Source: an uncultured Nitrososphaerota archaeon | GTDB taxonomy: Archaea; Thermoproteota; Nitrososphaeria; Nitrososphaerales; Nitrosopumilaceae | DNA: 64,000 nucleotides | Reading direction: 5' to 3' | Assembly (NCBI GenBank): GCA_963824385.1 | Contig: CAWGPD010000001.1 | Coordinates: 192,001-256,000, forward strand | In this document: piece by piece, positions 1 to 64,000 of the stretch | How the letters are laid out: each line of letters opens with the position of its first letter | Numbering within the stretch: position 1 is the first letter of the stretch | Notes under the pieces: model-generated | Database searches by the model: none | Seen by the model: the letters and a program-made list of their open reading frames with translations, nothing else | Told to the model about the DNA's origin: nothing | Position numbers and translations under genes: made by a program

Positions 1-220
1 ATTGCTTTTTCCTTTTAGGTAGAAACAGAATCATCGTTCCTAGAATAATCAAGATACCAACTAGCACGGTATACATCAATGCCAGCGGCAATGACCTGAC
101 ATAATCAGTCTCCTGGTTAGGAATTAGAAAATTAGAGCCTGTAGAAAGTTGCCATATAAGAAAAAAAGAGCCAATTAATGCAATCATATCAATAATCAGA
201 ATTTTTCTAAATGGCTTCAT
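1..220 (-). CDS. Small membrane protein (3' end runs off window)
   Basis: Manually translated from ATG at 220: MKPFRKILIIDMIALIGSFFLIWQ...LALMYTVLVGILIILGTMILFLPKRKKQ; two hydrophobic segments. Confidence 0.55.
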   Translation of the reverse strand, partial: MKPFRKILIIDMIALIGSFFLIWQLSTGSNFLIPNQETDYVRSLPLALMYTVLVGILIILGTMILFLPKRKKQ

Positions 221-277
221 GAAATCACTACCAAAGTACTAACGTTAAACAATTTCTAGAAATTCACGATGATTTCT

Positions 278-580
278 TTATGTTTTTCTTTTCTTTGGCT
301 GGTTGCCTTGCTGTTTTCTTTTAGGTCGTTTAGAGTTATCATACTCTTTTGCCCTATTTTCAGTATAGTTAATCTGAAGCATAACATGTCGAATTTTTTT
401 TCTTTTTTGTACATCTGGAAAATGAAGTAACATGAATTCATCTAGTTCTTCAACGCCCCGTTCTTCTAGTATCTCTAATCCAATTCTTCCCGCTTCACGC
501 GAGTTGTCCAATCCACACTTGGGACATGTTGCACCTCGTAGAATTTTTGATCTGCATCTAGAATCAATACAGCGCATCAT
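278..580 (-). CDS. Hypothetical protein with N-terminal zinc finger and basic tail
   Basis: CxxxxC...CPKCG motif; K/R-rich C-terminus; TATA-like element upstream. Confidence 0.55.
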   Translation of the reverse strand: MMRCIDSRCRSKILRGATCPKCGLDNSREAGRIGLEILEERGVEELDEFMLLHFPDVQKRKKIRHVMLQINYTENRAKEYDNSKRPKRKQQGNQPKKRKT

Positions 581-695
581 GGAGTAAATTCTGTAAACGT
601 TCTATAAAAACAACTGGAATTTTTCAAAAGATATGAATTGTTGAAATTTACAAAACAGAAAACATCAAAAGTGCCAATTCATCACAAGAATTCAA

Positions 696-833
696 TTGAA
701 TAAAGAAGAATGTCTAGAATGCATGTCCAAAAATACCGGTGAGTATATGGACCCAATTGAAAAAAGCGACGGCATGCACTATTATTTTCTGTGCGAAGAT
801 TGTAAGCACGAGTGGGAAATAATAAGAAAATAA
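696..833 (+). CDS. 45-aa zinc ribbon microprotein, TFIIS/TFS C-terminal ribbon-like
   Basis: Not in ORF track; TTG start; MNKEECLECMSKNTGEYMDPIEKSDGMHYYFLCEDCKHEWEIIRK; CxxC-x23-CxxC-xHxW. Confidence 0.6.
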   Translation: MNKEECLECMSKNTGEYMDPIEKSDGMHYYFLCEDCKHEWEIIRK

Positions 834-838
834 TTCTA

Positions 839-855
839 AATAGAAATTGCTAAAT
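839..855 (+). promoter_or_regulatory. 17-bp promoter element AATAGAAATTGCTAAAT, copy 1
   Basis: Identical copies at 2564 and 2958; each ends 25-26 nt before a start codon. Confidence 0.7.
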
Positions 856-879
856 CACCTATTCTAACTTTGAACAATA

Positions 880-1077
880 ATGGGTTTTGAAGGAATAGAC
901 AATCAGATTGAGCGTTATACAAAGCAGATTAACGAAATCACTGAAAAACTCAAAGATCCTAATCTTAGATATACTGCAAAAAAGAAACTAGAATCGGAAT
1001 TGGCAATTGCCACCCAAGAAAGAACAAAATGGAAGATACGAAAAAATAACCAATTTACTACAAGGCACAAGCAATAG
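880..1077 (+). CDS. Small coiled-coil hypothetical protein
   Basis: 65-aa charged helical ORF directly downstream of the 17-bp element. Confidence 0.65.
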   Translation: MGFEGIDNQIERYTKQINEITEKLKDPNLRYTAKKKLESELAIATQERTKWKIRKNNQFTTRHKQ

Positions 1078-1088
1078 GTAAAATCAGA

Positions 1089-1238
1089 TTATATTTTTGC
1101 AGATTTTGCAACAGGCCTCATTCCGCCATGAATGTCATTTTTACATCCATCGCATACATATTGGTTAACAGAGCCTTTTCCATAATGACCGCATCTACAA
1201 CTAGTACATGCGCACAATACTCTGTCAAAGACTTTCAT
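1089..1238 (-). CDS. 49-aa Cys-rich metal-binding microprotein
   Basis: Not in ORF track; MKVFDRVLCACTSCRCGHYGKGSVNQYVCDGCKNDIHGGMRPVAKSAKI; TTTTAATA about 24 nt upstream. Confidence 0.6.
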   Translation of the reverse strand: MKVFDRVLCACTSCRCGHYGKGSVNQYVCDGCKNDIHGGMRPVAKSAKI

Positions 1239-1544
1239 ACCAATTTGGTGCCATGCACGAATATTAAAACTGTTTTTAGTCCTAATTTGTCGATCATTAA
1301 CGGTACCTTACAATCTCGAATAGATTTAGTTCAATCATGACTAGTTTCCTGTAATTTGAGATCAGTCGATCAACAATCTTGCAAGTCGACATAAATCAGA
1401 AAAGTCATACAAATCAAAAAATAAAATTAGATCATTTTGATGTGCCAAAATGTATTCAACAAATCATCATTATCTCCATCATGGTATCAGATATTACAAA
1501 AAAATTCCATCGCACTTATGTTGGAATAAAAAATATCATACATA

Positions 1545-2096
1545 ATGCACAATTCCATAACAATAAGATTACCAGATGCAATGATTCAGGGCATTGATGA
1601 AATTTGTAAAAAGCAAGAAAGTACAAGACAAGAAATAATCAGAAGAGCACTATCAATGATGTTACTTGATGAACATCGCATGTCAGAGTCTGAGATGCAA
1701 ACATCAAGACAATTTTCTCCAGACAAAGTACATTCCAAGATCCATGCCATAGTAATAGAAGATGATCATGACATGAGAGATATTTTTGCTGAAGTTCTTC
1801 AAATGCACAACATTACAGTCATTGGAACAGGCTCAAACGGCAAAGAGGCAGCAGACTTGTATGAGAAACTCCATCCAGACATTATCTTCATGGATATAAT
1901 GATGCCTGCATACGATGGATTTTACGGAATACAAGCAATTCAAAAGATTAACCCAGATGCAAAGATAATCATAGTGACAGGCGGTGTGATTGATTCAAAA
2001 AAGAATCCGCTTTCCAAAACAACACAGATTGTGGAAAAACCAGTAGATATGAAAGGCATAATGAATGCCGTAAATAAAATTATGATATCAAACTAA
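1545..2096 (+). CDS. Response regulator: N-terminal ribbon-helix-helix (CopG-like) plus receiver domain
   Basis: ITIRLPDAMIQGIDEIC...RQEIIRRAL (RHH); IEDD, FMDIMMP, VTG and KP receiver motifs. Confidence 0.85.
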   Translation: MHNSITIRLPDAMIQGIDEICKKQESTRQEIIRRALSMMLLDEHRMSESEMQTSRQFSPDKVHSKIHAIVIEDDHDMRDIFAEVLQMHNITVIGTGSNGKEAADLYEKLHPDIIFMDIMMPAYDGFYGIQAIQKINPDAKIIIVTGGVIDSKKNPLSKTTQIVEKPVDMKGIMNAVNKIMISN

Positions 2097-2141
2097 CCAT
2101 TTTAGCACATACAATATATGGTATAAAAAAACACAAAAATC

Positions 2142-2426
2142 ATGGGCGACGGAATAGGAGGTCCTGTAATTAGTTGCTTGTCTGGAGACACTTTTGAGAT
2201 GTCAGTCACCCATTTTCGTAAAGACAATAAAGATGAATATGGAAATGTTGAAAGAATTGTGATTGCCAAGGTTGACAATCCCGAAGAACCGCAATATGAA
2301 GAAAAGACTGTTTATGATTTAGAACGTGCACTAAAGGGAAAGTTTGTCACATGCAATGTACAGTATAGGGACCCAAAAACAGATAGGCTGATTTGTAATG
2401 TATTTGTTCAAAATCCTCCAGAGTAG
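2142..2426 (+). CDS. Degenerate thermonuclease (SNase)-like OB-fold protein
   Basis: SGDTF, RIVIAKVDNPE, LKGKFV and DRLICNVFV parallel the SNase motifs DGDT, IRLxGIDAPE and YGRxLAxV. Confidence 0.6.
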   Translation: MGDGIGGPVISCLSGDTFEMSVTHFRKDNKDEYGNVERIVIAKVDNPEEPQYEEKTVYDLERALKGKFVTCNVQYRDPKTDRLICNVFVQNPPE

Positions 2427-2563
2427 AACATAACAGATCGTGACCAGTATCTCCAATCGGTCAAAGGATTGCCATACTAACATCATTCCGTTTGGAGGTC
2501 TACGGTCTGTAACATGGCATACTTGATAGAATAAATTGTTTGCCCGACCGCTCCTTTATTGCC

Positions 2564-2580
2564 AATAGAAATTGCTAAAT
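2564..2580 (+). promoter_or_regulatory. 17-bp promoter element AATAGAAATTGCTAAAT, copy 2
   Basis: Ends 25 nt before the TTG at 2605. Confidence 0.7.
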
Positions 2581-2604
2581 CATTAAACTGACTTTATTGA
2601 TACG

Positions 2605-2775
2605 TTGCAGAAAAAATGTGCCAAATGTGGAGATCCGTTTGAATGTGAAGAGCGTGAGACATGCTGGTGCTCCCAAGAGCCATCATTAAAAGAAAAAGAG
2701 ATCAAATATGATTCCTGTGTATGCAAGAGATGTCTTATTTTACAATATGGCAATCGTTTGATAGGAAATGATTAA
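2605..2775 (+). CDS. Cysteine-rich CWC family protein (56 aa)
   Basis: Not in ORF track; MQKKCAKCGDPFECEERETCWCSQEP...CVCKRCL matches the CxxCG..F.C...CWC...C.C..CL pattern. Confidence 0.75.
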   Translation: MQKKCAKCGDPFECEERETCWCSQEPSLKEKEIKYDSCVCKRCLILQYGNRLIGND

Positions 2776-2835
2776 AAGTAATATAACAAAAATCAATTTT
2801 TTAAAACCTATATAGTTTGATGACGTATAGGAACC

Positions 2836-2925
2836 GAACCGTTGCTGAAAAGTAAGGTTACGAAACGTTGCTGAAAGAATGTATTTGCGAGGTCCGACAT
2901 GAGAAGTTTGAGGCAGCAACGGTTC
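2836..2925. ncRNA. Candidate structured element bounded by a 12-bp perfect inverted repeat
   Basis: GAACCGTTGCTG (2836-2847) / CAGCAACGGTTC (2914-2925); internal repeat of CGTTGCTGAAA at 2866; GC-richer than flanks. Confidence 0.35.
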
Positions 2926-2957
2926 AGATGTTATAAAATATCCACTAGCTAAACATC

Positions 2958-2974
2958 AATAGAAATTGCTAAAT
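2958..2974 (+). promoter_or_regulatory. 17-bp promoter element AATAGAAATTGCTAAAT, copy 3
   Basis: Ends 26 nt before the TTG at 3000. Confidence 0.7.
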
Positions 2975-2999
2975 TATTGTATCAATCCACAATTGTAAA

Positions 3000-3197
3000 T
3001 TGAAAATTAATAGGATGTCAATTTTGTCTTTTATCACGTTTGGCCTTTCAGCACTATCATTTCTAGTCATGCGTATATACGAATCAAAGATTGCAGGATG
3101 GGCAGCAGTAGTTTTTGGTTTTATTGCCATTGGAAGCATGACAATTGTAGGATTACAAAGATTAAGAGATGGCAAAATTGCCAAATCTCAGAATTAA
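3000..3197 (+). CDS. Small 2-TM membrane protein
   Basis: Two hydrophobic helices; downstream of the 17-bp element. Confidence 0.65.
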   Translation: MKINRMSILSFITFGLSALSFLVMRIYESKIAGWAAVVFGFIAIGSMTIVGLQRLRDGKIAKSQN

Positions 3198-3260
3198 ACA
3201 AGCAATACTAGCTTATGAAGAGTTCAAATAAGATATTGAGAAAATACAATGTGGGTAATA

Positions 3261-3674
3261 ATGGGATTATTTGGCAGTAAAAATCAAGTTTGTACAGTTT
3301 GTAAAAAAGAGGTTCCCAGTACAAGCAAGCCCAAAAAAGAGTGGAATCTCAAAGGGGCAGTATGCGCCAAGTGTTATGTAGAATTGATGAAAAAACCTCA
3401 CGAGAAAAAAAAGAATCCTGATGACATGTGTGTACTATGCGGCTCAGAACCTGGCGGGTTATACCTGTGGAAGCCAAAAAAACAATGGTCTCTAAAAGGA
3501 TGGCTATGTGAGCCTTGTTACAATGAAAAAGAAAAAACTGACAATGAGTTGAAAAAAAATTGTGTTTTATGTAATGCAAAACTTGGCTTTATTGCACGTC
3601 ATGCAAAAAAAGAATGGAATGTTGAAGGATATCTATGCAAAAACTGCTGGAATTTACAAGAATCAAAAACTTGA
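3261..3674 (+). CDS. Protein with three tandem zinc-finger repeats
   Basis: 3x CxxC...KKxW.xxG.xCxxC; likely start MGLFG. Confidence 0.75.
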   Translation: MGLFGSKNQVCTVCKKEVPSTSKPKKEWNLKGAVCAKCYVELMKKPHEKKKNPDDMCVLCGSEPGGLYLWKPKKQWSLKGWLCEPCYNEKEKTDNELKKNCVLCNAKLGFIARHAKKEWNVEGYLCKNCWNLQESKT

Positions 3675-3765
3675 ATTTTTCTCATCTAAGAACTAACTTT
3701 AAGATCTTTGTTTGGATGATGAGGATTAGTTAAATCACAGTAAAACAGAGAAATATCAGAATACA

Positions 3766-4257
3766 ATGAATATTGTAAAAATAGCGATGTTAATCGTAGC
3801 AGCTGCTGCCATTGTTGCAATTGTTGTATCTATAGATCCTTTCAAGCCTGCCAGTACCAGCGGTATAATCAGATTGAGTGTAACGGCTCAAACAACTCCA
3901 GATAACATAAAGGTGCACACTGAATCAGATATTACCAATATTGATATTGATACAACAATTTTGGATAATTCAACATTAGATAATATTCCTGTATTGAAAA
4001 ATGCAATTGATCAAGCAAATAGCAGATTTGTCCCCCCTCCATTCCATGGTAGACATACTTTTGAAACGCGAATAACCCAAGATGATGCAAATTCCATTAT
4101 CCAGTTAGCTGGAAGTAAAGTAAATCAACTACCCCCAACTCAATTCGATGATTCCAATTTTGGAGTAAGTTTTAATGATAACACGTCTATCATGGAATTC
4201 AAGCTGGATAATTTCTATTATTATGTTACAGTAGAGCAGCTCACGCCCGCATCATAA
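3766..4257 (+). CDS. Membrane-anchored/secreted hypothetical protein
   Basis: N-terminal hydrophobic helix; 163 aa. Confidence 0.7.
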   Translation: MNIVKIAMLIVAAAAIVAIVVSIDPFKPASTSGIIRLSVTAQTTPDNIKVHTESDITNIDIDTTILDNSTLDNIPVLKNAIDQANSRFVPPPFHGRHTFETRITQDDANSIIQLAGSKVNQLPPTQFDDSNFGVSFNDNTSIMEFKLDNFYYYVTVEQLTPAS

Positions 4258-4314
4258 TTGTGTGATTAAATAATACAGACATGTCCCTATTAGGGATAAT
4301 TCCTATTTTCATCC

Positions 4315-4692
4315 GTGTTAGAAGTTCTTGCAAAAAATGAATCTGGTCATTTTTATGACAAATCAATATTAAATGAAGGAGTAGAGTTTATCGGATTAAT
4401 TAACAAGCATGGAAAGATGGAAGATATTTTATCCAAAAATGAGATAAATCTATCACAGGAAAGAATAGCAATGTTTTCAATGGAACTTAGGTTACAAAGC
4501 TCCATGTTAAGTGATTTTGATCCAGAGTTTGGACCAGTAAGTTACACCCTGACAGAGAGAGAAGAATTAAAGTTTGTTTCAATACAGGTCTTTCCATATA
4601 TCATACTGGCAATTATGAAAAACGATATTGACCATACTCCAATGATTGATAAAATTAAAATCAATGTACAAAATTTTAAAAATAAAGCCTAA
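4315..4692 (+). CDS. Thaumarchaeal roadblock/profilin-like protein (DUF6659-like)
   Basis: FIGLINKHGK...DFDPEFGPVSYTLTERE pattern. Confidence 0.65.
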   Translation: MLEVLAKNESGHFYDKSILNEGVEFIGLINKHGKMEDILSKNEINLSQERIAMFSMELRLQSSMLSDFDPEFGPVSYTLTEREELKFVSIQVFPYIILAIMKNDIDHTPMIDKIKINVQNFKNKA

Positions 4693-4738
4693 GCTGTAAG
4701 ACTAGTCTCCTTTTTTGCCACGAAATATTTGCGCCATG

Positions 4739-4927
4739 TCAGACTAAGAGATACATTGCACCAATTGCAAACATTGCACTAAAAAGCAACAAAGATGGAA
4801 AACCATACAGACTAGTTTGAGAATAATTTTCGAAATTAGCTGCATTAAGATAATTCCAGGATTGGGACAGTCCTATTATACCGACTATAACCAGAGCAAC
4901 TTGAAACAGTATTGATTTTATAGACAT
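4739..4927 (-). CDS. Small 2-TM membrane protein
   Basis: Hydrophobic 62-aa ORF. Confidence 0.55.
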   Translation of the reverse strand: MSIKSILFQVALVIVGIIGLSQSWNYLNAANFENYSQTSLYGFPSLLLFSAMFAIGAMYLLV

Positions 4928-5216
4928 GCTAGAAGTATTCCTCTTTTATTCAAGTGTATAATCTGTTCTCCTTCGGACCTATATTGACATTCTCGATTTG
5001 ATTATCTGTATGATTTGGTCTAAATTTTAGCAGTCATTTTCAAAGCATCATGATGATAATTATGATTTATAGAATTTCCAGCAAATTACATTTTCCATAT
5101 AATATGAATCACTAACTATTCAGGCATGAAATCAAAGATTCAAAAAACAAAGTGATAACCAGTCAACTAAATATTGGTAAAATCTTTTTAGACAGAAATA
5201 ACAATACCAATGCATC

Positions 5217-5519
5217 TTGTTGTTAGACATCAATACCATAATTAGAGAAATAGAAGAGTACGTAGCAAATTTTGGTGGAAATTATCCAGATTGGTATGTA
5301 GGAATAGCGTCAAATCCTAAAAACATGTTATTCCAAGACCATAATGTTCATGTAGAAAACGATGTATGGATACACAAACTTGCAAGATCATTAAATGACG
5401 TAAGGGTAATAGAAGATCATTTTCACAATGTAAGACATGCAGATGGTGCAAGCAGGATAGGAGACAATACTACTGTATACATTTACGCATATAGAAAAAC
5501 AAAACATACTAGAGAATAA
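5217..5519 (+). CDS. Hypothetical protein, possible GIY-YIG-like fold
   Basis: WYVGIASNP..L..H and YIYAY motifs. Confidence 0.5.
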   Translation: MLLDINTIIREIEEYVANFGGNYPDWYVGIASNPKNMLFQDHNVHVENDVWIHKLARSLNDVRVIEDHFHNVRHADGASRIGDNTTVYIYAYRKTKHTRE

Positions 5520-5602
5520 CACTAGTTTTTTCAAGTTAAATTTCCTACGATAAAGTAATTTGGTGGAGACCTTAATAATTACAAAATATATGCTTATGTG
5601 AT

Positions 5603-5842
5603 TTGTCCATCTTTTCTGGAAACAATAAAACTCGAAAAAGATTGGTACGTCCTACAAAAATACAAGTTGCACGAAGTCAGAATTTCATGTGTGATGGTTG
5701 TAAAGGACAGATAACAAGTGACGATGCGTATGACATTTTTCATAAAGATGGAGACTCGTCAAACAACAACATTACAAATTTAAAGGTCGTACACACTAAA
5801 TGTCACAGAATAATCAATAGTAAAAAGAAAAAGGGAAAATAA
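5603..5842 (+). CDS. Minimal HNH endonuclease-signature protein
   Basis: CDGC...DIFHKDGDSSNNNITNLKVVHTKCH. Confidence 0.7.
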   Translation: MSIFSGNNKTRKRLVRPTKIQVARSQNFMCDGCKGQITSDDAYDIFHKDGDSSNNNITNLKVVHTKCHRIINSKKKKGK

Positions 5843-5909
5843 TGATTCTTAGAAATTTCCTAGAGTTGATGATGATTAGAAATGATGTTGCTGTTTTATC
5901 GTAAAATAC

Positions 5910-6905
5910 TCAAATAAGTAATAATCTAGCTCTGATAGATAATACAATTACTGATAGAATTGAAATTCCAAGCATTATTGATGCAACAGAACCAAATTCA
6001 GGAACAGTTTGTGCTGTCTTGGATAAGAATGAAAATCCATGTGCACTTACAGCATTATTGAAATATCCCCCAACTATCTGACCTACACTATTAATTTCAT
6101 TTGCAGCTGTATTGATAGAATTTGGGTAATCAATTGAGGTATAGACACCAGATGAAAGTAGAAAACCATGGTAGTTTCCTAAACTATCATCATATTGTCC
6201 AACTATCTGGCCAGCATCATTAATTCCGTTAATATGAGTACCAGTGGCATTAGGATAATCAATTTGGGTAAAAGTGCCAGATGAGAGTAGAAAACCATGA
6301 AAGTGTCCCGAACCATCAACATATTCTCCAACTATTTGTCCTGCATTGTTAATTCCATTGGCACGTGTACCAGTGGCATTTGGATAATCTATTGAGGTGT
6401 ATGTACCAGATGAAAGTAGAAAACCATGGTAGTATGCAGAACTATCATCATAATATCCAACTATCTTGCCATCAGCGTTAATTCCACTAGCACCTGTACG
6501 AGTGGCATTAGGGTAATCAATTGAGGTGTATGTACCAGATGAATAAAGAAAACCGCGATAGTGTGGTGAGCCGTCACTATATTGCCCAACTATCTGACCA
6601 TCATTGTTAATCCCAATAGCATCCGTAGCAACAGCATTGGGATAATCTATTGAGGTGTATGTACCAGATGAAAGTAGAAAACCATGTGGAGGATACTTTG
6701 AGCCATAATCAAATTCTCCAACTATCTGCCCAGCATTGTTAATTCCATTAGCTGCTGAACGAGTGGCATTTGGATAATCTATCATGTTAAAACTATTTTG
6801 TGTTGATTGTGATAGTGTTGTACCTGTTGTATCTTCTTGGGCAAATGCGTTGATAGTGCCAAATGAACACAAGATGATAATAATTCCAGAAATTAAATAT
6901 CTCAT
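5910..6905 (-). CDS. HAF-repeat extracellular beta-propeller with PEFG-CTERM anchor
   Basis: Signal peptide; six repeats of IDYPNA..A.GIN..GQIVG....HGFL; VPEFG + TM + basic tail. Confidence 0.9.
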   Translation of the reverse strand: MRYLISGIIIILCSFGTINAFAQEDTTGTTLSQSTQNSFNMIDYPNATRSAANGINNAGQIVGEFDYGSKYPPHGFLLSSGTYTSIDYPNAVATDAIGINNDGQIVGQYSDGSPHYRGFLYSSGTYTSIDYPNATRTGASGINADGKIVGYYDDSSAYYHGFLLSSGTYTSIDYPNATGTRANGINNAGQIVGEYVDGSGHFHGFLLSSGTFTQIDYPNATGTHINGINDAGQIVGQYDDSLGNYHGFLLSSGVYTSIDYPNSINTAANEINSVGQIVGGYFNNAVSAHGFSFLSKTAQTVPEFGSVASIMLGISILSVIVLSIRARLLLI

Positions 6906-7038
6906 TGCTACTAATTTTTTATGGGATTAAATAAAGTCACTCATATTAGATGAAAGACTAAAGTTAAACAAACTGTTTTTAGATCATTACATCGACCAGA
7001 AATATTGTTCTCAAATCCAGCTAAGTGGAATTCTATTT

Positions 7039-9233
7039 TTACTCGCTATCCACGTATTCGTCAGGTGTTGGCACTTCGGGTGCAAGTCCCTTTCTCTTTC
7101 TAATATCACCAATTACTTTGGTCAGAATAGAGTTTGGAATTGGAGTCCAAGCTTTAAAGTGAGTGTTCCACATTGCACGTCCTGCAGTTTGACCACGCAT
7201 TATCTCAGACAAGTCAAATGTTTCTGATGCTGGAAGTTCTCCTGATATGATATGTATGACACCTTTTTGTTCCATGTTCAAGACCTTGCCACGCTTTCCA
7301 GATATTACACCTGCAACGTTTCCAATCATCTCTTGTGGCACACGTACTTCAATTCCAAGCATTGGCTCTAGCAATACAGGTTGAGCCAAAAGCATTGCTC
7401 CTGTACAGGCTCGCCTAGATGCAGGTCCTAGTTGTGATAGGCCACGATGGGCTGGATCCTCGTGTGGAACAAAGTGTGTAAATGTAAACTTGGCCCCTCT
7501 TACCTGTTCTCTTGCAAGAGGACCTTCTTTAACAGAATCTTCAAATCCAGATAATATAGAATCAGTTGATTCCCCTACAAACTGGACACCCTTGGTTCCA
7601 TCCACCATGACATTACCTCGTATATCAAATCTCATGACACGTTTTGCCTCGTCGCCATCCCATCCTGCTTCTTTGAGAATCTTGGCAACTTCCTTCTTGT
7701 CCTTGTATTCGTTTAGTGTACCGTTTCTTATCATTTCAGCAATCTTTTCATCCAATGGTTCAACCTTCATGAAGATCTTGTTGTGTCTGTTTGGCGACTT
7801 GGACATGATAGGTCCTGCACCACCACGAATTGTCTCTCTATAATTAATCAACGGCTGAGATGTAACAATATCCACCTTGGCATCTGCAATCAATGCAGTT
7901 GCAATCTCCAAGTGTAGCACACCCATTCCAGCGATAATAGTCTCACCAGATTCTTCGTTAATTTTTACAACTAGATTAGGATCTTCTATAGTGATACGAT
8001 TTAACGCTTCAACAAGTTTTGGCAAATCTTTAGGATGTTTTGGTTCTACTGCAATTGATACAACAGGCTCTGATACATACTGGATTCCCTCAAATGCATT
8101 AATCCCTGGAATAGAAGATAAAGTCTGGCCTGCTCTTGCATGTTCCAATCCAAGCAAAGCTGGAATGTTTCCTGCTGCTAATTGTCCTACCATCTCTCTT
8201 TGGTTACCCATGAAAAAGTTTACAGATTGAACTCTGCCTTCTCGTTTTGTATCAATCAAATGTATCCTATCACCATCTTTTATCCTGCCAGAAAATAATC
8301 TTCCAATTGCAACAGGACCTGCTGCAGGGTCTACTGTCATGTTTACAATCATCATTACAGTTGGACCATTGTCATCACAATTCAAAAGAGCTTTACCAAT
8401 ATCAGATTCCAAATCTCCTTTCCAGATTTTTGGAATTCTATATTTTTGTGCAACATCAGGAGATGGGTGATGTTTTACAACCATTCCAAGTACTGCGTCA
8501 TATAATGGAGCTTTTTTCTGCAAGCTTCTTTACGTCGCCACCATCAGAATATGCTTCGTATATATCCTTGAACGAAATTCCCTTTTTCTTCATCACATCT
8601 GCATTAAATCCCCACTTGTCCTTTGCAGAACCAAATGAGACACTGCCGTCCTGAATGCTTACCTTCCACTTTTCCTTGTATTCAGGTTCTGCGTAAATGT
8701 CAATTAGTCTGTTAAAGTTTGTAATAATATCTAGCAGCCAAGCTTGCATCTTCTCTGGTGGCAATCTTAGTTCCTTTATGAGACGGTCAATCTTGTTGAT
8801 ATACAAAACAGGTCTCACTCTTTCCTCTAACGCCTGACGAGTTACAGTCTCAGTCTGTGTCATGATACCTTCAACTGAATCTGAAACCACTACTGCGCCA
8901 TCAATAGTCTCTCAAACTTCTTGTAACTCTGCCGGTAAAGTCAATGTGTCCTGGAGTATCTATCATGTTAATTACATATTCTTCGCCGTTTTGTTCATAA
9001 AGCAAAGTAACGTTTGCTTGGACAATTGTCATCTGTCTGTCTTGTTCAAGCTTCATCGAATCAAGTGCCAAAGCTTGGCCTGCAACAGATGGACTGATAA
9101 TTCCACTTGATGCAAGAAGACTATCACTCATGGTTGTCTTGCCGTGGTCTACGTGAGTCATGACTCCAAAGTTACGAATATTTTTTTTATTACCAATAAT
9201 ACTTAGAATTTGATCTGTTGCCTTGAACTTCAT
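7039..9233 (-). CDS. fusA: Archaeal translation elongation factor 2 (split by two apparent +1 frameshifts near 8905 and 8518)
   Basis: HVDHGKTT, DTPGH, NKID; diphthamide-region HEDPAHRG; three ORFs join into one EF-2. Confidence 0.95.
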
Positions 9234-9292
9234 GGTTTAAATAAAATCCTTTTCCAGTCGGTATTAAACGTTTAGAAGAATTATTAAAAAAA

Positions 9293-10198
9293 TTAGTAGA
9301 TCATGGAAGAACTAGCATTTCTTAATTTCTTTTCCTCTACAAAAAAGCATTCTTTTCTATTTTTTATTTTTGCCAAGTGCAGTGATAAAAATTCTGAAAC
9401 AAGGATGAAAAAGATAACTTGTCCAATTGGATTATTTGTTGGAGGATCTATAATTATAGGATGCAGCCCACATTTTTTTATTTGTTTAACAAGTTTTTTG
9501 TTATGCTTGTTTTGTTTTTCAAATATTATTACAGTATCTCCTTTTCTTGATGAAAACAGTCCCATGTGCGAGAACTGTTCTATTCTCTCATAGCGTACAT
9601 CAGAGCCTAAAACTTCTTGTAATTTTGCCGCACAGAACATTGCAATAGGATAACTGTACAGATTCCCTAAAACATAGACTCTGCCATGGATAGGCATTTT
9701 GGACACACCGTAAGATATATTGAAAAGTCTAAGGGAATTTGGCATCCTGAATTTAGTCACAAGAGAGATGCAGGTGAGAGCACTTGCAAGGAAGCATATA
9801 CTTCCTGCAGTCTGTATTCCCGTATTGTCAAATTTTAAATGAATTATACCATTACATGCATTTGCAAGTTTGCTTTTTGGATTTGCAGTTATTGCAGTAG
9901 ATATTTTTGATTGCCTTGCAAGTTTGATGTTTGATATCGTATTTCCTGAAATTGATATCAGATACAAATGGTGATTTCTCAAAAGTTTAGAATATTTTGA
10001 CAGGTCAAGTGGATCTAGTGCCTTTACTCTAAAATCAGAAAAGACTTCGGCAAGTTGTGCAGATGCAAACGAGTCTCCAGTTCCACAAAATATGGCCTTT
10101 TGTTGATTTGGTACAGACAGTTGGGTTTGAGGTTTAAAGCGTTTCAAAAATTCAAGTTGCAGCATTATCTCGCTTTCAAAGGCAGCGATGGTATACAC
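9293..10198 (-). CDS. SIS-domain sugar isomerase
   Basis: FCGTGDS, ISISGNT and AITAN SIS motifs; probable GTG start at 10198. Confidence 0.8.
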   Translation of the reverse strand: MYTIAAFESEIMLQLEFLKRFKPQTQLSVPNQQKAIFCGTGDSFASAQLAEVFSDFRVKALDPLDLSKYSKLLRNHHLYLISISGNTISNIKLARQSKISTAITANPKSKLANACNGIIHLKFDNTGIQTAGSICFLASALTCISLVTKFRMPNSLRLFNISYGVSKMPIHGRVYVLGNLYSYPIAMFCAAKLQEVLGSDVRYERIEQFSHMGLFSSRKGDTVIIFEKQNKHNKKLVKQIKKCGLHPIIIDPPTNNPIGQVIFFILVSEFLSLHLAKIKNRKECFFVEEKKLRNASSSMIY

Positions 10199-10235
10199 GA
10201 ACTTGATTTTTATAATAGACATAAAAATCATCTTC

Positions 10236-11057
10236 ATGGATATCACAATAGGCCATACTCCTGATGCAGATGATGCGTTCATGTTTTATGGAATGCTAAG
10301 TGGTAAGGTTACATCGCCGCTCTTTAATGTAAAACATGTTGTAGAAGATATCGAGACTTTGAACAAACGCGCATTAACACATGAACTTGATGTCACTGCA
10401 GTCTCTGCACATGCTTGCGCATATCTCAAAGAGTATACAATTTTAAGAAGTGGTGGAAGTTTTGGAAAAGGTTACGGACCAATTGTTGTAGCAAAACAAG
10501 AACTTACTTTGGAAAAATTGCGAGGCTCCAAGATTGCAATTCCTGGAAAACTTACTTCAGCTTTTCTTCTTTTAGAGTTAATGATTGGCAAGTTTGATTA
10601 TATCGAGATGAAATTTAGTGACATTCCAGATGCAGTTGCTAGTGGACAAGTAGATGCAGGACTGGTTATTCATGAGGGACAAATAACATATGAACAAAAA
10701 GGCCTGACCAAGCTTCTTGATGTAGGCGAGTGGTGGAGAGACAGTACTGGAGGACTACCAGTTCCACTAGGGGTAAATGTTATGAGCAATCATTTTGGAA
10801 GTGAAACTATCAAAAAGTTTGACGAGTTTTTCCGTGAATCAATCATTTACGGCATGGCAAGACAAAATGAAGCGCTAGATTATGCAATGCAGTATGGCAG
10901 AGGCCAGTCAAAGGATTTGATTGATAGATTTGTTCGAATGTATGTAAACGATGTAACAATCGAGATGGGAGTTTTAGGAGAGCAGGCAATTAGAAATCTA
11001 TTTCAATTTGGAATCGAAAAAGGCCTAGTGCCAGAGTTTGAACTTCATATAGCTTGA
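10236..11057 (+). CDS. mqnD: 1,4-dihydroxy-6-naphthoate synthase (futalosine menaquinone pathway)
   Basis: GHTPDADDAFMFY, DIETLN, GYGP, IHEGQ and LPVPLG motifs. Confidence 0.85.
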   Translation: MDITIGHTPDADDAFMFYGMLSGKVTSPLFNVKHVVEDIETLNKRALTHELDVTAVSAHACAYLKEYTILRSGGSFGKGYGPIVVAKQELTLEKLRGSKIAIPGKLTSAFLLLELMIGKFDYIEMKFSDIPDAVASGQVDAGLVIHEGQITYEQKGLTKLLDVGEWWRDSTGGLPVPLGVNVMSNHFGSETIKKFDEFFRESIIYGMARQNEALDYAMQYGRGQSKDLIDRFVRMYVNDVTIEMGVLGEQAIRNLFQFGIEKGLVPEFELHIA

Positions 11058-11174
11058 GAAATTAATTAAAAACTATTTTTTGCATTCTCTGGTGTATCTT
11101 TCGTCTAATTTTAAAAAGTAGAACAGGTTTTGCCCAAGACTAACCATTAAGTTAGGCTTGAAAAAAATAACATC

Positions 11175-11591
11175 GTGGTAGGTGCAGAAATAAGTCAAAG
11201 CAAGTTTCATGATATTTCTCATTTTGGATTAAGATTGGCAATAGGCTCAATCTTTATTGCAGTTGGCTTTGTCAAATTTGATCCTAGTTTTGCTACATAT
11301 CTACCACATATGGGCCTTCCAACAAATTTGCAGTACCTTTTTGCATTACAGGAATTTGTTCCCGGGATTTTGATAATCGTTGGCATATTGACAAGAATTT
11401 CTGCAACAGTTCTCTCACTTGTGATGCTTGGTGTGATATTTTACATAGACAAGGCATCAAAATTCATAGGCCCTGATGGTGTTGAGCTTCCAGTAGTACT
11501 TTTAGCAATTTCAATAGTCATAATAACAATCGGTCCAGGCAGAATTTCAATATCACATTTAATTAAAAAAATCCCTCGTTTTCTGCAGTGA
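11175..11591 (+). CDS. DoxX family membrane protein
   Basis: LRLAIG.IFI..G..K; GILTRISA; GPGRISI. Confidence 0.85.
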   Translation: MVGAEISQSKFHDISHFGLRLAIGSIFIAVGFVKFDPSFATYLPHMGLPTNLQYLFALQEFVPGILIIVGILTRISATVLSLVMLGVIFYIDKASKFIGPDGVELPVVLLAISIVIITIGPGRISISHLIKKIPRFLQ

Positions 11592-11641
11592 TCTACGGAA
11601 AATTCTAGAATATTATAAAAAATCCTACTCGCTCATACTAT

Positions 11642-12584
11642 CTAATCAATACCTATTTTCTTTCTCAATATCTTTACGTTATTCCGAATTGTCACAGTAC
11701 TGACTCCTGATGTATTTGCAATTTTCTCCTGAGTTATTTTTTCTTCATTCAATACTCCTGATAAAAATATGGCAGCGGCTGCAAGAGATACAGGATTTTT
11801 TCCATCAGATATTCCTAATTTTTTTATATCATGTAGAATACCAAGTGCATCCCTTTTTGCCTTCTCGCTTAGACCTACGGTAGTACCAATCTTTGATACA
11901 AACTCGGACGGATCAAATGAGATTACTTGCAAGTCAAGTGCCTTTACAAATACCCTGTAATGTCTTGAAAGATTCTTAAACGAAATGTTACCAGTATCTG
12001 CAATTTCCTGTAAGGTTCTTGGCATGTTTGCTTCTCTGCAAGAAACATAGAGTGCAGAAAGTATCATTCCTGTTATGGTTCTTCCACGTGTGATGTTTTT
12101 GTTTATTGCTTTTCTATACAGATATGCATGCTCGTTCAATTATACTATCAGATAAATCCAGTTTAGACTTTGCCGTTCCCAAGACAGTAAAGGCTGTACG
12201 TAAGTTTCTTTCATGTGAATTTGATCTACTTCTACTGTCCCACGTTCTTAGTCTGTTAAAGGTACTTTTCATTTGAGATGAAATGAAATTTCCTGAAGCG
12301 TCTCTGTCAGTATTTCCAATTATTGTTGAAAGCCCCTTATCATGTATTGACAGTGCTGAAGCCATTCCGTTTCTTGTATTACTGTTAAAATCTTCTACAG
12401 TGTATGATCTTTGTTCTGGGGTAGTATCTTCAATTTTATCCATAACAACCATGCCACATCTTGAGCAAAGCACTTCCCCACGTGAACTATCAGTCACCAG
12501 CGGTCCATGTTTACCTTGAGTTGATACACATGTTTCTGGGAATATTCCTTGCAGTAACAGTTTAGTTTTATTATTAACTATCAT
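11642..12584 (-). CDS. tfb: Transcription initiation factor IIB paralog (frameshift near 12128)
   Basis: TD..RGEVLCSRCG ribbon; HDKGLST.IG..DRDASG; RLRTWD; two cyclin folds ending VTIRN. Confidence 0.9.
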
Positions 12585-12699
12585 TTATATAGTTACTATA
12601 CATTAGAAAGTATATAAATTGTCAAGTAACAGTTTGGATACCAACTTAATTCATGGTAAGTAGTTTTTTGTTTCGTTATGTAGCGATTATAAGCTGTAC

Positions 12700-13107
12700 T
12701 CATTTTACGGTCTTTACTTTTCCAAATACTTGTTCTATAGTCCTTGGCTTGCCGTCTTTGAATACATCAGAAGGACAATATTTCATAGAAAAAGCAGCCA
12801 TCTGCATTAGGATTGTCTTTAGCTCTTTTCCCTTTTCTGTAACTGTATACTCAATTTTGATAGGAGTTTCCGGATAGACTTTTCTCTTTATCAAACCACT
12901 TTTTTCCATCTCCCTTAATCTTATAGAAAGTGTCTTTGGGTTAATCCCTTCTACGGATTCTAGAAATTGATTGAATCGTGTATGATTCAAAATAATCATG
13001 TTACGAAGTATGTGTATGGTAAATTTTTTTCCAACAAGTCGTAGCGTGTTATCAACAGGACAACATTTTATCTGATCAGAAAGATTTTTGAGTTCTTGTG
13101 GCATCAA
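12700..13107 (-). CDS. HxlR-family winged-helix transcriptional regulator
   Basis: CCPVDNTLRLVGKKF...RFNQF...INPKTLS.RLRE...P.KIEY..TEKG. Confidence 0.9.
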   Translation of the reverse strand: MMPQELKNLSDQIKCCPVDNTLRLVGKKFTIHILRNMIILNHTRFNQFLESVEGINPKTLSIRLREMEKSGLIKRKVYPETPIKIEYTVTEKGKELKTILMQMAAFSMKYCPSDVFKDGKPRTIEQVFGKVKTVK

Positions 13108-13190
13108 CTTACTAAAATCACACCTACTTTCAGTAAAGTTACTTTCCTATTTATATACTTACCTTTCTATAGTGACTATAAGAACGTAAT

Positions 13191-13529
13191 ATGGAATGCA
13201 AAACAGGAACATGTAACATGGAAGAAGATGCAACGTGCTCATGCACCTCAGAGACGGAATGCAATGACTGCGGTTGTGGAACGGTTGATCCTGTAAGACA
13301 ATCAATGGAATTGCTGCACAAGGCATTCCACGATGCGCTATATCAGGCACATGTGGAACGACTCAAAAAGAGAATTGATGCCTCCTTTGGACCTACATTG
13401 GACAAGGGAGCAGATGCAATGATTGAAACAGCAGCCAGAGTCTGGCAATCAACTCTAGTACAATCAGAGGCAAAAAAAGAGCTTGAAGTAAAGTTGCAAA
13501 AGATATTTTCTGAATCAAGTAAGAGATAA
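13191..13529 (+). CDS. Hypothetical protein with Cys-rich N-terminus and helical C-domain
   Basis: 7 Cys in the first 30 aa; divergent from the HxlR gene. Confidence 0.7.
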   Translation: MECKTGTCNMEEDATCSCTSETECNDCGCGTVDPVRQSMELLHKAFHDALYQAHVERLKKRIDASFGPTLDKGADAMIETAARVWQSTLVQSEAKKELEVKLQKIFSESSKR

Positions 13530-13684
13530 ACTACTCCCCAGAAGAATCTCTTACTTTTCTTTTTTATTTTAGAATCCTGTAAGACCCAAATACTAACTTG
13601 GAAATAGTTTCAGACCCATTTTTAGTTTAAATTAAGCAAAGGTTGCGGGCATCTATTTATTACAGATTATACAATATACATCCA

Positions 13685-13963
13685 ATGGACAAGCGAGTCT
13701 TTGCACTTGGCATAACAATGCTTGCAATAGGTTTTTCCATTTACGGATATCTTAGTGAAAACGAACCTGCCGGAAGAGCAGACATGACAGACGAAGAAAA
13801 AGCTGCGTTTAACCAAGATCTAGTGTTAAATATTGGTTTTAGAAACATGGCAGCACTAGTTGGAGGCCTGGGATTTTTCATTACATTGATCAGTGTAGGA
13901 ATCCGAGGAAAAAAGAAAGGCGGAGCAGGAAAGACAGTGAACCAAAAACCAGCCCAGTCCTAG
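13685..13963 (+). CDS. Small 2-TM membrane protein
   Basis: Two hydrophobic helices; probable start MDKRVF. Confidence 0.7.
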   Translation: MDKRVFALGITMLAIGFSIYGYLSENEPAGRADMTDEEKAAFNQDLVLNIGFRNMAALVGGLGFFITLISVGIRGKKKGGAGKTVNQKPAQS

Positions 13964-15058
13964 AATGTTTTTAAAATATTGAAAAACGTATCTCTCTGAG
14001 CTGGCTCTCTACCAATCTCCTTAATCATATTTGCAGACTCAATGATAGAAGAGTTGGTTCCCTTGCCAGCTGCTTTGTAAATCTCCTCAGAGAATGCAGT
14101 CCCTACCAAGTCATTTCCTCCATATGTCAAGGCAACCTGTGCAAGTTTCTTGCCAAGTGCAACCCAGTATACAGAGATATTGTCAGAGCTCACCTGCAAG
14201 CATCAATCTAGAGATTGCAGTAATTCTAAGATCATACGTAGATGGGCTCTCTGATGTTACCAGTCCTTGCTTTTCAAGTTCGGTGTTATCAAGGCTGAAC
14301 TTTAGTGGAATCAGTGTAAGAAATCCCTTGGTTCTTTTTTGAACTTCTCTTAATTTTATCAAATGATCAATTATATGTTCAGGCTTTTCAATATGCCCAA
14401 AAAGCATTGTAGCATTACTTTTTATTCCAAGATTATGAGCCTGCTCTATAGTATCAAGCCATTCTTGTCCAGAGCACTTGCCTCTAACTATTTTATTTCT
14501 AATATCGGGATGGAAAAGTTCTGCTCCTCCTCCTGGCATTGTATCAAGTCCAGCTGCTTTGAATCTGGTCAATACTTCTTTTACAGAATTTTTTGTCAGT
14601 CGTGCAATAAAGAAAATTTCAGCCGCTGTAAGTGCTTTGATGTGCATTTGAGGAGAATTTTGTTTTATTGTTCGAAACATTTCTTCATAGTATTCCATTG
14701 GAAGTTCGGGATGAAATCCACCCACAATATGCACCTCAGTTGCGCCCATCTCTTTTGCAATTGCGACTCGGCTTGCAATATCTTTGGAAGATAGAGTGTA
14801 TGCATCTTTTTCATCTCCTTTTCTATAAAATGCACACATCTGACAACTAGCAGCGCAAACATTTGTGTAATTCATGTAGTATGATGCGGCAAACGTAACT
14901 TGTGATCCTACTCTTTGCTCTCTAACCATATCTGCTGCAGCACCCAGCATGTACAAATTATCATAAGACATTAGTTCCATGCCATCGTCGTAGGAAAGTT
15001 CTTCTCCTGCAATAGCTTTTTCAAGGGCCTTTGATTCCTTGACTAGTTTTTCTAGCAT
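13960..15058 (-). CDS. mqnE: Aminofutalosine synthase-like radical SAM enzyme (CofH/MqnC/MqnE family; frameshift near 14186)
   Basis: NYTNVCAASCQMCAF; HIKALTAAEI; MPGGGAE; NATMLFGHIE; C-terminal QRDTFF in the second frame. Confidence 0.8.
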
Positions 15059-15147
15059 GATATTACTGGAAGGCAGTATCAATATAAAATTACCAAAGCA
15101 TGTTGTCATTAGTTAGATTATTGTACACGTGTGGTGCCACACCTTTC

Positions 15148-15546
15148 ATGAAACTGCACCACATTGGCATTGTAGTAAATAACATCCAAGAGTCCATGGG
15201 TGAGCTCAAAAGATACCTAAACTTTGAGACAACAAGTGCCACATTTCCAGTTGGCAGCCAAAAAGTCAATATCTGCTTTTTAAAAATGGGAGAGCCATTC
15301 CTAGAGTTGATAGAACCAACGTCTCCTGACTCGGCAATAAGCGAATTTGCAAAATCCGGCGGAGGAATGCATCACCTGTGCTTTGAGGTAAAAGATATTC
15401 AGTCAGAACTTGATTCTCTTGTAGGAAAGGGGGCAACCATACTTGTAAATCCCGTAAAAGGTTTTGACGAACGCCGTATTGCATTTGTTGATTTGAATAC
15501 AAAAAATACCAAGTGTGGTCTTGTCGAACTGTTAGAGACAGGATAA
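15148..15546 (+). CDS. VOC family protein, methylmalonyl-CoA epimerase-like
   Basis: LHHIGIVV, SQKV..CFL, LELIEP, GGMHHLCFEV, LVELLE. Confidence 0.8.
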   Translation: MKLHHIGIVVNNIQESMGELKRYLNFETTSATFPVGSQKVNICFLKMGEPFLELIEPTSPDSAISEFAKSGGGMHHLCFEVKDIQSELDSLVGKGATILVNPVKGFDERRIAFVDLNTKNTKCGLVELLETG

Positions 15547-15551
15547 AAAAT

Positions 15552-16959
15552 TTAGAGATTATTTCTCAGATTAGATCTTGACGATATGCCAATTATAGCA
15601 ACAATGGATATCAAAAGTGCAATGGAGGCAAGCGGACCAAATTCTGGAACAAATGTTGTACTTTTTGAGAATGTTATAGTATGATTACCCTGTTGGCCTT
15701 GCTGCCATATTAAATAGACAACATTATTCAATGTGGACATATTGCTTATGTACGAATCAGTTACACTATTGCTTACATTTGTAGAATTTTGAAACGTATC
15801 TCCGCCATCTGAACTCTTTGTTATAAACACATTATATTTTCCAAGTGTGTTGTCAACCCAGCTAATGTAGATAGCGCTACCATCAGATGCAATTTTTGGC
15901 CAACCCGATGCGCCGACATTATTACTTAGATTTATCGGAGTACCAAAAGTGTTGCCATCATCTGTACTTTTTGCAAAATAGACATCATAATTTGGATGTG
16001 ATATAGTCTGGGTCCATGTCACATAGATATTATTTCCAGTGACTGCAAATTGTGGATATCCAGAAGCAGCACTAAGATTACTTACGTTAACGGGAGTTCC
16101 AAAAGAATTTCCCCCATCAGTACTTTTTGAAAATAAAATGTCATAATTTCCCGAAGTATTATCCATCCAAACGATATAGACATGTATTTTGCAATACCAC
16201 AATTTCAGGGGTTCCAGATTGCCCAGCATTGTTACTCACATCGACTGGAAGAGTAAATGACGCTCCGTAATCATCACTCTTAGACAAAAATACATCAAAA
16301 TTTCCTTTACTGTTATCCTCCCAAGTCAGATACACATTATTTCCAGTTGCAAGTAGTTTTGGAATTCCGGAATTTCCCAAATTATGAGTCAGATATAAGG
16401 GCATACCAATTGTGGTTCCATTATCATCACTTTTTTCAAAGACTATATTTGTAGAATCATTACCAGATTTTTCAAGCCATGTAAAATACACGTGGTTATC
16501 AGAGACAGATATTTGCGGAAATGCCGCAAGTTTTGTTGCATTACTGATCATCATTGGAGTATCAAAACTTGAACCACCATCGGAACTTTTTGCTAGAAAT
16601 ACTGAGGCAGTGCCAGTAAGAGACGTCTGCCATATCACGTATACATTGTTACCTTTTTGTGCAAATGCCGCATAATCTGATTGGCCCACATTTGAACTTG
16701 ACAGATTTATTGGATTGCCAAATGTATTTCCACCATCAGCACTTTTAGAAAAAAATACGTCGCTTCTTCCAGAATTGTTTTCTACCCACAGAGTAAAGAC
16801 TCCATCGTCTGAAGTTATGATGTTAGGATTTTGAGAATCAGATGTCATATTGCTGATATTAACAGGACTTGTAAAACCCGGCGATGTAGTTTGGGCAAAA
16901 CTTGGAACAATTCCAGACAGGGCAAAAATAATCAGAATTGCAAATACAAATATTTTCAC
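15552..16959 (-). CDS. BNR/Asp-box (sialidase-like) repeat surface protein with PEFG-CTERM (frameshift near 16190)
   Basis: Repeated SxDGGxxF Asp-boxes; signal peptide; VPEFG + TM. Confidence 0.85.
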
Positions 16960-17010
16960 ATAACTTGTTCTAGAGTACCAATATAATATGGTATCATCAA
17001 AAAAATGAAA

Positions 17011-17403
17011 TTACTTTAAATCCAATTTATCAACTATAAGATTTAGTTCTACTGTTTCTTTTGTGTTAACAGCATTGGTAAGATGCGTGGTCATGGTTAT
17101 CAAATATTCTCTGCCATCAATTTTCAAATTTGTTTTGATCAAAATTGGTTTAAAGTCAGTATTTGGTCCAAGCATTAGTTTAGGGATCTCATTTGTTATT
17201 GAAAGATCAGTTATTACTTTTGCCTTATAGGCCTCAACATCTGTAAAATACACACCTCCTCTTGTAGTAGGCTCACGTACTGGAATTTTTGATTTTATAA
17301 TTGAGATCTTTTTGACAGGATATGATTTTTCCTCAATATTTATCACATATGAGAGATTTTGAGCCCCAGATACCTTGATAATTACATCTTCATTTTCTAG
17401 CAT
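17011..17403 (-). CDS. Conserved hypothetical protein
   Basis: PVREPTTRGGVYF motif; probable start MLENED. Confidence 0.65.
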   Translation of the reverse strand: MLENEDVIIKVSGAQNLSYVINIEEKSYPVKKISIIKSKIPVREPTTRGGVYFTDVEAYKAKVITDLSITNEIPKLMLGPNTDFKPILIKTNLKIDGREYLITMTTHLTNAVNTKETVELNLIVDKLDLK

Positions 17404-17490
17404 TTGAAATTTAATTTCAAACAAACCTCTAATAATCTTCTGTTTGGTGTGCACGATACTTTTACAACCTCTAGCATCTAGTCGGTATTT

Positions 17491-18998
17491 GTGAGAAATT
17501 ATGAGATCGAGGCTGCATGGCATTATCACAATGGTACAAAACATCCAAACGGAATGCTGCTTAGCAGATTTCATATGTATCACCCTTCACAAAGACCAAC
17601 CCCTTACAAGATTTACAAAAATGCACCGCAGGTCATTTTACCAATAGAAAAAAACTCGCTAGGAGTATCTACACTTGATGCCATTTCCACTAACCTTGAC
17701 ATCAGGGATACAAAAATTCCAGATTTACAAATATTGTCCAGAATTTTATATTTTTCAGCAGGGATTACAAAAAAGATAAAATTTCAAGGTCTAGGAGAGA
17801 TGGATTTTCGTGCAGCATCATGTACCGGTGCACTATATCACATAGAAATTTACGTCGTATGCTCAGATATCTCAGGTCTTGATGCAGGAGTTTATCACTT
17901 TGATCCAAAAAACATGAAGACTAAACGTAATACGACGTGGAGATTATAGAAAAAAAATTCTTGATTCAACTGCAAACGAGTCATTTACAAAACATTCACC
18001 AGTCATACTTGTTTTCACAGATGTCTTTGCAAGAAATTCTGTTAAATACCAATCAAGAGAATATCGCCATGCATTTTGGGATTGTGGAACAATATTAGCA
18101 AATACATTGGCAATCACAACTGCCCACAAAATACCTTCAAAGATAATAACAGGTTTTGTAGATTTGCAGATAGACTCAATTACTAGGATTAGACATGGTC
18201 CAAGAGGCACCTCTTGTAATTGTACCACTTGGAATAACAAACCAAGAAATGCCTCCCTGTCCTGACTTGTTAGAACTCAATTTAGAGGCAATTTCATCAG
18301 AGTATGAGATAGAATATCCAGAAATTAATGCCATGCACGATTCATCCTGCCTTCTAAATCAAAACGAGGTGGAATCATGGAGATATGAAATGACAAGAGA
18401 GCAAAAAAGTCATCCTCAATTGATTCAACTTGAGAAAAACATCAAAAATTTAGAATCAATAGAGCAGACAATAATCAAGCGCGGCTCTACAAGAAAATTT
18501 TCTCTAGAAACCATAACTTTTGAGCAGCTATCCACAATTCTTAGTTGTGCTACACCCGGAATTAATGCGGATTTTGTAAACCACGAGATACTATCAGATC
18601 TACATATCATAGTAAATGCAGTTGAAGGATTAGACTCTGGCTCTTACTATTATGTAAAAGAGAAAAATTCACTTGAATTATTACGTAAAGGAAATTTTAG
18701 ACCCACATCAGGAAATCTAGGATTAAATCAAGACTTGCCATATGATGCAAGTGTTACAATTTTCTTTATGGTAGATCTCAAAAAGATTTTAGAACAATTT
18801 GGAAATCGAGGATATAGAATAGCTCAGTTAGATTCTGCAATTGCGGGAGGCAAGGCATATCTTGCATCATATGCATTAGGTCTTGGTGCAACAGGACTTA
18901 CATTTTATGATGATGCAGTTACCAGTTTCTTTTCACCTCATGCAATAGATAAAGAGACGATGTTTTTGATTGCAATAGGAAAAAAAGAAAAATCCTAG
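17491..18998 (+). CDS. SagB/ThcOx family flavin-dependent dehydrogenase, two nitroreductase domains (frameshifts near 17922 and 18180)
   Basis: RAASCTGALY.IE.Y; GVYHFDP; middle frame KYQSREYRHAFWDCG; RGSTRKF; RGYRIAQLD; GATGLTFYDD. Confidence 0.85.
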
Positions 18999-19123
18999 TC
19001 AGAATCAATATTTGTCTTCAAAAACAACCAGTTTTTTTCCATATTAAAGTGGAATATTTACAAATGATATTTTCTTTATTTTGATAAAATAAAAAATGTG
19101 AAAAATCACATTCTATTGGTATT

Positions 19124-20008
19124 TTATGTCCTATTGTTCACAAACTTTTGGTTTGGATGATATGCTACACCTGCAAACTGTTGGTTTGGATGATATGCTA
19201 CACCTGCAAACTGTTGGTTTGGATGATATGCTACACCTGCAAACTGTTGGTTTGGATGATATGCTACACCTGCAAACTGTTGGTTTGGATGATATGCTAC
19301 ACCTGCAAACTGTTGGTTTGGATGATATGCTACACCTGCAAACTGTTGGTTTGGATGATATGCTACACCTGCAAACTGTTGGTTTGGATGATATGCTACA
19401 CCTGCAAACTGTCGGTGCATGTAGGATGTCATGTCTACAAATCTATGGTCTGTACGCAATGTCATGTCTACAAACTTTTGGTGCATATATGATGTCATGT
19501 CGACAAATCTATGAGGTCCAGAAGTTCCAGAGTATGGAGTAGGTGTTACAGAGTTATTCGGTGTCGAATATACTGGTGCTGAATTAACTGGTGTTGTGTA
19601 AGTATTGTCTGGTGTTGAGTTAACTGGTGTTGTGTTAGTATTGTCTGGTGCCGAATTAACTGGTGTTGTGTTAGTATTGTCTGGTGTTGAGTTAACTGGT
19701 GTTGTGTTAGTATTGTCTGGTGCCGAATTAACTGGTGTTGTGTTAGTATTGTCTGGTGTTGAACTTACAGATGTTGTGTTAGTATTGCTTGGTGCTGAGG
19801 ACGTAAAATTGTTTAATGTACCATTTGCTAACAATGATGTTGAATTGTTTAGCGTTGCATTTATTGGCAATGTGATTACAGATGTCCCATTGCTTTGAAC
19901 ATTGCTTACCTGGGCAAACGCACTGGTTGTTGCAAATGATGCAGTCATTACAACTCCAAGAATTGCCACTAGTGACAAGATTTGGAGTTTGTTTACGTTT
20001 GGGTTCAT
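19124..20008 (-). CDS. Secreted low-complexity protein with two tandem-repeat arrays
   Basis: Signal peptide ending AFA; 12-aa S/T/N/P repeats, then 11-aa QQFAGVAYHPN repeats. Confidence 0.8.
   Translation of the reverse strand: MNPNVNKLQILSLVAILGVVMTASFATTSAFAQVSNVQSNGTSVITLPINATLNNSTSLLANGTLNNFTSSAPSNTNTTSVSSTPDNTNTTPVNSAPDNTNTTPVNSTPDNTNTTPVNSAPDNTNTTPVNSTPDNTYTTPVNSAPVYSTPNNSVTPTPYSGTSGPHRFVDMTSYMHQKFVDMTLRTDHRFVDMTSYMHRQFAGVAYHPNQQFAGVAYHPNQQFAGVAYHPNQQFAGVAYHPNQQFAGVAYHPNQQFAGVAYHPNQQFAGVAYHPNQQFAGVAYHPNQKFVNNRT
19148..19411. repeat. 33-bp perfect tandem repeat x8 (coding, QQFAGVAYHPN)
   Basis: TTGGTTTGGATGATATGCTACACCTGCAAACTG head-to-tail with no spacers. Confidence 0.95.
19573..19800. 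repeat. 36-bp imperfect tandem repeat x~6 (coding, PDNTNTTPVNS[A/T])
   Basis: Repeated TTAACTGGTGTTGTGTTAGTATTGTCTGGTG with alternating A/T variants. Confidence 0.9.
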
Positions 20009-20236
20009 TTTCGACTTTCTTACGGCAATTAATTAATAAAGAATTACTTCACATTGTACACTAACAAAGTTCTCTAATAGTTAAAATATGACTTGACTGT
20101 TTTTTGGCAAATATTTCTATTCAAAGTAATGATCTAGTCACGTAAGATTGTCTAAATCAGAATCACACTTGCACACATAGTTTTTTCAAAGCATATTCTC
20201 AATGCTTATATCATTACCACCGAGATCAAAATAAAG

Positions 20237-20437
20237 ATGCATTTTAAGAAAATTCATCTTGTCTTGGCATTATTAATTCTAATACCCTCATTTGTAAACT
20301 TGGGAGTTCCTATTTACAATAGAGATTCTCCAGAATTATTTGGACTGTCATTTTTCTACTGGTTTCAGACATTTTGGTTATTTGCCTGCACCGGTTTCTA
20401 TTTTGCGTATGCTAAACTGATGGAGAAAAAAGTATGA
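20237..20437 (+). CDS. DUF3311-like small membrane subunit of a solute symporter
   Basis: [20 protein letters not shown]; overlaps the symporter start codon (ATGA). Confidence 0.85.
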
Positions 20438-21930
20438 TAAATTCTGACGTAATCCTAGTATTTGTTTCATTATTTATTGTCTTTATCGGATTAGGATTTT
20501 ACGGCAAGTACTGGAGAAAAGGGGATCTCAATCATGTACATGAGTGGTCTTTGGGTGGAAGAAGACTTGGAACAACGCTTGTCTTTTTCCTCATTGGAGC
20601 AGATTTGTATACAGCATATAGTTTTGTGGCAATCCCATCAGGAGTATTTGCAAAAGGTTCACTATACTTTTTTGCAATTCCTTATGTGATGTTAACTTTT
20701 GCAGTTGCACTAGTCACAATGCCAAAACTTTGGACACTCTCCAGAGAAAAGGGATACATCACAGCTTCAGATTTTGTAAAAGACAGGTTCAGTAGCAAAA
20801 CACTAGCCATAATGATTGCAATTACAGGAATTGTTGCAGAGCTTCCGTATATTGCATTACAGATAGTGGGAATGCAAGCAGTACTAACTGTAATGCTTGC
20901 AGGATATGCAAATTCTCAGATGGTTACAGAGATCTCACTTCTTATTGCTTTTGTAATTCTAGCAGCTTTTACATATTCAAGTGGATTGCGTGGTGCAACT
21001 CTGACTGCAATTTTCAAGGATATTTTAGTGTGGATAACAGTGATTGCAGTAATAATTGCAGTTCCAATAAGTATAGGAGGATTTGGAAATGCATTCAAGG
21101 CCTCCAAGGACAATTATGTTACACTACCAGATAATCTAGTTCCTGCATATGCAACCTTGATTTTAGGTAGTGCATTGGCGCTATACCTGTACCCCCATGC
21201 AATAACAGGAGTATTGAGTGCTCAAAGTGTCCAAAAGCTTCGCTCAAGTACAGCACTTTTACCTCTGTATGGAGTTGGATTGGCAATACTAGCATTGATG
21301 GGAATACTTGTGTATGCAGTTCCAGGAGCTATGCACTTTTTGTCAGGATTTCCTGAAAGTTCGCGTGGTATACTAGTTGTTCCTTCATTGATATTGTATT
21401 CATTACCAGGTTGGTTTTCAGGAATTGCACTGCTTGGAATTTTTGTTGCAGGTCTTGTACCTGCCGCAATCATGGCTATGGCACAAGCAAATCTCTTGAC
21501 TCGAAATATAATCAAAGAGATAAAACCAAATCTTTCAAGCAAATCTGAGATTAGAATAACAAAGATGTCATCAACTGTCTTCAAGTTCATAGCTCTTGCA
21601 TTTGTGTTTTCAGTTCCTGCAACATATGCAATATCATTGCAGTTACTTGGAGGCATACTAATTATTCAGATACTACCTGCAGTATTTTTTGGATTATATG
21701 TTAAATCACTTGGAAAGATTCCGGTGATTTTAGGTCTGATTGCCGGAATATTTTCTGGCATATACATGCTAGAGGCTGTAAATAGTTTCGGTCAATTGAC
21801 ATCATCGCTTTTTAAAACTACTTTTGGTCCAATATACATCGCAGTAATCGCACTTGCAATCAATCTGACAATATCATTTGTTGGCAGTGCAGTATTACGC
21901 AGACGTGCAATTAAAAATCAAACAGATTAA
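20434..21930 (+). CDS. Sodium:solute symporter (monocarboxylate MctP/YhjB-like)
   Basis: [30 protein letters not shown]; many TM helices. Confidence 0.9.
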
Positions 21931-21965
21931 TCAAAATATAATAAAAGATAGTAAGTGGTTTACGA

Positions 21966-22526
21966 CTACTCGTATTCCATCAGTTTCTTTTCTTCTAAGA
22001 GTGTGTGAAGATTGTGCACTGCACGATAAACTTCTGCTTCTTTTTTAGTTCCAGTACAGACTAGTTTTCCAGAAGCAAAGATAAGAACTACGGAGCGCGG
22101 ATCAAGCATTCTGTGTATAAGACCAGGAAATTGTTCTGGTTCATACATACTTCTTGGAAGACTTCTTGCTGCCTTTTCCAAGTGAACTTTACCGCCAAGA
22201 CTAACAGACGCCACAATATTTTGAATTGTAATTTCTGGATTCTTTTTTATTTTTATCTTGCCTTTTCTTAGTCTTTGTACTACAGTGTTTACTGCATTTA
22301 CCGCAGCTTCCTCAGATTTGGAACCAGTACAGACCATTTTGCCTGAGCTGAAGATCAATGTTGCAGTTTTTGGAGATTTTAATCTAAAAACTAGACCTGG
22401 GAATTGTTCAGGATGATATTCTACGTCTGGGAATTCTTTTGTGATTGCTACAAGATCAATTTTTTGGTCAACTGATGCAGAGGCTACTACGTTTACAATG
22501 TCAACAATCGGTTTTGTTTGAGGCAT
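21966..22526 (-). CDS. tbp: TATA-box binding protein
   Basis: Two repeats of YxPEQFPGL...LIFxSGKxVCTG. Confidence 0.97.
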   Translation of the reverse strand: MPQTKPIVDIVNVVASASVDQKIDLVAITKEFPDVEYHPEQFPGLVFRLKSPKTATLIFSSGKMVCTGSKSEEAAVNAVNTVVQRLRKGKIKIKKNPEITIQNIVASVSLGGKVHLEKAARSLPRSMYEPEQFPGLIHRMLDPRSVVLIFASGKLVCTGTKKEAEVYRAVHNLHTLLEEKKLMEYE

Positions 22527-22742
22527 TTAAATAGAATATAAACTGGTACCATATATAACCAATTACATAGAAACCGTGACTGCAAAGGTAAAAGATCTTA
22601 CAGTATTATTTAAAATTAGAAAATTTACGATCTAAAATTTGATCGCAATTTTACAAATTAGAAAAAGATAACATACATTCAGAAAGTCAGCACAAAAATA
22701 TTTTCATGATATATATTTTGGTAAAAAATCAGCATCATTCAA

Positions 22743-23108
22743 ATGCATTCTGATGGAGATCATAGAAGATCTGAAGAGGACATACATTCAAAGACTGCAG
22801 AGATGTCTAAAATAAAAAAAGAGATTGAAACTGCAGATAGAATATTTTATGATGAACTTGCTAGCAAATATTTTCTGCTTGATAAATTTAGCCTAGAGCA
22901 GTTAAAGAATATGTGCAATACTCTGCTTGGCAAGGGTCCCGAGGTAGAATATTATGAAGATAGGCATACAAGTAAAATTACAGAACTTCCACAGTACAAA
23001 GAAGATTTCATTCATTTTATTATCGACGAATTCCAATATTTAGAAATCAAAGATTATGCTCTAAGAAAAAATATCCTTTCAAGTCATTTTTTTGATAACA
23101 GAAATTAA
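22743..23108 (+). CDS. Hypothetical protein
   Basis: 121-aa ORF with upstream TATA. Confidence 0.7.
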   Translation: MHSDGDHRRSEEDIHSKTAEMSKIKKEIETADRIFYDELASKYFLLDKFSLEQLKNMCNTLLGKGPEVEYYEDRHTSKITELPQYKEDFIHFIIDEFQYLEIKDYALRKNILSSHFFDNRN

Positions 23109-23109
23109 G

Positions 23110-24543
23110 TTATTTTTTCAATATAGTCAAGTTGAGAAATACAGTCTTTGTCACATATCCATCAGATGCACTAATTCCAACAGTATAGTTTCCAGGAGAG
23201 ACACCTCCATCATGAATAGTCGCCAAGACTTGTTGATCATGTGAAAGATCTATCACATTAGATGCAAATCCTACTGTGAGATTGCCAAGTTCAGCAGTAG
23301 GAGTAATTGTGCTTGACGCGTTTAAAAAGACAGAATTTGGAGAATGTAAGCCGCCCTGAATTTCCAGGGTAATCATATCGTCAGTTTCATTGGAACTAAG
23401 AATAATCTGTTTTTTACTAGAAGAGATTTCAAATGGAATTGGGATATGCCCGTCTATCACTGCAACTTTATCAGTATTCCATTCAGAGAACCATAAAATT
23501 TTTTCATCTCGAGGGTCTTCTGATATGTTAAGTGGATAAGTGATATAACCTCCCGTAGGAATTGAAGGAATAGAGTATTCGGTTAATGTGTTATTTTCCA
23601 AGTCAAAACAGCCAATCTTATTTCCCTGATGTTCATTAAACCATAAAATTTTAGGATTTTCCGTACCACGAATCCAAAAAGGCAAGGTAGTAGTATGAAA
23701 AGTATTTTGAGATGTAGGATATCGAGTCATTTTTCCAGTATCAAGATCATATCTAGTAAGAAAACTTGTTCCATGTTCTGTAAGCCAGACAGAATTATTT
23801 TTTATTATTATATCAGTTGGTGTTGAAAACATAGAATAGTTATCCTTGGGAATATTTTGAAGTGCAGTTATATTTCCAACAAAATTATTTTCGCGAGTAA
23901 TATGATATTGTGAAATTTTCTGTGAATCAATGTTAGCTGTCCATATGAAATCATTTTGTAAAAATATACCAGCAGGAGTTGTGTTATTGCCAGTTTCAAA
24001 AGATGTGACTTTATAATCACCATCTGTAGATTTTTCTATTACACCAATTGTATCACCACGCAAAGTGGTAAACCAGATCTCCCCATTATTGCCAACTTTC
24101 ATCTGAAAAGGAGATCCTGATTCAGAATGAAATGAGTGAAATGTGTCATTTTCTGGATCTAACTGCCAGATTGTTCTAGTACCAAGTCCTGCAAACCATA
24201 TCTTCCCATCATGGTCTTGTACCATTGCCCACACCATTGTTAAATTTCCATGCTGTGTGTTAGGCAATGAGTTATCTTTAATCTCAAAATTGGAAATAGT
24301 TCCATTTTGTGGGTCTAGTGAGAGTAATTTTTCTGAATCAGAAGTTGTTACCCATACAATACCATTATTATCCACCAGTAAGGCATTTGGCTTTGTTCCT
24401 TCTGGTAGAGAATACTCTTTAACATATGGCCCATGCGTGTTTGTTATATTTTTTGAAAAATTACCATACTCCCAAACACCAAGTATAACAGACGTGATTG
24501 CAATTATTACCACAGTTGATACCAAGATTAGTTTGAGGTTCAA
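23110..24543 (-). CDS. Membrane-anchored Vgb (virginiamycin B lyase)-like beta-propeller with C-terminal Ig-like domain
   Basis: N-terminal TM; repeated xWFxE..(G)NKIG blades. Confidence 0.8.
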   Translation of the reverse strand: MNLKLILVSTVVIIAITSVILGVWEYGNFSKNITNTHGPYVKEYSLPEGTKPNALLVDNNGIVWVTTSDSEKLLSLDPQNGTISNFEIKDNSLPNTQHGNLTMVWAMVQDHDGKIWFAGLGTRTIWQLDPENDTFHSFHSESGSPFQMKVGNNGEIWFTTLRGDTIGVIEKSTDGDYKVTSFETGNNTTPAGIFLQNDFIWTANIDSQKISQYHITRENNFVGNITALQNIPKDNYSMFSTPTDIIIKNNSVWLTEHGTSFLTRYDLDTGKMTRYPTSQNTFHTTTLPFWIRGTENPKILWFNEHQGNKIGCFDLENNTLTEYSIPSIPTGGYITYPLNISEDPRDEKILWFSEWNTDKVAVIDGHIPIPFEISSSKKQIILSSNETDDMITLEIQGGLHSPNSVFLNASSTITPTAELGNLTVGFASNVIDLSHDQQVLATIHDGGVSPGNYTVGISASDGYVTKTVFLNLTILKK

Positions 24544-24634
24544 ATTACTCTGAATCTCTTGTGATAGTGTCTTTGCATATTAGTCTCTCGAAAATAGAGG
24601 CAATATAATATAGGAAATCAAAGTATGAGACTTT

Positions 24635-25150
24635 GTGAAGAAGCGATTCTATCTTTTTCTCCCAATCTATTTTAGCTTCTTTGTAGTTCTTGGAGTCTAC
24701 GAAGTAATCCATCCTCCGTTTAGTACAGATTCAACAAGGATTGGAAATTATGAGATAAAAATAGAAACTACACCGCCAGTTCCAGAGACAGGAAAAGATA
24801 CTCTAATTCACTTTCTAGTTCTTGATGAGAACGGAAGACCCGTTGATAATTTTAGGATGGGAATTCAGATTTTTTATAATGACAATTTAGAAAGTTCATT
24901 TCCACCTGCTGACCATAATGCAGGAAGATATGACTTGAATTACATATTTGGCGAATCTGGAAATCATGTAATCAGAGTTGATCTTTTTGATCTTAACAGT
25001 GACCAGGTGTTATCACATGCATTCAATGTTGGCGTGTTAAACTTTTACATGAACGTGTTCATCTATCTAGTAATAGCAGGAGTAGCAGGAGCTGCAGGCA
25101 TCGTTATTGCAATAATAATTTATCAGAGAAAAATTAGTAAGACAAGGTAA
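24635..25150 (+). CDS. Membrane protein with YtkA/FixH-like Ig domain
   Basis: TTPPVP..G..T.I.F; G.Y...YIF.ESG.H.IRVD; TMs at both ends. Confidence 0.6.
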   Translation: MKKRFYLFLPIYFSFFVVLGVYEVIHPPFSTDSTRIGNYEIKIETTPPVPETGKDTLIHFLVLDENGRPVDNFRMGIQIFYNDNLESSFPPADHNAGRYDLNYIFGESGNHVIRVDLFDLNSDQVLSHAFNVGVLNFYMNVFIYLVIAGVAGAAGIVIAIIIYQRKISKTR

Positions 25151-25152
25151 AA

Positions 25153-25289
25153 GATGTGTGGCATGGCCCTATTGACAGAATGCTTGGAGATTACCTCCGT
25201 TGAATCAGACGCCATTGCGTGGATTCGTGTAAGATTTCTGCCGGACCATGCATCGTCAAGCCATTGATGACTTTACGATCACAGCCATC
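25153..25289 (-). ncRNA. Candidate ~137-nt multi-helix structured RNA
   Basis: GC-rich intergenic; nested helices; three G-U wobbles that pair only on the minus strand; TTAAATAA upstream on minus strand. Confidence 0.6.
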
Positions 25290-25382
25290 TTATCATTACA
25301 AGTTATTTAAGAACGTGTATCAACAAACACACAAACCTACAATATAAATAAAAATCAGATCACAGAGTTTTTTTAAGAATAA

Positions 25383-25577
25383 TTATTCAAGCAGGTTCCA
25401 GAATCTAGAATAACGAAATAGTCCTACCCAGCCAGATATGAAACACGCAAGAGACAAACAAAATAACAGGTAAAAGCCCCTCTTGCTTTTTGCAATATCA
25501 AGGTCTAAGAAGATAAATGTGCCCATTCCTATTAAACCAAAAAAAAGTATCAGTCGGCCTAATCTTTTTAGATTCAA
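25383..25577 (-). CDS. Small 2-TM membrane protein
   Basis: Hydrophobic 64-aa ORF. Confidence 0.55.
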   Translation of the reverse strand: MNLKRLGRLILFFGLIGMGTFIFLDLDIAKSKRGFYLLFCLSLACFISGWVGLFRYSRFWNLLE

Positions 25578-25669
25578 TTATTGACACAACCAAGACGGCC
25601 AGATATAAAACAGATCTAGTGGTATAATTTCCCAGTCAAGATGAATTTTTCAAATCACTGGTGAGAAGA

Positions 25670-26125
25670 TCATACCAGTCCGCATTTTTCATAATACTGT
25701 TGGTGATAATCTTCTGCCTTGTAAAATTCTGTTGCTGGAACTATCTCAGTTACAATTTTTTTGCCATATTTTCCAGATTTTTCAAGTTCATCTCTTGACT
25801 GTCGTGCCTCTCTTTCCTGTTCAGGAGTGTGGAAAAAGATTGCAGACCTGTATTGCTTTCCAACATCTGGTCCTTGTCTGTTCAGTGTAGTAGGATCATG
25901 GTTATTCCAAAATATATCTAAAAGTTTACCATATGATATAATCGAGGAGTCATATTCTACTTGGATAACTTCTGCATGCCCTGTTGTATCAGTACAGACA
26001 TCCTCATAAGTGGGATTTTTAAGATGGCCTCCCATGTAACCTACACTTGTAGATATTACGCCATTTTTTCTAAAGTCATTTTCAATACACCAAAAACATC
26101 CTGCGCCAAATGTAGCTTTCAACAT
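25670..26125 (-). CDS. msrA: Peptide methionine sulfoxide reductase A
   Basis: [37 protein letters not shown]. Confidence 0.95.
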
Positions 26126-26154
26126 ATATGATATCATCTGACTTGAATTAAATT

Positions 26155-27396
26155 CTATCGCGAAAACAGATAAAGTGATTGGGCAACATCTTGATCAGAT
26201 ACAGTACCATTAGCCCACGAACACATCAATGTCTTGTCAGGGACTTGGCCTGAAATTTCAGATTCACCCTGAACAATCATCATATTATTAGAAACTAGAT
26301 AATTCACAAGTGAACTTAATTGGCTATCATCGACATACCCGTTACACCAAAATCCTACCGTTTTCTTAATCCATGATGGTATCTTATCCTGACCTACTAC
26401 TACATCAATTACAAATGATTTGATTATAGAATTTCCATTTTGATCCTTAGCAGCACATGTTACTGTTGTTGTACCTGTAGGGAAAAAAGAGCCAGACGGA
26501 GGAGAACAGATTGGAGACTGCAAGCCAGACAATATAGTAGAATTTAGATAATTTACACTAGTTCCAGCAGAATTTGGCGCATAAAAAACCAGTGACGGAG
26601 CAGATGAATATGGGGCAGCATTTGTGTTTGAGTTCATGTTGGTACTGCCATAAGAGCCAGTTACAGATTGCCCAGAAGAACCTCCCACTGTAACAAAAAC
26701 ACTTGAGGGGTTAGACGGGTCATCGAATCTAAATTCCAATGTCGAGCCTTCATACACGGGAGCTCCGGCAATTTCTGTTGGTATCTTGACAGTTACTGCA
26801 AATGTATCAGTATTTGGACCAGTCTCTCTTAATGTATATGGATTTGCCTGAAATATTGGATCTGCCAATGTAGTCTGGGCTCCACCCATGTGAACTTCAA
26901 CCATATTTAGCGGAATGTCATCAGGTGTTTGAGAATCAAGATTATAATTTGGAGCATAGATACTTAGTGTGAAATAGTGACCAATCATAACATTTGAAGA
27001 TGAGCCTGATACAGGACTAGAAACAATATTTGTAAGAACTACAGATTGAGTAAGTGTAGTTGGATTTCCAGAATAGTCTGCTTTCTCGTGATATGTCATA
27101 ACTACAACGTCTCCACCTTGCAAAGGTTCTCCGTTAACAGAGTCTGGCAATGTCAGTTGAATTTGAAAAGTACCAGTATCTATTCCAGTTTCCACCATGG
27201 CAGCAGGTCCAGGGACAGAGACTCCGTTTATTGTAAAATCAACCAGGCCTGCTGTTGGTATAGTCATTACTGCACGATGTTCAGTTGAGAGATTCAAATC
27301 TGTGATATAAAAAGTCAGAATTGTACCAGGTGTTGCAGACTGTGCATAGCACAGAGATAACGGCAACAAAAGTAAAATAAGAAAAAGCCTTTTCAC
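26155..27396 (-). CDS. Secreted surface protein with HYR domain and thaumarchaeal IPxWIK C-terminal domain
   Basis: ETG..T.TF motifs; [22 protein letters not shown] (HYR); IPSWIK. Confidence 0.8.
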
Positions 27397-27866
27397 GTCG
27401 TATCTTGCCCAGATGATTTTAGTTCGTTTATCATAGCATCAGAGTTTTGAATCATGGTTGCTAGAATTTTTTTAGTTGAATCAAGTTGGTCTGCAGATAT
27501 TCCTCTGAAGAGCATTTTTCGCAATTGGAGAACAATCAATATTATGGAATCCACAGTTGACTCGGATTTTTTAGTAAGAAAAACTCTGTTCATTCTTCGA
27601 TCTTTTGGATCTGCCCTTCTTTCCACCAATCCATTTTTTTCCATCTTATCTATCACTGGAACAAGTGTACTTCCATCTACATAGATTTTGTCTGCAAGTT
27701 CCTTTTGGGTAAGGCCGTCTGTGATATTTAACGCAAGTATAACCTTCCAGTGAGCAGGTGTCAGTCCAAGTTGTTTTTTGATCTCAAGCTCTGCCAACCT
27801 TTCTTGTGATTTTGAGGCAAGCACGATTAGCATGCCTATACTATCGTTGAGGTCCAATTTACGCAT
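27393..27866 (-). CDS. MarR family transcriptional regulator
   Basis: GLTPAHW...GLTQKELA...GLVER..DPKDRR..RVFLT. Confidence 0.9.
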   Translation of the reverse strand: MRKLDLNDSIGMLIVLASKSQERLAELEIKKQLGLTPAHWKVILALNITDGLTQKELADKIYVDGSTLVPVIDKMEKNGLVERRADPKDRRMNRVFLTKKSESTVDSIILIVLQLRKMLFRGISADQLDSTKKILATMIQNSDAMINELKSSGQDTT

Positions 27867-27898
27867 AATGTATAATACATTCACTGGTATACAAATGA

Positions 27899-27910
27899 TT
27901 GGTATACCAA
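27899..27910. promoter_or_regulatory. Perfect palindrome TTGGTATACCAA, candidate MarR operator
   Basis: 12-bp palindrome in the marR upstream region, with a near-copy at 27885. Confidence 0.5.
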
Positions 27911-28113
27911 TAGTTATATACAATCAAGTCAATATTATGTTATGTCTCCACAAGGTAAGACATCATCATCAAGTATACCCACACTTGTAGTCATATCTTC
28001 AGGTACTGCATTAGTCACCCACAACGCACCATTTTCGATAGCGCCAACACCATTTGTTCAAAATGCTCATGCTGCTTACGATTACATCCAAATTTCAACT
28101 GGAGTGTCAAGTC

Positions 28114-28656
28114 ATGCCTAAATCTAATTTAAAATCTTCAATTGGTTTTTTCTTTATCGCCATTCTAGTTATCGGAGTATTTTCATTCATACCGCCATCT
28201 TATGCTGACCGAGAAATTACATTGCAAAAGGTTTCTAATGTAAACGAGTCATCACTGCTTAATGCATTATCTAACGTGTCAGAATATCCACAAATATTTC
28301 CTGACAATGTAAAATCTGTAAAGATATTAGACAATAACACAAAACTTGTTGAGATGAATGCAGGCATAAATGGCATATTTTTTGACACAGAAGCAATATG
28401 CACAGTTGACGCAAATGGAAATTACGTCGTCCAAGTAGTTTCAGGTGACCTCAATGGAACTGTAATGACTACCAGCCTAGAGCCGACATGGGGATTTCAA
28501 GGTCAAAAAGATGGGGCAACAATTTCAAACATAAATTTGGATATAAAGACAACAGGAATTCTCTCATGGATGCTTAATTTTATTCCAGACAGTACAGTGT
28601 CAAATGCCCTTGGATATAGCTTTGACAAGTTCATTGAATATATCCAGACAACATAA
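28114..28656 (+). CDS. Secreted SRPBCC/START-like protein
   Basis: Signal peptide; NVSEYPQIFPDNVKSVKIL. Confidence 0.65.
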   Translation: MPKSNLKSSIGFFFIAILVIGVFSFIPPSYADREITLQKVSNVNESSLLNALSNVSEYPQIFPDNVKSVKILDNNTKLVEMNAGINGIFFDTEAICTVDANGNYVVQVVSGDLNGTVMTTSLEPTWGFQGQKDGATISNINLDIKTTGILSWMLNFIPDSTVSNALGYSFDKFIEYIQTT

Positions 28657-28693
28657 TTTTTATTTTATAAAATAAAATTTAAAATTGTTTATA

Positions 28694-29188
28694 TTATTTT
28701 AAAAATTTTGGTTTTAGTTTTAGGTTGTTTTTTAAGAGTTCAAGTGCAATTGTTTTATTGTTTAACGCCAAATCAAACTTTTTATCTATCTTTAATGCAG
28801 CGTTAAAACATTTTATTGCATCCTTTAGAAGACCAAGTTCTCCAAGAGACAGGCCCTTGTATGCTATTGCTAATGCATATTTTGGCTGGATCTTTAATGC
28901 TTTATCATAGCAATCAATTGCATCATGATATTTTCCAAGCGTATGTAATGCAGAACCCTTGTTTACCAAAGCATCCATGTTTTTCTTTTCAATTTCAAGT
29001 GCCTGGTCATAACACTTGACTGCCTTAGCATGCTTGTTAAGAATCTGGAGTGTAACGCCCTTGTTTATCAGAGCGGTAATATTTTTTGGATCCTTGAATA
29101 GTATAAGATCATAATACTCTAGTGCAAGAGTGTATTTGCCCTCTTCGCATAATTCGTATGCCTCATCAAGAAGGGACGAATTTTTCAT
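28694..29188 (-). CDS. Tetratricopeptide repeat protein
   Basis: Repeated ALxNKG..L..LG.Y..AI.CYDKAL. Confidence 0.9.
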   Translation of the reverse strand: MKNSSLLDEAYELCEEGKYTLALEYYDLILFKDPKNITALINKGVTLQILNKHAKAVKCYDQALEIEKKNMDALVNKGSALHTLGKYHDAIDCYDKALKIQPKYALAIAYKGLSLGELGLLKDAIKCFNAALKIDKKFDLALNNKTIALELLKNNLKLKPKFLK

Positions 29189-29316
29189 CGTTTAAAGTTA
29201 AAGATCTACAGATATTATTCTTTTAGAAGATGTCATACTAGAGCATATCAAATCAGATTATCAGAACTGATAACCAATATAGTGCATATATTTATCGAGA
29301 TCGGCGAATATATAAT

Positions 29317-29481
29317 TTGGAGACCCCAAAATGTGAAAATTGTGGCAAGACATTGGAAGATTCTCAGTGCACACATTGCTCTGACAAGTGCCTGTTTGAT
29401 TCAATCAAGAATAGCCAACCTTTTACAGAAGAAGATACGCATGGTAATTCAAGTACAACTAACAATACAAAATATTTGTAG
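29317..29481 (+). CDS. 54-aa zinc-finger microprotein
   Basis: Not in ORF track; METPKCENCGKTLEDSQCTHCSDKCLF...; TATA about 25 nt upstream of the TTG. Confidence 0.55.
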   Translation: METPKCENCGKTLEDSQCTHCSDKCLFDSIKNSQPFTEEDTHGNSSTTNNTKYL

Positions 29482-29584
29482 ATCACATGTGTGCATTACA
29501 TGAAATACGTTAAATCTCTCGACTAGAAAATTAAGAAGGTCTAATTCACAACAGTCTTTAACAGCATTTTCTTGCGAGATTCTA

Positions 29585-30209
29585 ATGCCTACCATAGTAT
29601 TTGATTTTGATGGAACAATTGCAGATACGCTATCAGTAGTCATAAGAATTGCAAACAAATTTGCCGACCATTACGGATACAAAAAAATTCCCCTCAGTGA
29701 CTTGCCAAAGATTAGAGAGAAAAAGCCAAGTGCTGTATTAAAACACCTAGGGATATCAATATTCAAGACTTCCAATAGTTGTAAGAAAGATAAGATTTGA
29801 AATGAACAAGGAAATAGTTCATTTGAAAACTGCTGTAGACCTCAGAGACACACTTGTCCACCTCAAAGAAAATGGCTGTGTCCTAGGAATCTTGACTACA
29901 AACTCTAGAGAGAATGTTACCGAGTTTTTAAAGAATAACGATTTGCAATTGTTTGATTTCATATATTCTGGCAGAGCAGTGTTTGGAAAAGGCAGACTGC
30001 TAAAAAAATTGATGCACGATAAGACGATACCTCATGCTGATCCAATTTACATTGGAGACGAGATAAGAGATGTCGAAGCTGCAAAAAAGGCAGGAATCAA
30101 AGTCATAGGAGTGACATGGGGGTATAATACCAAGACTGCCTTGCTGACAGCTCATCCGGATCATGTCGTAGAAAAACCTGAAGAACTCAAAAGTATAATC
30201 CTAGAGTAG
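29585..30209 (+). CDS. HAD-superfamily hydrolase (phosphoglycolate phosphatase-like; frameshift near 29768)
   Basis: FDFDGTIADT; GILTTN; YIGDEIRD; VTWGY. Confidence 0.85.
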
Positions 30210-30276
30210 TGCCATATAAAAAATCAAGTCACATACAAGTTAATTTGAAATAACACATCAAGAGGCATCAGTAATT

Positions 30277-30480
30277 ATGAGTTCAGATGTAACAGAGGAA
30301 GAAAAAAAAGCACTTACACCAGAGTCAGGTTTTGATCTATGCGGAATTGATTATTTTGAATCACTTGGAAGAAGGCTCTATTTCATAGAACATTATGATA
30401 AATATCAAGACGCCCTCAAGGCAAAAAAAGACAGGGACCGTCCTGACGAATATCTTATACTATACAAGGGATCCTCCTAA
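30277..30480 (+). CDS. Hypothetical protein
   Basis: 67-aa ORF with typical composition. Confidence 0.65.
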   Translation: MSSDVTEEEKKALTPESGFDLCGIDYFESLGRRLYFIEHYDKYQDALKAKKDRDRPDEYLILYKGSS

Positions 30481-30515
30481 GAAAATTTCATAGCAATTAG
30501 TTCATAGATTTGATT

Positions 30516-30776
30516 TTACTTTTTACTTGCAGTTTTATTGTTTGATATTTTTTTAAATATCCTCACAGCTTCAAGATGCGAGCAGTTTGCTTTTAGTCCC
30601 TTGCCATGGTGAAATTTATAAAAATTTTTGAATCCCTCGCAGTCACAACTATCTGATGTCACCATGTATGACTTGGATGGGTCACTAGATGATTTTACCT
30701 GAAATAGATCGTCTTCAATCATAACAACACCATTTTTTGCCAAGGCGGTGGCCTTTTTGATGGTATTTGCGCTCAT
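30516..30776 (-). CDS. SWIM zinc-finger protein
   Basis: Y.V....CDC.GF...CSHL.AV. Confidence 0.8.
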   Translation of the reverse strand: MSANTIKKATALAKNGVVMIEDDLFQVKSSSDPSKSYMVTSDSCDCEGFKNFYKFHHGKGLKANCSHLEAVRIFKKISNNKTASKK

Positions 30777-30825
30777 AACTTTCAGTACATGTTCAATTAA
30801 ATAATCCTTAAGGTTTCAAACAATT

Positions 30826-31080
30826 TTATTTTTCTTTGTCAATAGAACCGCCCTGGCCTCTAATTGCAGCAAAGGTTGCAGTACTTGTAACATCTTGGAC
30901 ATCCCTTACAGATGTTATTGCGGCATGTAGATCTTCTTCCTTTTTTGCGGATACCTTGACAAATATATCATATCTGCCCATGATCCCGTTTACTTCAACA
31001 ACATTTGGCAATTTCTTAATTTTATCTACCGCGTCATCTTCCTGACCTGGGATACATGTTGCAAAGATGTATGCAATCAT
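30826..31080 (-). CDS. Stand-alone Lrp/AsnC ligand-binding (RAM) domain protein
   Basis: AYIF...V.EV.GIMGRYDIFVKV; no HTH. Confidence 0.85.
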   Translation of the reverse strand: MIAYIFATCIPGQEDDAVDKIKKLPNVVEVNGIMGRYDIFVKVSAKKEEDLHAAITSVRDVQDVTSTATFAAIRGQGGSIDKEK

Positions 31081-31159
31081 GGGTATACATAGGAAATAAT
31101 AAGATAAAAGCTTAGAGCCAAGATTTAACTTTATTATGATTAAATGTCAACTATACGTC

Positions 31160-31366
31160 ATGCCCATAAAACCAGAAGATGTAGAATCCGAGTTAATCAA
31201 GCAAATGTTTGACGAGATAATGAAAATGATTCGTGAAAAACACATCAAACTAGAATCCATTGTTCAGAGAATGGTAGAGCAGGGCAACATACCACAGGAA
31301 TCATTTGATAGAATATATGCACTCCTCACAGAATATGGCAAAAAGAAACAATGGGTTAAAGAATAA
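31160..31366 (+). CDS. Hypothetical protein
   Basis: Helical ORF; probable start MPIKPE. Confidence 0.6.
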   Translation: MPIKPEDVESELIKQMFDEIMKMIREKHIKLESIVQRMVEQGNIPQESFDRIYALLTEYGKKKQWVKE

Positions 31367-31477
31367 TTCTAGTCAGTAAAGTTTGAGATCATATAAAAAT
31401 CCCTCAAGGCAAGACCCAGTTTTATAATATTTGCAAGTCATAGCATTAGATTAGTTTTTGGATAATTTTGGATATAA

Positions 31478-31840
31478 TCAGAGTGGAATGTTTAGATTTT
31501 TAATTTTAGCAATTATTTCATCATGGTTAGAATCTGGGTTTGTTGAAAGTATCAAAAGGCCATCATCAAGAAACAATGTAATTAGTTTTACTTTTTCTTT
31601 GGATGTTATCATCCAGTTTGTCCTGCCCAGTTTTTCGTTAAACATTTCATCCCATGAAGCCTTGACAGACGCTTGATAATGAGCCATGTTACTTCACTCC
31701 TCATCAAGCAATGGTGATGCAGATGCCTTTCTGACAAACGTAATCAATTTTCTGTCTTTTATCCTACCAACAAAACGAACGCTAGCATCAAGATTTAGGA
31801 TCTGGTTATATGGATCTGCCTGTTTTATACGCTGAGCCAA
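31478..31840 (-). pseudogene. DUF6659-like protein interrupted by an in-frame TGA (31694-31696)
   Basis: Upstream in-frame ILNLDASVRFVGRI...PLLDEE*SNMAHYQAS...LGR..W. Confidence 0.55.
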
Positions 31841-31984
31841 TTGTTGAGGTATAGTTCATAAAGGAAATTTAACTCTATGGAATGATCTGATATCAAATCA
31901 TGACTGATAGAAAACAGGACTGGATGAAGGGCAATAGTACAATACAAGAAGGATCATATTTTTCAATGAGAGAGTGATATCATA

Positions 31985-32677
31985 TTGCAGAACATGGAGT
32001 CAATAAAAAACAATGAAATCATCGATCTTATTGAAAATGAAGCCAACCTAAGTGTGGATAATTTCATCGAGGGTGCAATAGAGTTAGCAAAAGAGGTACA
32101 TTCAGGAGTAAAACGAGAGGATGGCACTTCATCATTTCTTGAGACGCATATTTGGCCTGTTGTGATGGATGTGATAAGACACTATAGATCAGCAAGTAAA
32201 CCGATATCTAGCATTCAGATAGTTTCTGCCATCTTACATGACGTGTTAGAAGATAATGAACGAATATTGGACCTGTATTCTTCAAAATCATATGGTTTTG
32301 ATGCATACTTTGAGCATAGATTTGGGCATTATGTTAACAAGGTAGCTACAACTCTAAAGACAAAACCAATAGAAATGTACCAAGGTTCTGACAACAAAGA
32401 ACGCGAATTTGAGAGATTCCACGATTATTGTAACGTTTTAGCAAAATCAGATTATGATGTAAAGGTAATCAAACTGGCAGACAGATTAAACAATATGAAA
32501 TTCATTGTCAAAGTACCAGGAAATGAAAAGATAATGCGTTATGTTAGAGAAGCTGAAGACTTTTACATTGCATATACAATTCTTGACCCACCAATGTCTG
32601 ATTTTTACTTGCAGATTAGGGAATCATATGAGCAATTAAAAAAAATAAAAAAAATGCCTGACCTGGTAACTCAATAA
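31985..32677 (+). CDS. HD-domain protein, small alarmone hydrolase (RelA/SpoT HD, Mesh1-like)
   Basis: A.EVHSG.KR..G; AILHDVLED; IKLADRLNN. Confidence 0.8.
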   Translation: MQNMESIKNNEIIDLIENEANLSVDNFIEGAIELAKEVHSGVKREDGTSSFLETHIWPVVMDVIRHYRSASKPISSIQIVSAILHDVLEDNERILDLYSSKSYGFDAYFEHRFGHYVNKVATTLKTKPIEMYQGSDNKEREFERFHDYCNVLAKSDYDVKVIKLADRLNNMKFIVKVPGNEKIMRYVREAEDFYIAYTILDPPMSDFYLQIRESYEQLKKIKKMPDLVTQ

Positions 32678-32739
32678 TCATATCATTCATATCATAAAAA
32701 ATAATCCAAGAAAGTTATAAAATATTTAAGATTTTTGTT

Positions 32740-34608
32740 TTAACCGTATTGATAGTTTATTCCCTTCTCGCCACGTGCATGTTTCCAGTCAGTCTCTTCT
32801 GAACATGTTCCACATTCTACACACCCCTCATGTTGTATAACCACCTTGTTATTTTCTAAAGAGTAACATTTGGTTGGACATAGTATTACCATTTTTTTCA
32901 TAAAGTCACTGTCTGATTTTATCACTTTGATATGCGGAAGGTTATCATCGTTGAACTTTAGTTTTCCAATTCGTTCAGCAATAGATGGAATATGTGGTGT
33001 GTAAGAAGCGGAAATTGTTTTACCTGATCTTTCAGCTAGTTCCGTTGGAACTTTGACATAGGTCTCTTCGGACTCTACTAGTGGTAATAATTTATCATAT
33101 CCCAAAATATTTGCAAATCCTACTGCAAAGCCCCTCAGAGTACTGCTAGTCATAAGTTTCACAATCATGCCGTATTTTGCACTGATGATATCTTTTGGAA
33201 TGTCTTTTGCGGCATCTATGAAAATTTTCAGGTAATCTTTGTCTATCTCTTTCATGTCTCTAGTATAGTGACTTTCTTCAGAAGCATTGGAATAAGACCT
33301 TCCCAGATGATCTTGAGACAAGTTGTTTTTGTCTAGAGCATCGGCAATGGCATTTGCAGCCCTTACTGCATCATCAATTCCAACGTTAAGGCCTTCTATT
33401 TTTGGTCCAATGAAGATTCCTCTGCCGGCTGCATCACCTACAAATAGAATATTTTTAATGAAAGGCGTTTTCATTCTGCCACGTTTTCCATCAGGGATTA
33501 GCTTTGCACTATATTCCACCTCGACATAATCTGTTTCAAATGTGATTCCATATTTGTCTGCCATTTGACTTTGAACTGAAGATAATTGTGATCTTATTTC
33601 ATCTTCAGATGCATATTTTCCGCTTTTGATCAGTCTTTCCCTACCACTTTTTGAAAGAAGTGCATCCCTTGTCTCCTGCCATGATTTTATCAGTTTAGTT
33701 GTTGCAAAGCGAATTCTGACTTGTTCTTCTTTTGATGAATTCTTGTCGATCTCTTTTTTTACCGGTACTTGGTCTTTGATAAATTCACTAATCATCGGAT
33801 TTTTAAGTAAAGCATCAATCATGGTATAAGGCTCAGAGGGATGCTCAAGCAAGGAATCCAAGTGATAAACTCCTCCAACTGACAAGGTGTTTTGATTAGT
33901 GTAAACAAATCCTCCACCTATATGGTTCAAAGTAACATCTCCTGCAAACAGATGAGCTGCTCCTTCTTCTGAGCTAACCCCAAACCTTTCATTGATTACA
34001 TCTTCTGGCAATTTTACTATTACTTTGACACCTTGGTATAGTTCACTTGGAGAGAATTTTGGTCTCACTTTTGTTATCTGTGCAACTTCGGAATTAACTC
34101 CATCAGCTGCAATAACTGCTCTTGTTTCAATCTCTTCAAGCTCGTCAGTATAGATTATTGTCTTGTCACCATCCCATTTGATATCTCGCACATGAACTCC
34201 AGGTATTATTCCTCCTCCGAATTTTTGTGCGCTCTCATTTGCTTGCTGTGCAAACCATTTGTTTAACTTGTTCATAAGAACAGAGTATCCGTAATTTGCC
34301 TCATAGTTATGAGCAGGTGTCAAGTCCATTGAAAAGACCTTGTCTTTGGAGGTTGAACATAGAATGTATTTTGTAATCTTTCTCTCTACAGGTGCATCAG
34401 TAAGAAAATTTTCATAGATATCTTCAACATTAAACACTTTACCTTTTACTGGTTTTTTTGAATAGAGTATTCCTCCTGAAACACTCTTTGAGCCAACCAT
34501 ATTGCCTGATTCCAAAAGTATTGCTTGCTTGCCTCGGTTTGATAGCTGTTTTAGAGCTGCAAGTCCTGAAGAACCTCCTCCAATTATAACTACATCATAT
34601 TTTTCCAA
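32740..34608 (-). CDS. fixC: FixC-like FAD oxidoreductase fused to a C-terminal FixX ferredoxin
   Basis: GGGSSG, AADGVNS, VGDAAG; C-terminal CPTKCY...CVECGTC...RGEKGINYQYG. Confidence 0.85.
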   Translation of the reverse strand: MEKYDVVIIGGGSSGLAALKQLSNRGKQAILLESGNMVGSKSVSGGILYSKKPVKGKVFNVEDIYENFLTDAPVERKITKYILCSTSKDKVFSMDLTPAHNYEANYGYSVLMNKLNKWFAQQANESAQKFGGGIIPGVHVRDIKWDGDKTIIYTDELEEIETRAVIAADGVNSEVAQITKVRPKFSPSELYQGVKVIVKLPEDVINERFGVSSEEGAAHLFAGDVTLNHIGGGFVYTNQNTLSVGGVYHLDSLLEHPSEPYTMIDALLKNPMISEFIKDQVPVKKEIDKNSSKEEQVRIRFATTKLIKSWQETRDALLSKSGRERLIKSGKYASEDEIRSQLSSVQSQMADKYGITFETDYVEVEYSAKLIPDGKRGRMKTPFIKNILFVGDAAGRGIFIGPKIEGLNVGIDDAVRAANAIADALDKNNLSQDHLGRSYSNASEESHYTRDMKEIDKDYLKIFIDAAKDIPKDIISAKYGMIVKLMTSSTLRGFAVGFANILGYDKLLPLVESEETYVKVPTELAERSGKTISASYTPHIPSIAERIGKLKFNDDNLPHIKVIKSDSDFMKKMVILCPTKCYSLENNKVVIQHEGCVECGTCSEETDWKHARGEKGINYQYG

Positions 34609-34618
34609 GATCTATCAC

Positions 34619-35803
34619 CTATGCCTGGACTACCTTTTTTTGCGTTTTAAGATTTTCAATCAACATTGGAATTACATCTTCCATTCTGCCTTTAATGAAG
34701 ATGTCACATTCATCTTTTATTGGAGAATCTTCGTCAGGATTAATTGCAAGGATAAATTCAGAATCTTTCATACCAGCTAAATGTTGGATTGCTCCACTAA
34801 TACCCACTGCAATGTACAACTTGGGGCTTACTTTTCTTCCGCTGCTGCCAATTACTCTATCTGCTATAAAATATTTAGAATCAATTGACTGATTGATTGA
34901 AATAATCTTTTTTGATAACGGTAGGGATACACCTATCTCTGCTTCCAACTCTGATGCAAGTTGTTCTATTAGTTTGACATTTTGTTCTGGAGCATCCTTT
35001 ATTCCACGACCAAAACCCACAATGGTTCTACGCGCGTCAAAATCAATCTCGTTTTTAATTATTTTACGGTCAAGAATTTTAACCAAAAGATCTTTTTCTT
35101 CAAATCGTGGCAAATATTCTATAATTTTTCCACTTCGCTTAGAATCAGATTCAATTGGCTCAAAAACGCCAGGTATTATGCTGCATGCCTGTGGATGATA
35201 ATCTCTCTCAATTGATGGATTTCTGTTATCAAGACATAGAATTGTAGTCCACAAAAACCCCGAAAAGTCAGGTCTGTACATTTCAAGTGTTTTTTCATAT
35301 GTCAGAGGTTTACCAGCCGTTTTAATTTGGTGGGTTAGCTGCAGGTCCTCTACGACAAGCTTGTTGATGTCGGATGCAAGGCCAGAATCTAGTTCTGCCA
35401 TTACAGTAGAAGAGAGATGTCTTCCCACACTATCTGCTGCAAAGAACATGTAGCGAGGTTTTTTAAAACTTGCAGAGTCAACTGATTCTACTTTAGCTGC
35501 TACCTCTTTGTCTGTAGCAATCTGGGCAATCAACTTTGTGTAAATTGTATTTCTTACATATCTTAGCTCTTGATTATCAGAAACTATTACAACATCTGCA
35601 CCATGTTCAATTAGTACTTTGGAAATTTCTTTTACACCATCTCCTAAAAGTAGCGCAACAACTTTTTCATCAGATGAATATTTTTTATTAAAATCATCCA
35701 TGAGTCTTCTTGCTTCACTGAGCATCTCAAGACTAACTGGAACTATTTTACCTTCTTCCTGTTCCATTACAACGTATAGGTGTCTATAATCTCCATCTGT
35801 CAT
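34619..35803 (-). CDS. fixB: Electron transfer flavoprotein alpha subunit
   Basis: VGFGRGI; IGSSGRKVSPKLYIAVGISGAIQHLAGM; AINPD. Confidence 0.9.
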   Translation of the reverse strand: MTDGDYRHLYVVMEQEEGKIVPVSLEMLSEARRLMDDFNKKYSSDEKVVALLLGDGVKEISKVLIEHGADVVIVSDNQELRYVRNTIYTKLIAQIATDKEVAAKVESVDSASFKKPRYMFFAADSVGRHLSSTVMAELDSGLASDINKLVVEDLQLTHQIKTAGKPLTYEKTLEMYRPDFSGFLWTTILCLDNRNPSIERDYHPQACSIIPGVFEPIESDSKRSGKIIEYLPRFEEKDLLVKILDRKIIKNEIDFDARRTIVGFGRGIKDAPEQNVKLIEQLASELEAEIGVSLPLSKKIISINQSIDSKYFIADRVIGSSGRKVSPKLYIAVGISGAIQHLAGMKDSEFILAINPDEDSPIKDECDIFIKGRMEDVIPMLIENLKTQKKVVQA

Positions 35804-36678
35804 TTTATCACCATTGTAGATAATGCTTGACGTAATCGGGCAACAACTTTTCCAATCTGTTCATTACTAGAACCATCTATAACTTCTGCCTGTCTACCAG
35901 CTTTTCCTTTTGGAATTTTTTCTACCTTGTATACTATAGTTGGAGAACCAGCAAGTCCAATGAGTTTTGGATCTGCTCCAAGTTGTTCGGCATTTAGAAT
36001 TTTCAAATACTGTTTGAAATTTTGTGCCCTATCACTTGCCTCTTTTTGATATTTTTGAAATGCAAGTCTCTGAGAAACAGTATTGAATATGGGCTTGTAG
36101 GATGGGTCAATTGCGATAAAGACTGGAAGTGGAGCCTCCACCTCTTCAATAACATCATAAAACCCCTGAAGTCTAATTGAGCGCTTGGCTCTCACAGTTC
36201 GATTTTTTACATCTACTTCATAATCAATAACATTGCCAAGAAATGTAAAACCAAGTTTCCATGCAGTCTGAGGTCCAACTTGACCAGTCTCTCCATCAGA
36301 GGCCCTATGTCCTGAAAATATTATATCCATAGGTCCTTGCATTTTGTGGATTCCAGTCTTTAGCAATTCTGCAGTTCCCAGAGTATCCGCACCTGCAAAA
36401 ATTCGATCACTGAAAAGATAAAGCTCGTCCGCATCTGATATCTGCTGGGCATTTTGAAGTATTAGATCAGCATTTGGTGGACCCATTGTTCCAATCGAGA
36501 CCTTTGCATCGTATTTGACCTTTGAGTAGAATGCCGCACTTGCAGCCAATGCACTATGTGGACCCAGTATGTTCTTAGTCTCTGCTCGATTAAGGGTCCC
36601 ATCAGGATTGTAACTTACATTTCCTTCAGAAAAATCTGGTTCTAGTTTGACAATTACTGCGACATTAAGTGATGACAA
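35800..36678 (-). CDS. fixA: Electron transfer flavoprotein beta subunit
   Basis: GTLNR; MGPP; DRIFAGADTLGT; DGETGQVGP; GLAGSPT. Confidence 0.9.
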   Translation of the reverse strand: MSSLNVAVIVKLEPDFSEGNVSYNPDGTLNRAETKNILGPHSALAASAAFYSKVKYDAKVSIGTMGPPNADLILQNAQQISDADELYLFSDRIFAGADTLGTAELLKTGIHKMQGPMDIIFSGHRASDGETGQVGPQTAWKLGFTFLGNVIDYEVDVKNRTVRAKRSIRLQGFYDVIEEVEAPLPVFIAIDPSYKPIFNTVSQRLAFQKYQKEASDRAQNFKQYLKILNAEQLGADPKLIGLAGSPTIVYKVEKIPKGKAGRQAEVIDGSSNEQIGKVVARLRQALSTMVIK

Positions 36679-36894
36679 TTTTACTTCCTTTGCCTTGCAA
36701 TAATTTGGGTATATAAAATATGATTTTAAAGTTTCGTATTTATGATATAAAAAAATTCAAGGACTAGAATTTAATAATTTGAGAATATCTTTGTGGATCT
36801 ATTTTTGATCGACTTGTTCATAAAATTCCTAAAATTAACTTGTTATATCATGGAATAATTTTAGTGTGGAATATACCAATAATGAAAACAGACT

Positions 36895-37101
36895 TTAGCT
36901 TAACTTTTGAGCGTCTTTTTTCCAGATTCTGACACCATCAACGAAGACTTGTTCAGGTTCCTCAAATACAGTATGCCACTTGCCGTCATGTGGAAAGAGT
37001 TTGTCCATTTCCTTTATTTTGCTATTTGTTGGAAAAGCATTGGTAAGTGCGCCCCATCTCATATTAGGAACTTTGGGCATGATCTCGTTGATATCTCGCA
37101 T
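36895..37101 (-). CDS. Conserved hypothetical protein
   Basis: MPKVPNMRWGALTN...PHDGKWHTVF. Confidence 0.65.
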   Translation of the reverse strand: MRDINEIMPKVPNMRWGALTNAFPTNSKIKEMDKLFPHDGKWHTVFEEPEQVFVDGVRIWKKDAQKLS

Positions 37102-37242
37102 ATGATACAATACAAAATCACGGGATAAAATACTATGCATTTGCCTTGTGAAAAAACACACTTTGAAAAAAATCATGATCTATTGAAGTGACTGATTTGT
37201 ACAATCCCCAGTCAATTAATTCATGGGTACTGTATTACTTGC

Positions 37243-37815
37243 ATGACAACAATAGTTGGAATCAAAACAAGAGAAGGCGTAGTACTTGGTTCAGACAAAA
37301 GAGCAAGCAAGGGCTTTTTTATCGGATCTAAAATAGTACAAAAAATTGCAAAGATAGATGAGACACTAGCTGTTGCAATTGCAGGTCAAGTATCAGATGC
37401 AGAGCACATAATCAAGATGGCAAAAGCAGAACGAAGGCTTGTGGAATTAAGAAGAGGATTTCCATTGAGCATCAAAGAATCTTCAAGGCTGATTGCAAAT
37501 ATAGCATATTCCGGCCTTAGAAATTATCAGCCATATTACGTAGAACTTCTAGTGGCAGGAGTTGACAGAGAAGGATCGCATGTATTTGCAGCAGATATGA
37601 GCGGCGCAGTCATGGAAGAAGACTTTGCATCATCTGGCTCTGGCTCACCTATTGCATATGGAGTGCTTGAAAGCTTGTACAACAAGGATGTAACAAATAG
37701 TCAGGCAAGCGAGATTGCAACACGCGCAGTAGCTGCAGCGATGGAGCGAGACCCTGGTTCGGGAAATGGAATAAACATTCTAGCAATACAGAATCTAAAG
37801 GAGGTTGCTGTATAA
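37243..37815 (+). CDS. psmB: Proteasome beta subunit without propeptide
   Basis: M-TTIVG; Thr1/Asp17/Lys33 in register; GSGS; RDPGSG. Confidence 0.9.
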   Translation: MTTIVGIKTREGVVLGSDKRASKGFFIGSKIVQKIAKIDETLAVAIAGQVSDAEHIIKMAKAERRLVELRRGFPLSIKESSRLIANIAYSGLRNYQPYYVELLVAGVDREGSHVFAADMSGAVMEEDFASSGSGSPIAYGVLESLYNKDVTNSQASEIATRAVAAAMERDPGSGNGINILAIQNLKEVAV

Positions 37816-38481
37816 TGTCTGAATCTCAAAACAGTTCAAGATTTCCTTTCTACGGACCGCAGGGAAGGCTTGTCCTTGTAGATAGTGCATTAGAAGCAGT
37901 AAGCAGAGGCTCTACTACAATAGGAATCAAGACTCCAAACTTTGCAATGATTGCAAGTCAGATAAAACCAACACATCCATTGATGGAACCATCTGAGAAG
38001 ATATTTCCAATAGATTATCATGTTGGTGCAACAGGTGCTGGATATATTGGTGACATCTTGCAACTAATTGATACACTGCGTCTTGAATCACAAAAACATA
38101 GATTGACATACGAGACTCCGATAGATGTAGACTCGCTTGCAAAACATCTCAGTAGTTTTCTGCATAATTATACAACATATGCAGTAAGACCTCAGGCAGC
38201 ATCTGTAATTCTTACAGGTCAAGACCAGACTGGAATACAACTGTACCAAGTAGAATCCTAGCGGAACTTTTTTTAGAGGTTCTGGATTTGCAATAGGCCA
38301 GTCCTCAGATATTGCCCTTGATGTCATAACTAAAGAGTACAGCAAAGAGATGAAGTTAGAACAAGCAATAGAACTTGGCAGAAAGGCAATAGAAAAAGCA
38401 CTTGGAGAAAAGCCCATAGTTGAGACAGGAATCATAGAACCTGGGCAGGCATTTCGTAAAATACGCACTGATAACACCTAG
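37815..38481 (+). CDS. psmA: Divergent proteasome alpha subunit (frameshift near 38255)
   Basis: PQGRL..V..A.EAV.RGSTTIGIK; EKIF.ID.HVG; continues PSGTFF...AIG in the next frame. Confidence 0.85.
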
Positions 38482-38610
38482 ATTTTTTTCAAGGTGTTCA
38501 TTTTTATTTTTTTTAAAAACATACCAAAAGACTAGAGACAATTTATTTCATATTCAAGAACAATAATCTACCAGTAACTAAAATACAACATGTGCGGATA
38601 AATAACAGAT

Positions 38611-39390
38611 ATGAATCTGGTACAAAATATCAAAGATACAGTACATGCCAAAAATATCACTACTAGTGAATATTCAAAATCGCCGCAAATCGCTGACGAT
38701 ATAGTACTAAAAATAGAACATGTCGACAAGATATTTGATTCAGCTTCTGGCAGAGTTGTTGCATTAAAAGACATAAATTTAACAGTAAAACGCGGCCAGT
38801 TTGTATCCATTATAGGTCCTTCTGGATGCGGAAAATCTACACTTCTTAATATCATAGGCGCACTTGACAGGCCAACATCAGGTAATGTATTCATAAACGG
38901 ATACAACATATTCACGCTTGGAGACTCTGAAATTGCCACCATGCGAAATCGTCTCATAGGATATATCTTTCAATCATATAATCTGGTCAACAGAAGCACA
39001 GTTGAGATCAATGTAAAACTTCCCGCAATCATAGCTGGAATGTCTACTGCAGAGGCAAATCATAGAGCAAAAAATATTTTAAAAGAATTAGGAATAGAAG
39101 ACAAGGCAAAACAAAAACCAGCCAATCTAAGTGGAGGCCAGCAGCAAAGGGTTGCAATTGCAAGATGCTTGATTAACAACCCGGCAATAATTTTAGCTGA
39201 CGAGCCAACAGGAAATTTAGATACAAAAACGGGTCAGGACATATTTGATATGCTAAAGATATTATCCCACAAGTTTGGACGCACCATCATAATGGTTACA
39301 CATAATCCCGAACTTGCAGAAGCTACTGACAGATCAGTTCAAATCAGAGACGGCAGAATTGAAAAAGACGTGCTAAATAAAATCAATTAA
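38611..39390 (+). CDS. ABC transporter ATP-binding protein (LolD/MacB-type)
   Basis: GPSGCGKST, LSGGQQQR, ADEPTGNLD, VTH; no permease adjacent. Confidence 0.9.
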   Translation: MNLVQNIKDTVHAKNITTSEYSKSPQIADDIVLKIEHVDKIFDSASGRVVALKDINLTVKRGQFVSIIGPSGCGKSTLLNIIGALDRPTSGNVFINGYNIFTLGDSEIATMRNRLIGYIFQSYNLVNRSTVEINVKLPAIIAGMSTAEANHRAKNILKELGIEDKAKQKPANLSGGQQQRVAIARCLINNPAIILADEPTGNLDTKTGQDIFDMLKILSHKFGRTIIMVTHNPELAEATDRSVQIRDGRIEKDVLNKIN

Positions 39391-39463
39391 TATCATTTGC
39401 ATGCATTATCAGATATAGTAATTCAGAGCCATCTTAAAATACGATCCACTCGTAATTATACAC

Positions 39464-39817
39464 ATGCAAGGTTCAAGTGCATTAGACAAATATGATTTAA
39501 AAAAAGCCCATAAAGCTTTGAAGATGTTACTTATTGATAGAAGTAATGAATTTCGAGTATTTGCCCACGGTATTGGATACCCAGTAAATACTGAAAACTG
39601 GGAAGTAATTGTATTAAATTTCTGCCTTGATTTTGTAGATTGTTTCAAAGACATGTCAGGTGAGACTCCACTTGACCATAATCAGATCCACAAATGCATG
39701 ACTCACATTAGACAAATTACTAGAGGCAAGACAAACATGACCGAAGTTACACACCTTGAGAATACCGCGTACCTCATTGCAGAAGATTTCAAATCAATTT
39801 ACAAAAGAATGGAGTAG
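39464..39817 (+). CDS. Hypothetical protein
   Basis: 117-aa ORF. Confidence 0.65.
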   Translation: MQGSSALDKYDLKKAHKALKMLLIDRSNEFRVFAHGIGYPVNTENWEVIVLNFCLDFVDCFKDMSGETPLDHNQIHKCMTHIRQITRGKTNMTEVTHLENTAYLIAEDFKSIYKRME

Positions 39818-39867
39818 AAAGTATATTTCATACTCTAAAGATTATACATTCAGATTAGCATCATAAA

Positions 39868-40596
39868 TTAATTATACGAGCTAAAAGAATGAAAACTATT
39901 TTTACCATCAGGTCTGTCTTGCCTTTCTTTGAGTAGTCTTGTAATATGTTCTAATATTTTATGAGCATGAATTATAGACTCGGACTTGAGCTTGGCTCCT
40001 GAAGCATCACTTTCCACAACTGCGTATCTTGAGACAAGTTTTAGATTTACACGATACTTGTCACTACTTGCCCATTGCAGCACATACCCACCATCCCCTT
40101 GGATAATTCCTATCCAGCGCAGAGTTCCAAACCATTTTCCATGTAATTTGCGTATAACATCCTCTACTTTGATCTCAGTTGGAATGTACAGCTGAAGTAT
40201 CTGTTCGAATTGTTCATACTGGTCAGATATTCCATTGGATAAATTTTCAAGATCAATTCTAGACTTTTTGACAAGTATTGAATCCAAATTCTTTGCAAGT
40301 CTGTAACCATGAACTGTTTTTTTTATCAAGCCTGCACTTGCTAGTCGGTGTAATGAGCGTGTTAGGCTTTGTTGATGAATCCCAAGCTTTCGAACAAGAC
40401 CATTAAACGTATACTGGTTATCACTAACATCACTGTCCTGATTTAATACAGACAAGACTTTTTTGTCGTTTGTCTGAAAATCATCAAGGGATAAATCAGT
40501 TGAATTATCAATTATAATCTGGACCATCTTATCATCCACTTTGACCTCTTTTTCGTTTTCAGGCTTTGCTTTTTCTTGTGATTCTTTGTTTTCCAT
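39868..40596 (-). CDS. Winged-helix DNA-binding domain protein
   Basis: FNGLVRKLGIHQQSLTRSLHRL...GLI.K...GYRL. Confidence 0.75.
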   Translation of the reverse strand: MENKESQEKAKPENEKEVKVDDKMVQIIIDNSTDLSLDDFQTNDKKVLSVLNQDSDVSDNQYTFNGLVRKLGIHQQSLTRSLHRLASAGLIKKTVHGYRLAKNLDSILVKKSRIDLENLSNGISDQYEQFEQILQLYIPTEIKVEDVIRKLHGKWFGTLRWIGIIQGDGGYVLQWASSDKYRVNLKLVSRYAVVESDASGAKLKSESIIHAHKILEHITRLLKERQDRPDGKNSFHSFSSYN

Positions 40597-40619
40597 GTCT
40601 ATTACTCCAATTAGCTCTT

Positions 40620-40925
40620 TTACTTATTTAAAACTAGTTTAGCTTCAAGCACTTGAGATGATTCTAATATAGAATTTCTAGGTTTTATCAAATTACTTTC
40701 ATTTTTTATCATACCATAATGTAGTAGAGATAATCTATTTTTTCGTGACTGTGTATTTCTTGAGTTTAATCGTAGTTTATTATTGCAACATGGACAACGT
40801 ATTCCAGAGGATAGCGAGTCTACAAATATTCCGCATATAGAACAAGGTCTTTGTCCCACTGCAAATCTAAATCCTCCCAATGGTTTTTTTGCTGCAAACC
40901 TGTAGCAAATTCCTTTGCACTTCAA
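40620..40925 (-). CDS. Small zinc-finger protein
   Basis: CKGIC...CSIC...CPCC..KLR. Confidence 0.7.
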   Translation of the reverse strand: MKCKGICYRFAAKKPLGGFRFAVGQRPCSICGIFVDSLSSGIRCPCCNNKLRLNSRNTQSRKNRLSLLHYGMIKNESNLIKPRNSILESSQVLEAKLVLNK

Positions 40926-41040
40926 GTCTTACTAGTAATACTACATTTCAAATAAAATAGACTAGGTTCAGCAAAACCTAGTCACATGTATTTTCATACC
41001 AATTCAAAAATAAATACTGCCATCAAATAGAAGATAGTCA

Positions 41041-41835
41041 TTGGTCGACGTTTGGACTTTTGTAGCAATATCCATTCCTACAATGATCCTACTAGGTATG
41101 CGACATGCCCTTGATGTTGATCATATAACTGTAATAGACAATCTAGTACGATTACACAATGCTATTAAAAAATCAAGATGGGTAGGTGCAGGATTTAGTG
41201 CTGGACATATGGCATCAGTATTAGCAGAGATGCTTTTCATAATTTATGTAGTTGGCAGTATAACCAGTGCAAATAATCTCATGTTTTGGGGCGGCGTGGT
41301 TGGAGCAATTGCTTTGGGAGTAATAGGTGCAATCAACATCATTTCAATGAAAAAATGGGGAAGGAGCGGTGTCGCAATATTTGCTAGCAAGATTCTTGCT
41401 AGAACTGGAGTTTTAGGACCAGTTGGATCTTCAGTAGTCACGGGTTTGATATTTGGCCTTGGCTTTGATACTGCTACACAGATCTCTGCAATTACATTGT
41501 CTGCGGTAGCATCCGCTACGGCTGGAATGCAAACAGCACTAATCCTTGCAGGATTCTTTGCTCTTGGAATGATTCCAATAGATACTTTTGACAGCGTTCT
41601 ATTGCGTTCCGCATTCTCCAAGATACTTCACGCAAAAGGATTCAGGTATACATCATATGCATTAAGCGCTGCAGCATTGACAATCGCTGCTGTTGCAGCA
41701 TATGAAACGTTAACAAATTCAGAGATACTTCCAGAATTGACAGGTCCAGTTTTGGCAGTGACAATAGTTTCTGCTTCATTTGGATATGCTTTTGTCACAA
41801 GGAAAAAAATTCAAGGAACAAAGCATGCGGATTAG
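41041..41835 (+). CDS. High-affinity nickel/cobalt permease (NiCoT, HoxN/NixA family)
   Basis: RHALDVDH signature; FSAGH; GLGFDTA. Confidence 0.9.
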   Translation: MVDVWTFVAISIPTMILLGMRHALDVDHITVIDNLVRLHNAIKKSRWVGAGFSAGHMASVLAEMLFIIYVVGSITSANNLMFWGGVVGAIALGVIGAINIISMKKWGRSGVAIFASKILARTGVLGPVGSSVVTGLIFGLGFDTATQISAITLSAVASATAGMQTALILAGFFALGMIPIDTFDSVLLRSAFSKILHAKGFRYTSYALSAAALTIAAVAAYETLTNSEILPELTGPVLAVTIVSASFGYAFVTRKKIQGTKHAD

Positions 41836-41875
41836 AATATTTAATTGTGAAAAAATTTTGTATTAGATATACAGA

Positions 41876-42628
41876 TTAATTGCCTTTTTTGTACAAACAA
41901 ATATTATTTCCATAACATGAGTTATCAATACCAGAAATATCAGCCCCTTGTGTGATAGCACCATGCAGGTGTGCATTGGCAAAGACGTCCCCAACAAGAG
42001 ATGCGTCGGAAAGATTTGCATATCTTAGATTAGCATATGAAAAATCAGCAGTCTGACATATACAATATGAAAGATCTACACCTTGCATATTTGCAGCTGT
42101 AAAATCAGCACCATTGAATTGGGCTTGTGTGAATGTTGCACTCTCCATGTTTGCGTCTTGAAAGGTAGACCATGGAAATGTAGAACCAGTAAACTTGGCA
42201 TCTCTAAGATCTGCTCCATTAAAATTTGTGGACCAAATAACTGCATATCTTAGGTCAGCGCCATGAAGGTTTGCACCTGAAAGGTTTACACCTGAAAGGT
42301 TTACACCCTTCAAGTCTACATTTTGGAGATCTGCATTTTGAAGATTGACGCCAAACAAATCTGCGTTTACAAAAATACTTCCGGACATATTAGCGCCATA
42401 CATATTAGCATTATGAATACTGAGGTTATCCCAATGACAGTTACTCAAATCAGCATCTGGTTGCACTTTTATGTTGCAAAGTTTTGTGGATGGCGTTACA
42501 GAAGTATTATCGTTTGAGTTTAGATTTGCATTTTGCTCATCACCAAAAACCTTTGTTACTTGCCCCATTGGGAATAGAACCAACATTGCAGTGATAAAAA
42601 ATAAAGCGATTTTTGGATTTATTTGCAT
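41876..42628 (-). CDS. Secreted pentapeptide-repeat protein
   Basis: Signal peptide; A(D/N)Lxx repeats. Confidence 0.9.
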   Translation of the reverse strand: MQINPKIALFFITAMLVLFPMGQVTKVFGDEQNANLNSNDNTSVTPSTKLCNIKVQPDADLSNCHWDNLSIHNANMYGANMSGSIFVNADLFGVNLQNADLQNVDLKGVNLSGVNLSGANLHGADLRYAVIWSTNFNGADLRDAKFTGSTFPWSTFQDANMESATFTQAQFNGADFTAANMQGVDLSYCICQTADFSYANLRYANLSDASLVGDVFANAHLHGAITQGADISGIDNSCYGNNICLYKKGN

Positions 42629-42664
42629 AATACGTTCAACATAATCAAGGTAATTTAAGACCTG

Positions 42665-42671
42665 TGGTACA
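42665..42671 (-). promoter_or_regulatory. TGTACCA motif upstream of the TATA of the pentapeptide gene
   Basis: 37 nt from the ATG at 42628. Confidence 0.6.
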
Positions 42672-42856
42672 ACTATCGAAAATAAATTCCAATTCCAATT
42701 TCATGGAATATACCATACTTGTGTAATTATATTTGCAAGGAGAAATCTGCGAAAGATGTTTAATTTAGGAAATAAAGTCTACAAACATACTGGTACTAAT
42801 TTCAATGGTACTTGTTGAAAAATAAAAAAGAATTGGTTATGGTAAAAAAATAGTTT

Positions 42857-43894
42857 TTACCCAATTACGTTCATAAATCCAGTGGCAATAGAGAACGTTG
42901 ATGTGTATCTTTCGTTGTTTTTACTAAGATCTACAGTCGTGAGCACTTGTGTTGACAAGAGCAAAGTCAGTTACTCCATAAGGATTTGCCGACTCTGTTG
43001 TTTGTGCAGGATGACCATTATTATCTCCCATGTAAGGAGCGTCTGCATCTGTTTTCAAACCAATGTCAAAGTGGTATACGCACATGCCAAGTGTTTTGGG
43101 ACTTGATATGTGATTTAGATACTGCATTGTTGATGCCTCCATTGTAAAGACTCCTCCGTCTATGATTCCTTGATAGAGTCTAAGGTCTGGAGTTCCATCT
43201 GATTCACACGGTAATACCATTGCCATGTGTCCATGGGTAGTGTACCAAGGTGTGGTATCTGCCAAGTCCAAGAATGTGCCAGGCTTTAGGGATTACTCCT
43301 GCAAGATGGAACCATTCTTCAGTTGGGACTCCACCATTTCCAGGTAGAGACGATAGTCCTGCTGATGGGACGTTCCATCCATCAGTGTAGTTACCTTGTG
43401 TGTAACCTCTTACTGGTGCAACATCACAGTCGCCATAGTATCCTATTCCATTTTGCACCCAACATGGATGATTTACATCCAATCCCATCATGTTTGGATA
43501 GTTCATGTTAACTATGCCTACATCCATCTCCATCAGTGGTATTCTGCTGGGCACACCATCCTGTAAATGATGAAGCTTGCAGTACAGAGGATGGCGGGTT
43601 GTTTGGATATGATGCCATGTCGTAGATGAATGTGTCTCCAGGACCTCTTGTTGGTGAGTCTGATGGTAGAGTTGTCATCATACACATGTGAGGATTTCCA
43701 TTTAGACCAGTTGTGAAATAACTTGGTGGCGGTGCTGTCGTAGTCGGTGGATTAAATGGTGTTGGTGCTGCGATATATGGTGCTTGAAAGCCATATGCAG
43801 AGGTCATTGTCTGACCAGAACCTGCCATTCCCAATCCGACTATTACTGCAATTGCCACAATTGCAGTCGTCGATTTTCGTTGTTGAAAATTCAT
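42857..43894 (-). CDS. Secreted Met/His/Cys-containing protein (split by ~3 frameshifts)
   Basis: Signal peptide; successive ORFs join; DLADTTP...GHMAMVLPC...MCVYHFD. Confidence 0.65.
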
Positions 43895-43930
43895 TAAATC
43901 TCTTGTTGATACTTTTTATTTTAAACATTA

Positions 43931-43937
43931 TGGTACA
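43931..43937 (-). promoter_or_regulatory. TGTACCA motif upstream of TATA
   Basis: 37 nt from the ATG at 43894. Confidence 0.6.
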
Positions 43938-44070
43938 AAAGTAGAATGATTTTTTGCATTGCTGCCAGTAAAAGTTACTGTGTTATCGGCACAATCAATT
44001 AATTTGTCTGACATTTGCAAGGACAAGTCTTCGAAAGACGTTTAATTTACCAGATAGAGTCTAAGATTGT

Positions 44071-45183
44071 TTGAAAAAATATCTTGGATTAATTCTGGTA
44101 GGAGTTTTGGCAATACAGGTGCTGAGTATCTCCCAAGTGTTTGCAGTATACCCATGCGATAGCCCATACTGCCCATATACTCCACCTGGTTTTCAAACGG
44201 AGGACTTTAAATTAAAATCAAATCCTGTCATATGTGAAATAGAGCCAAATGATACAAGATTTCCAAATCTTGCACAGACTGTAATCACTACAACTCATCA
44301 AGCTGTAAAAAATTGGACAACTCTTCTAAACAGTGATGCTGAAAAAAATTCCACATGGGATATAGATGAGATAATAATTCCTCCAGGTGATAAGACAAAT
44401 CTAGACCCTGCATGCAACATTGCCATCGTATATGAAAGTCAGGAGCTTGACTATTGTGGTCAGGTGTTTAATGGAGTGTATTTTCCCTGCGGTCAAATAT
44501 TTAATGGAAAATCAATTCTCAATCCAGATATAGGGACTTCTCTTATTCTCATCCCATATCTTATGCCAATATACGGCAAGCAGTGTGAATATGAAAAAAA
44601 TGGCACCGTCTATGATTCCATATGTCGTTCCCAGCAAGAGATTGAGAGTCATTCAAGTCTTTTGAAAGCAATCCAGCACGAGATGGGCCATTCCATGGGG
44701 CTTGGACATTTCATTGCAAACTCGCAAGACGAGGTGGACAGGTGGTTTGCAGGAACTCAATCTGTTCCGTCTATAATGGTCTCAGGACAAGAGGGATACA
44801 TGGAGTATGCCAAAGTTACTCCACTTGATGCAAGCCAAGTTCGGGACATATATGGAAAAAATGGATTTAAAGAAATTAGTACGGTGGACGTACAGAATTC
44901 ATCCAGTCTTAGATTACAAATTCAATCACATGTTCCATCATGGATAAAAAATGTGACAGATTTGTGGTTGCAAGAAAAGATTACTGATTTGGAATTTGAG
45001 GACTGTATAAAATATCTCCCATGGCAGGGAGTAATTTCAATTCATAATACCATACCTTCTTCATCGATGATACAAGAGATTCCTTCATGGGTTAAAGACA
45101 TTGTAAAATGGTGGAGTATTGGTCAAACTGACGACACTTACTTTACAAGCATAGCACAGTGGATAATACAGACTAGAGTATGA
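44071..45183 (+). CDS. Secreted matrixin-like (metzincin) zinc metalloprotease with two PxWxK C-terminal repeats
   Basis: HEMGHSMGLGH; SIM Met-turn; VPSWIK/IPSWVK. Confidence 0.85.
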   Translation: MKKYLGLILVGVLAIQVLSISQVFAVYPCDSPYCPYTPPGFQTEDFKLKSNPVICEIEPNDTRFPNLAQTVITTTHQAVKNWTTLLNSDAEKNSTWDIDEIIIPPGDKTNLDPACNIAIVYESQELDYCGQVFNGVYFPCGQIFNGKSILNPDIGTSLILIPYLMPIYGKQCEYEKNGTVYDSICRSQQEIESHSSLLKAIQHEMGHSMGLGHFIANSQDEVDRWFAGTQSVPSIMVSGQEGYMEYAKVTPLDASQVRDIYGKNGFKEISTVDVQNSSSLRLQIQSHVPSWIKNVTDLWLQEKITDLEFEDCIKYLPWQGVISIHNTIPSSSMIQEIPSWVKDIVKWWSIGQTDDTYFTSIAQWIIQTRV

Positions 45184-45389
45184 AATCATCCCTTTTTAAA
45201 AGAAAATATACCCAATTTGGAACCAGCATTTTAGTATCATCCATTCAATGGTCAAAAAATATACCACTATTGTATTTTTAGTTAAACCCTGGCAGAGGAT
45301 GCTAGTCATATCTGCCAGAGTCATCGTTATGATGAACAACGATACACTATGTTTAGACATAATCATACTTGTTCAAATAATAAAGAGAT

Positions 45390-45412
45390 TGGTACATTCA
45401 TCTATTGTACCA
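45390..45412. promoter_or_regulatory. Palindromic operator TGGTACA-N9-TGTACCA
   Basis: Perfect 7-9-7 inverted repeat. Confidence 0.75.
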
Positions 45413-45495
45413 TAAATTTTCAAATAGAATAATAGAGTTACACAGTCAAAATATACATTAAACTAAAATAATAAAAAATAATTTCCAGAATAGAA

Positions 45496-45582
45496 TTAAT
45501 TTTTGTCTCTTTTTAGAAACGAAAACCATTTTCTTTTGGGTTTTTCTTTAGGCATAGTAGGTTGTTTGTCTTCCATAAACAT
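45496..45582 (-). CDS. Candidate 28-aa basic peptide
   Basis: MFMEDKQPTMPKEKPKRKWFSFLKRDKN directly downstream of TATA and the operator at 45611. Confidence 0.35.
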   Translation of the reverse strand: MFMEDKQPTMPKEKPKRKWFSFLKRDKN

Positions 45583-45610
45583 AATGTGGTTTTAATTTTA
45601 ATAACATCGT

Positions 45611-45633
45611 TGGTACATTCGGTAATTGTACCA
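45611..45633. promoter_or_regulatory. Palindromic operator TGGTACA-N9-TGTACCA
   Basis: Perfect 7-9-7 inverted repeat. Confidence 0.75.
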
Positions 45634-45805
45634 GACTTGTTTTATCTCACAACATATTATCTTCCAATAACTGGAATGTCATAGCCATATTTGCCATCGA
45701 GTAAATTGCTATTCATAAATGACATTCCAGTATATTTTTTTAAATATCGGAGAACAAAAAATTATTTCCCATTGTTTCAAGATATTAATTTTTATTTTTG
45801 TAACA

Positions 45806-45828
45806 TGGTACATTTCTCGATTATACCA
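45806..45828. promoter_or_regulatory. Palindromic operator TGGTACA-N9-TATACCA
   Basis: 7-9-7 inverted repeat with one mismatch. Confidence 0.7.
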
Positions 45829-45949
45829 TTTTCCTTATTACGTCATATGCATCATTTAAGATAAGGACGACAAAACCACGCCAGACCATATCGAGCCATG
45901 TGGTTCTCGTCTTTTTTTATTTTACAAAAAATTAGTGTTCAAGTCCAGA

Positions 45950-46423
45950 TTAGTGGACTATCACAACAGGGCAAGGAGAATTCTCCAGTACATGACGGCT
46001 GACACTTCCAAGAATTTTTATTTTATTTATGCCTCGCAGTCCCTGGCTGCCCATAATTATGAGACCATTTTTGTTTGTTCTTGGCATGATCAAGTATGGC
46101 TTTAGCAGGATTGTCTGATACTACTTTGTAGCTTGCCTTTACGCCCTTATTTTGGCAATATGCCTCACAATCTTGCATAAATCCATGGGCTTCGCTTACT
46201 GCCTTTTTTGCAAATTCATCAATTGCCTTGGATGCACTCTTGCCTTTGATTGCACCTGAGAGAACTACCCCCGCAGGTCGTGCCGTAGATGCACTCACAG
46301 ACTGCTAAGAGTTCAATCTCAGAATCAAGTCTTTTGGAGATCTCGATTGCTTCGTCTAGTGCTCTTTTAGAATACTCTGAATCCATCCAGTGGAACAAGT
46401 ATGCTAGAATAACTTTTTACCAT
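45950..46423 (-). CDS. Universal stress protein (several frameshifts)
   Basis: YSSILVPLDG..YSKRAL.EA; PAKAILD; IMGS.G; LGSVSRHVLENSPCPVVIVH pieced across frames. Confidence 0.75.
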
Positions 46424-46489
46424 AAACTAAAGTCAAGTTTTAGTCTATTATAAACATTGAAGAATATCATTTTTGATAATATAAAAAGG

Positions 46490-46792
46490 CTAGTTTTGTT
46501 GCTTGTTTCGTGTAATTGCAATAACTGCAATTACAATACCTGCAATGCCAATACCAATTCCAGTCATGCTTATCATGTATAGTGTATCAATACTATTCTT
46601 TACGTCCTGGAAAGATTGTGCCACATGTGAATAACTCTGGGCAGCACTATTGGCAGTATTTTTTGCATCGTTGATTTCGCCAGTCAGTTGGTCTATAACA
46701 TTTTGTGATGTCTGTGCAGATGCATGATGAATCAAATTAGACATTCCAACAAAACACAATGCAAGAACAAAAGTTAAAATTATAATTTTCAT
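46490..46792 (-). CDS. Exported coiled-coil protein with C-terminal TM anchor
   Basis: Signal peptide; C-terminal GIGIGIAGIVIAVIAI; TGTACCA motif 38 nt upstream (46830). Confidence 0.75.
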   Translation of the reverse strand: MKIIILTFVLALCFVGMSNLIHHASAQTSQNVIDQLTGEINDAKNTANSAAQSYSHVAQSFQDVKNSIDTLYMISMTGIGIGIAGIVIAVIAITRNKQQN

Positions 46793-46852
46793 GTGTTATC
46801 AAAAAACGCCAATTTTCTTAAATATGTTTTGGTACAAGATCAAAATAAAATC

Positions 46853-47496
46853 CTAAAAGTTAAGAAAACCCCTAGTCTTTGCAGTCACTGCAATTACACT
46901 TACTATAGCAATTACAAGAACTAGTGATGCAATAGGACCAAATTCTGGTACTGCATTGTTTGACATGCTAGATTCATGTTGCCAGACATGTTCATCGAAT
47001 TTGTACTAGTCATGTTCATGGCATTCATGCTACCAGACATTGGTGGAAAATAATAACTGTCCTTGGCTTCAACTTCTTGCATTGGATATGTAGTAGATGG
47101 AACGGCTGTTCCGTTTATTGTACCCTGAATTATAACATTATAGGTTCCAGCTTGTGAGGGTATCAGGGCAGAGACATACAGTCCTGGAGTGTCATCACTT
47201 GCCTCAAAGTCTAGAGTCTTTGTCTGACCACCATATTGTATAGTGACAGTCATGTTGTTTAGTGCATTACCAACAATGGGTGCTGCTTGGTCAGTAGTTC
47301 CGTTATACACGTAGACGTCAACCTCATTCAAGTCTCCAACAAACGGCGGTTCATTTAACCAGCCTATTTTTACCGATAAATTTGGTGAAAAGTTCTTTAG
47401 GATATGTGCCTCTGCTGGATGAATAGCATACGGACCAACAATAACTACAACCAAAGCAAGTATAGCTGGGATTATTATTTTTCTATTCATGTCCAC
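46853..47496 (-). CDS. YtkA-like Ig surface protein with predicted mature His1, Met-rich linker and PEFG-CTERM (frameshift near 46970)
   Basis: AEA|HILK; GW.NEPP; PGLY...IP...GTY; MSGSMNAMNM...; the other frame gives VPEFGPIASLVLVIAIVSVIAVTAK. Confidence 0.8.
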
Positions 47497-47508
47497 TTGT
47501 CTCCATTA

Positions 47509-47967
47509 TCAAGGAAAGTTATACTTGTCCTTGGCTTCAACTTCTTGCATTGGATAAATGGTAGAGGGAATGGTCACTCCATCTATGGTTCCTTTGATTA
47601 TGGTATTGTATGTTCCAAGTTGTGTTGGAATTACAGCTGCACTATACAATCCAGGTGTATCATCACTTGCATCAAAACTGAGTACCTTGGTCTGACCACC
47701 ATATTGTACGGTTATGGTCATGTTATCAAGACCGTTACCTGCAATTGGAGGAGCAGAGTCATCAGTGCCGTTGTAAAGATAAACATCAATCTGATTTGTA
47801 TCACCAACAAGCGGAGGTTCATTCTCCCAGCCGATTTTTACTGAAACATTTGGTGCAAAGTTCTTCAAGATGTGCGCCTCTGCTGGATGAATAGCATATG
47901 GTGCAACAATAACTGCAACTATCGCAAGTAAGACTGGAATGATAATTTTTTTGGTGTTCATTTTCAT
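47509..47967 (-). CDS. Tandem paralog of the YtkA-like His1 protein, without Met-rich tail or anchor
   Basis: Highly similar to the 47496 gene up to YPMQEVEAKD.Y.FP, then stop. Confidence 0.85.
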   Translation of the reverse strand: MKMNTKKIIIPVLLAIVAVIVAPYAIHPAEAHILKNFAPNVSVKIGWENEPPLVGDTNQIDVYLYNGTDDSAPPIAGNGLDNMTITVQYGGQTKVLSFDASDDTPGLYSAAVIPTQLGTYNTIIKGTIDGVTIPSTIYPMQEVEAKDKYNFP

Positions 47968-48005
47968 AATTAGTAAATATGCCGAATATTTGAATATATA
48001 GATTA

Positions 48006-48052
48006 TGGTACAACCCCAGAATACCGCAAAATTCTGTTTTGCGTTTGTACCA
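48006..48052. promoter_or_regulatory. Divergent promoter region with outward-facing half-sites TGGTACA (48006) and TGTACCA (48046)
   Basis: Each half-site lies just upstream of a TATA box serving the 47967(-) or 48101(+) gene. Confidence 0.65.
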
Positions 48053-48100
48053 ATAGGATATTAAATTTTAAATGCATACCAAGGAGTAGAATGTTGTATT

Positions 48101-51082
48101 ATGAGTTTTAAAAGTAGCATGTCGTCAAAGCCTTCAAATAAAATAATTTTTTCAGTATTTGTCTCATTGTTTATTTTGGCAATAATTTCAGGCATTCCAA
48201 AATCATATGAACACGCATTTGTCATAGACAGCAACCCCGCACCTGCTACATCAGTAAATACAGTTCCAGCACAGATTGAGATAGAGTTTGTCGACCCAAT
48301 CGACATGCGATATAGTCAGATCAAGGTATTGGATTCAAACGGCAAGGCAATACAAAATAATGATTGGCATTTTTTAAATGACGAGCATACAAAGACTGCA
48401 GTCACCCTTCCACCTGATACTCCAAATGGCATTTACACAGTTTACACCAAAGTACTTGATGCGACAGACGGTCATACAACTACAAATGCATTTGTCTTTG
48501 CAATAGGACAGCCAATACCTGCAAGTCTTTTGAATGCAAAAACAAACATTAGTTTTGCAGATATCGTATCCATTCCAGATAGCATTGCAAGATACCCGAC
48601 ACTTTTAGGACAGATAATTGTCGTGGGAGCTGTCTTCTCAACATTTTGGTTATGGAGACCAGTTTCTAGAATTCCTGCATTAAATGATGCAACAAAATTA
48701 ATGCGCTCAAAGATCGACATGAGCACAACCAAGATTGTACTGATTGGTTCCATTATAATTCTGATAGGAGATGTAGCAATGATTGCATCTGAAGCTTCGT
48801 CAATAAATTCCGGCATACTAGAAGCAATGGGCACTACATTTGGAAATTTATGGATTGTAAGAATGGTACTATCATTAGCATTGTTTGGAATTGCTTTATC
48901 GTTATACCTTAAACAAAAAAAATCAAACACAAATTTATCAAAAGGTCAGATAATTATTTTATTTGCATTAGGAATTGCAGTACTTACCACTACTACTTTG
49001 ATAAGCCATGGTGCGGCAAGCGGTAAGTTAGCTGCTGCGATACTTGATTTTGTACACAATGTGGTAGCATCATTATGGATTGGAAGTGTCATTTACTTGG
49101 CATTTATTGCAGTTCCGCAATTAAAAAAAGTACAAGACGAAAAAAGCAGCATGTCAGTTTTGTCATTAATCATACCCCAATTTTCTACAATAGTTGTTGC
49201 ACTTTTAGGGTTAGTAGTTATCACAGGGCCGTTTCTGCTCTATGTACTTGAGAACAATCTTTCATTGACTCTAGCATCAATATACGGTGAGATTCTCATC
49301 ATCAAACTCTCACTGGCTGCCGCAATGATAGGAATCGGGGCTTTTAATCAGAATGTAATTTACAGAAATGCGCTCAAAGCAGTAATATCATCACAGATTA
49401 CGAAAGGTTCCACAATGCCCAAGGATTACGAGGCTAGAAGTACAGGAAGTTCAGTTCTTGCCAAGTTTAACAAGAGCATAAAGATCGAGGCAATGATAGG
49501 GCTGGCTTTGATTGCATCAATTGCAGTATTGGCAGATTCTGGACTTCCAGCTATTCAATTCCAAGATGAATTAGTACAACAGCAACAGCAGATTCCGCAT
49601 GTCTTTGCATTTACCCCACTGGAGAGCCTAGTTCAAAACAAGTTTACCGAGACAAGTTTTACAGATAATGGAAATATCATACTAACTGCAGACCCGTTCT
49701 TTGCAGGACAAAATAATATTACAATATCATTTGTGGATTCAAAAAATAATCCAATTGATATCAACTCTACAAAGATTACACTAAACCAAGTAGACAAGGG
49801 AATTGGCCCAATTGCAGTCAATGATGCAGTAAAGATATCTCAGGGAGTATTTTCTGTCAACACTGCAGCTCTTGCAATACCGGGACACTGGGAAGCACAA
49901 GTAGAAGGATTAACAACAACAACTGGCGCACTAAACGTTGTTACAAACTTTAATGACCTATATGTAAAACCAAATTTGAATCAGCTTCAAGCCAACATAA
50001 CTGAATTCAAATTGCCAGACAGCAAGGCCTTGCCGCTATATCCAACTTTTGATGTCATCAGAAATGCAATATGGGTTGGAGACTCTGAAATTAACAGTGG
50101 AAGAATATGGGAGTTTAATCTAGGCTCTAAACAATATACAGAGCACAAAATTAATGGAACCAATATCATCACTGGAACTGCAATGGACTTTGAGAACAAC
50201 GTATGGTATATTGATCCCATAACAAAGATTGTTGGACAATACATGCCAGATGACAAGACGGATAAGAAATATCACATTCCAGGAAATGGTACAGTATCAG
50301 GAATTGTTGTAGACAACTCAGATAATATCTGGTTAACGGTATCAAGTACTAGCGAGGTTCTAAAACTAGATACAAAAACAAAGACATTCCAGTCGATAAA
50401 GTTGCCAGATAATTCTGTGCCACTTGGTATCTCAATTGACCAGTCAACAGGTCAGGCATGGGTAGCAGAGAGTGGCTCTGGAAAGATTGCAAACATAGAT
50501 CCTGCACAAAACTACAAGATTACAGAGTACACTCCATTTAACAGCACACTTGCAAGTCCTACTACAATATTATTTGATTCAGTAACTAACCAGGTCTTTG
50601 TTTCAGAACATGACGGCAAGGCAGTATCATCTTTTGATCCGTTGCTCAAGAGTTTTAAAAAATACAACACAGACCCTCAAGGCTTACCGTTTGGCATGGC
50701 ATTTGATCCAAATCATGATCTATGGTTGGCACAGCACACTCTAAACAAAGTAGCAGTTATAGATACAAGAACTGGCAAGTATGCCGAATTTAACATACCA
50801 ACTCCATCATCATTTACGCAATGGATAACAGCTGACTCGCAAGGTGACATGATAATAGCAGAGCAACGTGCAAATGCACTTGGAATAATCACCACTAGTC
50901 TAAAGCCAGGATTTGTTGAAAATACCGAAACAAGTACAACGTTAGGGTTGCAATTAGGAGTAGGATATGCAGACGTGGCAGGTCCTGCAATTGTAGCAGG
51001 GCTAGTAGGTGTGGCCTTTTTCTATACCAAGAGTGTGATGGATCTCAGGGGCAGTATAAAACAGGTAAAGAAAAACTATTAG
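48101..51082 (+). CDS. Copper-uptake/resistance fusion: CopC + CopD + YtkA-like Ig + Vgb-like beta-propeller + C-terminal TM
   Basis: HAFVIDSNP...DGH (CopC); SHGAA, DFVH...SLWIG, YG..L.IK (CopD); GQNN.TI.F..PGHWE; propeller blades. Confidence 0.9.
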   Translation: MSFKSSMSSKPSNKIIFSVFVSLFILAIISGIPKSYEHAFVIDSNPAPATSVNTVPAQIEIEFVDPIDMRYSQIKVLDSNGKAIQNNDWHFLNDEHTKTAVTLPPDTPNGIYTVYTKVLDATDGHTTTNAFVFAIGQPIPASLLNAKTNISFADIVSIPDSIARYPTLLGQIIVVGAVFSTFWLWRPVSRIPALNDATKLMRSKIDMSTTKIVLIGSIIILIGDVAMIASEASSINSGILEAMGTTFGNLWIVRMVLSLALFGIALSLYLKQKKSNTNLSKGQIIILFALGIAVLTTTTLISHGAASGKLAAAILDFVHNVVASLWIGSVIYLAFIAVPQLKKVQDEKSSMSVLSLIIPQFSTIVVALLGLVVITGPFLLYVLENNLSLTLASIYGEILIIKLSLAAAMIGIGAFNQNVIYRNALKAVISSQITKGSTMPKDYEARSTGSSVLAKFNKSIKIEAMIGLALIASIAVLADSGLPAIQFQDELVQQQQQIPHVFAFTPLESLVQNKFTETSFTDNGNIILTADPFFAGQNNITISFVDSKNNPIDINSTKITLNQVDKGIGPIAVNDAVKISQGVFSVNTAALAIPGHWEAQVEGLTTTTGALNVVTNFNDLYVKPNLNQLQANITEFKLPDSKALPLYPTFDVIRNAIWVGDSEINSGRIWEFNLGSKQYTEHKINGTNIITGTAMDFENNVWYIDPITKIVGQYMPDDKTDKKYHIPGNGTVSGIVVDNSDNIWLTVSSTSEVLKLDTKTKTFQSIKLPDNSVPLGISIDQSTGQAWVAESGSGKIANIDPAQNYKITEYTPFNSTLASPTTILFDSVTNQVFVSEHDGKAVSSFDPLLKSFKKYNTDPQGLPFGMAFDPNHDLWLAQHTLNKVAVIDTRTGKYAEFNIPTPSSFTQWITADSQGDMIIAEQRANALGIITTSLKPGFVENTETSTTLGLQLGVGYADVAGPAIVAGLVGVAFFYTKSVMDLRGSIKQVKKNY

Positions 51083-51171
51083 AATAAATTTTTAATTAAA
51101 GAATTTGTCAAGTATAATTTTTTGTACAAAGTTCTTTAAACAATTTTTTAAAAATTAATCTAAAGACTCTG

Positions 51172-52158
51172 CTATCTGAACTTGGGCAGAGATCTTGCAA
51201 TAACAATTACAGAAACAAATGAAAGTATCACAAGCAGGAGAGGCATTGGAAACTCTGGTACTGCAGACGTATTTGATATTAATGGAATATTTAATCCAGA
51301 TATAAAATTAGGATGTATCTGCTCATGCACTATCATCATTACATCATCTCCGGATTGTTTTGTGTTGATATCTTGCTGTAATTGGCCAAAAGCAGTTTCA
51401 ATCTTGACAAGATAAGGAGATGCACTTGGCGGAGCCATCGATTTTACGTTTTCAAACATGGATTGAGCTGCAATTTCGAGTTGTTGAGAACTTTGATATG
51501 CTGGAGCATCAACAATCGTCATCTGAGTTCCTGTCATACTACCAGAACTTCCCATGTTCATTCCTGACATACCTTTCATTCCTGACATACCACTCATTCC
51601 AGACATGCTACCAGAACTTCCCATACTCATGTTATTCATATTCATATTTGCCATATTAGTGAGATCTTCTTTTGAGCCAATTGCATCAGCATAATCTATT
51701 AGTACTTGATTTAGGACATCAAGTGTTGCAAGAGATTGTATAGTTGCATTATTTTGCACAGAACTTGAAATTTCTGAAGCTTCGACTTGATCCAAAAGTT
51801 GATTCAGTACAACTGAATTTTGTGATGCAATAGTGAGGTCAGGGTTAGCACTGCCAGACATGGAATACAAATTATTAATTGCCGATGAAAGACTATTAGC
51901 CAAAGTTGCGTTTTGTTGAGTAAGTGTATTCATTTCATTTATCCCCCAATATTCTTGACTTTTTGAAATATGCCAGTTGGCAGTTTTACTGTCAGAAATA
52001 CTATTAGCAATAAGAGTTGATTCTACCTTGAATTCTTGGATTTTTGCAATAAGATCTGCATCGGAATTTTTTACAAAATTATGAGCAAATACAGGATGAA
52101 CAAACATCATTCCCACAAGTCCAATTACCATTAACGATACAACAATTTTCTTTGCCAA
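51172..52158 (-). CDS. Surface protein with predicted mature His1, Met/Gly/Ser-rich loop and PEF-type anchor
   Basis: VFA|HNF; MANMNMNNMSMGSSGSMSGMSGMSGMKGMSGM; MMIVHEQIHP; VPEFP + TM. Confidence 0.85.
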   Translation of the reverse strand: MAKKIVVSLMVIGLVGMMFVHPVFAHNFVKNSDADLIAKIQEFKVESTLIANSISDSKTANWHISKSQEYWGINEMNTLTQQNATLANSLSSAINNLYSMSGSANPDLTIASQNSVVLNQLLDQVEASEISSSVQNNATIQSLATLDVLNQVLIDYADAIGSKEDLTNMANMNMNNMSMGSSGSMSGMSGMSGMKGMSGMNMGSSGSMTGTQMTIVDAPAYQSSQQLEIAAQSMFENVKSMAPPSASPYLVKIETAFGQLQQDINTKQSGDDVMMIVHEQIHPNFISGLNIPLISNTSAVPEFPMPLLLVILSFVSVIVIARSLPKFR

Positions 52159-52195
52159 ACTATGACAGTATATTCAAAATAATATTAAAATGTAA

Positions 52196-52242
52196 TGGTA
52201 CAATCTTCGAATATTACAAATTTTAGCCTCAATCTTGGTACA
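52196..52242. promoter_or_regulatory. Two TGGTACA half-sites (52196, 52236)
   Basis: The first is 38 nt from the TTG start at 52158. Confidence 0.55.
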
Positions 52243-52349
52243 GCATTTACACCCATATCCACAATCCTTGGATTAATCCCAATCCACTTGTCTTGATTGT
52301 GGCATATTTTTTGTACATCATACATAATAATAAGGAAAAAAATAATGTG

Positions 52350-52493
52350 ATGGTAATGAAAAATCTTGTATGTGGAATGGAAGTAACCGAAAAGAAACAC
52401 ATGACAAAATACAATGGAAAAGACTTTCTCTTTTGTTGTGCCCATTGCAAAACAACTTTTGAAAAAAATCCAAAGCAATTTGTTAAAGAATAA
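52350..52493 (+). CDS. Stand-alone YHS/TRASH metal-binding domain protein
   Basis: LVCGMEV...YNGKDFLFCCAHCK..FEKNP. Confidence 0.85.
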   Translation: MVMKNLVCGMEVTEKKHMTKYNGKDFLFCCAHCKTTFEKNPKQFVKE

Positions 52494-52683
52494 CATTGAG
52501 GGTCATCATCCATCACGATGTTGTTTCTTATTTGACTAGAGAGAGACATCTCAATCATATGCTGCAATAACATTTGCAATAAATACACATTTGTTGTACA
52601 ATGAAGATTTACTTCATAGTTCAAATTCAAATACGATATCCTCCTATGATATTTTTATACAAGTTATGCGAAGAAGAGGTGAG

Positions 52684-52935
52684 ATGGGTCACCACAGCCT
52701 TGCTGATAACATAATGATGCTTGTGATGTCAGTTGCAATGCTTACAATGGTAATGTCAATGTTAATCATGGGAGTCAATTGGTCCATAGTACTCCTAATT
52801 CTATCAGGAGTATTGACAGCTGTAACAACTGTCTTTTATTCATTCCAGTCTGCCAGATGTATGTGTGGAACCAATCAATACAATAAGCAATCAAACAAAG
52901 CGATATCTGACGCTACATGTGATTGTCCTAAGTGA
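52684..52935 (+). CDS. Small Met-rich 2-TM protein with CxC motifs
   Basis: MGHH...IMMLVMSVAMLTMVMSMLIMG; CMC and CDC in the tail. Confidence 0.6.
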   Translation: MGHHSLADNIMMLVMSVAMLTMVMSMLIMGVNWSIVLLILSGVLTAVTTVFYSFQSARCMCGTNQYNKQSNKAISDATCDCPK

Positions 52936-53082
52936 AAAATGATGAATAAATATAGCACATGCGATTCAACGATATAACATTTGTAAGTCAAGAAAAAACT
53001 ACATGATGTAGATATTCCAGTTTTAAAAAATGGTACCATCCCAGGAATTTTACTAAATGAGGAGTAATATCAAACATCAATG

Positions 53083-53178
53083 TCATTGTACTTTTGTGTC
53101 AAAGTTAGTATCTCCAGAATATTTTGCAGAAAGTGTATGAGTTCCAATCAATAATGACGAGGAGGACATTGTAGTCAT
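53083..53178 (-). pseudogene. Remnant of a bacterial Ig-like (Big_3-type) domain gene
   Basis: SSLLIGTHTLSAKYSGDTNF matches the GTH.ITA.YSGD.NF signature. Confidence 0.45.
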
Positions 53179-53203
53179 ATGAGTACTAGTTCGAATCGGA
53201 GTG

Positions 53204-53599
53204 TTATTTTCTCCTTTGACTAATTATAACCCATGCAAATGGAATTCCTACCAGACATGCTGTGAGCATAGTCATCCATTCCAAAAAAATGGGTATTTTT
53301 TCATTTGAAGATATTCCCAACCTGTCAGACATTTCGCGCATACCAGACATGTTGGACATACCAGCCATTCCATGCATACCAGACATGTTGGACATACCAG
53401 CCATTCCATGCATACCAGACATGTTGGACATACCAGCCATTGTCTCACTTGATATCATTTTAATCGAGTATGCAGAATAGTATTGTTCAGCATTTACTGT
53501 ATGAAGTTGAGAAACTAATACAAATACAATACCTACGAAAATGATCGAAAAAAGACCAAACCAAACACAGGCCAAGTTTTTCTTTAACATAGAGGCCAT
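53204..53599 (-). CDS. Membrane protein with Met/His-rich tandem repeat (MAGMSNMSGMHG)
   Basis: Two TMs flanking Met-rich repeats; TGTACCA motif 40 nt upstream (53639). Confidence 0.75.
   Translation of the reverse strand: MASMLKKNLACVWFGLFSIIFVGIVFVLVSQLHTVNAEQYYSAYSIKMISSETMAGMSNMSGMHGMAGMSNMSGMHGMAGMSNMSGMREMSDRLGISSNEKIPIFLEWMTMLTACLVGIPFAWVIISQRRK
53339..53441. repeat. 36-bp tandem repeat x~2.8 (coding, Met-rich)
   Basis: CATACCAGACATGTTGGACATACCAGCCATTCCATG. Confidence 0.9.
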
Positions 53600-53714
53600 T
53601 CGTAACACTCGTTTATTTCTTTTAGAAATTAAAATCAGTGGTACAATCCACGAATGAATTACCAAAATTGAGAATCAAGGACATGCATATCTATGGATTT
53701 AAACAATAAACAAT

Positions 53715-53822
53715 ATGACACATTGTAATTGTGGAGCTAAACATGAAACTACTTGTAGTTGTCAAAAAACTGGCAAATGCGACTGCGGCAGTAGTTGCAC
53801 CTGCAAAGATTGCAGATGTTAA
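53715..53822 (+). CDS. Metallothionein-like peptide (35 aa, 10 Cys in five CxC pairs)
   Basis: Not in ORF track; MTHCNCGAKHETTCSCQKTGKCDCGSSCTCKDCRC; no aromatic residues; 71 nt upstream of copA, same strand. Confidence 0.8.
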   Translation: MTHCNCGAKHETTCSCQKTGKCDCGSSCTCKDCRC

Positions 53823-53893
53823 TCAAGCAACACGTGTTCACAGCAAGCCAAGTAATGAGGTTAAAATATTCTTCTTTTTTAGAGTGAGCTAGA

Positions 53894-55999
53894 ATGGCGC
53901 GAGACCCCATATGTGGAATGTTTGTAGAGGAAAAAAATGAGTCATTAAATTTTGAAACAGATGGAAGAAGGTATTATTTTTGCTGCAAAAGCTGCCTAGA
54001 CGAATTCGCCATGCCAGAAAAAGAACTCAAAAAACTAAAGAGTCATGTCGTACTGGCTATCATTTTAACAATTCCCACAGTTTTGCTAACATATATCGCA
54101 ATTATACCTCACCAATTAAACCCCTACGTACTTTTTGCATTAGCAACACCAGTCCAGTTCTGGCTCGGTTGGAGATTCTATCAGGGTACATATGATGCAT
54201 TCAAGCACAAGATGACTAACATGGATGTCCTAATCGCATTAGGAACATCCACCGCGTGGGGATACAGCACTGTCATAACTTTTGTGCACAATGTAGTACC
54301 AATGGCAGATGTATACTTTGAAACATCTTCAGTCATAATCACGCTTTTGTTAATTGGAAGATTACTTGAGAGTAAGACCAAGACAAGAGCATCAAAGGCT
54401 GTAAAAAAACTACTGGATCTTAAACCAAGATTTGCTCATGCCATAAAAAATAATCAAGAGGTAGAGGTACCAGTTGAGCAAGTACAACCAGACGATATAA
54501 TCATAGTTCGTCCAGGGGAAAGAATACCTGTAGATGGAACAATAATTGAAGGAAGATCGTCAATAGATCAATCTGCGATAACAGGTGAGAGTATCCCAGT
54601 AGAAAAAGAAGTTGGAGATGATGTCATTGGAAGCACCATCAACAAAGAAGGCGCATTCAAATTCAAAGCAACCAAGGTAGGAGACGAATCTGTCTTATCG
54701 CAAATAGTAAAGCTTGTCGAGGATGCAAAATCAAGCAGGGTTCCGATACAAAAGCTTGCTGATAAAATATCATCATATTTTGTACCACTTATAATTACAA
54801 TAGCAATAATTTCTGCACTGGGGTGGTTCTTTGTAGGTGGAATTGGCCTTACTTTCTCAATTCTTGCATTTGTTTCAGTAATAATAATTTCTTGTCCATG
54901 TGCGCTTGGAATTGCAACACCTGCAGCTCTAATGGTAGGAGCAGGCAAGGCTGCAGAAAACGGCATCCTGATAAAGGGTGGTGAAAATCTTGAAAATGCA
55001 AGAAAGGTTCAGATTATAATATTCGACAAAACCGGGACTTTAACCAAGGGAATTCCTTCTGTTACTGATGTTGTGACTATAAACGAGATGAACAGCGATG
55101 AGATATTACGCCTTGCCGCAATTTCAGAGAAAAATTCAGAGCATCCCCTTGCAAGAGCTATAGTAAGACATGCAAAAAAAACAAATCTCGTAGTTTCAGA
55201 TCCAGATTCGTTTAAATCCATCACAGGTAGTGGAGTTGAAGCCCAGTACGGAGATCATCAGATATTGATAGGAAATAGAAAATTCATAACAAATAACGGC
55301 ATTACAATTGATGAAAAAATGGAGAAGAAGATTCAGGAATTTGAAGAAGGCGGAAAGACTACAATCATCATATGTATTGACAAAAAATTATCAGGAATAA
55401 TTGCAATGATGGATACGATCAGTGACAACGCACTAGAAGCCATACAGAGGCTCAAAAAGAATGGAATTCAAGTAGCAATGCTTACAGGAGACAACACAAA
55501 GATTGCCAATGCAATAGCAAGTAAACTTGGAATAGACCGAGTTTTCGCAGAAGTATCACCTCAAGAAAAAGAGAACGTCATAGCAAAAATAAAGCAAGAA
55601 GGAAAGACTGTAGCAATGGTGGGAGATGGAATCAATGACGCCCCCGCACTTGCAGCAGCTGATTTAGGAATAGCATTTGGAAGTGGAACAGATATTGCAA
55701 AGGAGACTGGAGGGATTATACTTGTCAAAGATGATTTAAGAGATGTTGTAACAGCAATAGAGCTAAGCAAGAAAACTGTTGCCAAGATTAAACAAAATCT
55801 TGTACTGTCATTTGTTTACAACTCGGCATTAATTCCAGTTGCAGCTGGCGCACTTGTTCCAATATTTGGCCCTCATGTGTACATGATCTTGCCGTTTCTT
55901 GCAGCTGGCGCAATGGCAACAAGCTCCATAACGGTAATTAGTAATTCCCTATTATTGAACAGGTACAAACCAATGAGACAGAGGTTAGAAATAAAATGA
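53894..55999 (+). CDS. copA: Cu(I)-translocating P1B-type ATPase with N-terminal YHS domain
   Basis: [45 protein letters not shown] and MxxSS P1B-1 motifs. Confidence 0.95.
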
Positions 56000-56172
56000 T
56001 CCCAAAATCCATTTTATTGATACGTGAAACTTCATATCATAATTTTAGGAGAAATATGTCAACTCAGATCTTTACTGCATGGGCGCACTCTCCATACAGC
56101 AAAGAGCAGAGCAGAATGAAGTCAAATCATTATGCAGTATCAATACCACGTCATTTTACAAGATAAAGAAAT

Positions 56173-56195
56173 TGGTACATTAGTCGAATATACCA
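56173..56195. promoter_or_regulatory. Palindromic operator TGGTACA-N9-TATACCA
   Basis: 7-9-7 inverted repeat; a further TGTACCA at 56243 precedes the TATA of the 56284 gene. Confidence 0.7.
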
Positions 56196-56283
56196 TGTAT
56201 GAAGATACTTTGCTTCATACCATGAATGAGCCATTCTATAGTTGTACCAGTTCGTTTAAATTTCTAAAAAGCGTAAATTTACT

Positions 56284-56676
56284 ATGCAGAAAGAAAGCCA
56301 TCTATTGGAAAATAGGCCAAAGCTTTTTACCATAATCATTTTTTCTGTAATCGCAATTTTTGCAGTACCAGTAATACTTCCTCATGTATTTCACGAATTT
56401 CAAGTCTTCCACATACTACTCCACTTAAGCGGAGTTGCAATAGCCAGTTTTCTTACCATAGTTTCTTCAGTAGCATATGCAAGAATTAAAACAAAAAGGC
56501 TAATGTTTACAATGATAGCATTTGGCTTATTTGCAGTTGCAGAGGTATTCTCAGTCATCGATGCAGCATGGCAGTATACTTATTATTTCGGGTCCGTCTC
56601 AGCAGATGAGGTAGGACATATTCTTGAATTATGCACATTGGGGATGTTTGCATTGAGTGTGTTTAGGAGAGATTAG
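56284..56676 (+). CDS. 4-TM His-containing membrane protein, co-transcribed with a regulator
   Basis: PHVFHEFQVFHILLH; EVGH; 1-nt gap to the wHTH gene. Confidence 0.8.
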   Translation: MQKESHLLENRPKLFTIIIFSVIAIFAVPVILPHVFHEFQVFHILLHLSGVAIASFLTIVSSVAYARIKTKRLMFTMIAFGLFAVAEVFSVIDAAWQYTYYFGSVSADEVGHILELCTLGMFALSVFRRD

Positions 56677-56677
56677 A

Positions 56678-57175
56678 ATGGATAGAAGTATAGAGATCAT
56701 AAACATTGTAGAGAAAAATCCAGGGATAAAGTTTCGAGAGATTATGAGAGAGTCCGGACTGAAAAATGGAGTTCTAAGTTATCACGTAAGAAAATTAGAA
56801 GAGAGTGGTAGTGTAAAGATAGATAGAAAGTCAGGAGAGACCCGATTTTATCCCCTTTGCGTTACAGATGAAGAATCAAATCTTATAACAAGTCTTAGGC
56901 GAGACACTCAAAGATATATTTTATTATCTTTGCTTGATGGTAAATCACTTGCATTTAATGAGATAGTTTCGAAAGTCAGAAAATCACCTTCGACTGTTTC
57001 TACATTCCTTGGAAGACTTGTTGATGATAACATAGTGGAAATTAAGATCGTGGGATTAAAGAAAGTCTACTTTTTAAAAAATACAGACATGGTTCGTGAG
57101 ATAATTGAAAAATACAATCCAATTCTTCTTGAAAGAACTGCATACAACTTTGCAGACACGTTTGCAAACCTTTAG
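56678..57175 (+). CDS. Double winged-helix (ArsR-like) transcriptional regulator
   Basis: NPGIKFREIMR..GLKNGVLSYH...LE; second HTH FNEIV....KSPSTVS..L..L. Confidence 0.85.
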   Translation: MDRSIEIINIVEKNPGIKFREIMRESGLKNGVLSYHVRKLEESGSVKIDRKSGETRFYPLCVTDEESNLITSLRRDTQRYILLSLLDGKSLAFNEIVSKVRKSPSTVSTFLGRLVDDNIVEIKIVGLKKVYFLKNTDMVREIIEKYNPILLERTAYNFADTFANL

Positions 57176-57301
57176 GAATTACAACTCACAATTTACCATG
57201 CAGTCACGTATTATGCAATAATTGTACCATAATACTAGATACGAGTAAATGAGAAACTACTCACTATTTATTTAGAGTCAAAGGATAAAACTCAATCAAA
57301 T

Positions 57302-58669
57302 ATGAACAAGATTCTAGTCCTGTTTACTATTGCATTAATTCTATTTCCTAGCGTCATGTTCTTGTCAGCCCATGGAGACGGATTAGCAAGTGAAACATTA
57401 CCGCCGTCCATGATTGGTAACAAAAATGTCACATTATCAATCAACACATCGCCATTTTTGATAAACGACTATCAGTCTGGAACACAGATAAATTTTGTAT
57501 TGATGGATGTCACTGATCAGCAGCCAATTCCAGATGCAACAATCGCAGTTTCAGTCTTCAAGGACAATAAAGCTGTAGTTGGTCATGTGTTTATGAGCGA
57601 TAGTGGAAATTTCCTACTTGATTTGATTCCAGACACAACAACAAACAGCACTTCAATTGATGAACAAGGTGGAATATTTCCAGGTCTGTTGGGGCATAGT
57701 GGAGAATATAACATCAAAGGACCTGCATTTTCCACCGCAGGATTGTACAAATTCAAAATCGAAGTTCTCACAATGGGATCATATGATTACCAAGTAAGCA
57801 AGTCATTTGATGCCGGAGTATCACTTCCAGAAACAGACAATTATCAAGTCTATGATAAAGACTATGGAAATCAGAACGTTACACTAATTGCTTATTATGA
57901 TAAAATCAGTGATTTTCAATACAATACAGATACCAAGACTATAAGTTTTGTAATGCCGTTTAACTGGGATCCTGATAATGTAAAACAAGTATCAGTTGTG
58001 CACCAGGAATTAAAGATACCAAGAACATTTAGTGATTTTATAGTTACAAAATATGATGTATCCATTAATGGAGTAAAGATACCTGACAAAGAAATCAGCA
58101 TAGATGATTATTCATCAGATGAGCGAATAGTACACCTAATTTTATACAAAACTGATGTGGCAAACATTGTAAAAGAGCAGAACAGTACAAAGCAAGAGAT
58201 GGATTACTCTATTTCTCCCAGCAACACTATCAGTTTTCCAATCATACAATATACAAGAAATGCACAATACAAGGTGAGTCTTAGCTGGGACCCCCCAAAA
58301 ATTCTCCCAGGTTCAACAACCAGATTTAGTTTCCAAGTTCTAGATCCTTATTTGGTAAATAAAACAGTCGACCCCTTAGACTATGATTTTTCCATAATTG
58401 CTGGAAAGAATGGAGTGATATTTCACAAGAGTGATACTACTAATAGCAATGGCACCATGAATATAATCAATGTTCCATTCCCGTCTAATTATACGGGTCC
58501 AATTACAATTGCATTTGAGAATTTAAACGATAATAGTTTTGCAGATTCAGAATTCTCAGGAATTGTTTCAGTCCCCACAATAGTTCCAGAATTTCCCGCA
58601 GGGCTATTGTTAATAACTGCAATCACATTTTCAATCATCCTAGTACTTCCAAGACTAGGGAAAAAATGA
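57302..58669 (+). CDS. Secreted surface protein with PEF-type C-terminal anchor
   Basis: Signal peptide; GLYKFKIEV, F.MPFNW, IDDYS; VPEFP + TM. Confidence 0.85.
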   Translation: MNKILVLFTIALILFPSVMFLSAHGDGLASETLPPSMIGNKNVTLSINTSPFLINDYQSGTQINFVLMDVTDQQPIPDATIAVSVFKDNKAVVGHVFMSDSGNFLLDLIPDTTTNSTSIDEQGGIFPGLLGHSGEYNIKGPAFSTAGLYKFKIEVLTMGSYDYQVSKSFDAGVSLPETDNYQVYDKDYGNQNVTLIAYYDKISDFQYNTDTKTISFVMPFNWDPDNVKQVSVVHQELKIPRTFSDFIVTKYDVSINGVKIPDKEISIDDYSSDERIVHLILYKTDVANIVKEQNSTKQEMDYSISPSNTISFPIIQYTRNAQYKVSLSWDPPKILPGSTTRFSFQVLDPYLVNKTVDPLDYDFSIIAGKNGVIFHKSDTTNSNGTMNIINVPFPSNYTGPITIAFENLNDNSFADSEFSGIVSVPTIVPEFPAGLLLITAITFSIILVLPRLGKK

Positions 58670-58935
58670 AACGCGGAATCCTAATTGTAATTTCAGGAGC
58701 ATGCATGCTCATAGGTGGTCATTTTCTTTCACAAATGGTAATTGATGCAATTCCAACAATCAATCCTGCCAATTCAAGTACAATAAAAGATACAAATTAT
58801 CACATGGTTACTCTAAGTAACCAGTTATCATTTGCCAGCCAACTTGGAATCATAGTTTTGTTTATTGGGGCAATCATATTTTTCACAGATAGAAGAAAAT
58901 CTAGTAACTCGGATCAGAATATTACTAAAATTTAA
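58666..58935 (+). CDS. Small 2-TM membrane protein
   Basis: ATGA overlap with the upstream gene; two hydrophobic helices. Confidence 0.7.
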   Translation: MKRGILIVISGACMLIGGHFLSQMVIDAIPTINPANSSTIKDTNYHMVTLSNQLSFASQLGIIVLFIGAIIFFTDRRKSSNSDQNITKI

Positions 58936-59007
58936 CATGTCAATTTTTTCCAAATCATACAGGATGGAAATTTCATTCAAGTACAATGCCAAAGAATTGT
59001 CGATTAC

Positions 59008-59958
59008 CTAGCCCTTCATGCCATATCCTACAAGTACGGAATAACATCCAAGGCCACATTGCTCACATATTGGCTTCATAGACGAGTTGTCCGCACTTCC
59101 AATACAGCAGGGTCGTTTCTCCCTACCCATGTGATCAACTGATATTATTGCCCATGTGGGGCAGTCAACAGGAACAGTTCCCTTTCCGCCCCAATTCTTT
59201 TTCATCAACTCTAGCTGACTATCAGGATTTATGATATAATCATCATCAAACTGGTCTCTCATTGCAATAATATCATCAACTACTTGTGTTCTTTGAGGAC
59301 CAAATGGGAGCCAGAGAGGGTCATCTTTCATAAAAGGAGTATGAAACTGAAATCCAATCTTGTTGGAATATTCATGCCATTCGTTCATGACATCTTTTAC
59401 TGTCTTGTAGTTTTGAGAATTAATTGTCATTGTAATCCATATGTCTTTCCATGCCTTTTCTCCATTATTGTTTACATAATCTAGAACATTCTTTCTTGTC
59501 TTATCCCAAGATCCGGCTCCACGAATTTTGTCATGAGTCTCGTTTGTACCATCTATTGATATCCAGTAAAAGTATAGATTTTCAATTTTTTTCAGCGGTA
59601 TAGTCCCGTTAGATACGATACAGATTCTTTTTGGAAACTGCTTTACAAACAAATCAATAACATCAGGCCTTAGAGCGGGTTCACCCCCTACTAGAGTAAT
59701 GATAAAGACATGATTTTTCTTAAATTTCTCATCAATTACTTTTTGCCATTGTTGAAGTGTTAGATCCTCATTTTCTTTTCTGTTTAGCCACCAATAACAG
59801 TGAGTACAGTGCAAGTTACATACATTGATTATATCAGCAGACCCATACAGCGGGCTTTTTCGGTGAAATAATTTGTATCCTGCAAATGTTCCAAATATGT
59901 GAAAATAGCATGGCATCTCTTGAATTATTTGTCTAACTCCCCTGCCCATTATTTCCAT
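59008..59958 (-). CDS. Radical SAM protein with Cys-rich C-terminus
   Basis: CNLHCTHC; GGEP; SNGT; ISIDG..ETHD.IRG; PCC and CEQCGLGC. Confidence 0.85.
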   Translation of the reverse strand: MEIMGRGVRQIIQEMPCYFHIFGTFAGYKLFHRKSPLYGSADIINVCNLHCTHCYWWLNRKENEDLTLQQWQKVIDEKFKKNHVFIITLVGGEPALRPDVIDLFVKQFPKRICIVSNGTIPLKKIENLYFYWISIDGTNETHDKIRGAGSWDKTRKNVLDYVNNNGEKAWKDIWITMTINSQNYKTVKDVMNEWHEYSNKIGFQFHTPFMKDDPLWLPFGPQRTQVVDDIIAMRDQFDDDYIINPDSQLELMKKNWGGKGTVPVDCPTWAIISVDHMGREKRPCCIGSADNSSMKPICEQCGLGCYSVLVGYGMKG

Positions 59959-60057
59959 GATCATAAAGATACAGCATTGCAAGTTAAATGCGTTTAGTGT
60001 AATCACAAATTTTAAAAATTCCAAATTTTCCCTGTTTTAATATAATATCTGACTGAT

Positions 60058-60288
60058 CTAGTTAGCACACATTAATGTCGTAGTGCAATAGACTTTTTCC
60101 AATTGCCTGATTTTTTTTGCTATTGTTTCACTTATCTCATTAACATTAGGGCATTCTATTTTTACTACAATGTCATAGTTGCCAAATACCCCTGAAACTT
60201 CCTTAACAGAAGCAATTTCTTTTACTCCTTCAACAATTGCTCCCTCTGCTCCCATCTCACAGTTTATCATGACATAGGCAGTTTCCAA
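60058..60288 (-). CDS. Stand-alone Lrp/AsnC ligand-binding domain protein
   Basis: AYVMINCEMG..V.EV.GVFGNYDIVVK...IR...V..TTTL. Confidence 0.85.
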   Translation of the reverse strand: METAYVMINCEMGAEGAIVEGVKEIASVKEVSGVFGNYDIVVKIECPNVNEISETIAKKIRQLEKVYCTTTLMCAN

Positions 60289-60486
60289 CTATACCATATC
60301 GTCTTGATAATATATGAAATTTTTGGTATTATAACATTATAAAACATTATAATTTTTTTATTTTACCAGCATATTATGAATTAATTATTTAAAATAAGAT
60401 ATTTTTTGAAATATTTTAGACTTATTAGCATATAATCACAAATGACGATTTTACTTTTAGATCACATCATATTAAAAAATATGAAA

Positions 60487-61273
60487 CTACTGATCTCCAA
60501 TTAAGAAGATTACATTTACAGTAGTTGTTACTTGCTGGTTTGATGAAAATATTGGCGTAGACCTGTCAGCCATAGCAGACATTGCACCTGGGTATATCGG
60601 CGTAGGCGGTGTATTAAAATCCGATAGATTTACAGTTTTTACGCCAATTATTTTCTGACCTAGAGGATCAATTGCGGTCTCTGCTCGAGATTTTGCATCC
60701 AAGACAGCCTTGTTTATCAAATCATCTTGCATGCTCTGTTCTTTTTCAGGAGAGAGTGAGAAAAATATGCTATCCACTCTGTTAGCCCCTGCACTAACGG
60801 CAGTATCAGTAATATTTCCAGCCATAGATAATTTGGTGGTTTTTACATACAAAGTGTTTGAAGTTTGGTAACCTATCAGTTCTGACTGGCGTATGCCAGT
60901 AGTTTGATCAGGAATAGAGTCGTTGTATACTGGTGGAAATAGAAAAGTCAGATGTACTAATCTCGTCTTTACTGATTCCAATGTTTTCAAGCGCATTTAC
61001 TATTGCGTTTGTCATTTGAGAATTTTCGTTGATCGAGTCTTGGGCAGTCTTTGCCTGAGTATCAACACCAAACTGTACAGTGACCAGATCTGGTAATACG
61101 GATGCAGTTGCTGAACCTGTAGAAGACACAGTTCTCTCTTGGGATACGGGTATTGCAGGTACTTGTTGTCCATCGGCCTCTTTCTGAGACATCTCAAAAT
61201 TAGCAAACACTATAGTTGAAACAATTAGAATCACAGCAAGTGTTACAAATATAGTTTTTTTGGGCAGTGCCAT
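60487..61273 (-). CDS. SIMPL (DUF541) domain protein (frameshift near 60938)
   Basis: VS.TG.A....PD......GV.T; GY..SN.L.V; AGANRV..I.F; AV.DAK.RAE. Confidence 0.85.
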
Positions 61274-61454
61274 TAACTCGTATAATCAAAGTTGAGTTTA
61301 TAGACTTTGAGTATATTTTATTCTAATTTGATTTTTTATCAAAAAAGTATTATTTCACAATCTCGTTAATTGATACTCATAGACAATGTAAAAATAAGCG
61401 TGAATTGTCTTTTGATGTATCATGTTGCCTTTTGTACTAGACTTGTGGGGATGC

Positions 61455-61757
61455 ATGCCAGAACTTTCCAAGAACTGTGTAGACATGACAAACGCCTCTT
61501 CTACCTATCTTGGAATTGTAGGAGGTGCAATCGTGGGAGGTATAGTCAGCTGGTGGATTTATAACAGACAAAAATACACATCAGAAAAACAAGATCATAT
61601 CCTAGGCAGAATAAAAGATCTTGAAGAAAGTCATACCAACATTTTAAAAAAACTTGAAGACTTTGATGATAAACATGAGAATTCATTTGACTCACTACAA
61701 GATATCAGTAGGAAGGTAGATGTTCTTTTGAAAAAATTTGAAGATTCCTCAAAATAA
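61455..61757 (+). CDS. Single-TM coiled-coil protein
   Basis: YLGIVGGAIVGGIVSWWIY followed by a coiled coil. Confidence 0.7.
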   Translation: MPELSKNCVDMTNASSTYLGIVGGAIVGGIVSWWIYNRQKYTSEKQDHILGRIKDLEESHTNILKKLEDFDDKHENSFDSLQDISRKVDVLLKKFEDSSK

Positions 61758-61762
61758 TATTT

Positions 61763-61918
61763 TTACTTGTCTGAAAGGGTCCATTTTTGTTCTGTATTCA
61801 TTTTCAATATTTGCTCAGGCGGTATGTCTTTATGGTCAATACCAATATGATGTGTGTACTCTAGTAGGCTAGTAAATTTTTTCTTGCATACAGGGCAGTC
61901 CTTTTCAAAGCCAGTCAT
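61763..61918 (-). CDS. C2H2 zinc-finger microprotein (51 aa)
   Basis: Not in ORF track; CPVCKKKFTSLLEYTHHIGIDH. Confidence 0.7.
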   Translation of the reverse strand: MTGFEKDCPVCKKKFTSLLEYTHHIGIDHKDIPPEQILKMNTEQKWTLSDK

Positions 61919-61980
61919 TATCATTTAAGATGTCAATTTTGTATTTTAAGATATTTCAGATTATCACTGACTAAAGATCA

Positions 61981-62394
61981 CTAGGAACGAGGTGGCATAT
62001 GAAATATTTTTTGAGGTAAAATTTTTAGGAGGATTCTCTTTTCACTTGGCATTGCAAACGGGTACTTGTCAACTCCCAGATATTTTTTTGCCATTTTATC
62101 TATGTGTTTGTCAGCATCATGAGTTGTCTGTTCTATGACTTTACCCCGTATTGTAACCATGTTGTAAGGATTCTTTTGATCAACTATAGAAATTGCAACT
62201 CTTGGATCTCTTGAGACGTTTCGCTGTTTTACCCTCCCCTCTGCCGTATTTACAATGATTACGCCATCAACCAAGTCAATCCAAGTCGGAGTTATCTGCG
62301 GTGAATTATCTCTCATCAAGGTGGCAACAAATGCCAAATTTTTGTCTTCAAGTAATTTTGCCACTTCAGGAGATATTACGCCAGTTTCAGTCAT
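61981..62394 (-). CDS. PPOX class (F420-dependent-type) oxidoreductase
   Basis: ATL..D.SPQITP.W; K.RN..RDPRVAISI; A.KYLG...YP. Confidence 0.85.
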   Translation of the reverse strand: MTETGVISPEVAKLLEDKNLAFVATLMRDNSPQITPTWIDLVDGVIIVNTAEGRVKQRNVSRDPRVAISIVDQKNPYNMVTIRGKVIEQTTHDADKHIDKMAKKYLGVDKYPFAMPSEKRILLKILPQKIFHMPPRS

Positions 62395-62999
62395 GGTAGT
62401 TCTGCCTTGCGTCCAAATTTGCCTTCCATCACTATTTCTGATAATGGCTTTCTTGTATTTGGTATTTCACGCACCTGTAGTTCTGGCGATAGTTTTTCCT
62501 TGGGTCCTCTTTTTCCAATTGCAACCATTGCAACTACATCATAATCATCAGGCACTGCCAAATCCTTTCTTGCTTTTTCATAATCAAATCCTGCCATTGC
62601 ATGAGTGATCAGTCCTTGTGAAACTGCCTGTAATGCAAGATTTTCACATGCAGCGCCTGTATCAAATTGGTGCGTTATAGACGGCTTTTCATTATTCTCA
62701 AAGTTTTTCCTAGAAACTATAACAACTAGAGCAAAAGCATCAGCACACCACTGTTTATTAAAATCTACAAGAAGATTGAAAAAAACGTTCCAGTTTTTTG
62801 AGTTTCTCTTTGCATAGATAAATCTCCATGGCTGACTGTTAGAAGATGATGGTGCCCATCGTGCAGCTTCAAAAAGAGAAAATAGTTCTTTATCACTAAT
62901 TTCTTCACTTACAAATGATCTTGGAGACCACCTGTTTACTATTAGTGGATTAATTTCATATGTTGTACTTCGTGTTTTCCCAACCTCGAGGTCTATCAT
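62391..62999 (-). CDS. Nitroreductase family protein
   Basis: RWSPRSF; EAARWAPSS.NSQPWRF; FDTGAA; HAMAGFD. Confidence 0.9.
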   Translation of the reverse strand: MIDLEVGKTRSTTYEINPLIVNRWSPRSFVSEEISDKELFSLFEAARWAPSSSNSQPWRFIYAKRNSKNWNVFFNLLVDFNKQWCADAFALVVIVSRKNFENNEKPSITHQFDTGAACENLALQAVSQGLITHAMAGFDYEKARKDLAVPDDYDVVAMVAIGKRGPKEKLSPELQVREIPNTRKPLSEIVMEGKFGRKAELP

Positions 63000-63131
63000 A
63001 AATAGTGCACATGGTCTTTGATACTTAAGGTTAACAGTACGTTTCTAACAATCTATCAAATCAGAGTTTTATAGGTTAAAGATTTTTTTATAATTACACC
63101 AGATCAGAGATAGAAAAAATAGATTATTGTA

Positions 63132-63758
63132 TTATTTTTTCATGTTATCAATATAAGAAAACACAGGTCTAAGATATCTACTTGAAGCAATTACAGCACA
63201 TGCAATACCAGTTCCAAGAAGTATGCCGCCTACTACATCTAGTGGATAATGAACCCCCACGTATATTCTAGAATATGATACCAGTAATGCCTCAATTCCA
63301 AGAATTATTGAAAATACAATCTGTTTTCCTTTATTAAATCTCAAGAGAAGTATAGCAGCTCCTGCTGAAACAATTACAGCATGACCCGAAGGAAAAGATG
63401 GGTCAGATTCACTGCGTACCAGTAAATTCTCACTAGATGGCCTGGTTCTGTCTATTTCATTTTTAAGCACAGTGCCTAGTGGAATTAATATCAGAAAGGC
63501 TATTGTAAGCAATACTGCTGTTTTTCGACCGTCTTTTTTACCCAGTACTGCAAGTAAAATAATTACAGATATCCATACTACTTCTCTGCCATATTTTGTA
63601 AAATCAACCATTATTTTACTGAAAGTTTTGCCATGAGGATTGTTTATAGATTGAAATGAAGAAGCGTCCCATTTTGTAATCTCACTATTACTAGAGATCA
63701 GAAAAGATAGAATTACAAAACCTGCAAGCAATATTGCAGACACTACAACATACTTCAT
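63132..63758 (-). CDS. PAP2 family membrane phosphatase
   Basis: K....RTRP; SFPSGH; SRIYVGVHYPLDVVGG. Confidence 0.9.
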   Translation of the reverse strand: MKYVVVSAILLAGFVILSFLISSNSEITKWDASSFQSINNPHGKTFSKIMVDFTKYGREVVWISVIILLAVLGKKDGRKTAVLLTIAFLILIPLGTVLKNEIDRTRPSSENLLVRSESDPSFPSGHAVIVSAGAAILLLRFNKGKQIVFSIILGIEALLVSYSRIYVGVHYPLDVVGGILLGTGIACAVIASSRYLRPVFSYIDNMKK

Positions 63759-63803
63759 ACATTATAATGAAAATGGCGGGTGGTATAAAATAGATTACAT
63801 CAC

Positions 63804-63950
63804 TCATTTGCCAAGACAAAGATCATGTACTTGATCGTCACTTTCCCTGCGACAAGACTTGCAGTAAAACTTGTATGGCTTGTTACATACAAGACAAGTC
63901 TTCAGGGATTGAAGTTCATACCCACAGTAACGACATGCATCAATTCTCAT
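63804..63950 (-). CDS. 48-aa double zinc-ribbon microprotein
   Basis: Not in ORF track; MRIDACRYCGYELQSLKTCLVCNKPYKFYCKSCRRESDDQVHDLCLGK. Confidence 0.7.
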   Translation of the reverse strand: MRIDACRYCGYELQSLKTCLVCNKPYKFYCKSCRRESDDQVHDLCLGK

Positions 63951-64000
63951 TTTCGGACAAACTTGGAAATTAAAATATTTAACAATTCTACAAGATTTCA

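Follow-up and report, generated by a model that had tools for sequence, protein, structure and literature searches.

A likely transcription-factor operator before copper-acquisition genes of Nitrosotalea, conserved across ammonia-oxidising archaea

A 16-23 bp element with the formula [TGGTAYA]-TTCG-N5-TGTACCA, in which the left arm is optional, precedes about ten copper-uptake-type genes and a number of small RNA genes in Nitrosotalea, an acid-soil ammonia-oxidising archaeon. It is a likely transcription-factor operator, situated directly upstream of the BRE/TATA region and serving a copper-acquisition regulon. Within this genome, promoter-placed copies occur only in a 15-kb island at positions 42665-57229 of the window, the 64,000-nucleotide stretch of DNA that was analysed. 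By sequence and spacing the motif itself is already known, as TTCSGSMTTTGWACYANT, a match that the initial annotation had not recognised. Its order-wide conservation, the palindromic small-RNA promoters and the linkage to a regulator operon are new here.

The sequence TTCSGSMTTTGWACYANT was published for genes around copC/D that are induced by copper limitation in N. viennensis (Reyes et al. 2020, ISME J, PMC7785015). MEME detected it in a set made up of 15 selected genes and the 25 top-ranked ones of that one species; it is located -35 to -70 from the start codon, on either strand and also in double copies. Copper limitation raises expression of the motif-bearing genes, among them those of an ArsR-type regulator and of the partner encoded upstream of it; NVIE_014280 (ArsR family) is up by log2 2.47 and NVIE_014290 by 2.72 (PMC7785015). 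The two organisms share the letters and internal spacing of the site (TTC, 6 nt, TGWACYA) and its place in the promoter. The neighbourhoods are also alike, with copC/D, exported proteins and a hypothetical membrane protein followed by an ArsR-type regulator, and sites in the homologous f15 clusters match the printed N. viennensis consensus letter for letter. That paper names no binding protein, describes neither a palindromic 23-bp form nor a fixed TATA distance, and does not follow the copper-limitation motif into other species; the comparison across species given there is of another, down-regulated motif. The expression response is known for N. viennensis, and the organism of the island is a Nitrosotalea.

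The initial annotation had described four full palindromes, TGGTACA-N9-TRTACCA, and ten half-sites in the window. All ten half-sites are present, and the palindromes were found at 45390, 45611, 45806 and 56173 with no other exact copy in the 1,677,330 bp genome, which is 86% complete, so that site counts cover that part and further sites may sit on the missing DNA. Allowing up to two mismatches, the window holds 10 palindrome strand-matches against 0.80 expected, a number reached in 0 of 100 shuffles; among the two-mismatch cases, 52196 is a real site and 31272 lies within unrelated sequence. The right arm TGTACCA occurs 33 times on both strands of the window (7.6 expected; 0 of 100 shuffles reach 33), and the island contains 19 of the genome's 336 copies where 2.8 are expected (Poisson 1.6e-10). 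A crude arrangement filter required TGTACCA, an all-A/T 8-mer 10-15 nt on, and then, within 25-74 nt, the start codon of an ORF no shorter than 50 aa. Of the 336 copies 16 pass; nine of these fall in the island, a stretch amounting to 0.87% of the genome (binomial 3e-15), and the window's first 42 kb, in which the initial annotation had not noticed the arrangement, contributes none. A matrix scan of the genome likewise gave no promoter-like site outside the island. What the initial annotation described is confirmed.

That the copies are chance occurrences or remnants of repeats or mobile elements with no regulatory role is scarcely credible. Four of the window's 33 TGTACCA copies, at 6366-6660, are indeed of such a kind, being unrelated and in repeated coding sequence. 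Against this stand the enrichment statistics, the fixed promoter geometry, the survival of the site in different families although its flanks have diverged, and the published expression response (PMC7785015). As far as sequence analysis reaches, the conservation data refute it.

In the island promoters a gap of 4-6 nt separates the right arm from the TATA box, and the start codon is reached about 24 nt beyond that box; the motif-to-start distances of 35-40 nt given earlier were confirmed. On the minus strand, TTCG-N5-TGTACCA at 42665..42680 stands 6 nt before TTAAATTA and serves the gene of a pentapeptide-repeat exported protein (41876-42628). TTC-N6-TGTACCA at 43931..43946 (minus), 5 nt before TTTAAAAT, serves the gene of a 128-aa protein with no assigned function (43508-43894). 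The ORFs 43204-43554 and 42924-43271 may come after this gene. TTTT-N5-TGTACCA at 46830..46845 (minus) is in the promoter of a 100-aa membrane-anchored protein (46490-46792). The minus-strand site at 48006..48021 serves 47509-47967 (152 aa) and 46921-47496 (191 aa, with a Met-rich tail), which encode two exported paralogues; in both, signal-peptide removal is predicted to leave His at the N-terminus. On the plus strand, 48037..48052 is in the promoter of a CopC-CopD-beta-propeller fusion gene (48101-51082); its TGTACCA begins at 48046, 55 nt from the ATG. A near-palindromic minus-strand site with two mismatches in its left arm (52196..52218) precedes 51172-52158, the gene of a 328-aa Met-rich exported protein. 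A second TGTACCA in the same orientation (52236..52242, minus) lies 40 nt further upstream, with no TTC at -9. The minus-strand site at 53639..53654 serves a 131-aa membrane protein with (M/H)-rich repeats (53204-53599).

Homologues of these genes carry the core far more often than a reversed-pattern control across 80 named loci: 28/41 against 4/41 for CopCD, 32/38 against 1/38 for the 328-aa protein, 13/16 against 1/16 for the 152-aa protein and 70/76 against 9/76 for the 130-aa membrane protein of the regulator operon described below; for the 100-aa protein the core was present in 3/3. An isolated TGTACCA at 57223..57229 (plus), 79 nt before 57302, lacks TTC as well as a TATA box at the customary spacing, and homologues of the 455-aa protein encoded there carry the core in 7/77 against 15/77 for the control; it is probably not a functional site. 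The region had been treated as a single copper island. It holds two sets, the uptake-type genes, which bear the motif, and two plus-strand genes at 53715..55999 that are without it: a 35-aa Cys-rich ORF (53715-53822) and a P-type ATPase, CopA, with a YHS/TRASH head (53894-55999). CopA homologues carry the core in 0/2 cases.

The complete palindromes appear to act as promoters for small non-coding RNAs and a 26-aa ORF and not for the protein-coding genes, a point that the initial annotation had missed. The palindrome at 45390..45412 is followed on the minus strand by a TATA box (TTTATTAT) and a conserved non-coding block. Both arms are conserved in 5/5 aligned species, and no conserved plus-strand promoter was found there in these five. 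A small non-coding RNA is predicted downstream, at 45255..45352 (minus); it would have two hairpins and a T-run. Because of 1-nt and loop indels it is no ORF, and one species (G076) shows the compensatory change GGCAG/CTGCC to GGTAG/CTACC; a reading as a 56-aa ORF was rejected, its start not being conserved. The palindrome at 45611..45633 would be a bidirectional promoter. On its minus-strand side, about 43 nt from the motif, starts a small ORF of 26-28 aa (45496..45582) with the pattern M[EK]D.QP..PKEK.KR.WFSFLKR.KN. All 5/5 species keep its start, stop and frame; the changes seen are synonymous ones and a single in-frame indel of 3 nt, and it matches no Pfam family. On the plus-strand side a predicted hairpin RNA (45671..45741; 12-bp stem, 36-nt loop, T-run) begins about 37 nt after TGTACCA at 45627-45633 and its TATA (TTTTATCT); three stem changes in other species remain paired, as G-U, only on the plus strand. 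The palindrome TGGTACA-N9-TATACCA at 45806..45828 is conserved in the three closest species.

The fourth palindrome, 56173..56195, reads TGGTATA-TTCG-N5-TGTACCA on the minus strand, followed after 5 nt by TTTATCTT, and is the putative promoter of a divergent small RNA. Both arms are exact in 16/29 loci of the genus, and their presence tracks that of the small RNA. The predicted RNA (model R1, 56044..56150, minus) has a variable 5' end, a single-stranded conserved TATCGTTTYGACTTCATCC, a 13-bp hairpin and a T-run. In the alignment 94.5% of cells are paired, against 36-47% when the structure is slid, and eight pairs have double changes, which 0 of 500 shuffles reach; no Rfam family matches it. 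One small RNA of the island is specific to the genus Nitrosotalea and has a structure with compensatory base changes. Complementarity between this Nitrosotalea-specific RNA and the beginning of plastocyanin-family genes was noted, a speculative link. If the small-RNA reading holds, a copper-deficiency factor would drive a small RNA against cupredoxin mRNA.

Could the element be an extended BRE for a dedicated TFB paralogue, as the initial annotation had offered as an alternative? The nearly fixed TATA distance (4-6 nt), the orientation towards the gene and the presence of about five TFB paralogues in the genome would fit. The conserved site, though, is 16-23 bp long, dyad symmetric and reaches 21-28 nt upstream of TATA with a variable spacer between, and the spacer grows to 7-9 nt in Nitrosopumilus-type promoters. 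Moreover, the left arm of 45390 is conserved where there is no divergent promoter, extra copies lie 40-70 nt upstream (52236, 56173), and the island contains no TFB gene; the closest one is at 11660-12124 of the window. These features make an extended BRE highly improbable.

The candidate binder is encoded in an operon that itself carries the site. TTC-N6-TGTACCA at 56234..56249 (plus), 5 nt before TTTAAAT, is in the promoter of 56284-56676 and 56657-57175. It is present in 29/29 loci of the genus, where TTCGa...TTGTACCAgTTCGTTTAAATT is conserved within diverged flanks, in 27/27 loci of other genera, in 4/4 further f15 loci, and in two additional genomes (G189 and G144). The first gene (56284..56676, plus) encodes a four-helix membrane protein of 130 aa (u130) belonging to no named family, with the invariant residues P33, H37, H43, H47, F56, F80, E87 and H112; it is a candidate sensor. 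The second (56657..57175, plus) encodes a 172-aa tandem winged-helix regulator, HTH_24 followed by an ArsR-type HTH_5, with no conserved Cys or His. Its AlphaFold2 model (mean pLDDT 85) has two winged helices. Domain 2 has a fold like that of ArsR/SmtB proteins (HlyU, NolR and CzrA, TM about 0.75), and whole-chain matches are to tandem winged-helix proteins, SarS among them. Two other proteins were considered as binders and rejected: a 242-aa MarR-like protein (39868-40596), which lacks homologues in five Nitrosopumilus-type genomes, one of which, G191, bears the motif, and a NikR homologue, which is located elsewhere in the genome.

Sequence comparison across the order finds the element conserved in several families of ammonia-oxidising archaea, where it precedes the same kinds of gene: CopC-CopD, Met-rich and His-start exported proteins, and the membrane-protein/regulator operon. 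In five Nitrosopumilus-type genomes with the regulator, 4-8 copies of TTCG-N5-TGWACYA (27 in total, control 9) cluster next to it. Four 99%-complete genomes without a family member (none at E<=1e-3) have 0-2 copies (5 in total, control 17) and no cluster. Altogether, clustered sites were present in 6/6 genomes examined with a family member and missing in 4/4 without one. An apparent exception, G171, has a paralogous tandem-winged-helix gene adjoining a u130-like gene, with TGTACTA and TATA upstream of the pair. In Nitrosotenuis-type loci the core is TCTACCA in 7/8 promoter-arranged sites, and only in their regulators does KSQGTVS replace KSPSTVS in the second recognition helix (4/4). TGTACCA pairs with S/T-Y-H in 37/37 and TGAACCA with S-H-Y/H in 9/9 assigned cases, where 38 of the 90 regulators are unassigned by pattern and the independent lineages are few. 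One locus (L054) has S-H-Y together with TGTACCA, and both cores occur in Nitrosopumilus-type genomes. The covariation of helix and motif is not clean.

These data bear on whether another transcription factor reads the site, the u130/regulator operon being only one of its targets, for example as a secondary regulator of other genes. At the CopCD-divergent promoter, G124 and G106 still have a single consensus site, TTCG-N5-TGTACTA, while a search at E<=1e-3 gave no family member in either genome; at that promoter two more genomes (G086, G096) retain TGGTACA. Such sites could be read by another protein or be relics. The lack of metal ligands in the regulator points the same way, and an operon that always bears the site may be a regulon member only, not its master. 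The co-occurrence of family member and clustered sites, and the coincidence of the Nitrosotenuis-type core change with the helix change, argue for the regulator instead and leave a different reader somewhat unlikely. Binding by 56657-57175 is plausible. Its earlier designation as the best local candidate stands, since its operon bears the element at all loci examined and genomes without the family have no clustered sites. The proposal that one factor co-regulates the island is well supported by the island confinement, the same gene families elsewhere and the match to the published motif. The earlier interpretation as a whole is partly supported.

We tentatively favour a mechanism in which the regulator 56657-57175 is the likely protein at the operator upstream of BRE/TATA and switches the copper-acquisition genes on at low copper. 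Its own operon would be autoregulated; palindromic sites would also drive the small RNAs and the 26-aa ORF. Transcripts may be leaderless or nearly so, which would put the site at about -58 to -36. TTCG and GTAC lie one helical turn apart and may be read by the two winged helices of one chain. An activator role is suggested only by site position, upstream and beside a poor BRE. The regulator having no conserved Cys or His, the copper sensor would instead be its co-transcribed partner, the His-rich membrane protein. The classical behaviour of ArsR/SmtB proteins is de-repression by metal, which would have the opposite sign to activation at low copper.

The same regulator and site might instead work as a repressor that, with copper or a copper-loaded membrane partner, blocks TFB and leaves when copper is scarce. 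The right arm, ending 4-6 nt before TATA, abuts the BRE position, domain 2 is modelled with an ArsR/SmtB-like fold, and the Reyes supplement considers NVIE_014280 a possible repressor, though of a down-regulated cluster (PMC7785015). Most of the site, however, lies upstream of BRE, the usual place of an activator. The BRE position is not purine-rich (GTTCG and similar), as expected of factor-dependent promoters, and it would be less economical for a repressor to increase in amount when its targets are induced. Repression is unlikely.

The island can be compared with several known systems. Domain 2 matches the ArsR/SmtB metalloregulators HlyU, NolR, CzrA and SmtB in sequence (E about 5e-6) and in fold (TM to target 0.7-0.77, rmsd 2-2.5 Å). 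Unlike these homodimers, the regulator has two different winged helices in a single chain and no conserved Cys or His for metal, and the regulon is induced by metal lack, not excess, going by the N. viennensis data (PMC7785015). SarS of Staphylococcus aureus (PDB 1p4x), a Foldseek match over 207 columns, likewise has two winged-helix domains per polypeptide. A single-chain tandem winged-helix protein can act as a pseudo-dimer on a bipartite site. With 10% identity and a whole-chain rmsd of 15.7 Å, a likeness of domain arrangement is not supported, and the biology of SarS is unrelated to the island regulon.

In plants and algae a GTAC copper-response element is bound by SBP-domain factors (Chlamydomonas CRR1, Arabidopsis SPL7), and Cu-microRNAs (miR398/miR408) are known. 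The GTAC core and, in the likeness drawn here, induction at copper deficiency are shared with the island motif, whose site is far longer. Should the small-RNA reading hold, the two would also have in common a copper-deficiency factor driving a small RNA against a cupredoxin mRNA. No SBP domain in the genome reaches the family cut-off (best 19 bits vs 27), which bears out the earlier view that this is not homology; the similarity is convergent or accidental. The archaeal activators Ptr2 and TrmBL1 (gluconeogenic promoters) bind just upstream of BRE/TATA. Their protein families and sites differ from those of the island, where activation is a proposal only; the operator position relative to BRE/TATA and the weak BRE are alike. 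The ycnKJI copper-uptake operon of Bacillus subtilis, comprising YcnJ (a CopC-CopD protein), YcnI and the regulator YcnK, is induced by copper shortage. It is one operon under a bacterial repressor of another family, compared with about ten separate promoters here, and the two have no operator sequence in common. What they share is the plan: a CopC-CopD importer, an accessory exported copper-binding protein and a local regulator.

The palindrome TGGTACA-N9-TRTACCA lies, free of mismatches, at window positions 45390, 45611, 45806 and 56173, where the initial annotation had placed it, and these four are the only exact copies in the genome (1,677,330 bp scanned in 5 contigs, 86% complete). With up to two mismatches allowed, the window (G+C content 36.2%) yields 10 strand-matches where 0.80 would be expected, a number that 0 of 100 shuffles attained. 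Every half-site listed earlier was likewise located. The core heptamer TGTACCA occurs 33 times in the window against 7.6 expected, a count that is inflated because four copies, 36-129 nt apart at 6366-6666 (+), belong to repeated coding sequence (GGTGTATGTACCAGATGAA...); the copies at 6366-6660 were for this reason rejected as promoter motifs. Of the 336 TGTACCA copies in the genome, 19 fall in the copper-gene island at 42665-57229, where 2.8 would be expected (Poisson 1.6e-10). A crude promoter filter, requiring the core, an all-A/T octamer 10-15 nt further on and a start codon with an open frame of 50 codons or more, was passed by 16 genomic copies, nine of them within the island (binomial 3e-15). 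The seven outside it resemble coding sequence, and the filter bears out the earlier remark that the arrangement is absent from the first 42 kb of the window. The copy at 57223, which had been counted with the others, differs from the promoter layout. In a position-matrix scan of the genome no promoter-like site appeared outside the island; the matrix was built from the island sites themselves and its top ranks are therefore circular. The motif is real and highly non-random.

Alignment of the sites on TGTACCA showed that they share more than the heptamer. TTC, mostly TTCG, lies nine bases 5' of TGTACCA, and in full sites TGGTAYA stands before the TTC(G). The unit is therefore [TGGTAYA]-TTCG-N5-TGTACCA, with a left arm that is optional or degenerate. 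Between the right arm and a TATA-like octamer there are 4-6 nt, and the start codon follows about 24 nt beyond the octamer. At nine promoters 41-55 nt separate the first base of the core from the start codon, which puts the first base of the 18-mer 50-64 nt away. The archaeal TATA box is centred near -26. With this usual geometry the transcripts would have little or no leader, and the site would span about -58 to -36 and border on the BRE position. TTCG and GTAC, about 10.5 bp apart, would occupy successive major grooves on one face of the DNA. The element has a defined architecture of 23 bp and keeps a fixed place in the promoter.

Such a position also raises the alternative, offered in the initial annotation, that the element is an extended BRE read by a dedicated TFB. 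The archaeal BRE directly adjoins the TATA box, is about 6-7 bp long, asymmetric and purine-rich. The element, in contrast, is set off from the TATA box by its gap, is 16-23 bp long and dyad-symmetric, and reaches 21-28 nt 5' of TATA; the BRE position in the motif promoters is without purine richness and the spacer is pyrimidine-rich. The spacer to TATA varies from 4 to 9 nt, extra upstream copies of the motif exist, and the left arm is kept at 45390, where a divergent promoter is absent. The TFB genes of this genome, roughly five in number, all lie outside the island. A BRE read by TFB is therefore hard to fit to these sites. A TFIIB-cyclin match in a 165-aa frame at 11660-12124 (-) is possibly an N-terminally truncated TFB; the other four paralogues are 314-340 aa long. 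The GTAC core also matches the plant and algal copper-response element, which had been put down as probably a coincidence. The best match to the SBP domain (PF03110) in the genome scores 19 bits against a cut-off of 27 and has an internal stop; the likeness is therefore not homology, in line with that earlier view.

Within the island the motif is present at the gene for a CopC-CopD fusion with a C-terminal beta-propeller (CopCD, 48101-51082) and at those for two paralogous exported proteins whose mature ends are predicted to start with His (47509-47967, and 46921-47496, which has a Met-rich tail). It is also found at the genes for an exported protein of 328 aa that contains a long M-x-x-M/GMSGM tract (51172-52158), a membrane protein of 131 aa bearing M/H-rich repeats (53204-53599), an anchored protein of 100 aa, a 128-aa protein and a pentapeptide-repeat protein, and at the operon of a 130-aa membrane protein (56284-56676, +) and a 172-aa regulator (56657-57175, +). 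It is absent from a P-type ATPase with a YHS/TRASH head (CopA, 53894-55999), from a 35-aa ORF with 10 Cys directly 5' of copA (53715-53822, +; no Pfam family) and from a 45-aa YHS/TRASH ORF (52356-52493, +; PF04945, E 1.7e-13). The motif therefore marks acquisition-type genes, not those of export or detoxification. The 45-aa ORF lies between the Met-rich protein gene and 52591, and has upstream of it a TATA-like sequence and TGTACAT, a two-mismatch relative of the motif. Elsewhere in the island, a universal-stress-protein-like gene at 45950-46420 (-) is split in three frames (46219-46398, 46023-46298 and 45950-46093); this stretch aligns to the DNA of three relatives (L086, L083, L098) at 69-77% nucleotide identity.

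The motif itself has already been published for a sister lineage, in which copper shortage induces the genes that carry it. In Nitrososphaera viennensis under Cu limitation, 5'-TTCSGSMTTTGWACYANT-3' was found twelve times, beginning between -35 and -70 relative to the start codons of genes whose expression rises under Cu limitation, near both copC/D genes, at times on the opposite strand and at times double (Reyes et al. 2020, PMC7785015). The search covered 15 chosen genes and the top 25 in that one species (PMC7785015). An ArsR-family gene, NVIE_014280 (log2 FC 2.47), is presumed there to share a transcript with NVIE_014290 (log2 FC 2.72), which carries the motif; the available text of the paper assigns no binding protein to the motif and leaves cop gene regulation open (PMC7785015). 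In biofilms the copCD region was also raised, and NVIE_014290 is called a putative cation channel (PMC12448741).

The printed motif and the island sites share TTC, 6 nt and TGWACYA, with the same letters and spacing. The printed offset is kept here, with TTC or TCG in 7/10 half-sites and in 4/4 palindromes (one orientation); positions 4-8 (SGSM T) are A/T-richer in this 36% G+C genome. The distance agrees, the 18-mer of the island promoters beginning 50-64 nt upstream of the start and so within the printed 35-70 nt, and the neighbourhood is the same: copC/D and its neighbours, and a hypothetical gene before an ArsR-type regulator. A literature text search for the consensus string returned PMC7785015 only; one for TGTACCA with archaea gave unrelated papers among those listed, and one for Nitrosopumilus, copper, regulator and binding motif gave unrelated papers only. 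The earlier reading of the motif as a regulon operator is judged right. What is new is the breadth of the motif, its 23-bp architecture, its invariable link with the operon of the membrane protein and regulator, its absence from export genes and, as predicted from the sequences, its control of small RNAs and a micro-ORF. A MEME match in one species thereby becomes a directly testable regulator-operator pair. It also supplies a sequence signature by which copper-starvation genes can be called in metatranscriptomes and in lineages that are uncultured.

The regulator shares 90% identity with its homologue in Ca. N. bavarica and 82% with that in N. devanaterra, and is present in 51/61 genomes of the genus (E<=1e-10). 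In a 150-genome sample of the order (E<=1e-20) it was found in five families (f1, 24/32; f9, 10/10; f15, 28/31; f4, 3/7; f14, 1/7) and not found in three (f10, 0/32; f12, 0/9; f7, 0/7). TGTACCA lies 414-435 nt 5' of the regulator in 29/29 loci of the genus (30 taken, one without enough upstream DNA left out), and their ungapped alignment showed TTCGa...TTGTACCAgTTCGTTTAAATT kept within otherwise diverged flanks. The element is at the same place in 27/27 loci of other genera (28 taken, one without enough upstream DNA), the core being TGTACCA, TGAACCA, TGTACTA or TCTACCA according to lineage. Four more low-G+C loci of family f15 have TTTGTACCA upstream of TATA. Two genomes of the same family with 52-56% G+C, G189 and G144, have homologues of a 455-aa protein, the 328-aa protein, the regulator, the 130-aa membrane protein, CopCD and the 46921-47496 protein clustered on one strand, except for the last in G144. 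Sites of the printed consensus precede CopCD, the membrane protein and the homologues of the 46921-47496 and 328-aa proteins.

A test of 80 named loci around the regulator, with gene starts estimated from BLAST alignments, scored the oriented core within -110 to +20 and used the reversed pattern as control. The core was present at the 130-aa membrane protein in 70/76 cases (control 9/76; with the strict core, 70 against 1), at the 328-aa protein in 32/38 (control 1/38), at the 47509-47967 protein in 13/16 (1/16) and at CopCD in 28/41 (4/41). Counts for the 46921-47496 protein were 13/35 (4/35), for a radical-SAM neighbour 11/30 (1/30), for the 455-aa protein 7/77 (15/77) and for CopA 0/2 (0/2). 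By these sequence comparisons, conservation of the element spans the main families of the archaea concerned.

The protein put forward earlier as the best local candidate binder is this regulator. It has two winged helices (HTH_24, E 7e-16; HTH_5, PF01022, E 1.2e-13) and an AlphaFold2 model with mean pLDDT 85. The second domain is similar in sequence and fold to the winged helix-turn-helix of ArsR/SmtB proteins; over the whole chain the matches are SarS and other proteins with tandem winged helices. The ArsR model NF033788 scores it at 40.6 bits, under the 55-bit cut-off. ArsR/SmtB proteins are homodimers of single-domain chains, whereas the regulator has two different winged helices in one chain. 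The invariant columns in 17 sequences (P22, G23, N37, G38, R57, F100, T113, S115) include neither Cys nor His, and the alpha3N/alpha5 Cys/His metal sites of ArsR/SmtB are absent among the conserved columns; the regulator is therefore not a classical ArsR metal sensor. The 130-aa membrane protein lies upstream of it in 16/16 loci from three families. This protein has four predicted membrane helices and invariant P33, H37, H43, H47, F56, F80, E87 and H112, and may sense copper and control the regulator. It matched no Pfam or NCBIfam family, and its relatives are named only "hypothetical"; the ESM Atlas gave unnamed Nitrososphaerota clusters only, with DUF8036 at 0.84 as a lead. The position of the site and the weak BRE favour, as far as sequence can indicate, a regulator that acts as an activator over one that acts as a repressor.

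Sites and regulator were compared across genomes. The regulator is missing in 8/32 genomes of family f1; with a Nitrosopumilus-type query (E<=1e-3) no family member was found in G086, G188, G124 and G106, all 99% complete, and only a 28% paralogue in G171. Five regulator-bearing genomes have 5, 4, 6, 4 and 8 copies of TTCG-N5-TGWACYA (controls 1, 1, 3, 3 and 1), clustered within about 14 kb of the regulator, and the four member-less genomes have 2, 0, 1 and 2 (controls 4, 2, 3 and 8). In G171, four out of five copies form a cluster at island-type genes. This genome is without the orthologous operon and instead has, at 30951-34254 of contig C15, a gene for a 177-aa tandem winged-helix protein followed by one for a 113-aa membrane protein like the 130-aa one, in reversed order, with TGTACTA and the TATA box TTAAATTA about 94 nt upstream. 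Clusters of sites thus occur with a family member in 6/6 genomes and are absent in 4/4 without one. At the CopCD-divergent promoter a single consensus site is kept in the member-less G124 and G106, and TGGTACA in G086 and G096; these sites may be remnants, or may serve a different binding protein. A NikR-type regulator (RHH and NikR_C) lies within a copper-uptake cluster of G171 (C23:15154-15537), and a homologue of that gene is found in this genome at C2:88143-88517, outside the island and 4 kb from a pair of plastocyanin-family genes.

Variation in the core can be set beside that in the recognition helices. Nitrosotenuis-type loci have TCTACCA in 7/8 promoter-arranged sites, and only Nitrosotenuis-type regulators (4/4) have KSQGTVS in place of KSPSTVS in the second recognition helix; this counts as one event because it concerns one lineage. 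In the first helix a Y-H/H-Y swap may go with the choice of TGTACCA or TGAACCA: the two agree in 46/46 assigned cases, 38/90 regulators being unassigned by pattern, but L054 departs from this, and both cores are in use in Nitrosopumilus-type genomes. A 242-aa MarR-like protein (39868-40596, -) was rejected as a general binder, since it has a homologue in 0/5 Nitrosopumilus-type genomes, motif-bearing ones included. Its gene is paired with a Cys-rich 101-aa zinc-ribbon-like ORF (40620-40925, -), adjoining a NicO-family transporter gene (41041-41835); in G010 the same pair is 77 nt from a full palindrome.

Three of the palindromes lie in an 840-bp stretch (45184-46022) that has no 60-aa ORF and was aligned to the Nitrosotalea genomes G041, G061 and G076 (78-82%) and G009 (69%). 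The palindrome at 45611 is predicted to be a bidirectional promoter. On its - strand is a 26-28-aa ORF with start, stop and frame kept in 5/5 species and one in-frame indel; on its + strand, 37 nt past the core, are a 12-bp hairpin and a T-run, with three stem changes that are paired only on +. The conserved block on the - strand of palindrome 45390 has 1-nt indels and is therefore non-coding; among its hairpins, one carries a compensatory change. A copper-related target for the RNA predicted in this block (45255-45352) was sought and rejected, the best complements being a UvrA-like gene start and an ORF-less spot. On the + strand at 45822-45930, the TATA-like CTTATTACG lies 3' of the TATACCA arm of palindrome 45806, followed by a block conserved in G041, G061 and G076 with the inverted repeat GACGACAAAACCAC / GTGGTTCTCGTC and then a T-run; this is possibly a further small RNA.

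The distal palindrome, 56173 (-), reads TGGTATA-TTCG-N5-TGTACCA, then 5 nt and TTTATCTT, and lies upstream of a conserved element at 56044-56150. This element has the motif and TATA upstream, a T-run downstream and no conserved ORF, as looked for in a small RNA. In 20 sequences its 19-pair structure is 94.5% paired, against 36-47% with the partners slid, and both-side changes occur at eight pairs, which 0/500 shuffles reach. Rfam gave no family in window 42000-58000 at E<=1. A covariance model found one copy in this genome, and copies in 5/8 other Nitrosotalea and in 0/112 genomes of 24 other genera in the family sample. The RNA core is present in 21/29 loci of the genus, essentially those with the distal palindrome. 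The N. devanaterra locus (L085) combines the site, the RNA and the operon. If true, small RNAs under the operator would be, according to a literature text search, the first metal-responsive ones proposed for the phylum.

Plastocyanin-family mRNA is a speculative lead to the target of this predicted RNA. Its most conserved block is an invariant G-CTTCA within TTTYGACTTCAT, which in this genome is an exact 12-nt complement of AATGAAGTCAAA, a sequence found where two tandem plastocyanin-family genes begin (PF00127; C2:83111-83674 and 83817-84431). The 12-nt core, chosen after the match was seen, ranks these starts 1 and 2 of 9,043; 20-nt seeds rank plastocyanin-family starts 84 (own sequence) and 22 (consensus). 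When duplex energy was ranked over all 46 nt of the RNA's 5' part, only spurious matches from the variable region came up, and the ranking was discarded. Among 27 plastocyanin-family starts from 17 genomes, picked from many matches as those that align from residue 1 and have locus sequence available, 27/27 open with ATGAAGTCAAAACCA; their promoters differ, and the rest of the proteins diverges (60-88% identity). The invariance runs about 35 nt, beyond the pairing stretch, and may have another cause than RNA pairing.

A post-transcriptional arm of the copper-starvation regulon, in which the operator-driven RNA pairs with plastocyanin-family mRNAs under a winged-helix factor and a His-rich membrane signal, is accordingly put forward as a rather improbable proposal. 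The palindromic operator 5' of the regulator operon would drive a small RNA of about 90 nt, divergent from the operon and confined to the genus. Its most conserved single-stranded block, UUUYGACUUCAU, would pair with AUGAAGUCAAAA, the opening codons of plastocyanin-family mRNAs that have almost no leader. The tandem winged-helix factor would control the small RNA, and the copper signal would come from its His-rich membrane partner. A literature text search on AOA, copper, small RNA and plastocyanin found nothing. If the proposal is true, copper shortage would at once raise uptake and throttle dispensable cupredoxins, and the small-RNA arm would be the archaeal counterpart of the SPL7-miR408/398 or RyhB logic.

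Follow-up and report, generated by a model that had tools for sequence, protein, structure and literature searches.

Metallothionein (MT) domains are regarded as polyphyletic and convergent in the portion of the literature cited here (PMC9781358), and a review published in 2013 says outright, in the section cited, that "MTs are absent in archaea" (PMC3600143). Several described systems bear comparison with the archaeal locus considered below. The fungal family-8 Cu-thioneins, represented by Neurospora crassa MT (1t2y) and Agaricus bisporus MT, are short, single-domain proteins of 26 residues and seven cysteines, whose pattern is given in an excerpt as X2-CXC-X5-CXC-X3-CXC-X2-C (PMC4755600). 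An excerpt of another source puts the load of seven-Cys fungal MTs at about 6 Cu, and that of nine-Cys beta domains at Zn3/Cd3 or 4-10 Cu(I) (PMC13107397). Vertebrate MTs (mouse MT-1, 1dft; fish MT_nc, 1m0j; human MT-1A, 9q7p) have two domains and about 20 cysteines, with nine in the core of the beta domain. In bacteria, the copper protein MymT is controlled by a CsoR-type sensor, and SmtA has a Cys9His2 ligand set. The part of PMC7558416 used here reports that MymT binds about 6 Cu(I) and that BmtA, which has a zinc-finger fold, handles Zn/Cd. MT genes of Oscillatoria are co-regulated with a P1B ATPase. In the archaeal cop cluster (CopT/CopR - CopM/CopZ - CopA) a small metal-binding gene of the HMA/TRASH kind stands before copA, and the sections cited of a study of N. 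viennensis name only Csp, CopZ and CopA for copper handling and never mention metallothionein (PMC7785015).

A short cysteine-rich gene next to copA

The window analysed here is a 64,000-nt stretch of the genome of an uncultured Nitrosopumilaceae archaeon (assembly of 1.68 Mb, 86% complete). Its KdpB- and MgtA-like ATPases suggest that the genus is probably Nitrosotalea (compare PMC4836417). Within it, an open reading frame that we call type A runs from ATG to TAA and encodes 35 residues (3.7 kDa), with ten cysteines (28.6%) at positions 4, 6, 14, 16, 22, 24, 28, 30, 33 and 35, in spacings of 1, 7, 1, 5, 1, 3, 1, 2 and 1. It has two histidines, no aromatic residue, no Ile, Leu or Val and no visible signal peptide, and ends 71 nt before the copA ATG (Table 1); translation thus reproduced each of these features that the original prediction had listed (length, Cys and His content, lack of aromatics, distance to copA). 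Its five CxC pairs are the maximum among the 13,220 small ORFs of the genome, and a strict 7-Cys pattern has a single occurrence in the genome, with none in eight simulated versions of it (third-order Markov). The frame had also been called unannotated, and gene callers did overlook it: the exact peptide is absent from about 15 billion predicted proteins, where the adjoining CopA is present. A word-indexed protein search with a 46-aa orthologue gave no match, an HMM search of 1.84 billion representative proteins gave one (a cluster of four), and Rfam gave none over 52,000-56,500.

Table 1. Features of the MT-copA region, as positions in the window
Feature	Position	Strand	Remarks
CopC-CopD-Vgb fusion, core of the copper island (about 42.6-58.9 kb)	48101..51082	+	domain scan; island box sites
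Stand-alone YHS mini-gene	52350..52493	+	shares 80% identity with the YHS domain at the C-terminus of DsbD-YHS
Divergent Met-rich membrane protein	53204..53599	-	internally deleted derivative of the DsbD-YHS fusion
Copper-limitation-type box TTC-N5-TTGTACCA	53639..53654	-	40 nt before the ATG of the divergent gene; opposite strand relative to the MT
Palindrome ATTATCA-N4-TGATAAT, 2 mismatches	53658..53675	.	centred 48 nt before the MT start
TATA position of orthologues (-28 to -21)	53687..53694	+	degenerate/weak in the window genome; putative function
Type A MT-like gene	53715..53822	+	core CxC-x3-H-x3-CxC-x5-CxC-x3-CxC-x2-C; nine Cys and His invariant; a tenth Cys ends the window copy
T-tract (53872-53880), then Shine-Dalgarno-like element (53882-53888)	53872..53888	+	before copA
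CopA, P1B-1 Cu(I)/Ag(I) ATPase with N-terminal YHS/TRASH	53894..55999	+	only such ATPase found in the assembly
His-rich membrane protein (56284-56676) and double winged-HTH regulator (56657-57175)	56284..57175	+	HTH_24, HVO_0163-like

With E<1e-13 as the criterion for orthologues, type A was found in six of the genus's 63 genomes (the unpublished G239 among them) and at 10 of 14 metagenome loci; a sample of 300 further genomes from the phylum had none. Plasmids gave no match, and none of 22 candidates in viral contigs was confirmed. The analysed set comprises 14 copies, seven from five genomes and seven from six metagenome contigs; near-duplicate contigs (L098, L100, L105), G239, four database proteins without DNA and the L106 copy were left out. 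In the last (L106:1324-1428) a TGA stands in frame in place of a Gly codon, through decay or assembly error.

In all 14 copies the MT-like frame is the sole one that stays open, at lengths of 35-46 aa, and nine cysteines, one histidine and six Gly/Ala/Lys/Ser positions are invariant, the loop residues being G, A, H, G, K, G and S. Conservation of the ORF in relatives, on which the original prediction hung, was thus borne out. Variation falls on all 30 third codon positions, as against 13 of 30 first and 12 of 30 second positions, and each of the nine Cys columns uses both TGT and TGC. Mean uncorrected pS is 0.70 versus a pN of 0.12 over 91 pairs; for the window copy against the 13 others the ranges are 0.75-1.18 and 0.18-0.25. 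The frame at 53715-53822 is a real gene under purifying selection. Its tenth cysteine, completing a final CxC, is kept in three copies, shifted in two and absent in nine, where His-rich tails replace it.

Comparison with known metallothioneins and a wider cysteine family

The peptide has the makings of the class: it is small, has about 30% Cys and no aromatics, and its CxC cysteines are conserved under selection across the 14 copies. By anatomy and context it appears to resemble a Cu-thionein, while none of the MT family models searched matches it. Pfam and NCBIfam scans of the window peptide returned no family at E<=1, and PF00131 had no match at that level in the five type A genomes; two orthologues gave sub-threshold matches to PF12749 (E 0.11-0.16). 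PF02069, for which a control passed the cut-off in 1 of 14 genomes, had no match in any of the five, which agrees with the claim that the pattern is unlike that of SmtA/BmtA. PDB searches returned mouse, rabbit-type, fish, human and Neurospora MT domains, none of them significant (E 0.031-8.6), MTs making up three of five and five of eight matches listed. The nearest named clusters in a language-model comparison are also MTs (0.84), which is a lead only.

Particular likeness to the vertebrate beta domain had been proposed. The last four CxC pairs of the window copy do align Cys-for-Cys with mouse MT-1 beta and fish MT_nc beta, eight cysteines without a gap, and these domains, with nine core cysteines as in type A, are the best PDB matches (E 0.031-0.33). 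The spacing therefore holds for the window copy, but the closing CxC-x2-CxC, and with it the eighth matching Cys, is found in only 3 of 14. Type A is moreover a single domain of 9-10 cysteines with no counterpart of the alpha domain, and it has an extra Cys pair at its N-terminus and an invariant His. A special vertebrate link is not supported, since what is invariant, the last seven cysteines CXC-X5-CXC-X3-CXC-X2-C of all 14 copies, is the fungal family-8 pattern, and the best eukaryotic MT reaches only E 0.031. Fungal family-8 proteins also have small spacer residues in one short domain; type A is longer, with two to three more cysteines, carries CxC-x3-His in addition on its N-terminal side and ends in a His/Cys tail that varies, and its match to 1t2y is non-significant (E 2.4-8.6). 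Window peptide and fish MT have 5 of 11 non-Cys core residues in common, chance-prone Gly/Ser/Lys/Thr spacers that are no better than the mean of 4.3 of 11 between type A and a bacterial family described below. Because no similarity to eukaryotic MTs is significant, convergence is the default explanation of the likeness.

The prokaryotic systems compare in other ways. MymT, likened here by description, was likewise a small, originally unannotated Cys-rich ORF tied to copper resistance, and on present analysis is the closest "works like" precedent, although no CsoR-type sensor was seen at the window system. SmtA and BmtA also combine nine Cys with His, and Oscillatoria offers a gene pairing comparable to MT-copA, while the lack of aromatics and of a PF02069 match sets type A apart from BmtA. 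As in the archaeal cop cluster, a small gene with putative metal ligands precedes copA, but its product has no HMA or YHS/TRASH domain.

Type A is one of three nine-Cys types (A, B and C) in Nitrosopumilaceae. A DNA pattern for CxC-x5-CxC-x3-CxC, used only within this family because simple repeats swamp the matches elsewhere, occurs in all 139 of its genomes, with controls mostly empty. Among 21 translated loci, 13 hold type C, a core gene for an acidic product of 44-48 aa that keeps a constant position unrelated to metals; in five the same CxC module ends a membrane protein of about 400 aa, and in three it forms repeats in a large secreted protein. Type C, together with its membrane-protein fusions, lies at G000:C4:502960-503100 (-) in the window genome, at L019:6961-7101 and at L152-L158 and L138-L148; some members bear the automatic database name "metallothionein 4". 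In five genomes type B is part of the same copper island; in others it lies beside an HxlR-type regulator locus, near a 112-aa protein with a Cys-rich N-terminus (type B loci: L111:8211-8324, L112:7444-7557, L113:7173-7280, L114:7384-7500, L115:4688-4795, L117:7263-7370, L097:1539-1652, L116 and L118). In L097 a duplicated, inverted promoter is common to types A and B. Searched with a combined profile, all 80 genomes taken from the order's other families came up empty, against a positive control of 5/5.

Farther afield, in a Vicinamibacteria order, 18 of the 78 genomes encode an uncalled eight-Cys look-alike of 35-38 aa, beside a YHS-CopA at 5 of 19 loci (Pfam check of two) and often immediately 5' of it; its loci are L085-L096, L107-L110 and L197-L215, some near Cus/Czc-type genes. 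These peptides are a candidate new bacterial metallothionein family, their likeness being biased by discovery through patterns built from type A. Mean identity over the 11 non-Cys core positions is 6.2 within type A, 4.5 between A and B, 4.3 between A and the bacterial peptides and 1.4 between A and C. A phylogeny of 22 peptides, built on 43 columns, sets types B and C and the bacterial family apart, with 12 of 19 inner branches open; it does not place them relative to type A, and we therefore propose no direction of transfer. Could the CxC-x5-CxC-x3-CxC module be one ancient mobile MT domain, homologous to fungal Cu-thioneins and the vertebrate beta domain, kept as a universal core gene in Nitrosopumilaceae, with copper-island offshoots there and copies in Vicinamibacteria next to a pump of the same kind? 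That would be improbable.

The copA neighbourhood and its promoter region

The window CopA is intact (701 aa), passes TIGR01511, copper-translocating P-type ATPase, with 608.6 bits against a cut-off of 397, and carries CPC, YN and MxxSS motifs, which we take to be the P1B-1 Cu(I) signature. Synteny with copA, which the original prediction proposed to follow across relatives, was found: copA or a copA remnant lies within about 1 kb of 13 of the 14 type A copies. Nine copies stand directly 5' of the start of a YHS-type copA (frameshifted in two cases), two stand 5' of an HMA-type copA (one with an intervening ABM gene, the other frameshifted), one is the first of a tandem pair near copA and one is downstream of it. 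The fourteenth is on a 1.8-kb contig without copA, and in G239 the distance is about 23 kb. The linkage persists through change of pump type, duplication and rearrangement; as the genomes are kin from one genus, it amounts to fewer than 13 independent events. Type A is an accessory, dispensable gene, since copA exceeds the cut-off in 40 of 63 genomes of the genus versus 6 of 63 for type A, and at least 34 genomes have copA without it. The frameshifts of downstream copA in G339, L103, L104 and L111 (after 9750) reflect decay or assembly error. Between copA and a downstream MT copy, L049:8701-9003 and L106:843-1145 encode a 100-aa His-rich, coiled-coil-like protein of no Pfam family.

Around the MT-copA unit, the window has a copper island that also encodes an HTH regulator, Met-rich proteins, a YHS mini-gene and a fusion of CopC with CopD. 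In several relatives a DsbD-YHS fusion faces the MT; in the window this gene is deleted and split into a Met-rich N-terminal part (-) and a YHS part (+), with an unrelated membrane gene, 52591-52935 (+), between the two. No HMA domain was found in the window assembly, and neither HMA/CopZ nor a Csp-type repeat, which leaves room for a copper buffer. Full-length HTH-TRASH regulators (CopT/CopR) were not found in any of the five type A genomes, and among the loci listed such a regulator flanks 14 of 26 MT-less copA loci versus 0 of 4 MT-bearing ones. The regulator at 56657-57175, with its His-rich partner, is a candidate sensor/regulator for the island box described next. In the equivalent island of another Nitrosopumilaceae genus sits a 602-aa signal-peptide protein with 58 Cys in MT-like repeats (L149:5551-7359 (-), L150, L151). 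Elsewhere in the window, at about 19131-19442 (G000:C1:211131-211442), the minus strand of a short tandem repeat would read as a repeated CxC peptide and is probably the antisense of a repeat-containing gene.

Two conserved elements lie between the MT and the divergent gene. The first, a TGGTACAA-type (GTAC) box, has 11 sites at 42665-57229 of the window, mostly 35-40 nt before start codons; seven of its eight exact genome-wide sites are inside the 17-kb island, box pattern and island limits having been chosen after the sites were seen. With a matrix trained on the loci of other genomes, 8 of the 10 top sites fall in the island. The reverse complement of the box matches a motif that stands, according to the cited part of the N. 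viennensis study, before genes induced by copper limitation (PMC7785015), and the copy at 53639-53654 has 0 mismatches in its 11 core letters. In the published orientation the box precedes seven ATG ORFs genome-wide, all of them in the island. As a copper operator of the MT itself it was rejected: all seven of these cases face another gene, and before the MT the box faces the divergent one. The same part of that study reports some motif cases on the opposite strand (PMC7785015), so the box may still affect the MT. What had been predicted as a copper-buffering MT of an ammonia oxidiser is conserved, selected and tied to a Cu(I) ATPase, but the copper-limitation box of the region faces the opposite gene.

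The second element, ATTATCA-N4-TGATAAT, stands with at most two mismatches in front of 12 of the 14 type A copies, its centre between -47 and -50, as against 7 of 1,876 ordinary ORFs. All 14 near-perfect sites in the genome are outside ORFs, while spacer controls gave 3/4 outside ORFs for a spacer of 2, 0/0 for 3, 0/4 for 5 and 0/4 for 6. Of the genes 3' of the 14 scanned sites, seven have CBS domains and one is Usp; the palindrome is common to CBS/Usp/M50 genes, not to copper genes. The sites in the window genome are G000 C1:4023, 13864, 25430, 30329, 50140, 61839, 162566, 221265 and 238471, C3:179691, C4:10677 and C5:110, 10972 and 11545, and besides CBS-domain, Usp and M50 protease genes the element precedes P-type ATPase genes. 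Before the MT it is probably an activator site common with CBS/Usp genes, and would mark a stress-type regulon that places MT-copA under a broader stress regulator. The arrangement suggests back-to-back promoters, with copper-starvation genes read one way and MT-copA the other. Downstream, a T-tract and a Shine-Dalgarno-like element recur in 9 of 10 copies that stand directly before a YHS-copA start or remnant; presumably the former could be a partial terminator and the latter the ribosome site of the downstream cistron.

Proposed function and significance

The gene very probably encodes a true archaeal MT, whatever its origin. That it is a Cu(I)-buffering MT co-transcribed with copA is the reading we favour, and we consider it likely, at a level of confidence below that for the MT assignment. 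The MT would be a cytoplasmic, single-domain protein, most likely the leaderless first cistron of the MT-copA unit. Its nine invariant thiolates may fold around a small d10-metal cluster, probably of 4-6 Cu(I), with His or the tenth Cys as optional extra ligands. Its role would be to buffer copper in the cytoplasm, with CopA exporting Cu(I) to the pseudo-periplasm; owing to the T-tract before copA, short MT transcripts could outnumber those that read through. The unit, back-to-back with copper-starvation genes, would be switched by the general stress-type palindrome and not by CopT. The purpose could be detoxification or the supply of the cell's many cuproproteins; CopA types of both the detoxifying and the cuproenzyme-feeding kind exist, according to the portion cited of PMC7558416, and MT-copA, lying as it does in a starvation island, might also serve to store copper and deliver it. 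We infer in this proposal the transcription and co-transcription, metal binding, Cu preference, stoichiometry and inducing signal.

An MT devoted to Zn/Cd, or to general thiol/redox buffering within a stress regulon, its link to copA being due to shared islands or regulation, is an unlikely but substantial alternative. Nine Cys would suit an M(II)3Cys9 cluster, the invariant His and the His-rich tails of 9 of 14 copies recall the SmtA ligand set, the MT-facing palindrome is the one of CBS/Usp genes, and a cation-efflux (CDF) gene precedes the G339 copy. A single CDF neighbour among 14 copies, however, stands against 13 that adjoin P1B-1 Cu(I) ATPases; the invariant core is a known Cu-thionein pattern, and similarity to BmtA is lacking. 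More improbable still is a chaperone-like relay that hands Cu(I) to CopA, at its YHS domain or its membrane site, in place of CopZ/CopM. The chaperone position directly 5' of copA in 9 of 14 copies and the invariant loop residues would fit it, as would the failure to find an HMA domain in three of five genomes, all three with a YHS-CopA, but type A also accompanies HMA-type CopA and occurs in tandem and downstream. The peptide has no HMA/TRASH motif, and its 9-10 Cys exceed the needs of a metal transfer site, for which far fewer suffice.

That the peptide is a small structural zinc-finger or disulfide peptide and forms no cluster is highly improbable. Tiny zinc-finger proteins are plentiful in archaea, as an excerpt of PMC11241148 has it, and the related core type C module is also a domain of a membrane protein. 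The archaeal micro-proteins of that excerpt, however, carry two C(P)XCG (CxxC) motifs (PMC11241148), whereas type A has no CxxC/CPxCG knuckle, no hydrophobic core or visible signal peptide, a persistent copA linkage and no confident fold, though an AF2 model (pLDDT 55.7, pTM 0.19) from an alignment of six sequences is weak evidence. A functional family with a poorly expressed or decaying window copy can be all but dismissed: palindrome and TATA position are degenerate there, the adjoining DsbD-YHS gene is deleted and split and the related L106 copy has its in-frame TGA, but the frame is intact with all ligands, synonymous change is saturated and the copA 3' of it is whole.

The Cu(I)-buffering MT thus favoured would matter in a group that relies heavily on copper enzymes and whose intracellular copper handling is little known. 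A search of the full-text literature, with most subscription journals outside its coverage, found no archaeal MT, the few joint mentions of MTs and archaea that were read being incidental, in line with the statement in the original prediction that none was known to have been characterised. The reach of the finding is limited by the confinement of type A to a few genomes of one genus and by the automatic "metallothionein 4" label already attached to the related type C. Among the MT-like types seen, type A nonetheless has the clearest metal link, and is the best-contextualised candidate for an archaeal copper metallothionein. A peptide of 35 residues can be synthesised and assayed in weeks, which makes the question of an archaeal MT directly testable, and type A is a test case for convergence versus descent of CxC-x5-CxC-x3-CxC across three domains of life. 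If the ancient-module reading were true, type A would count as the first metallothionein of archaea and, though prokaryotic, as kin to the eukaryotic MTs.
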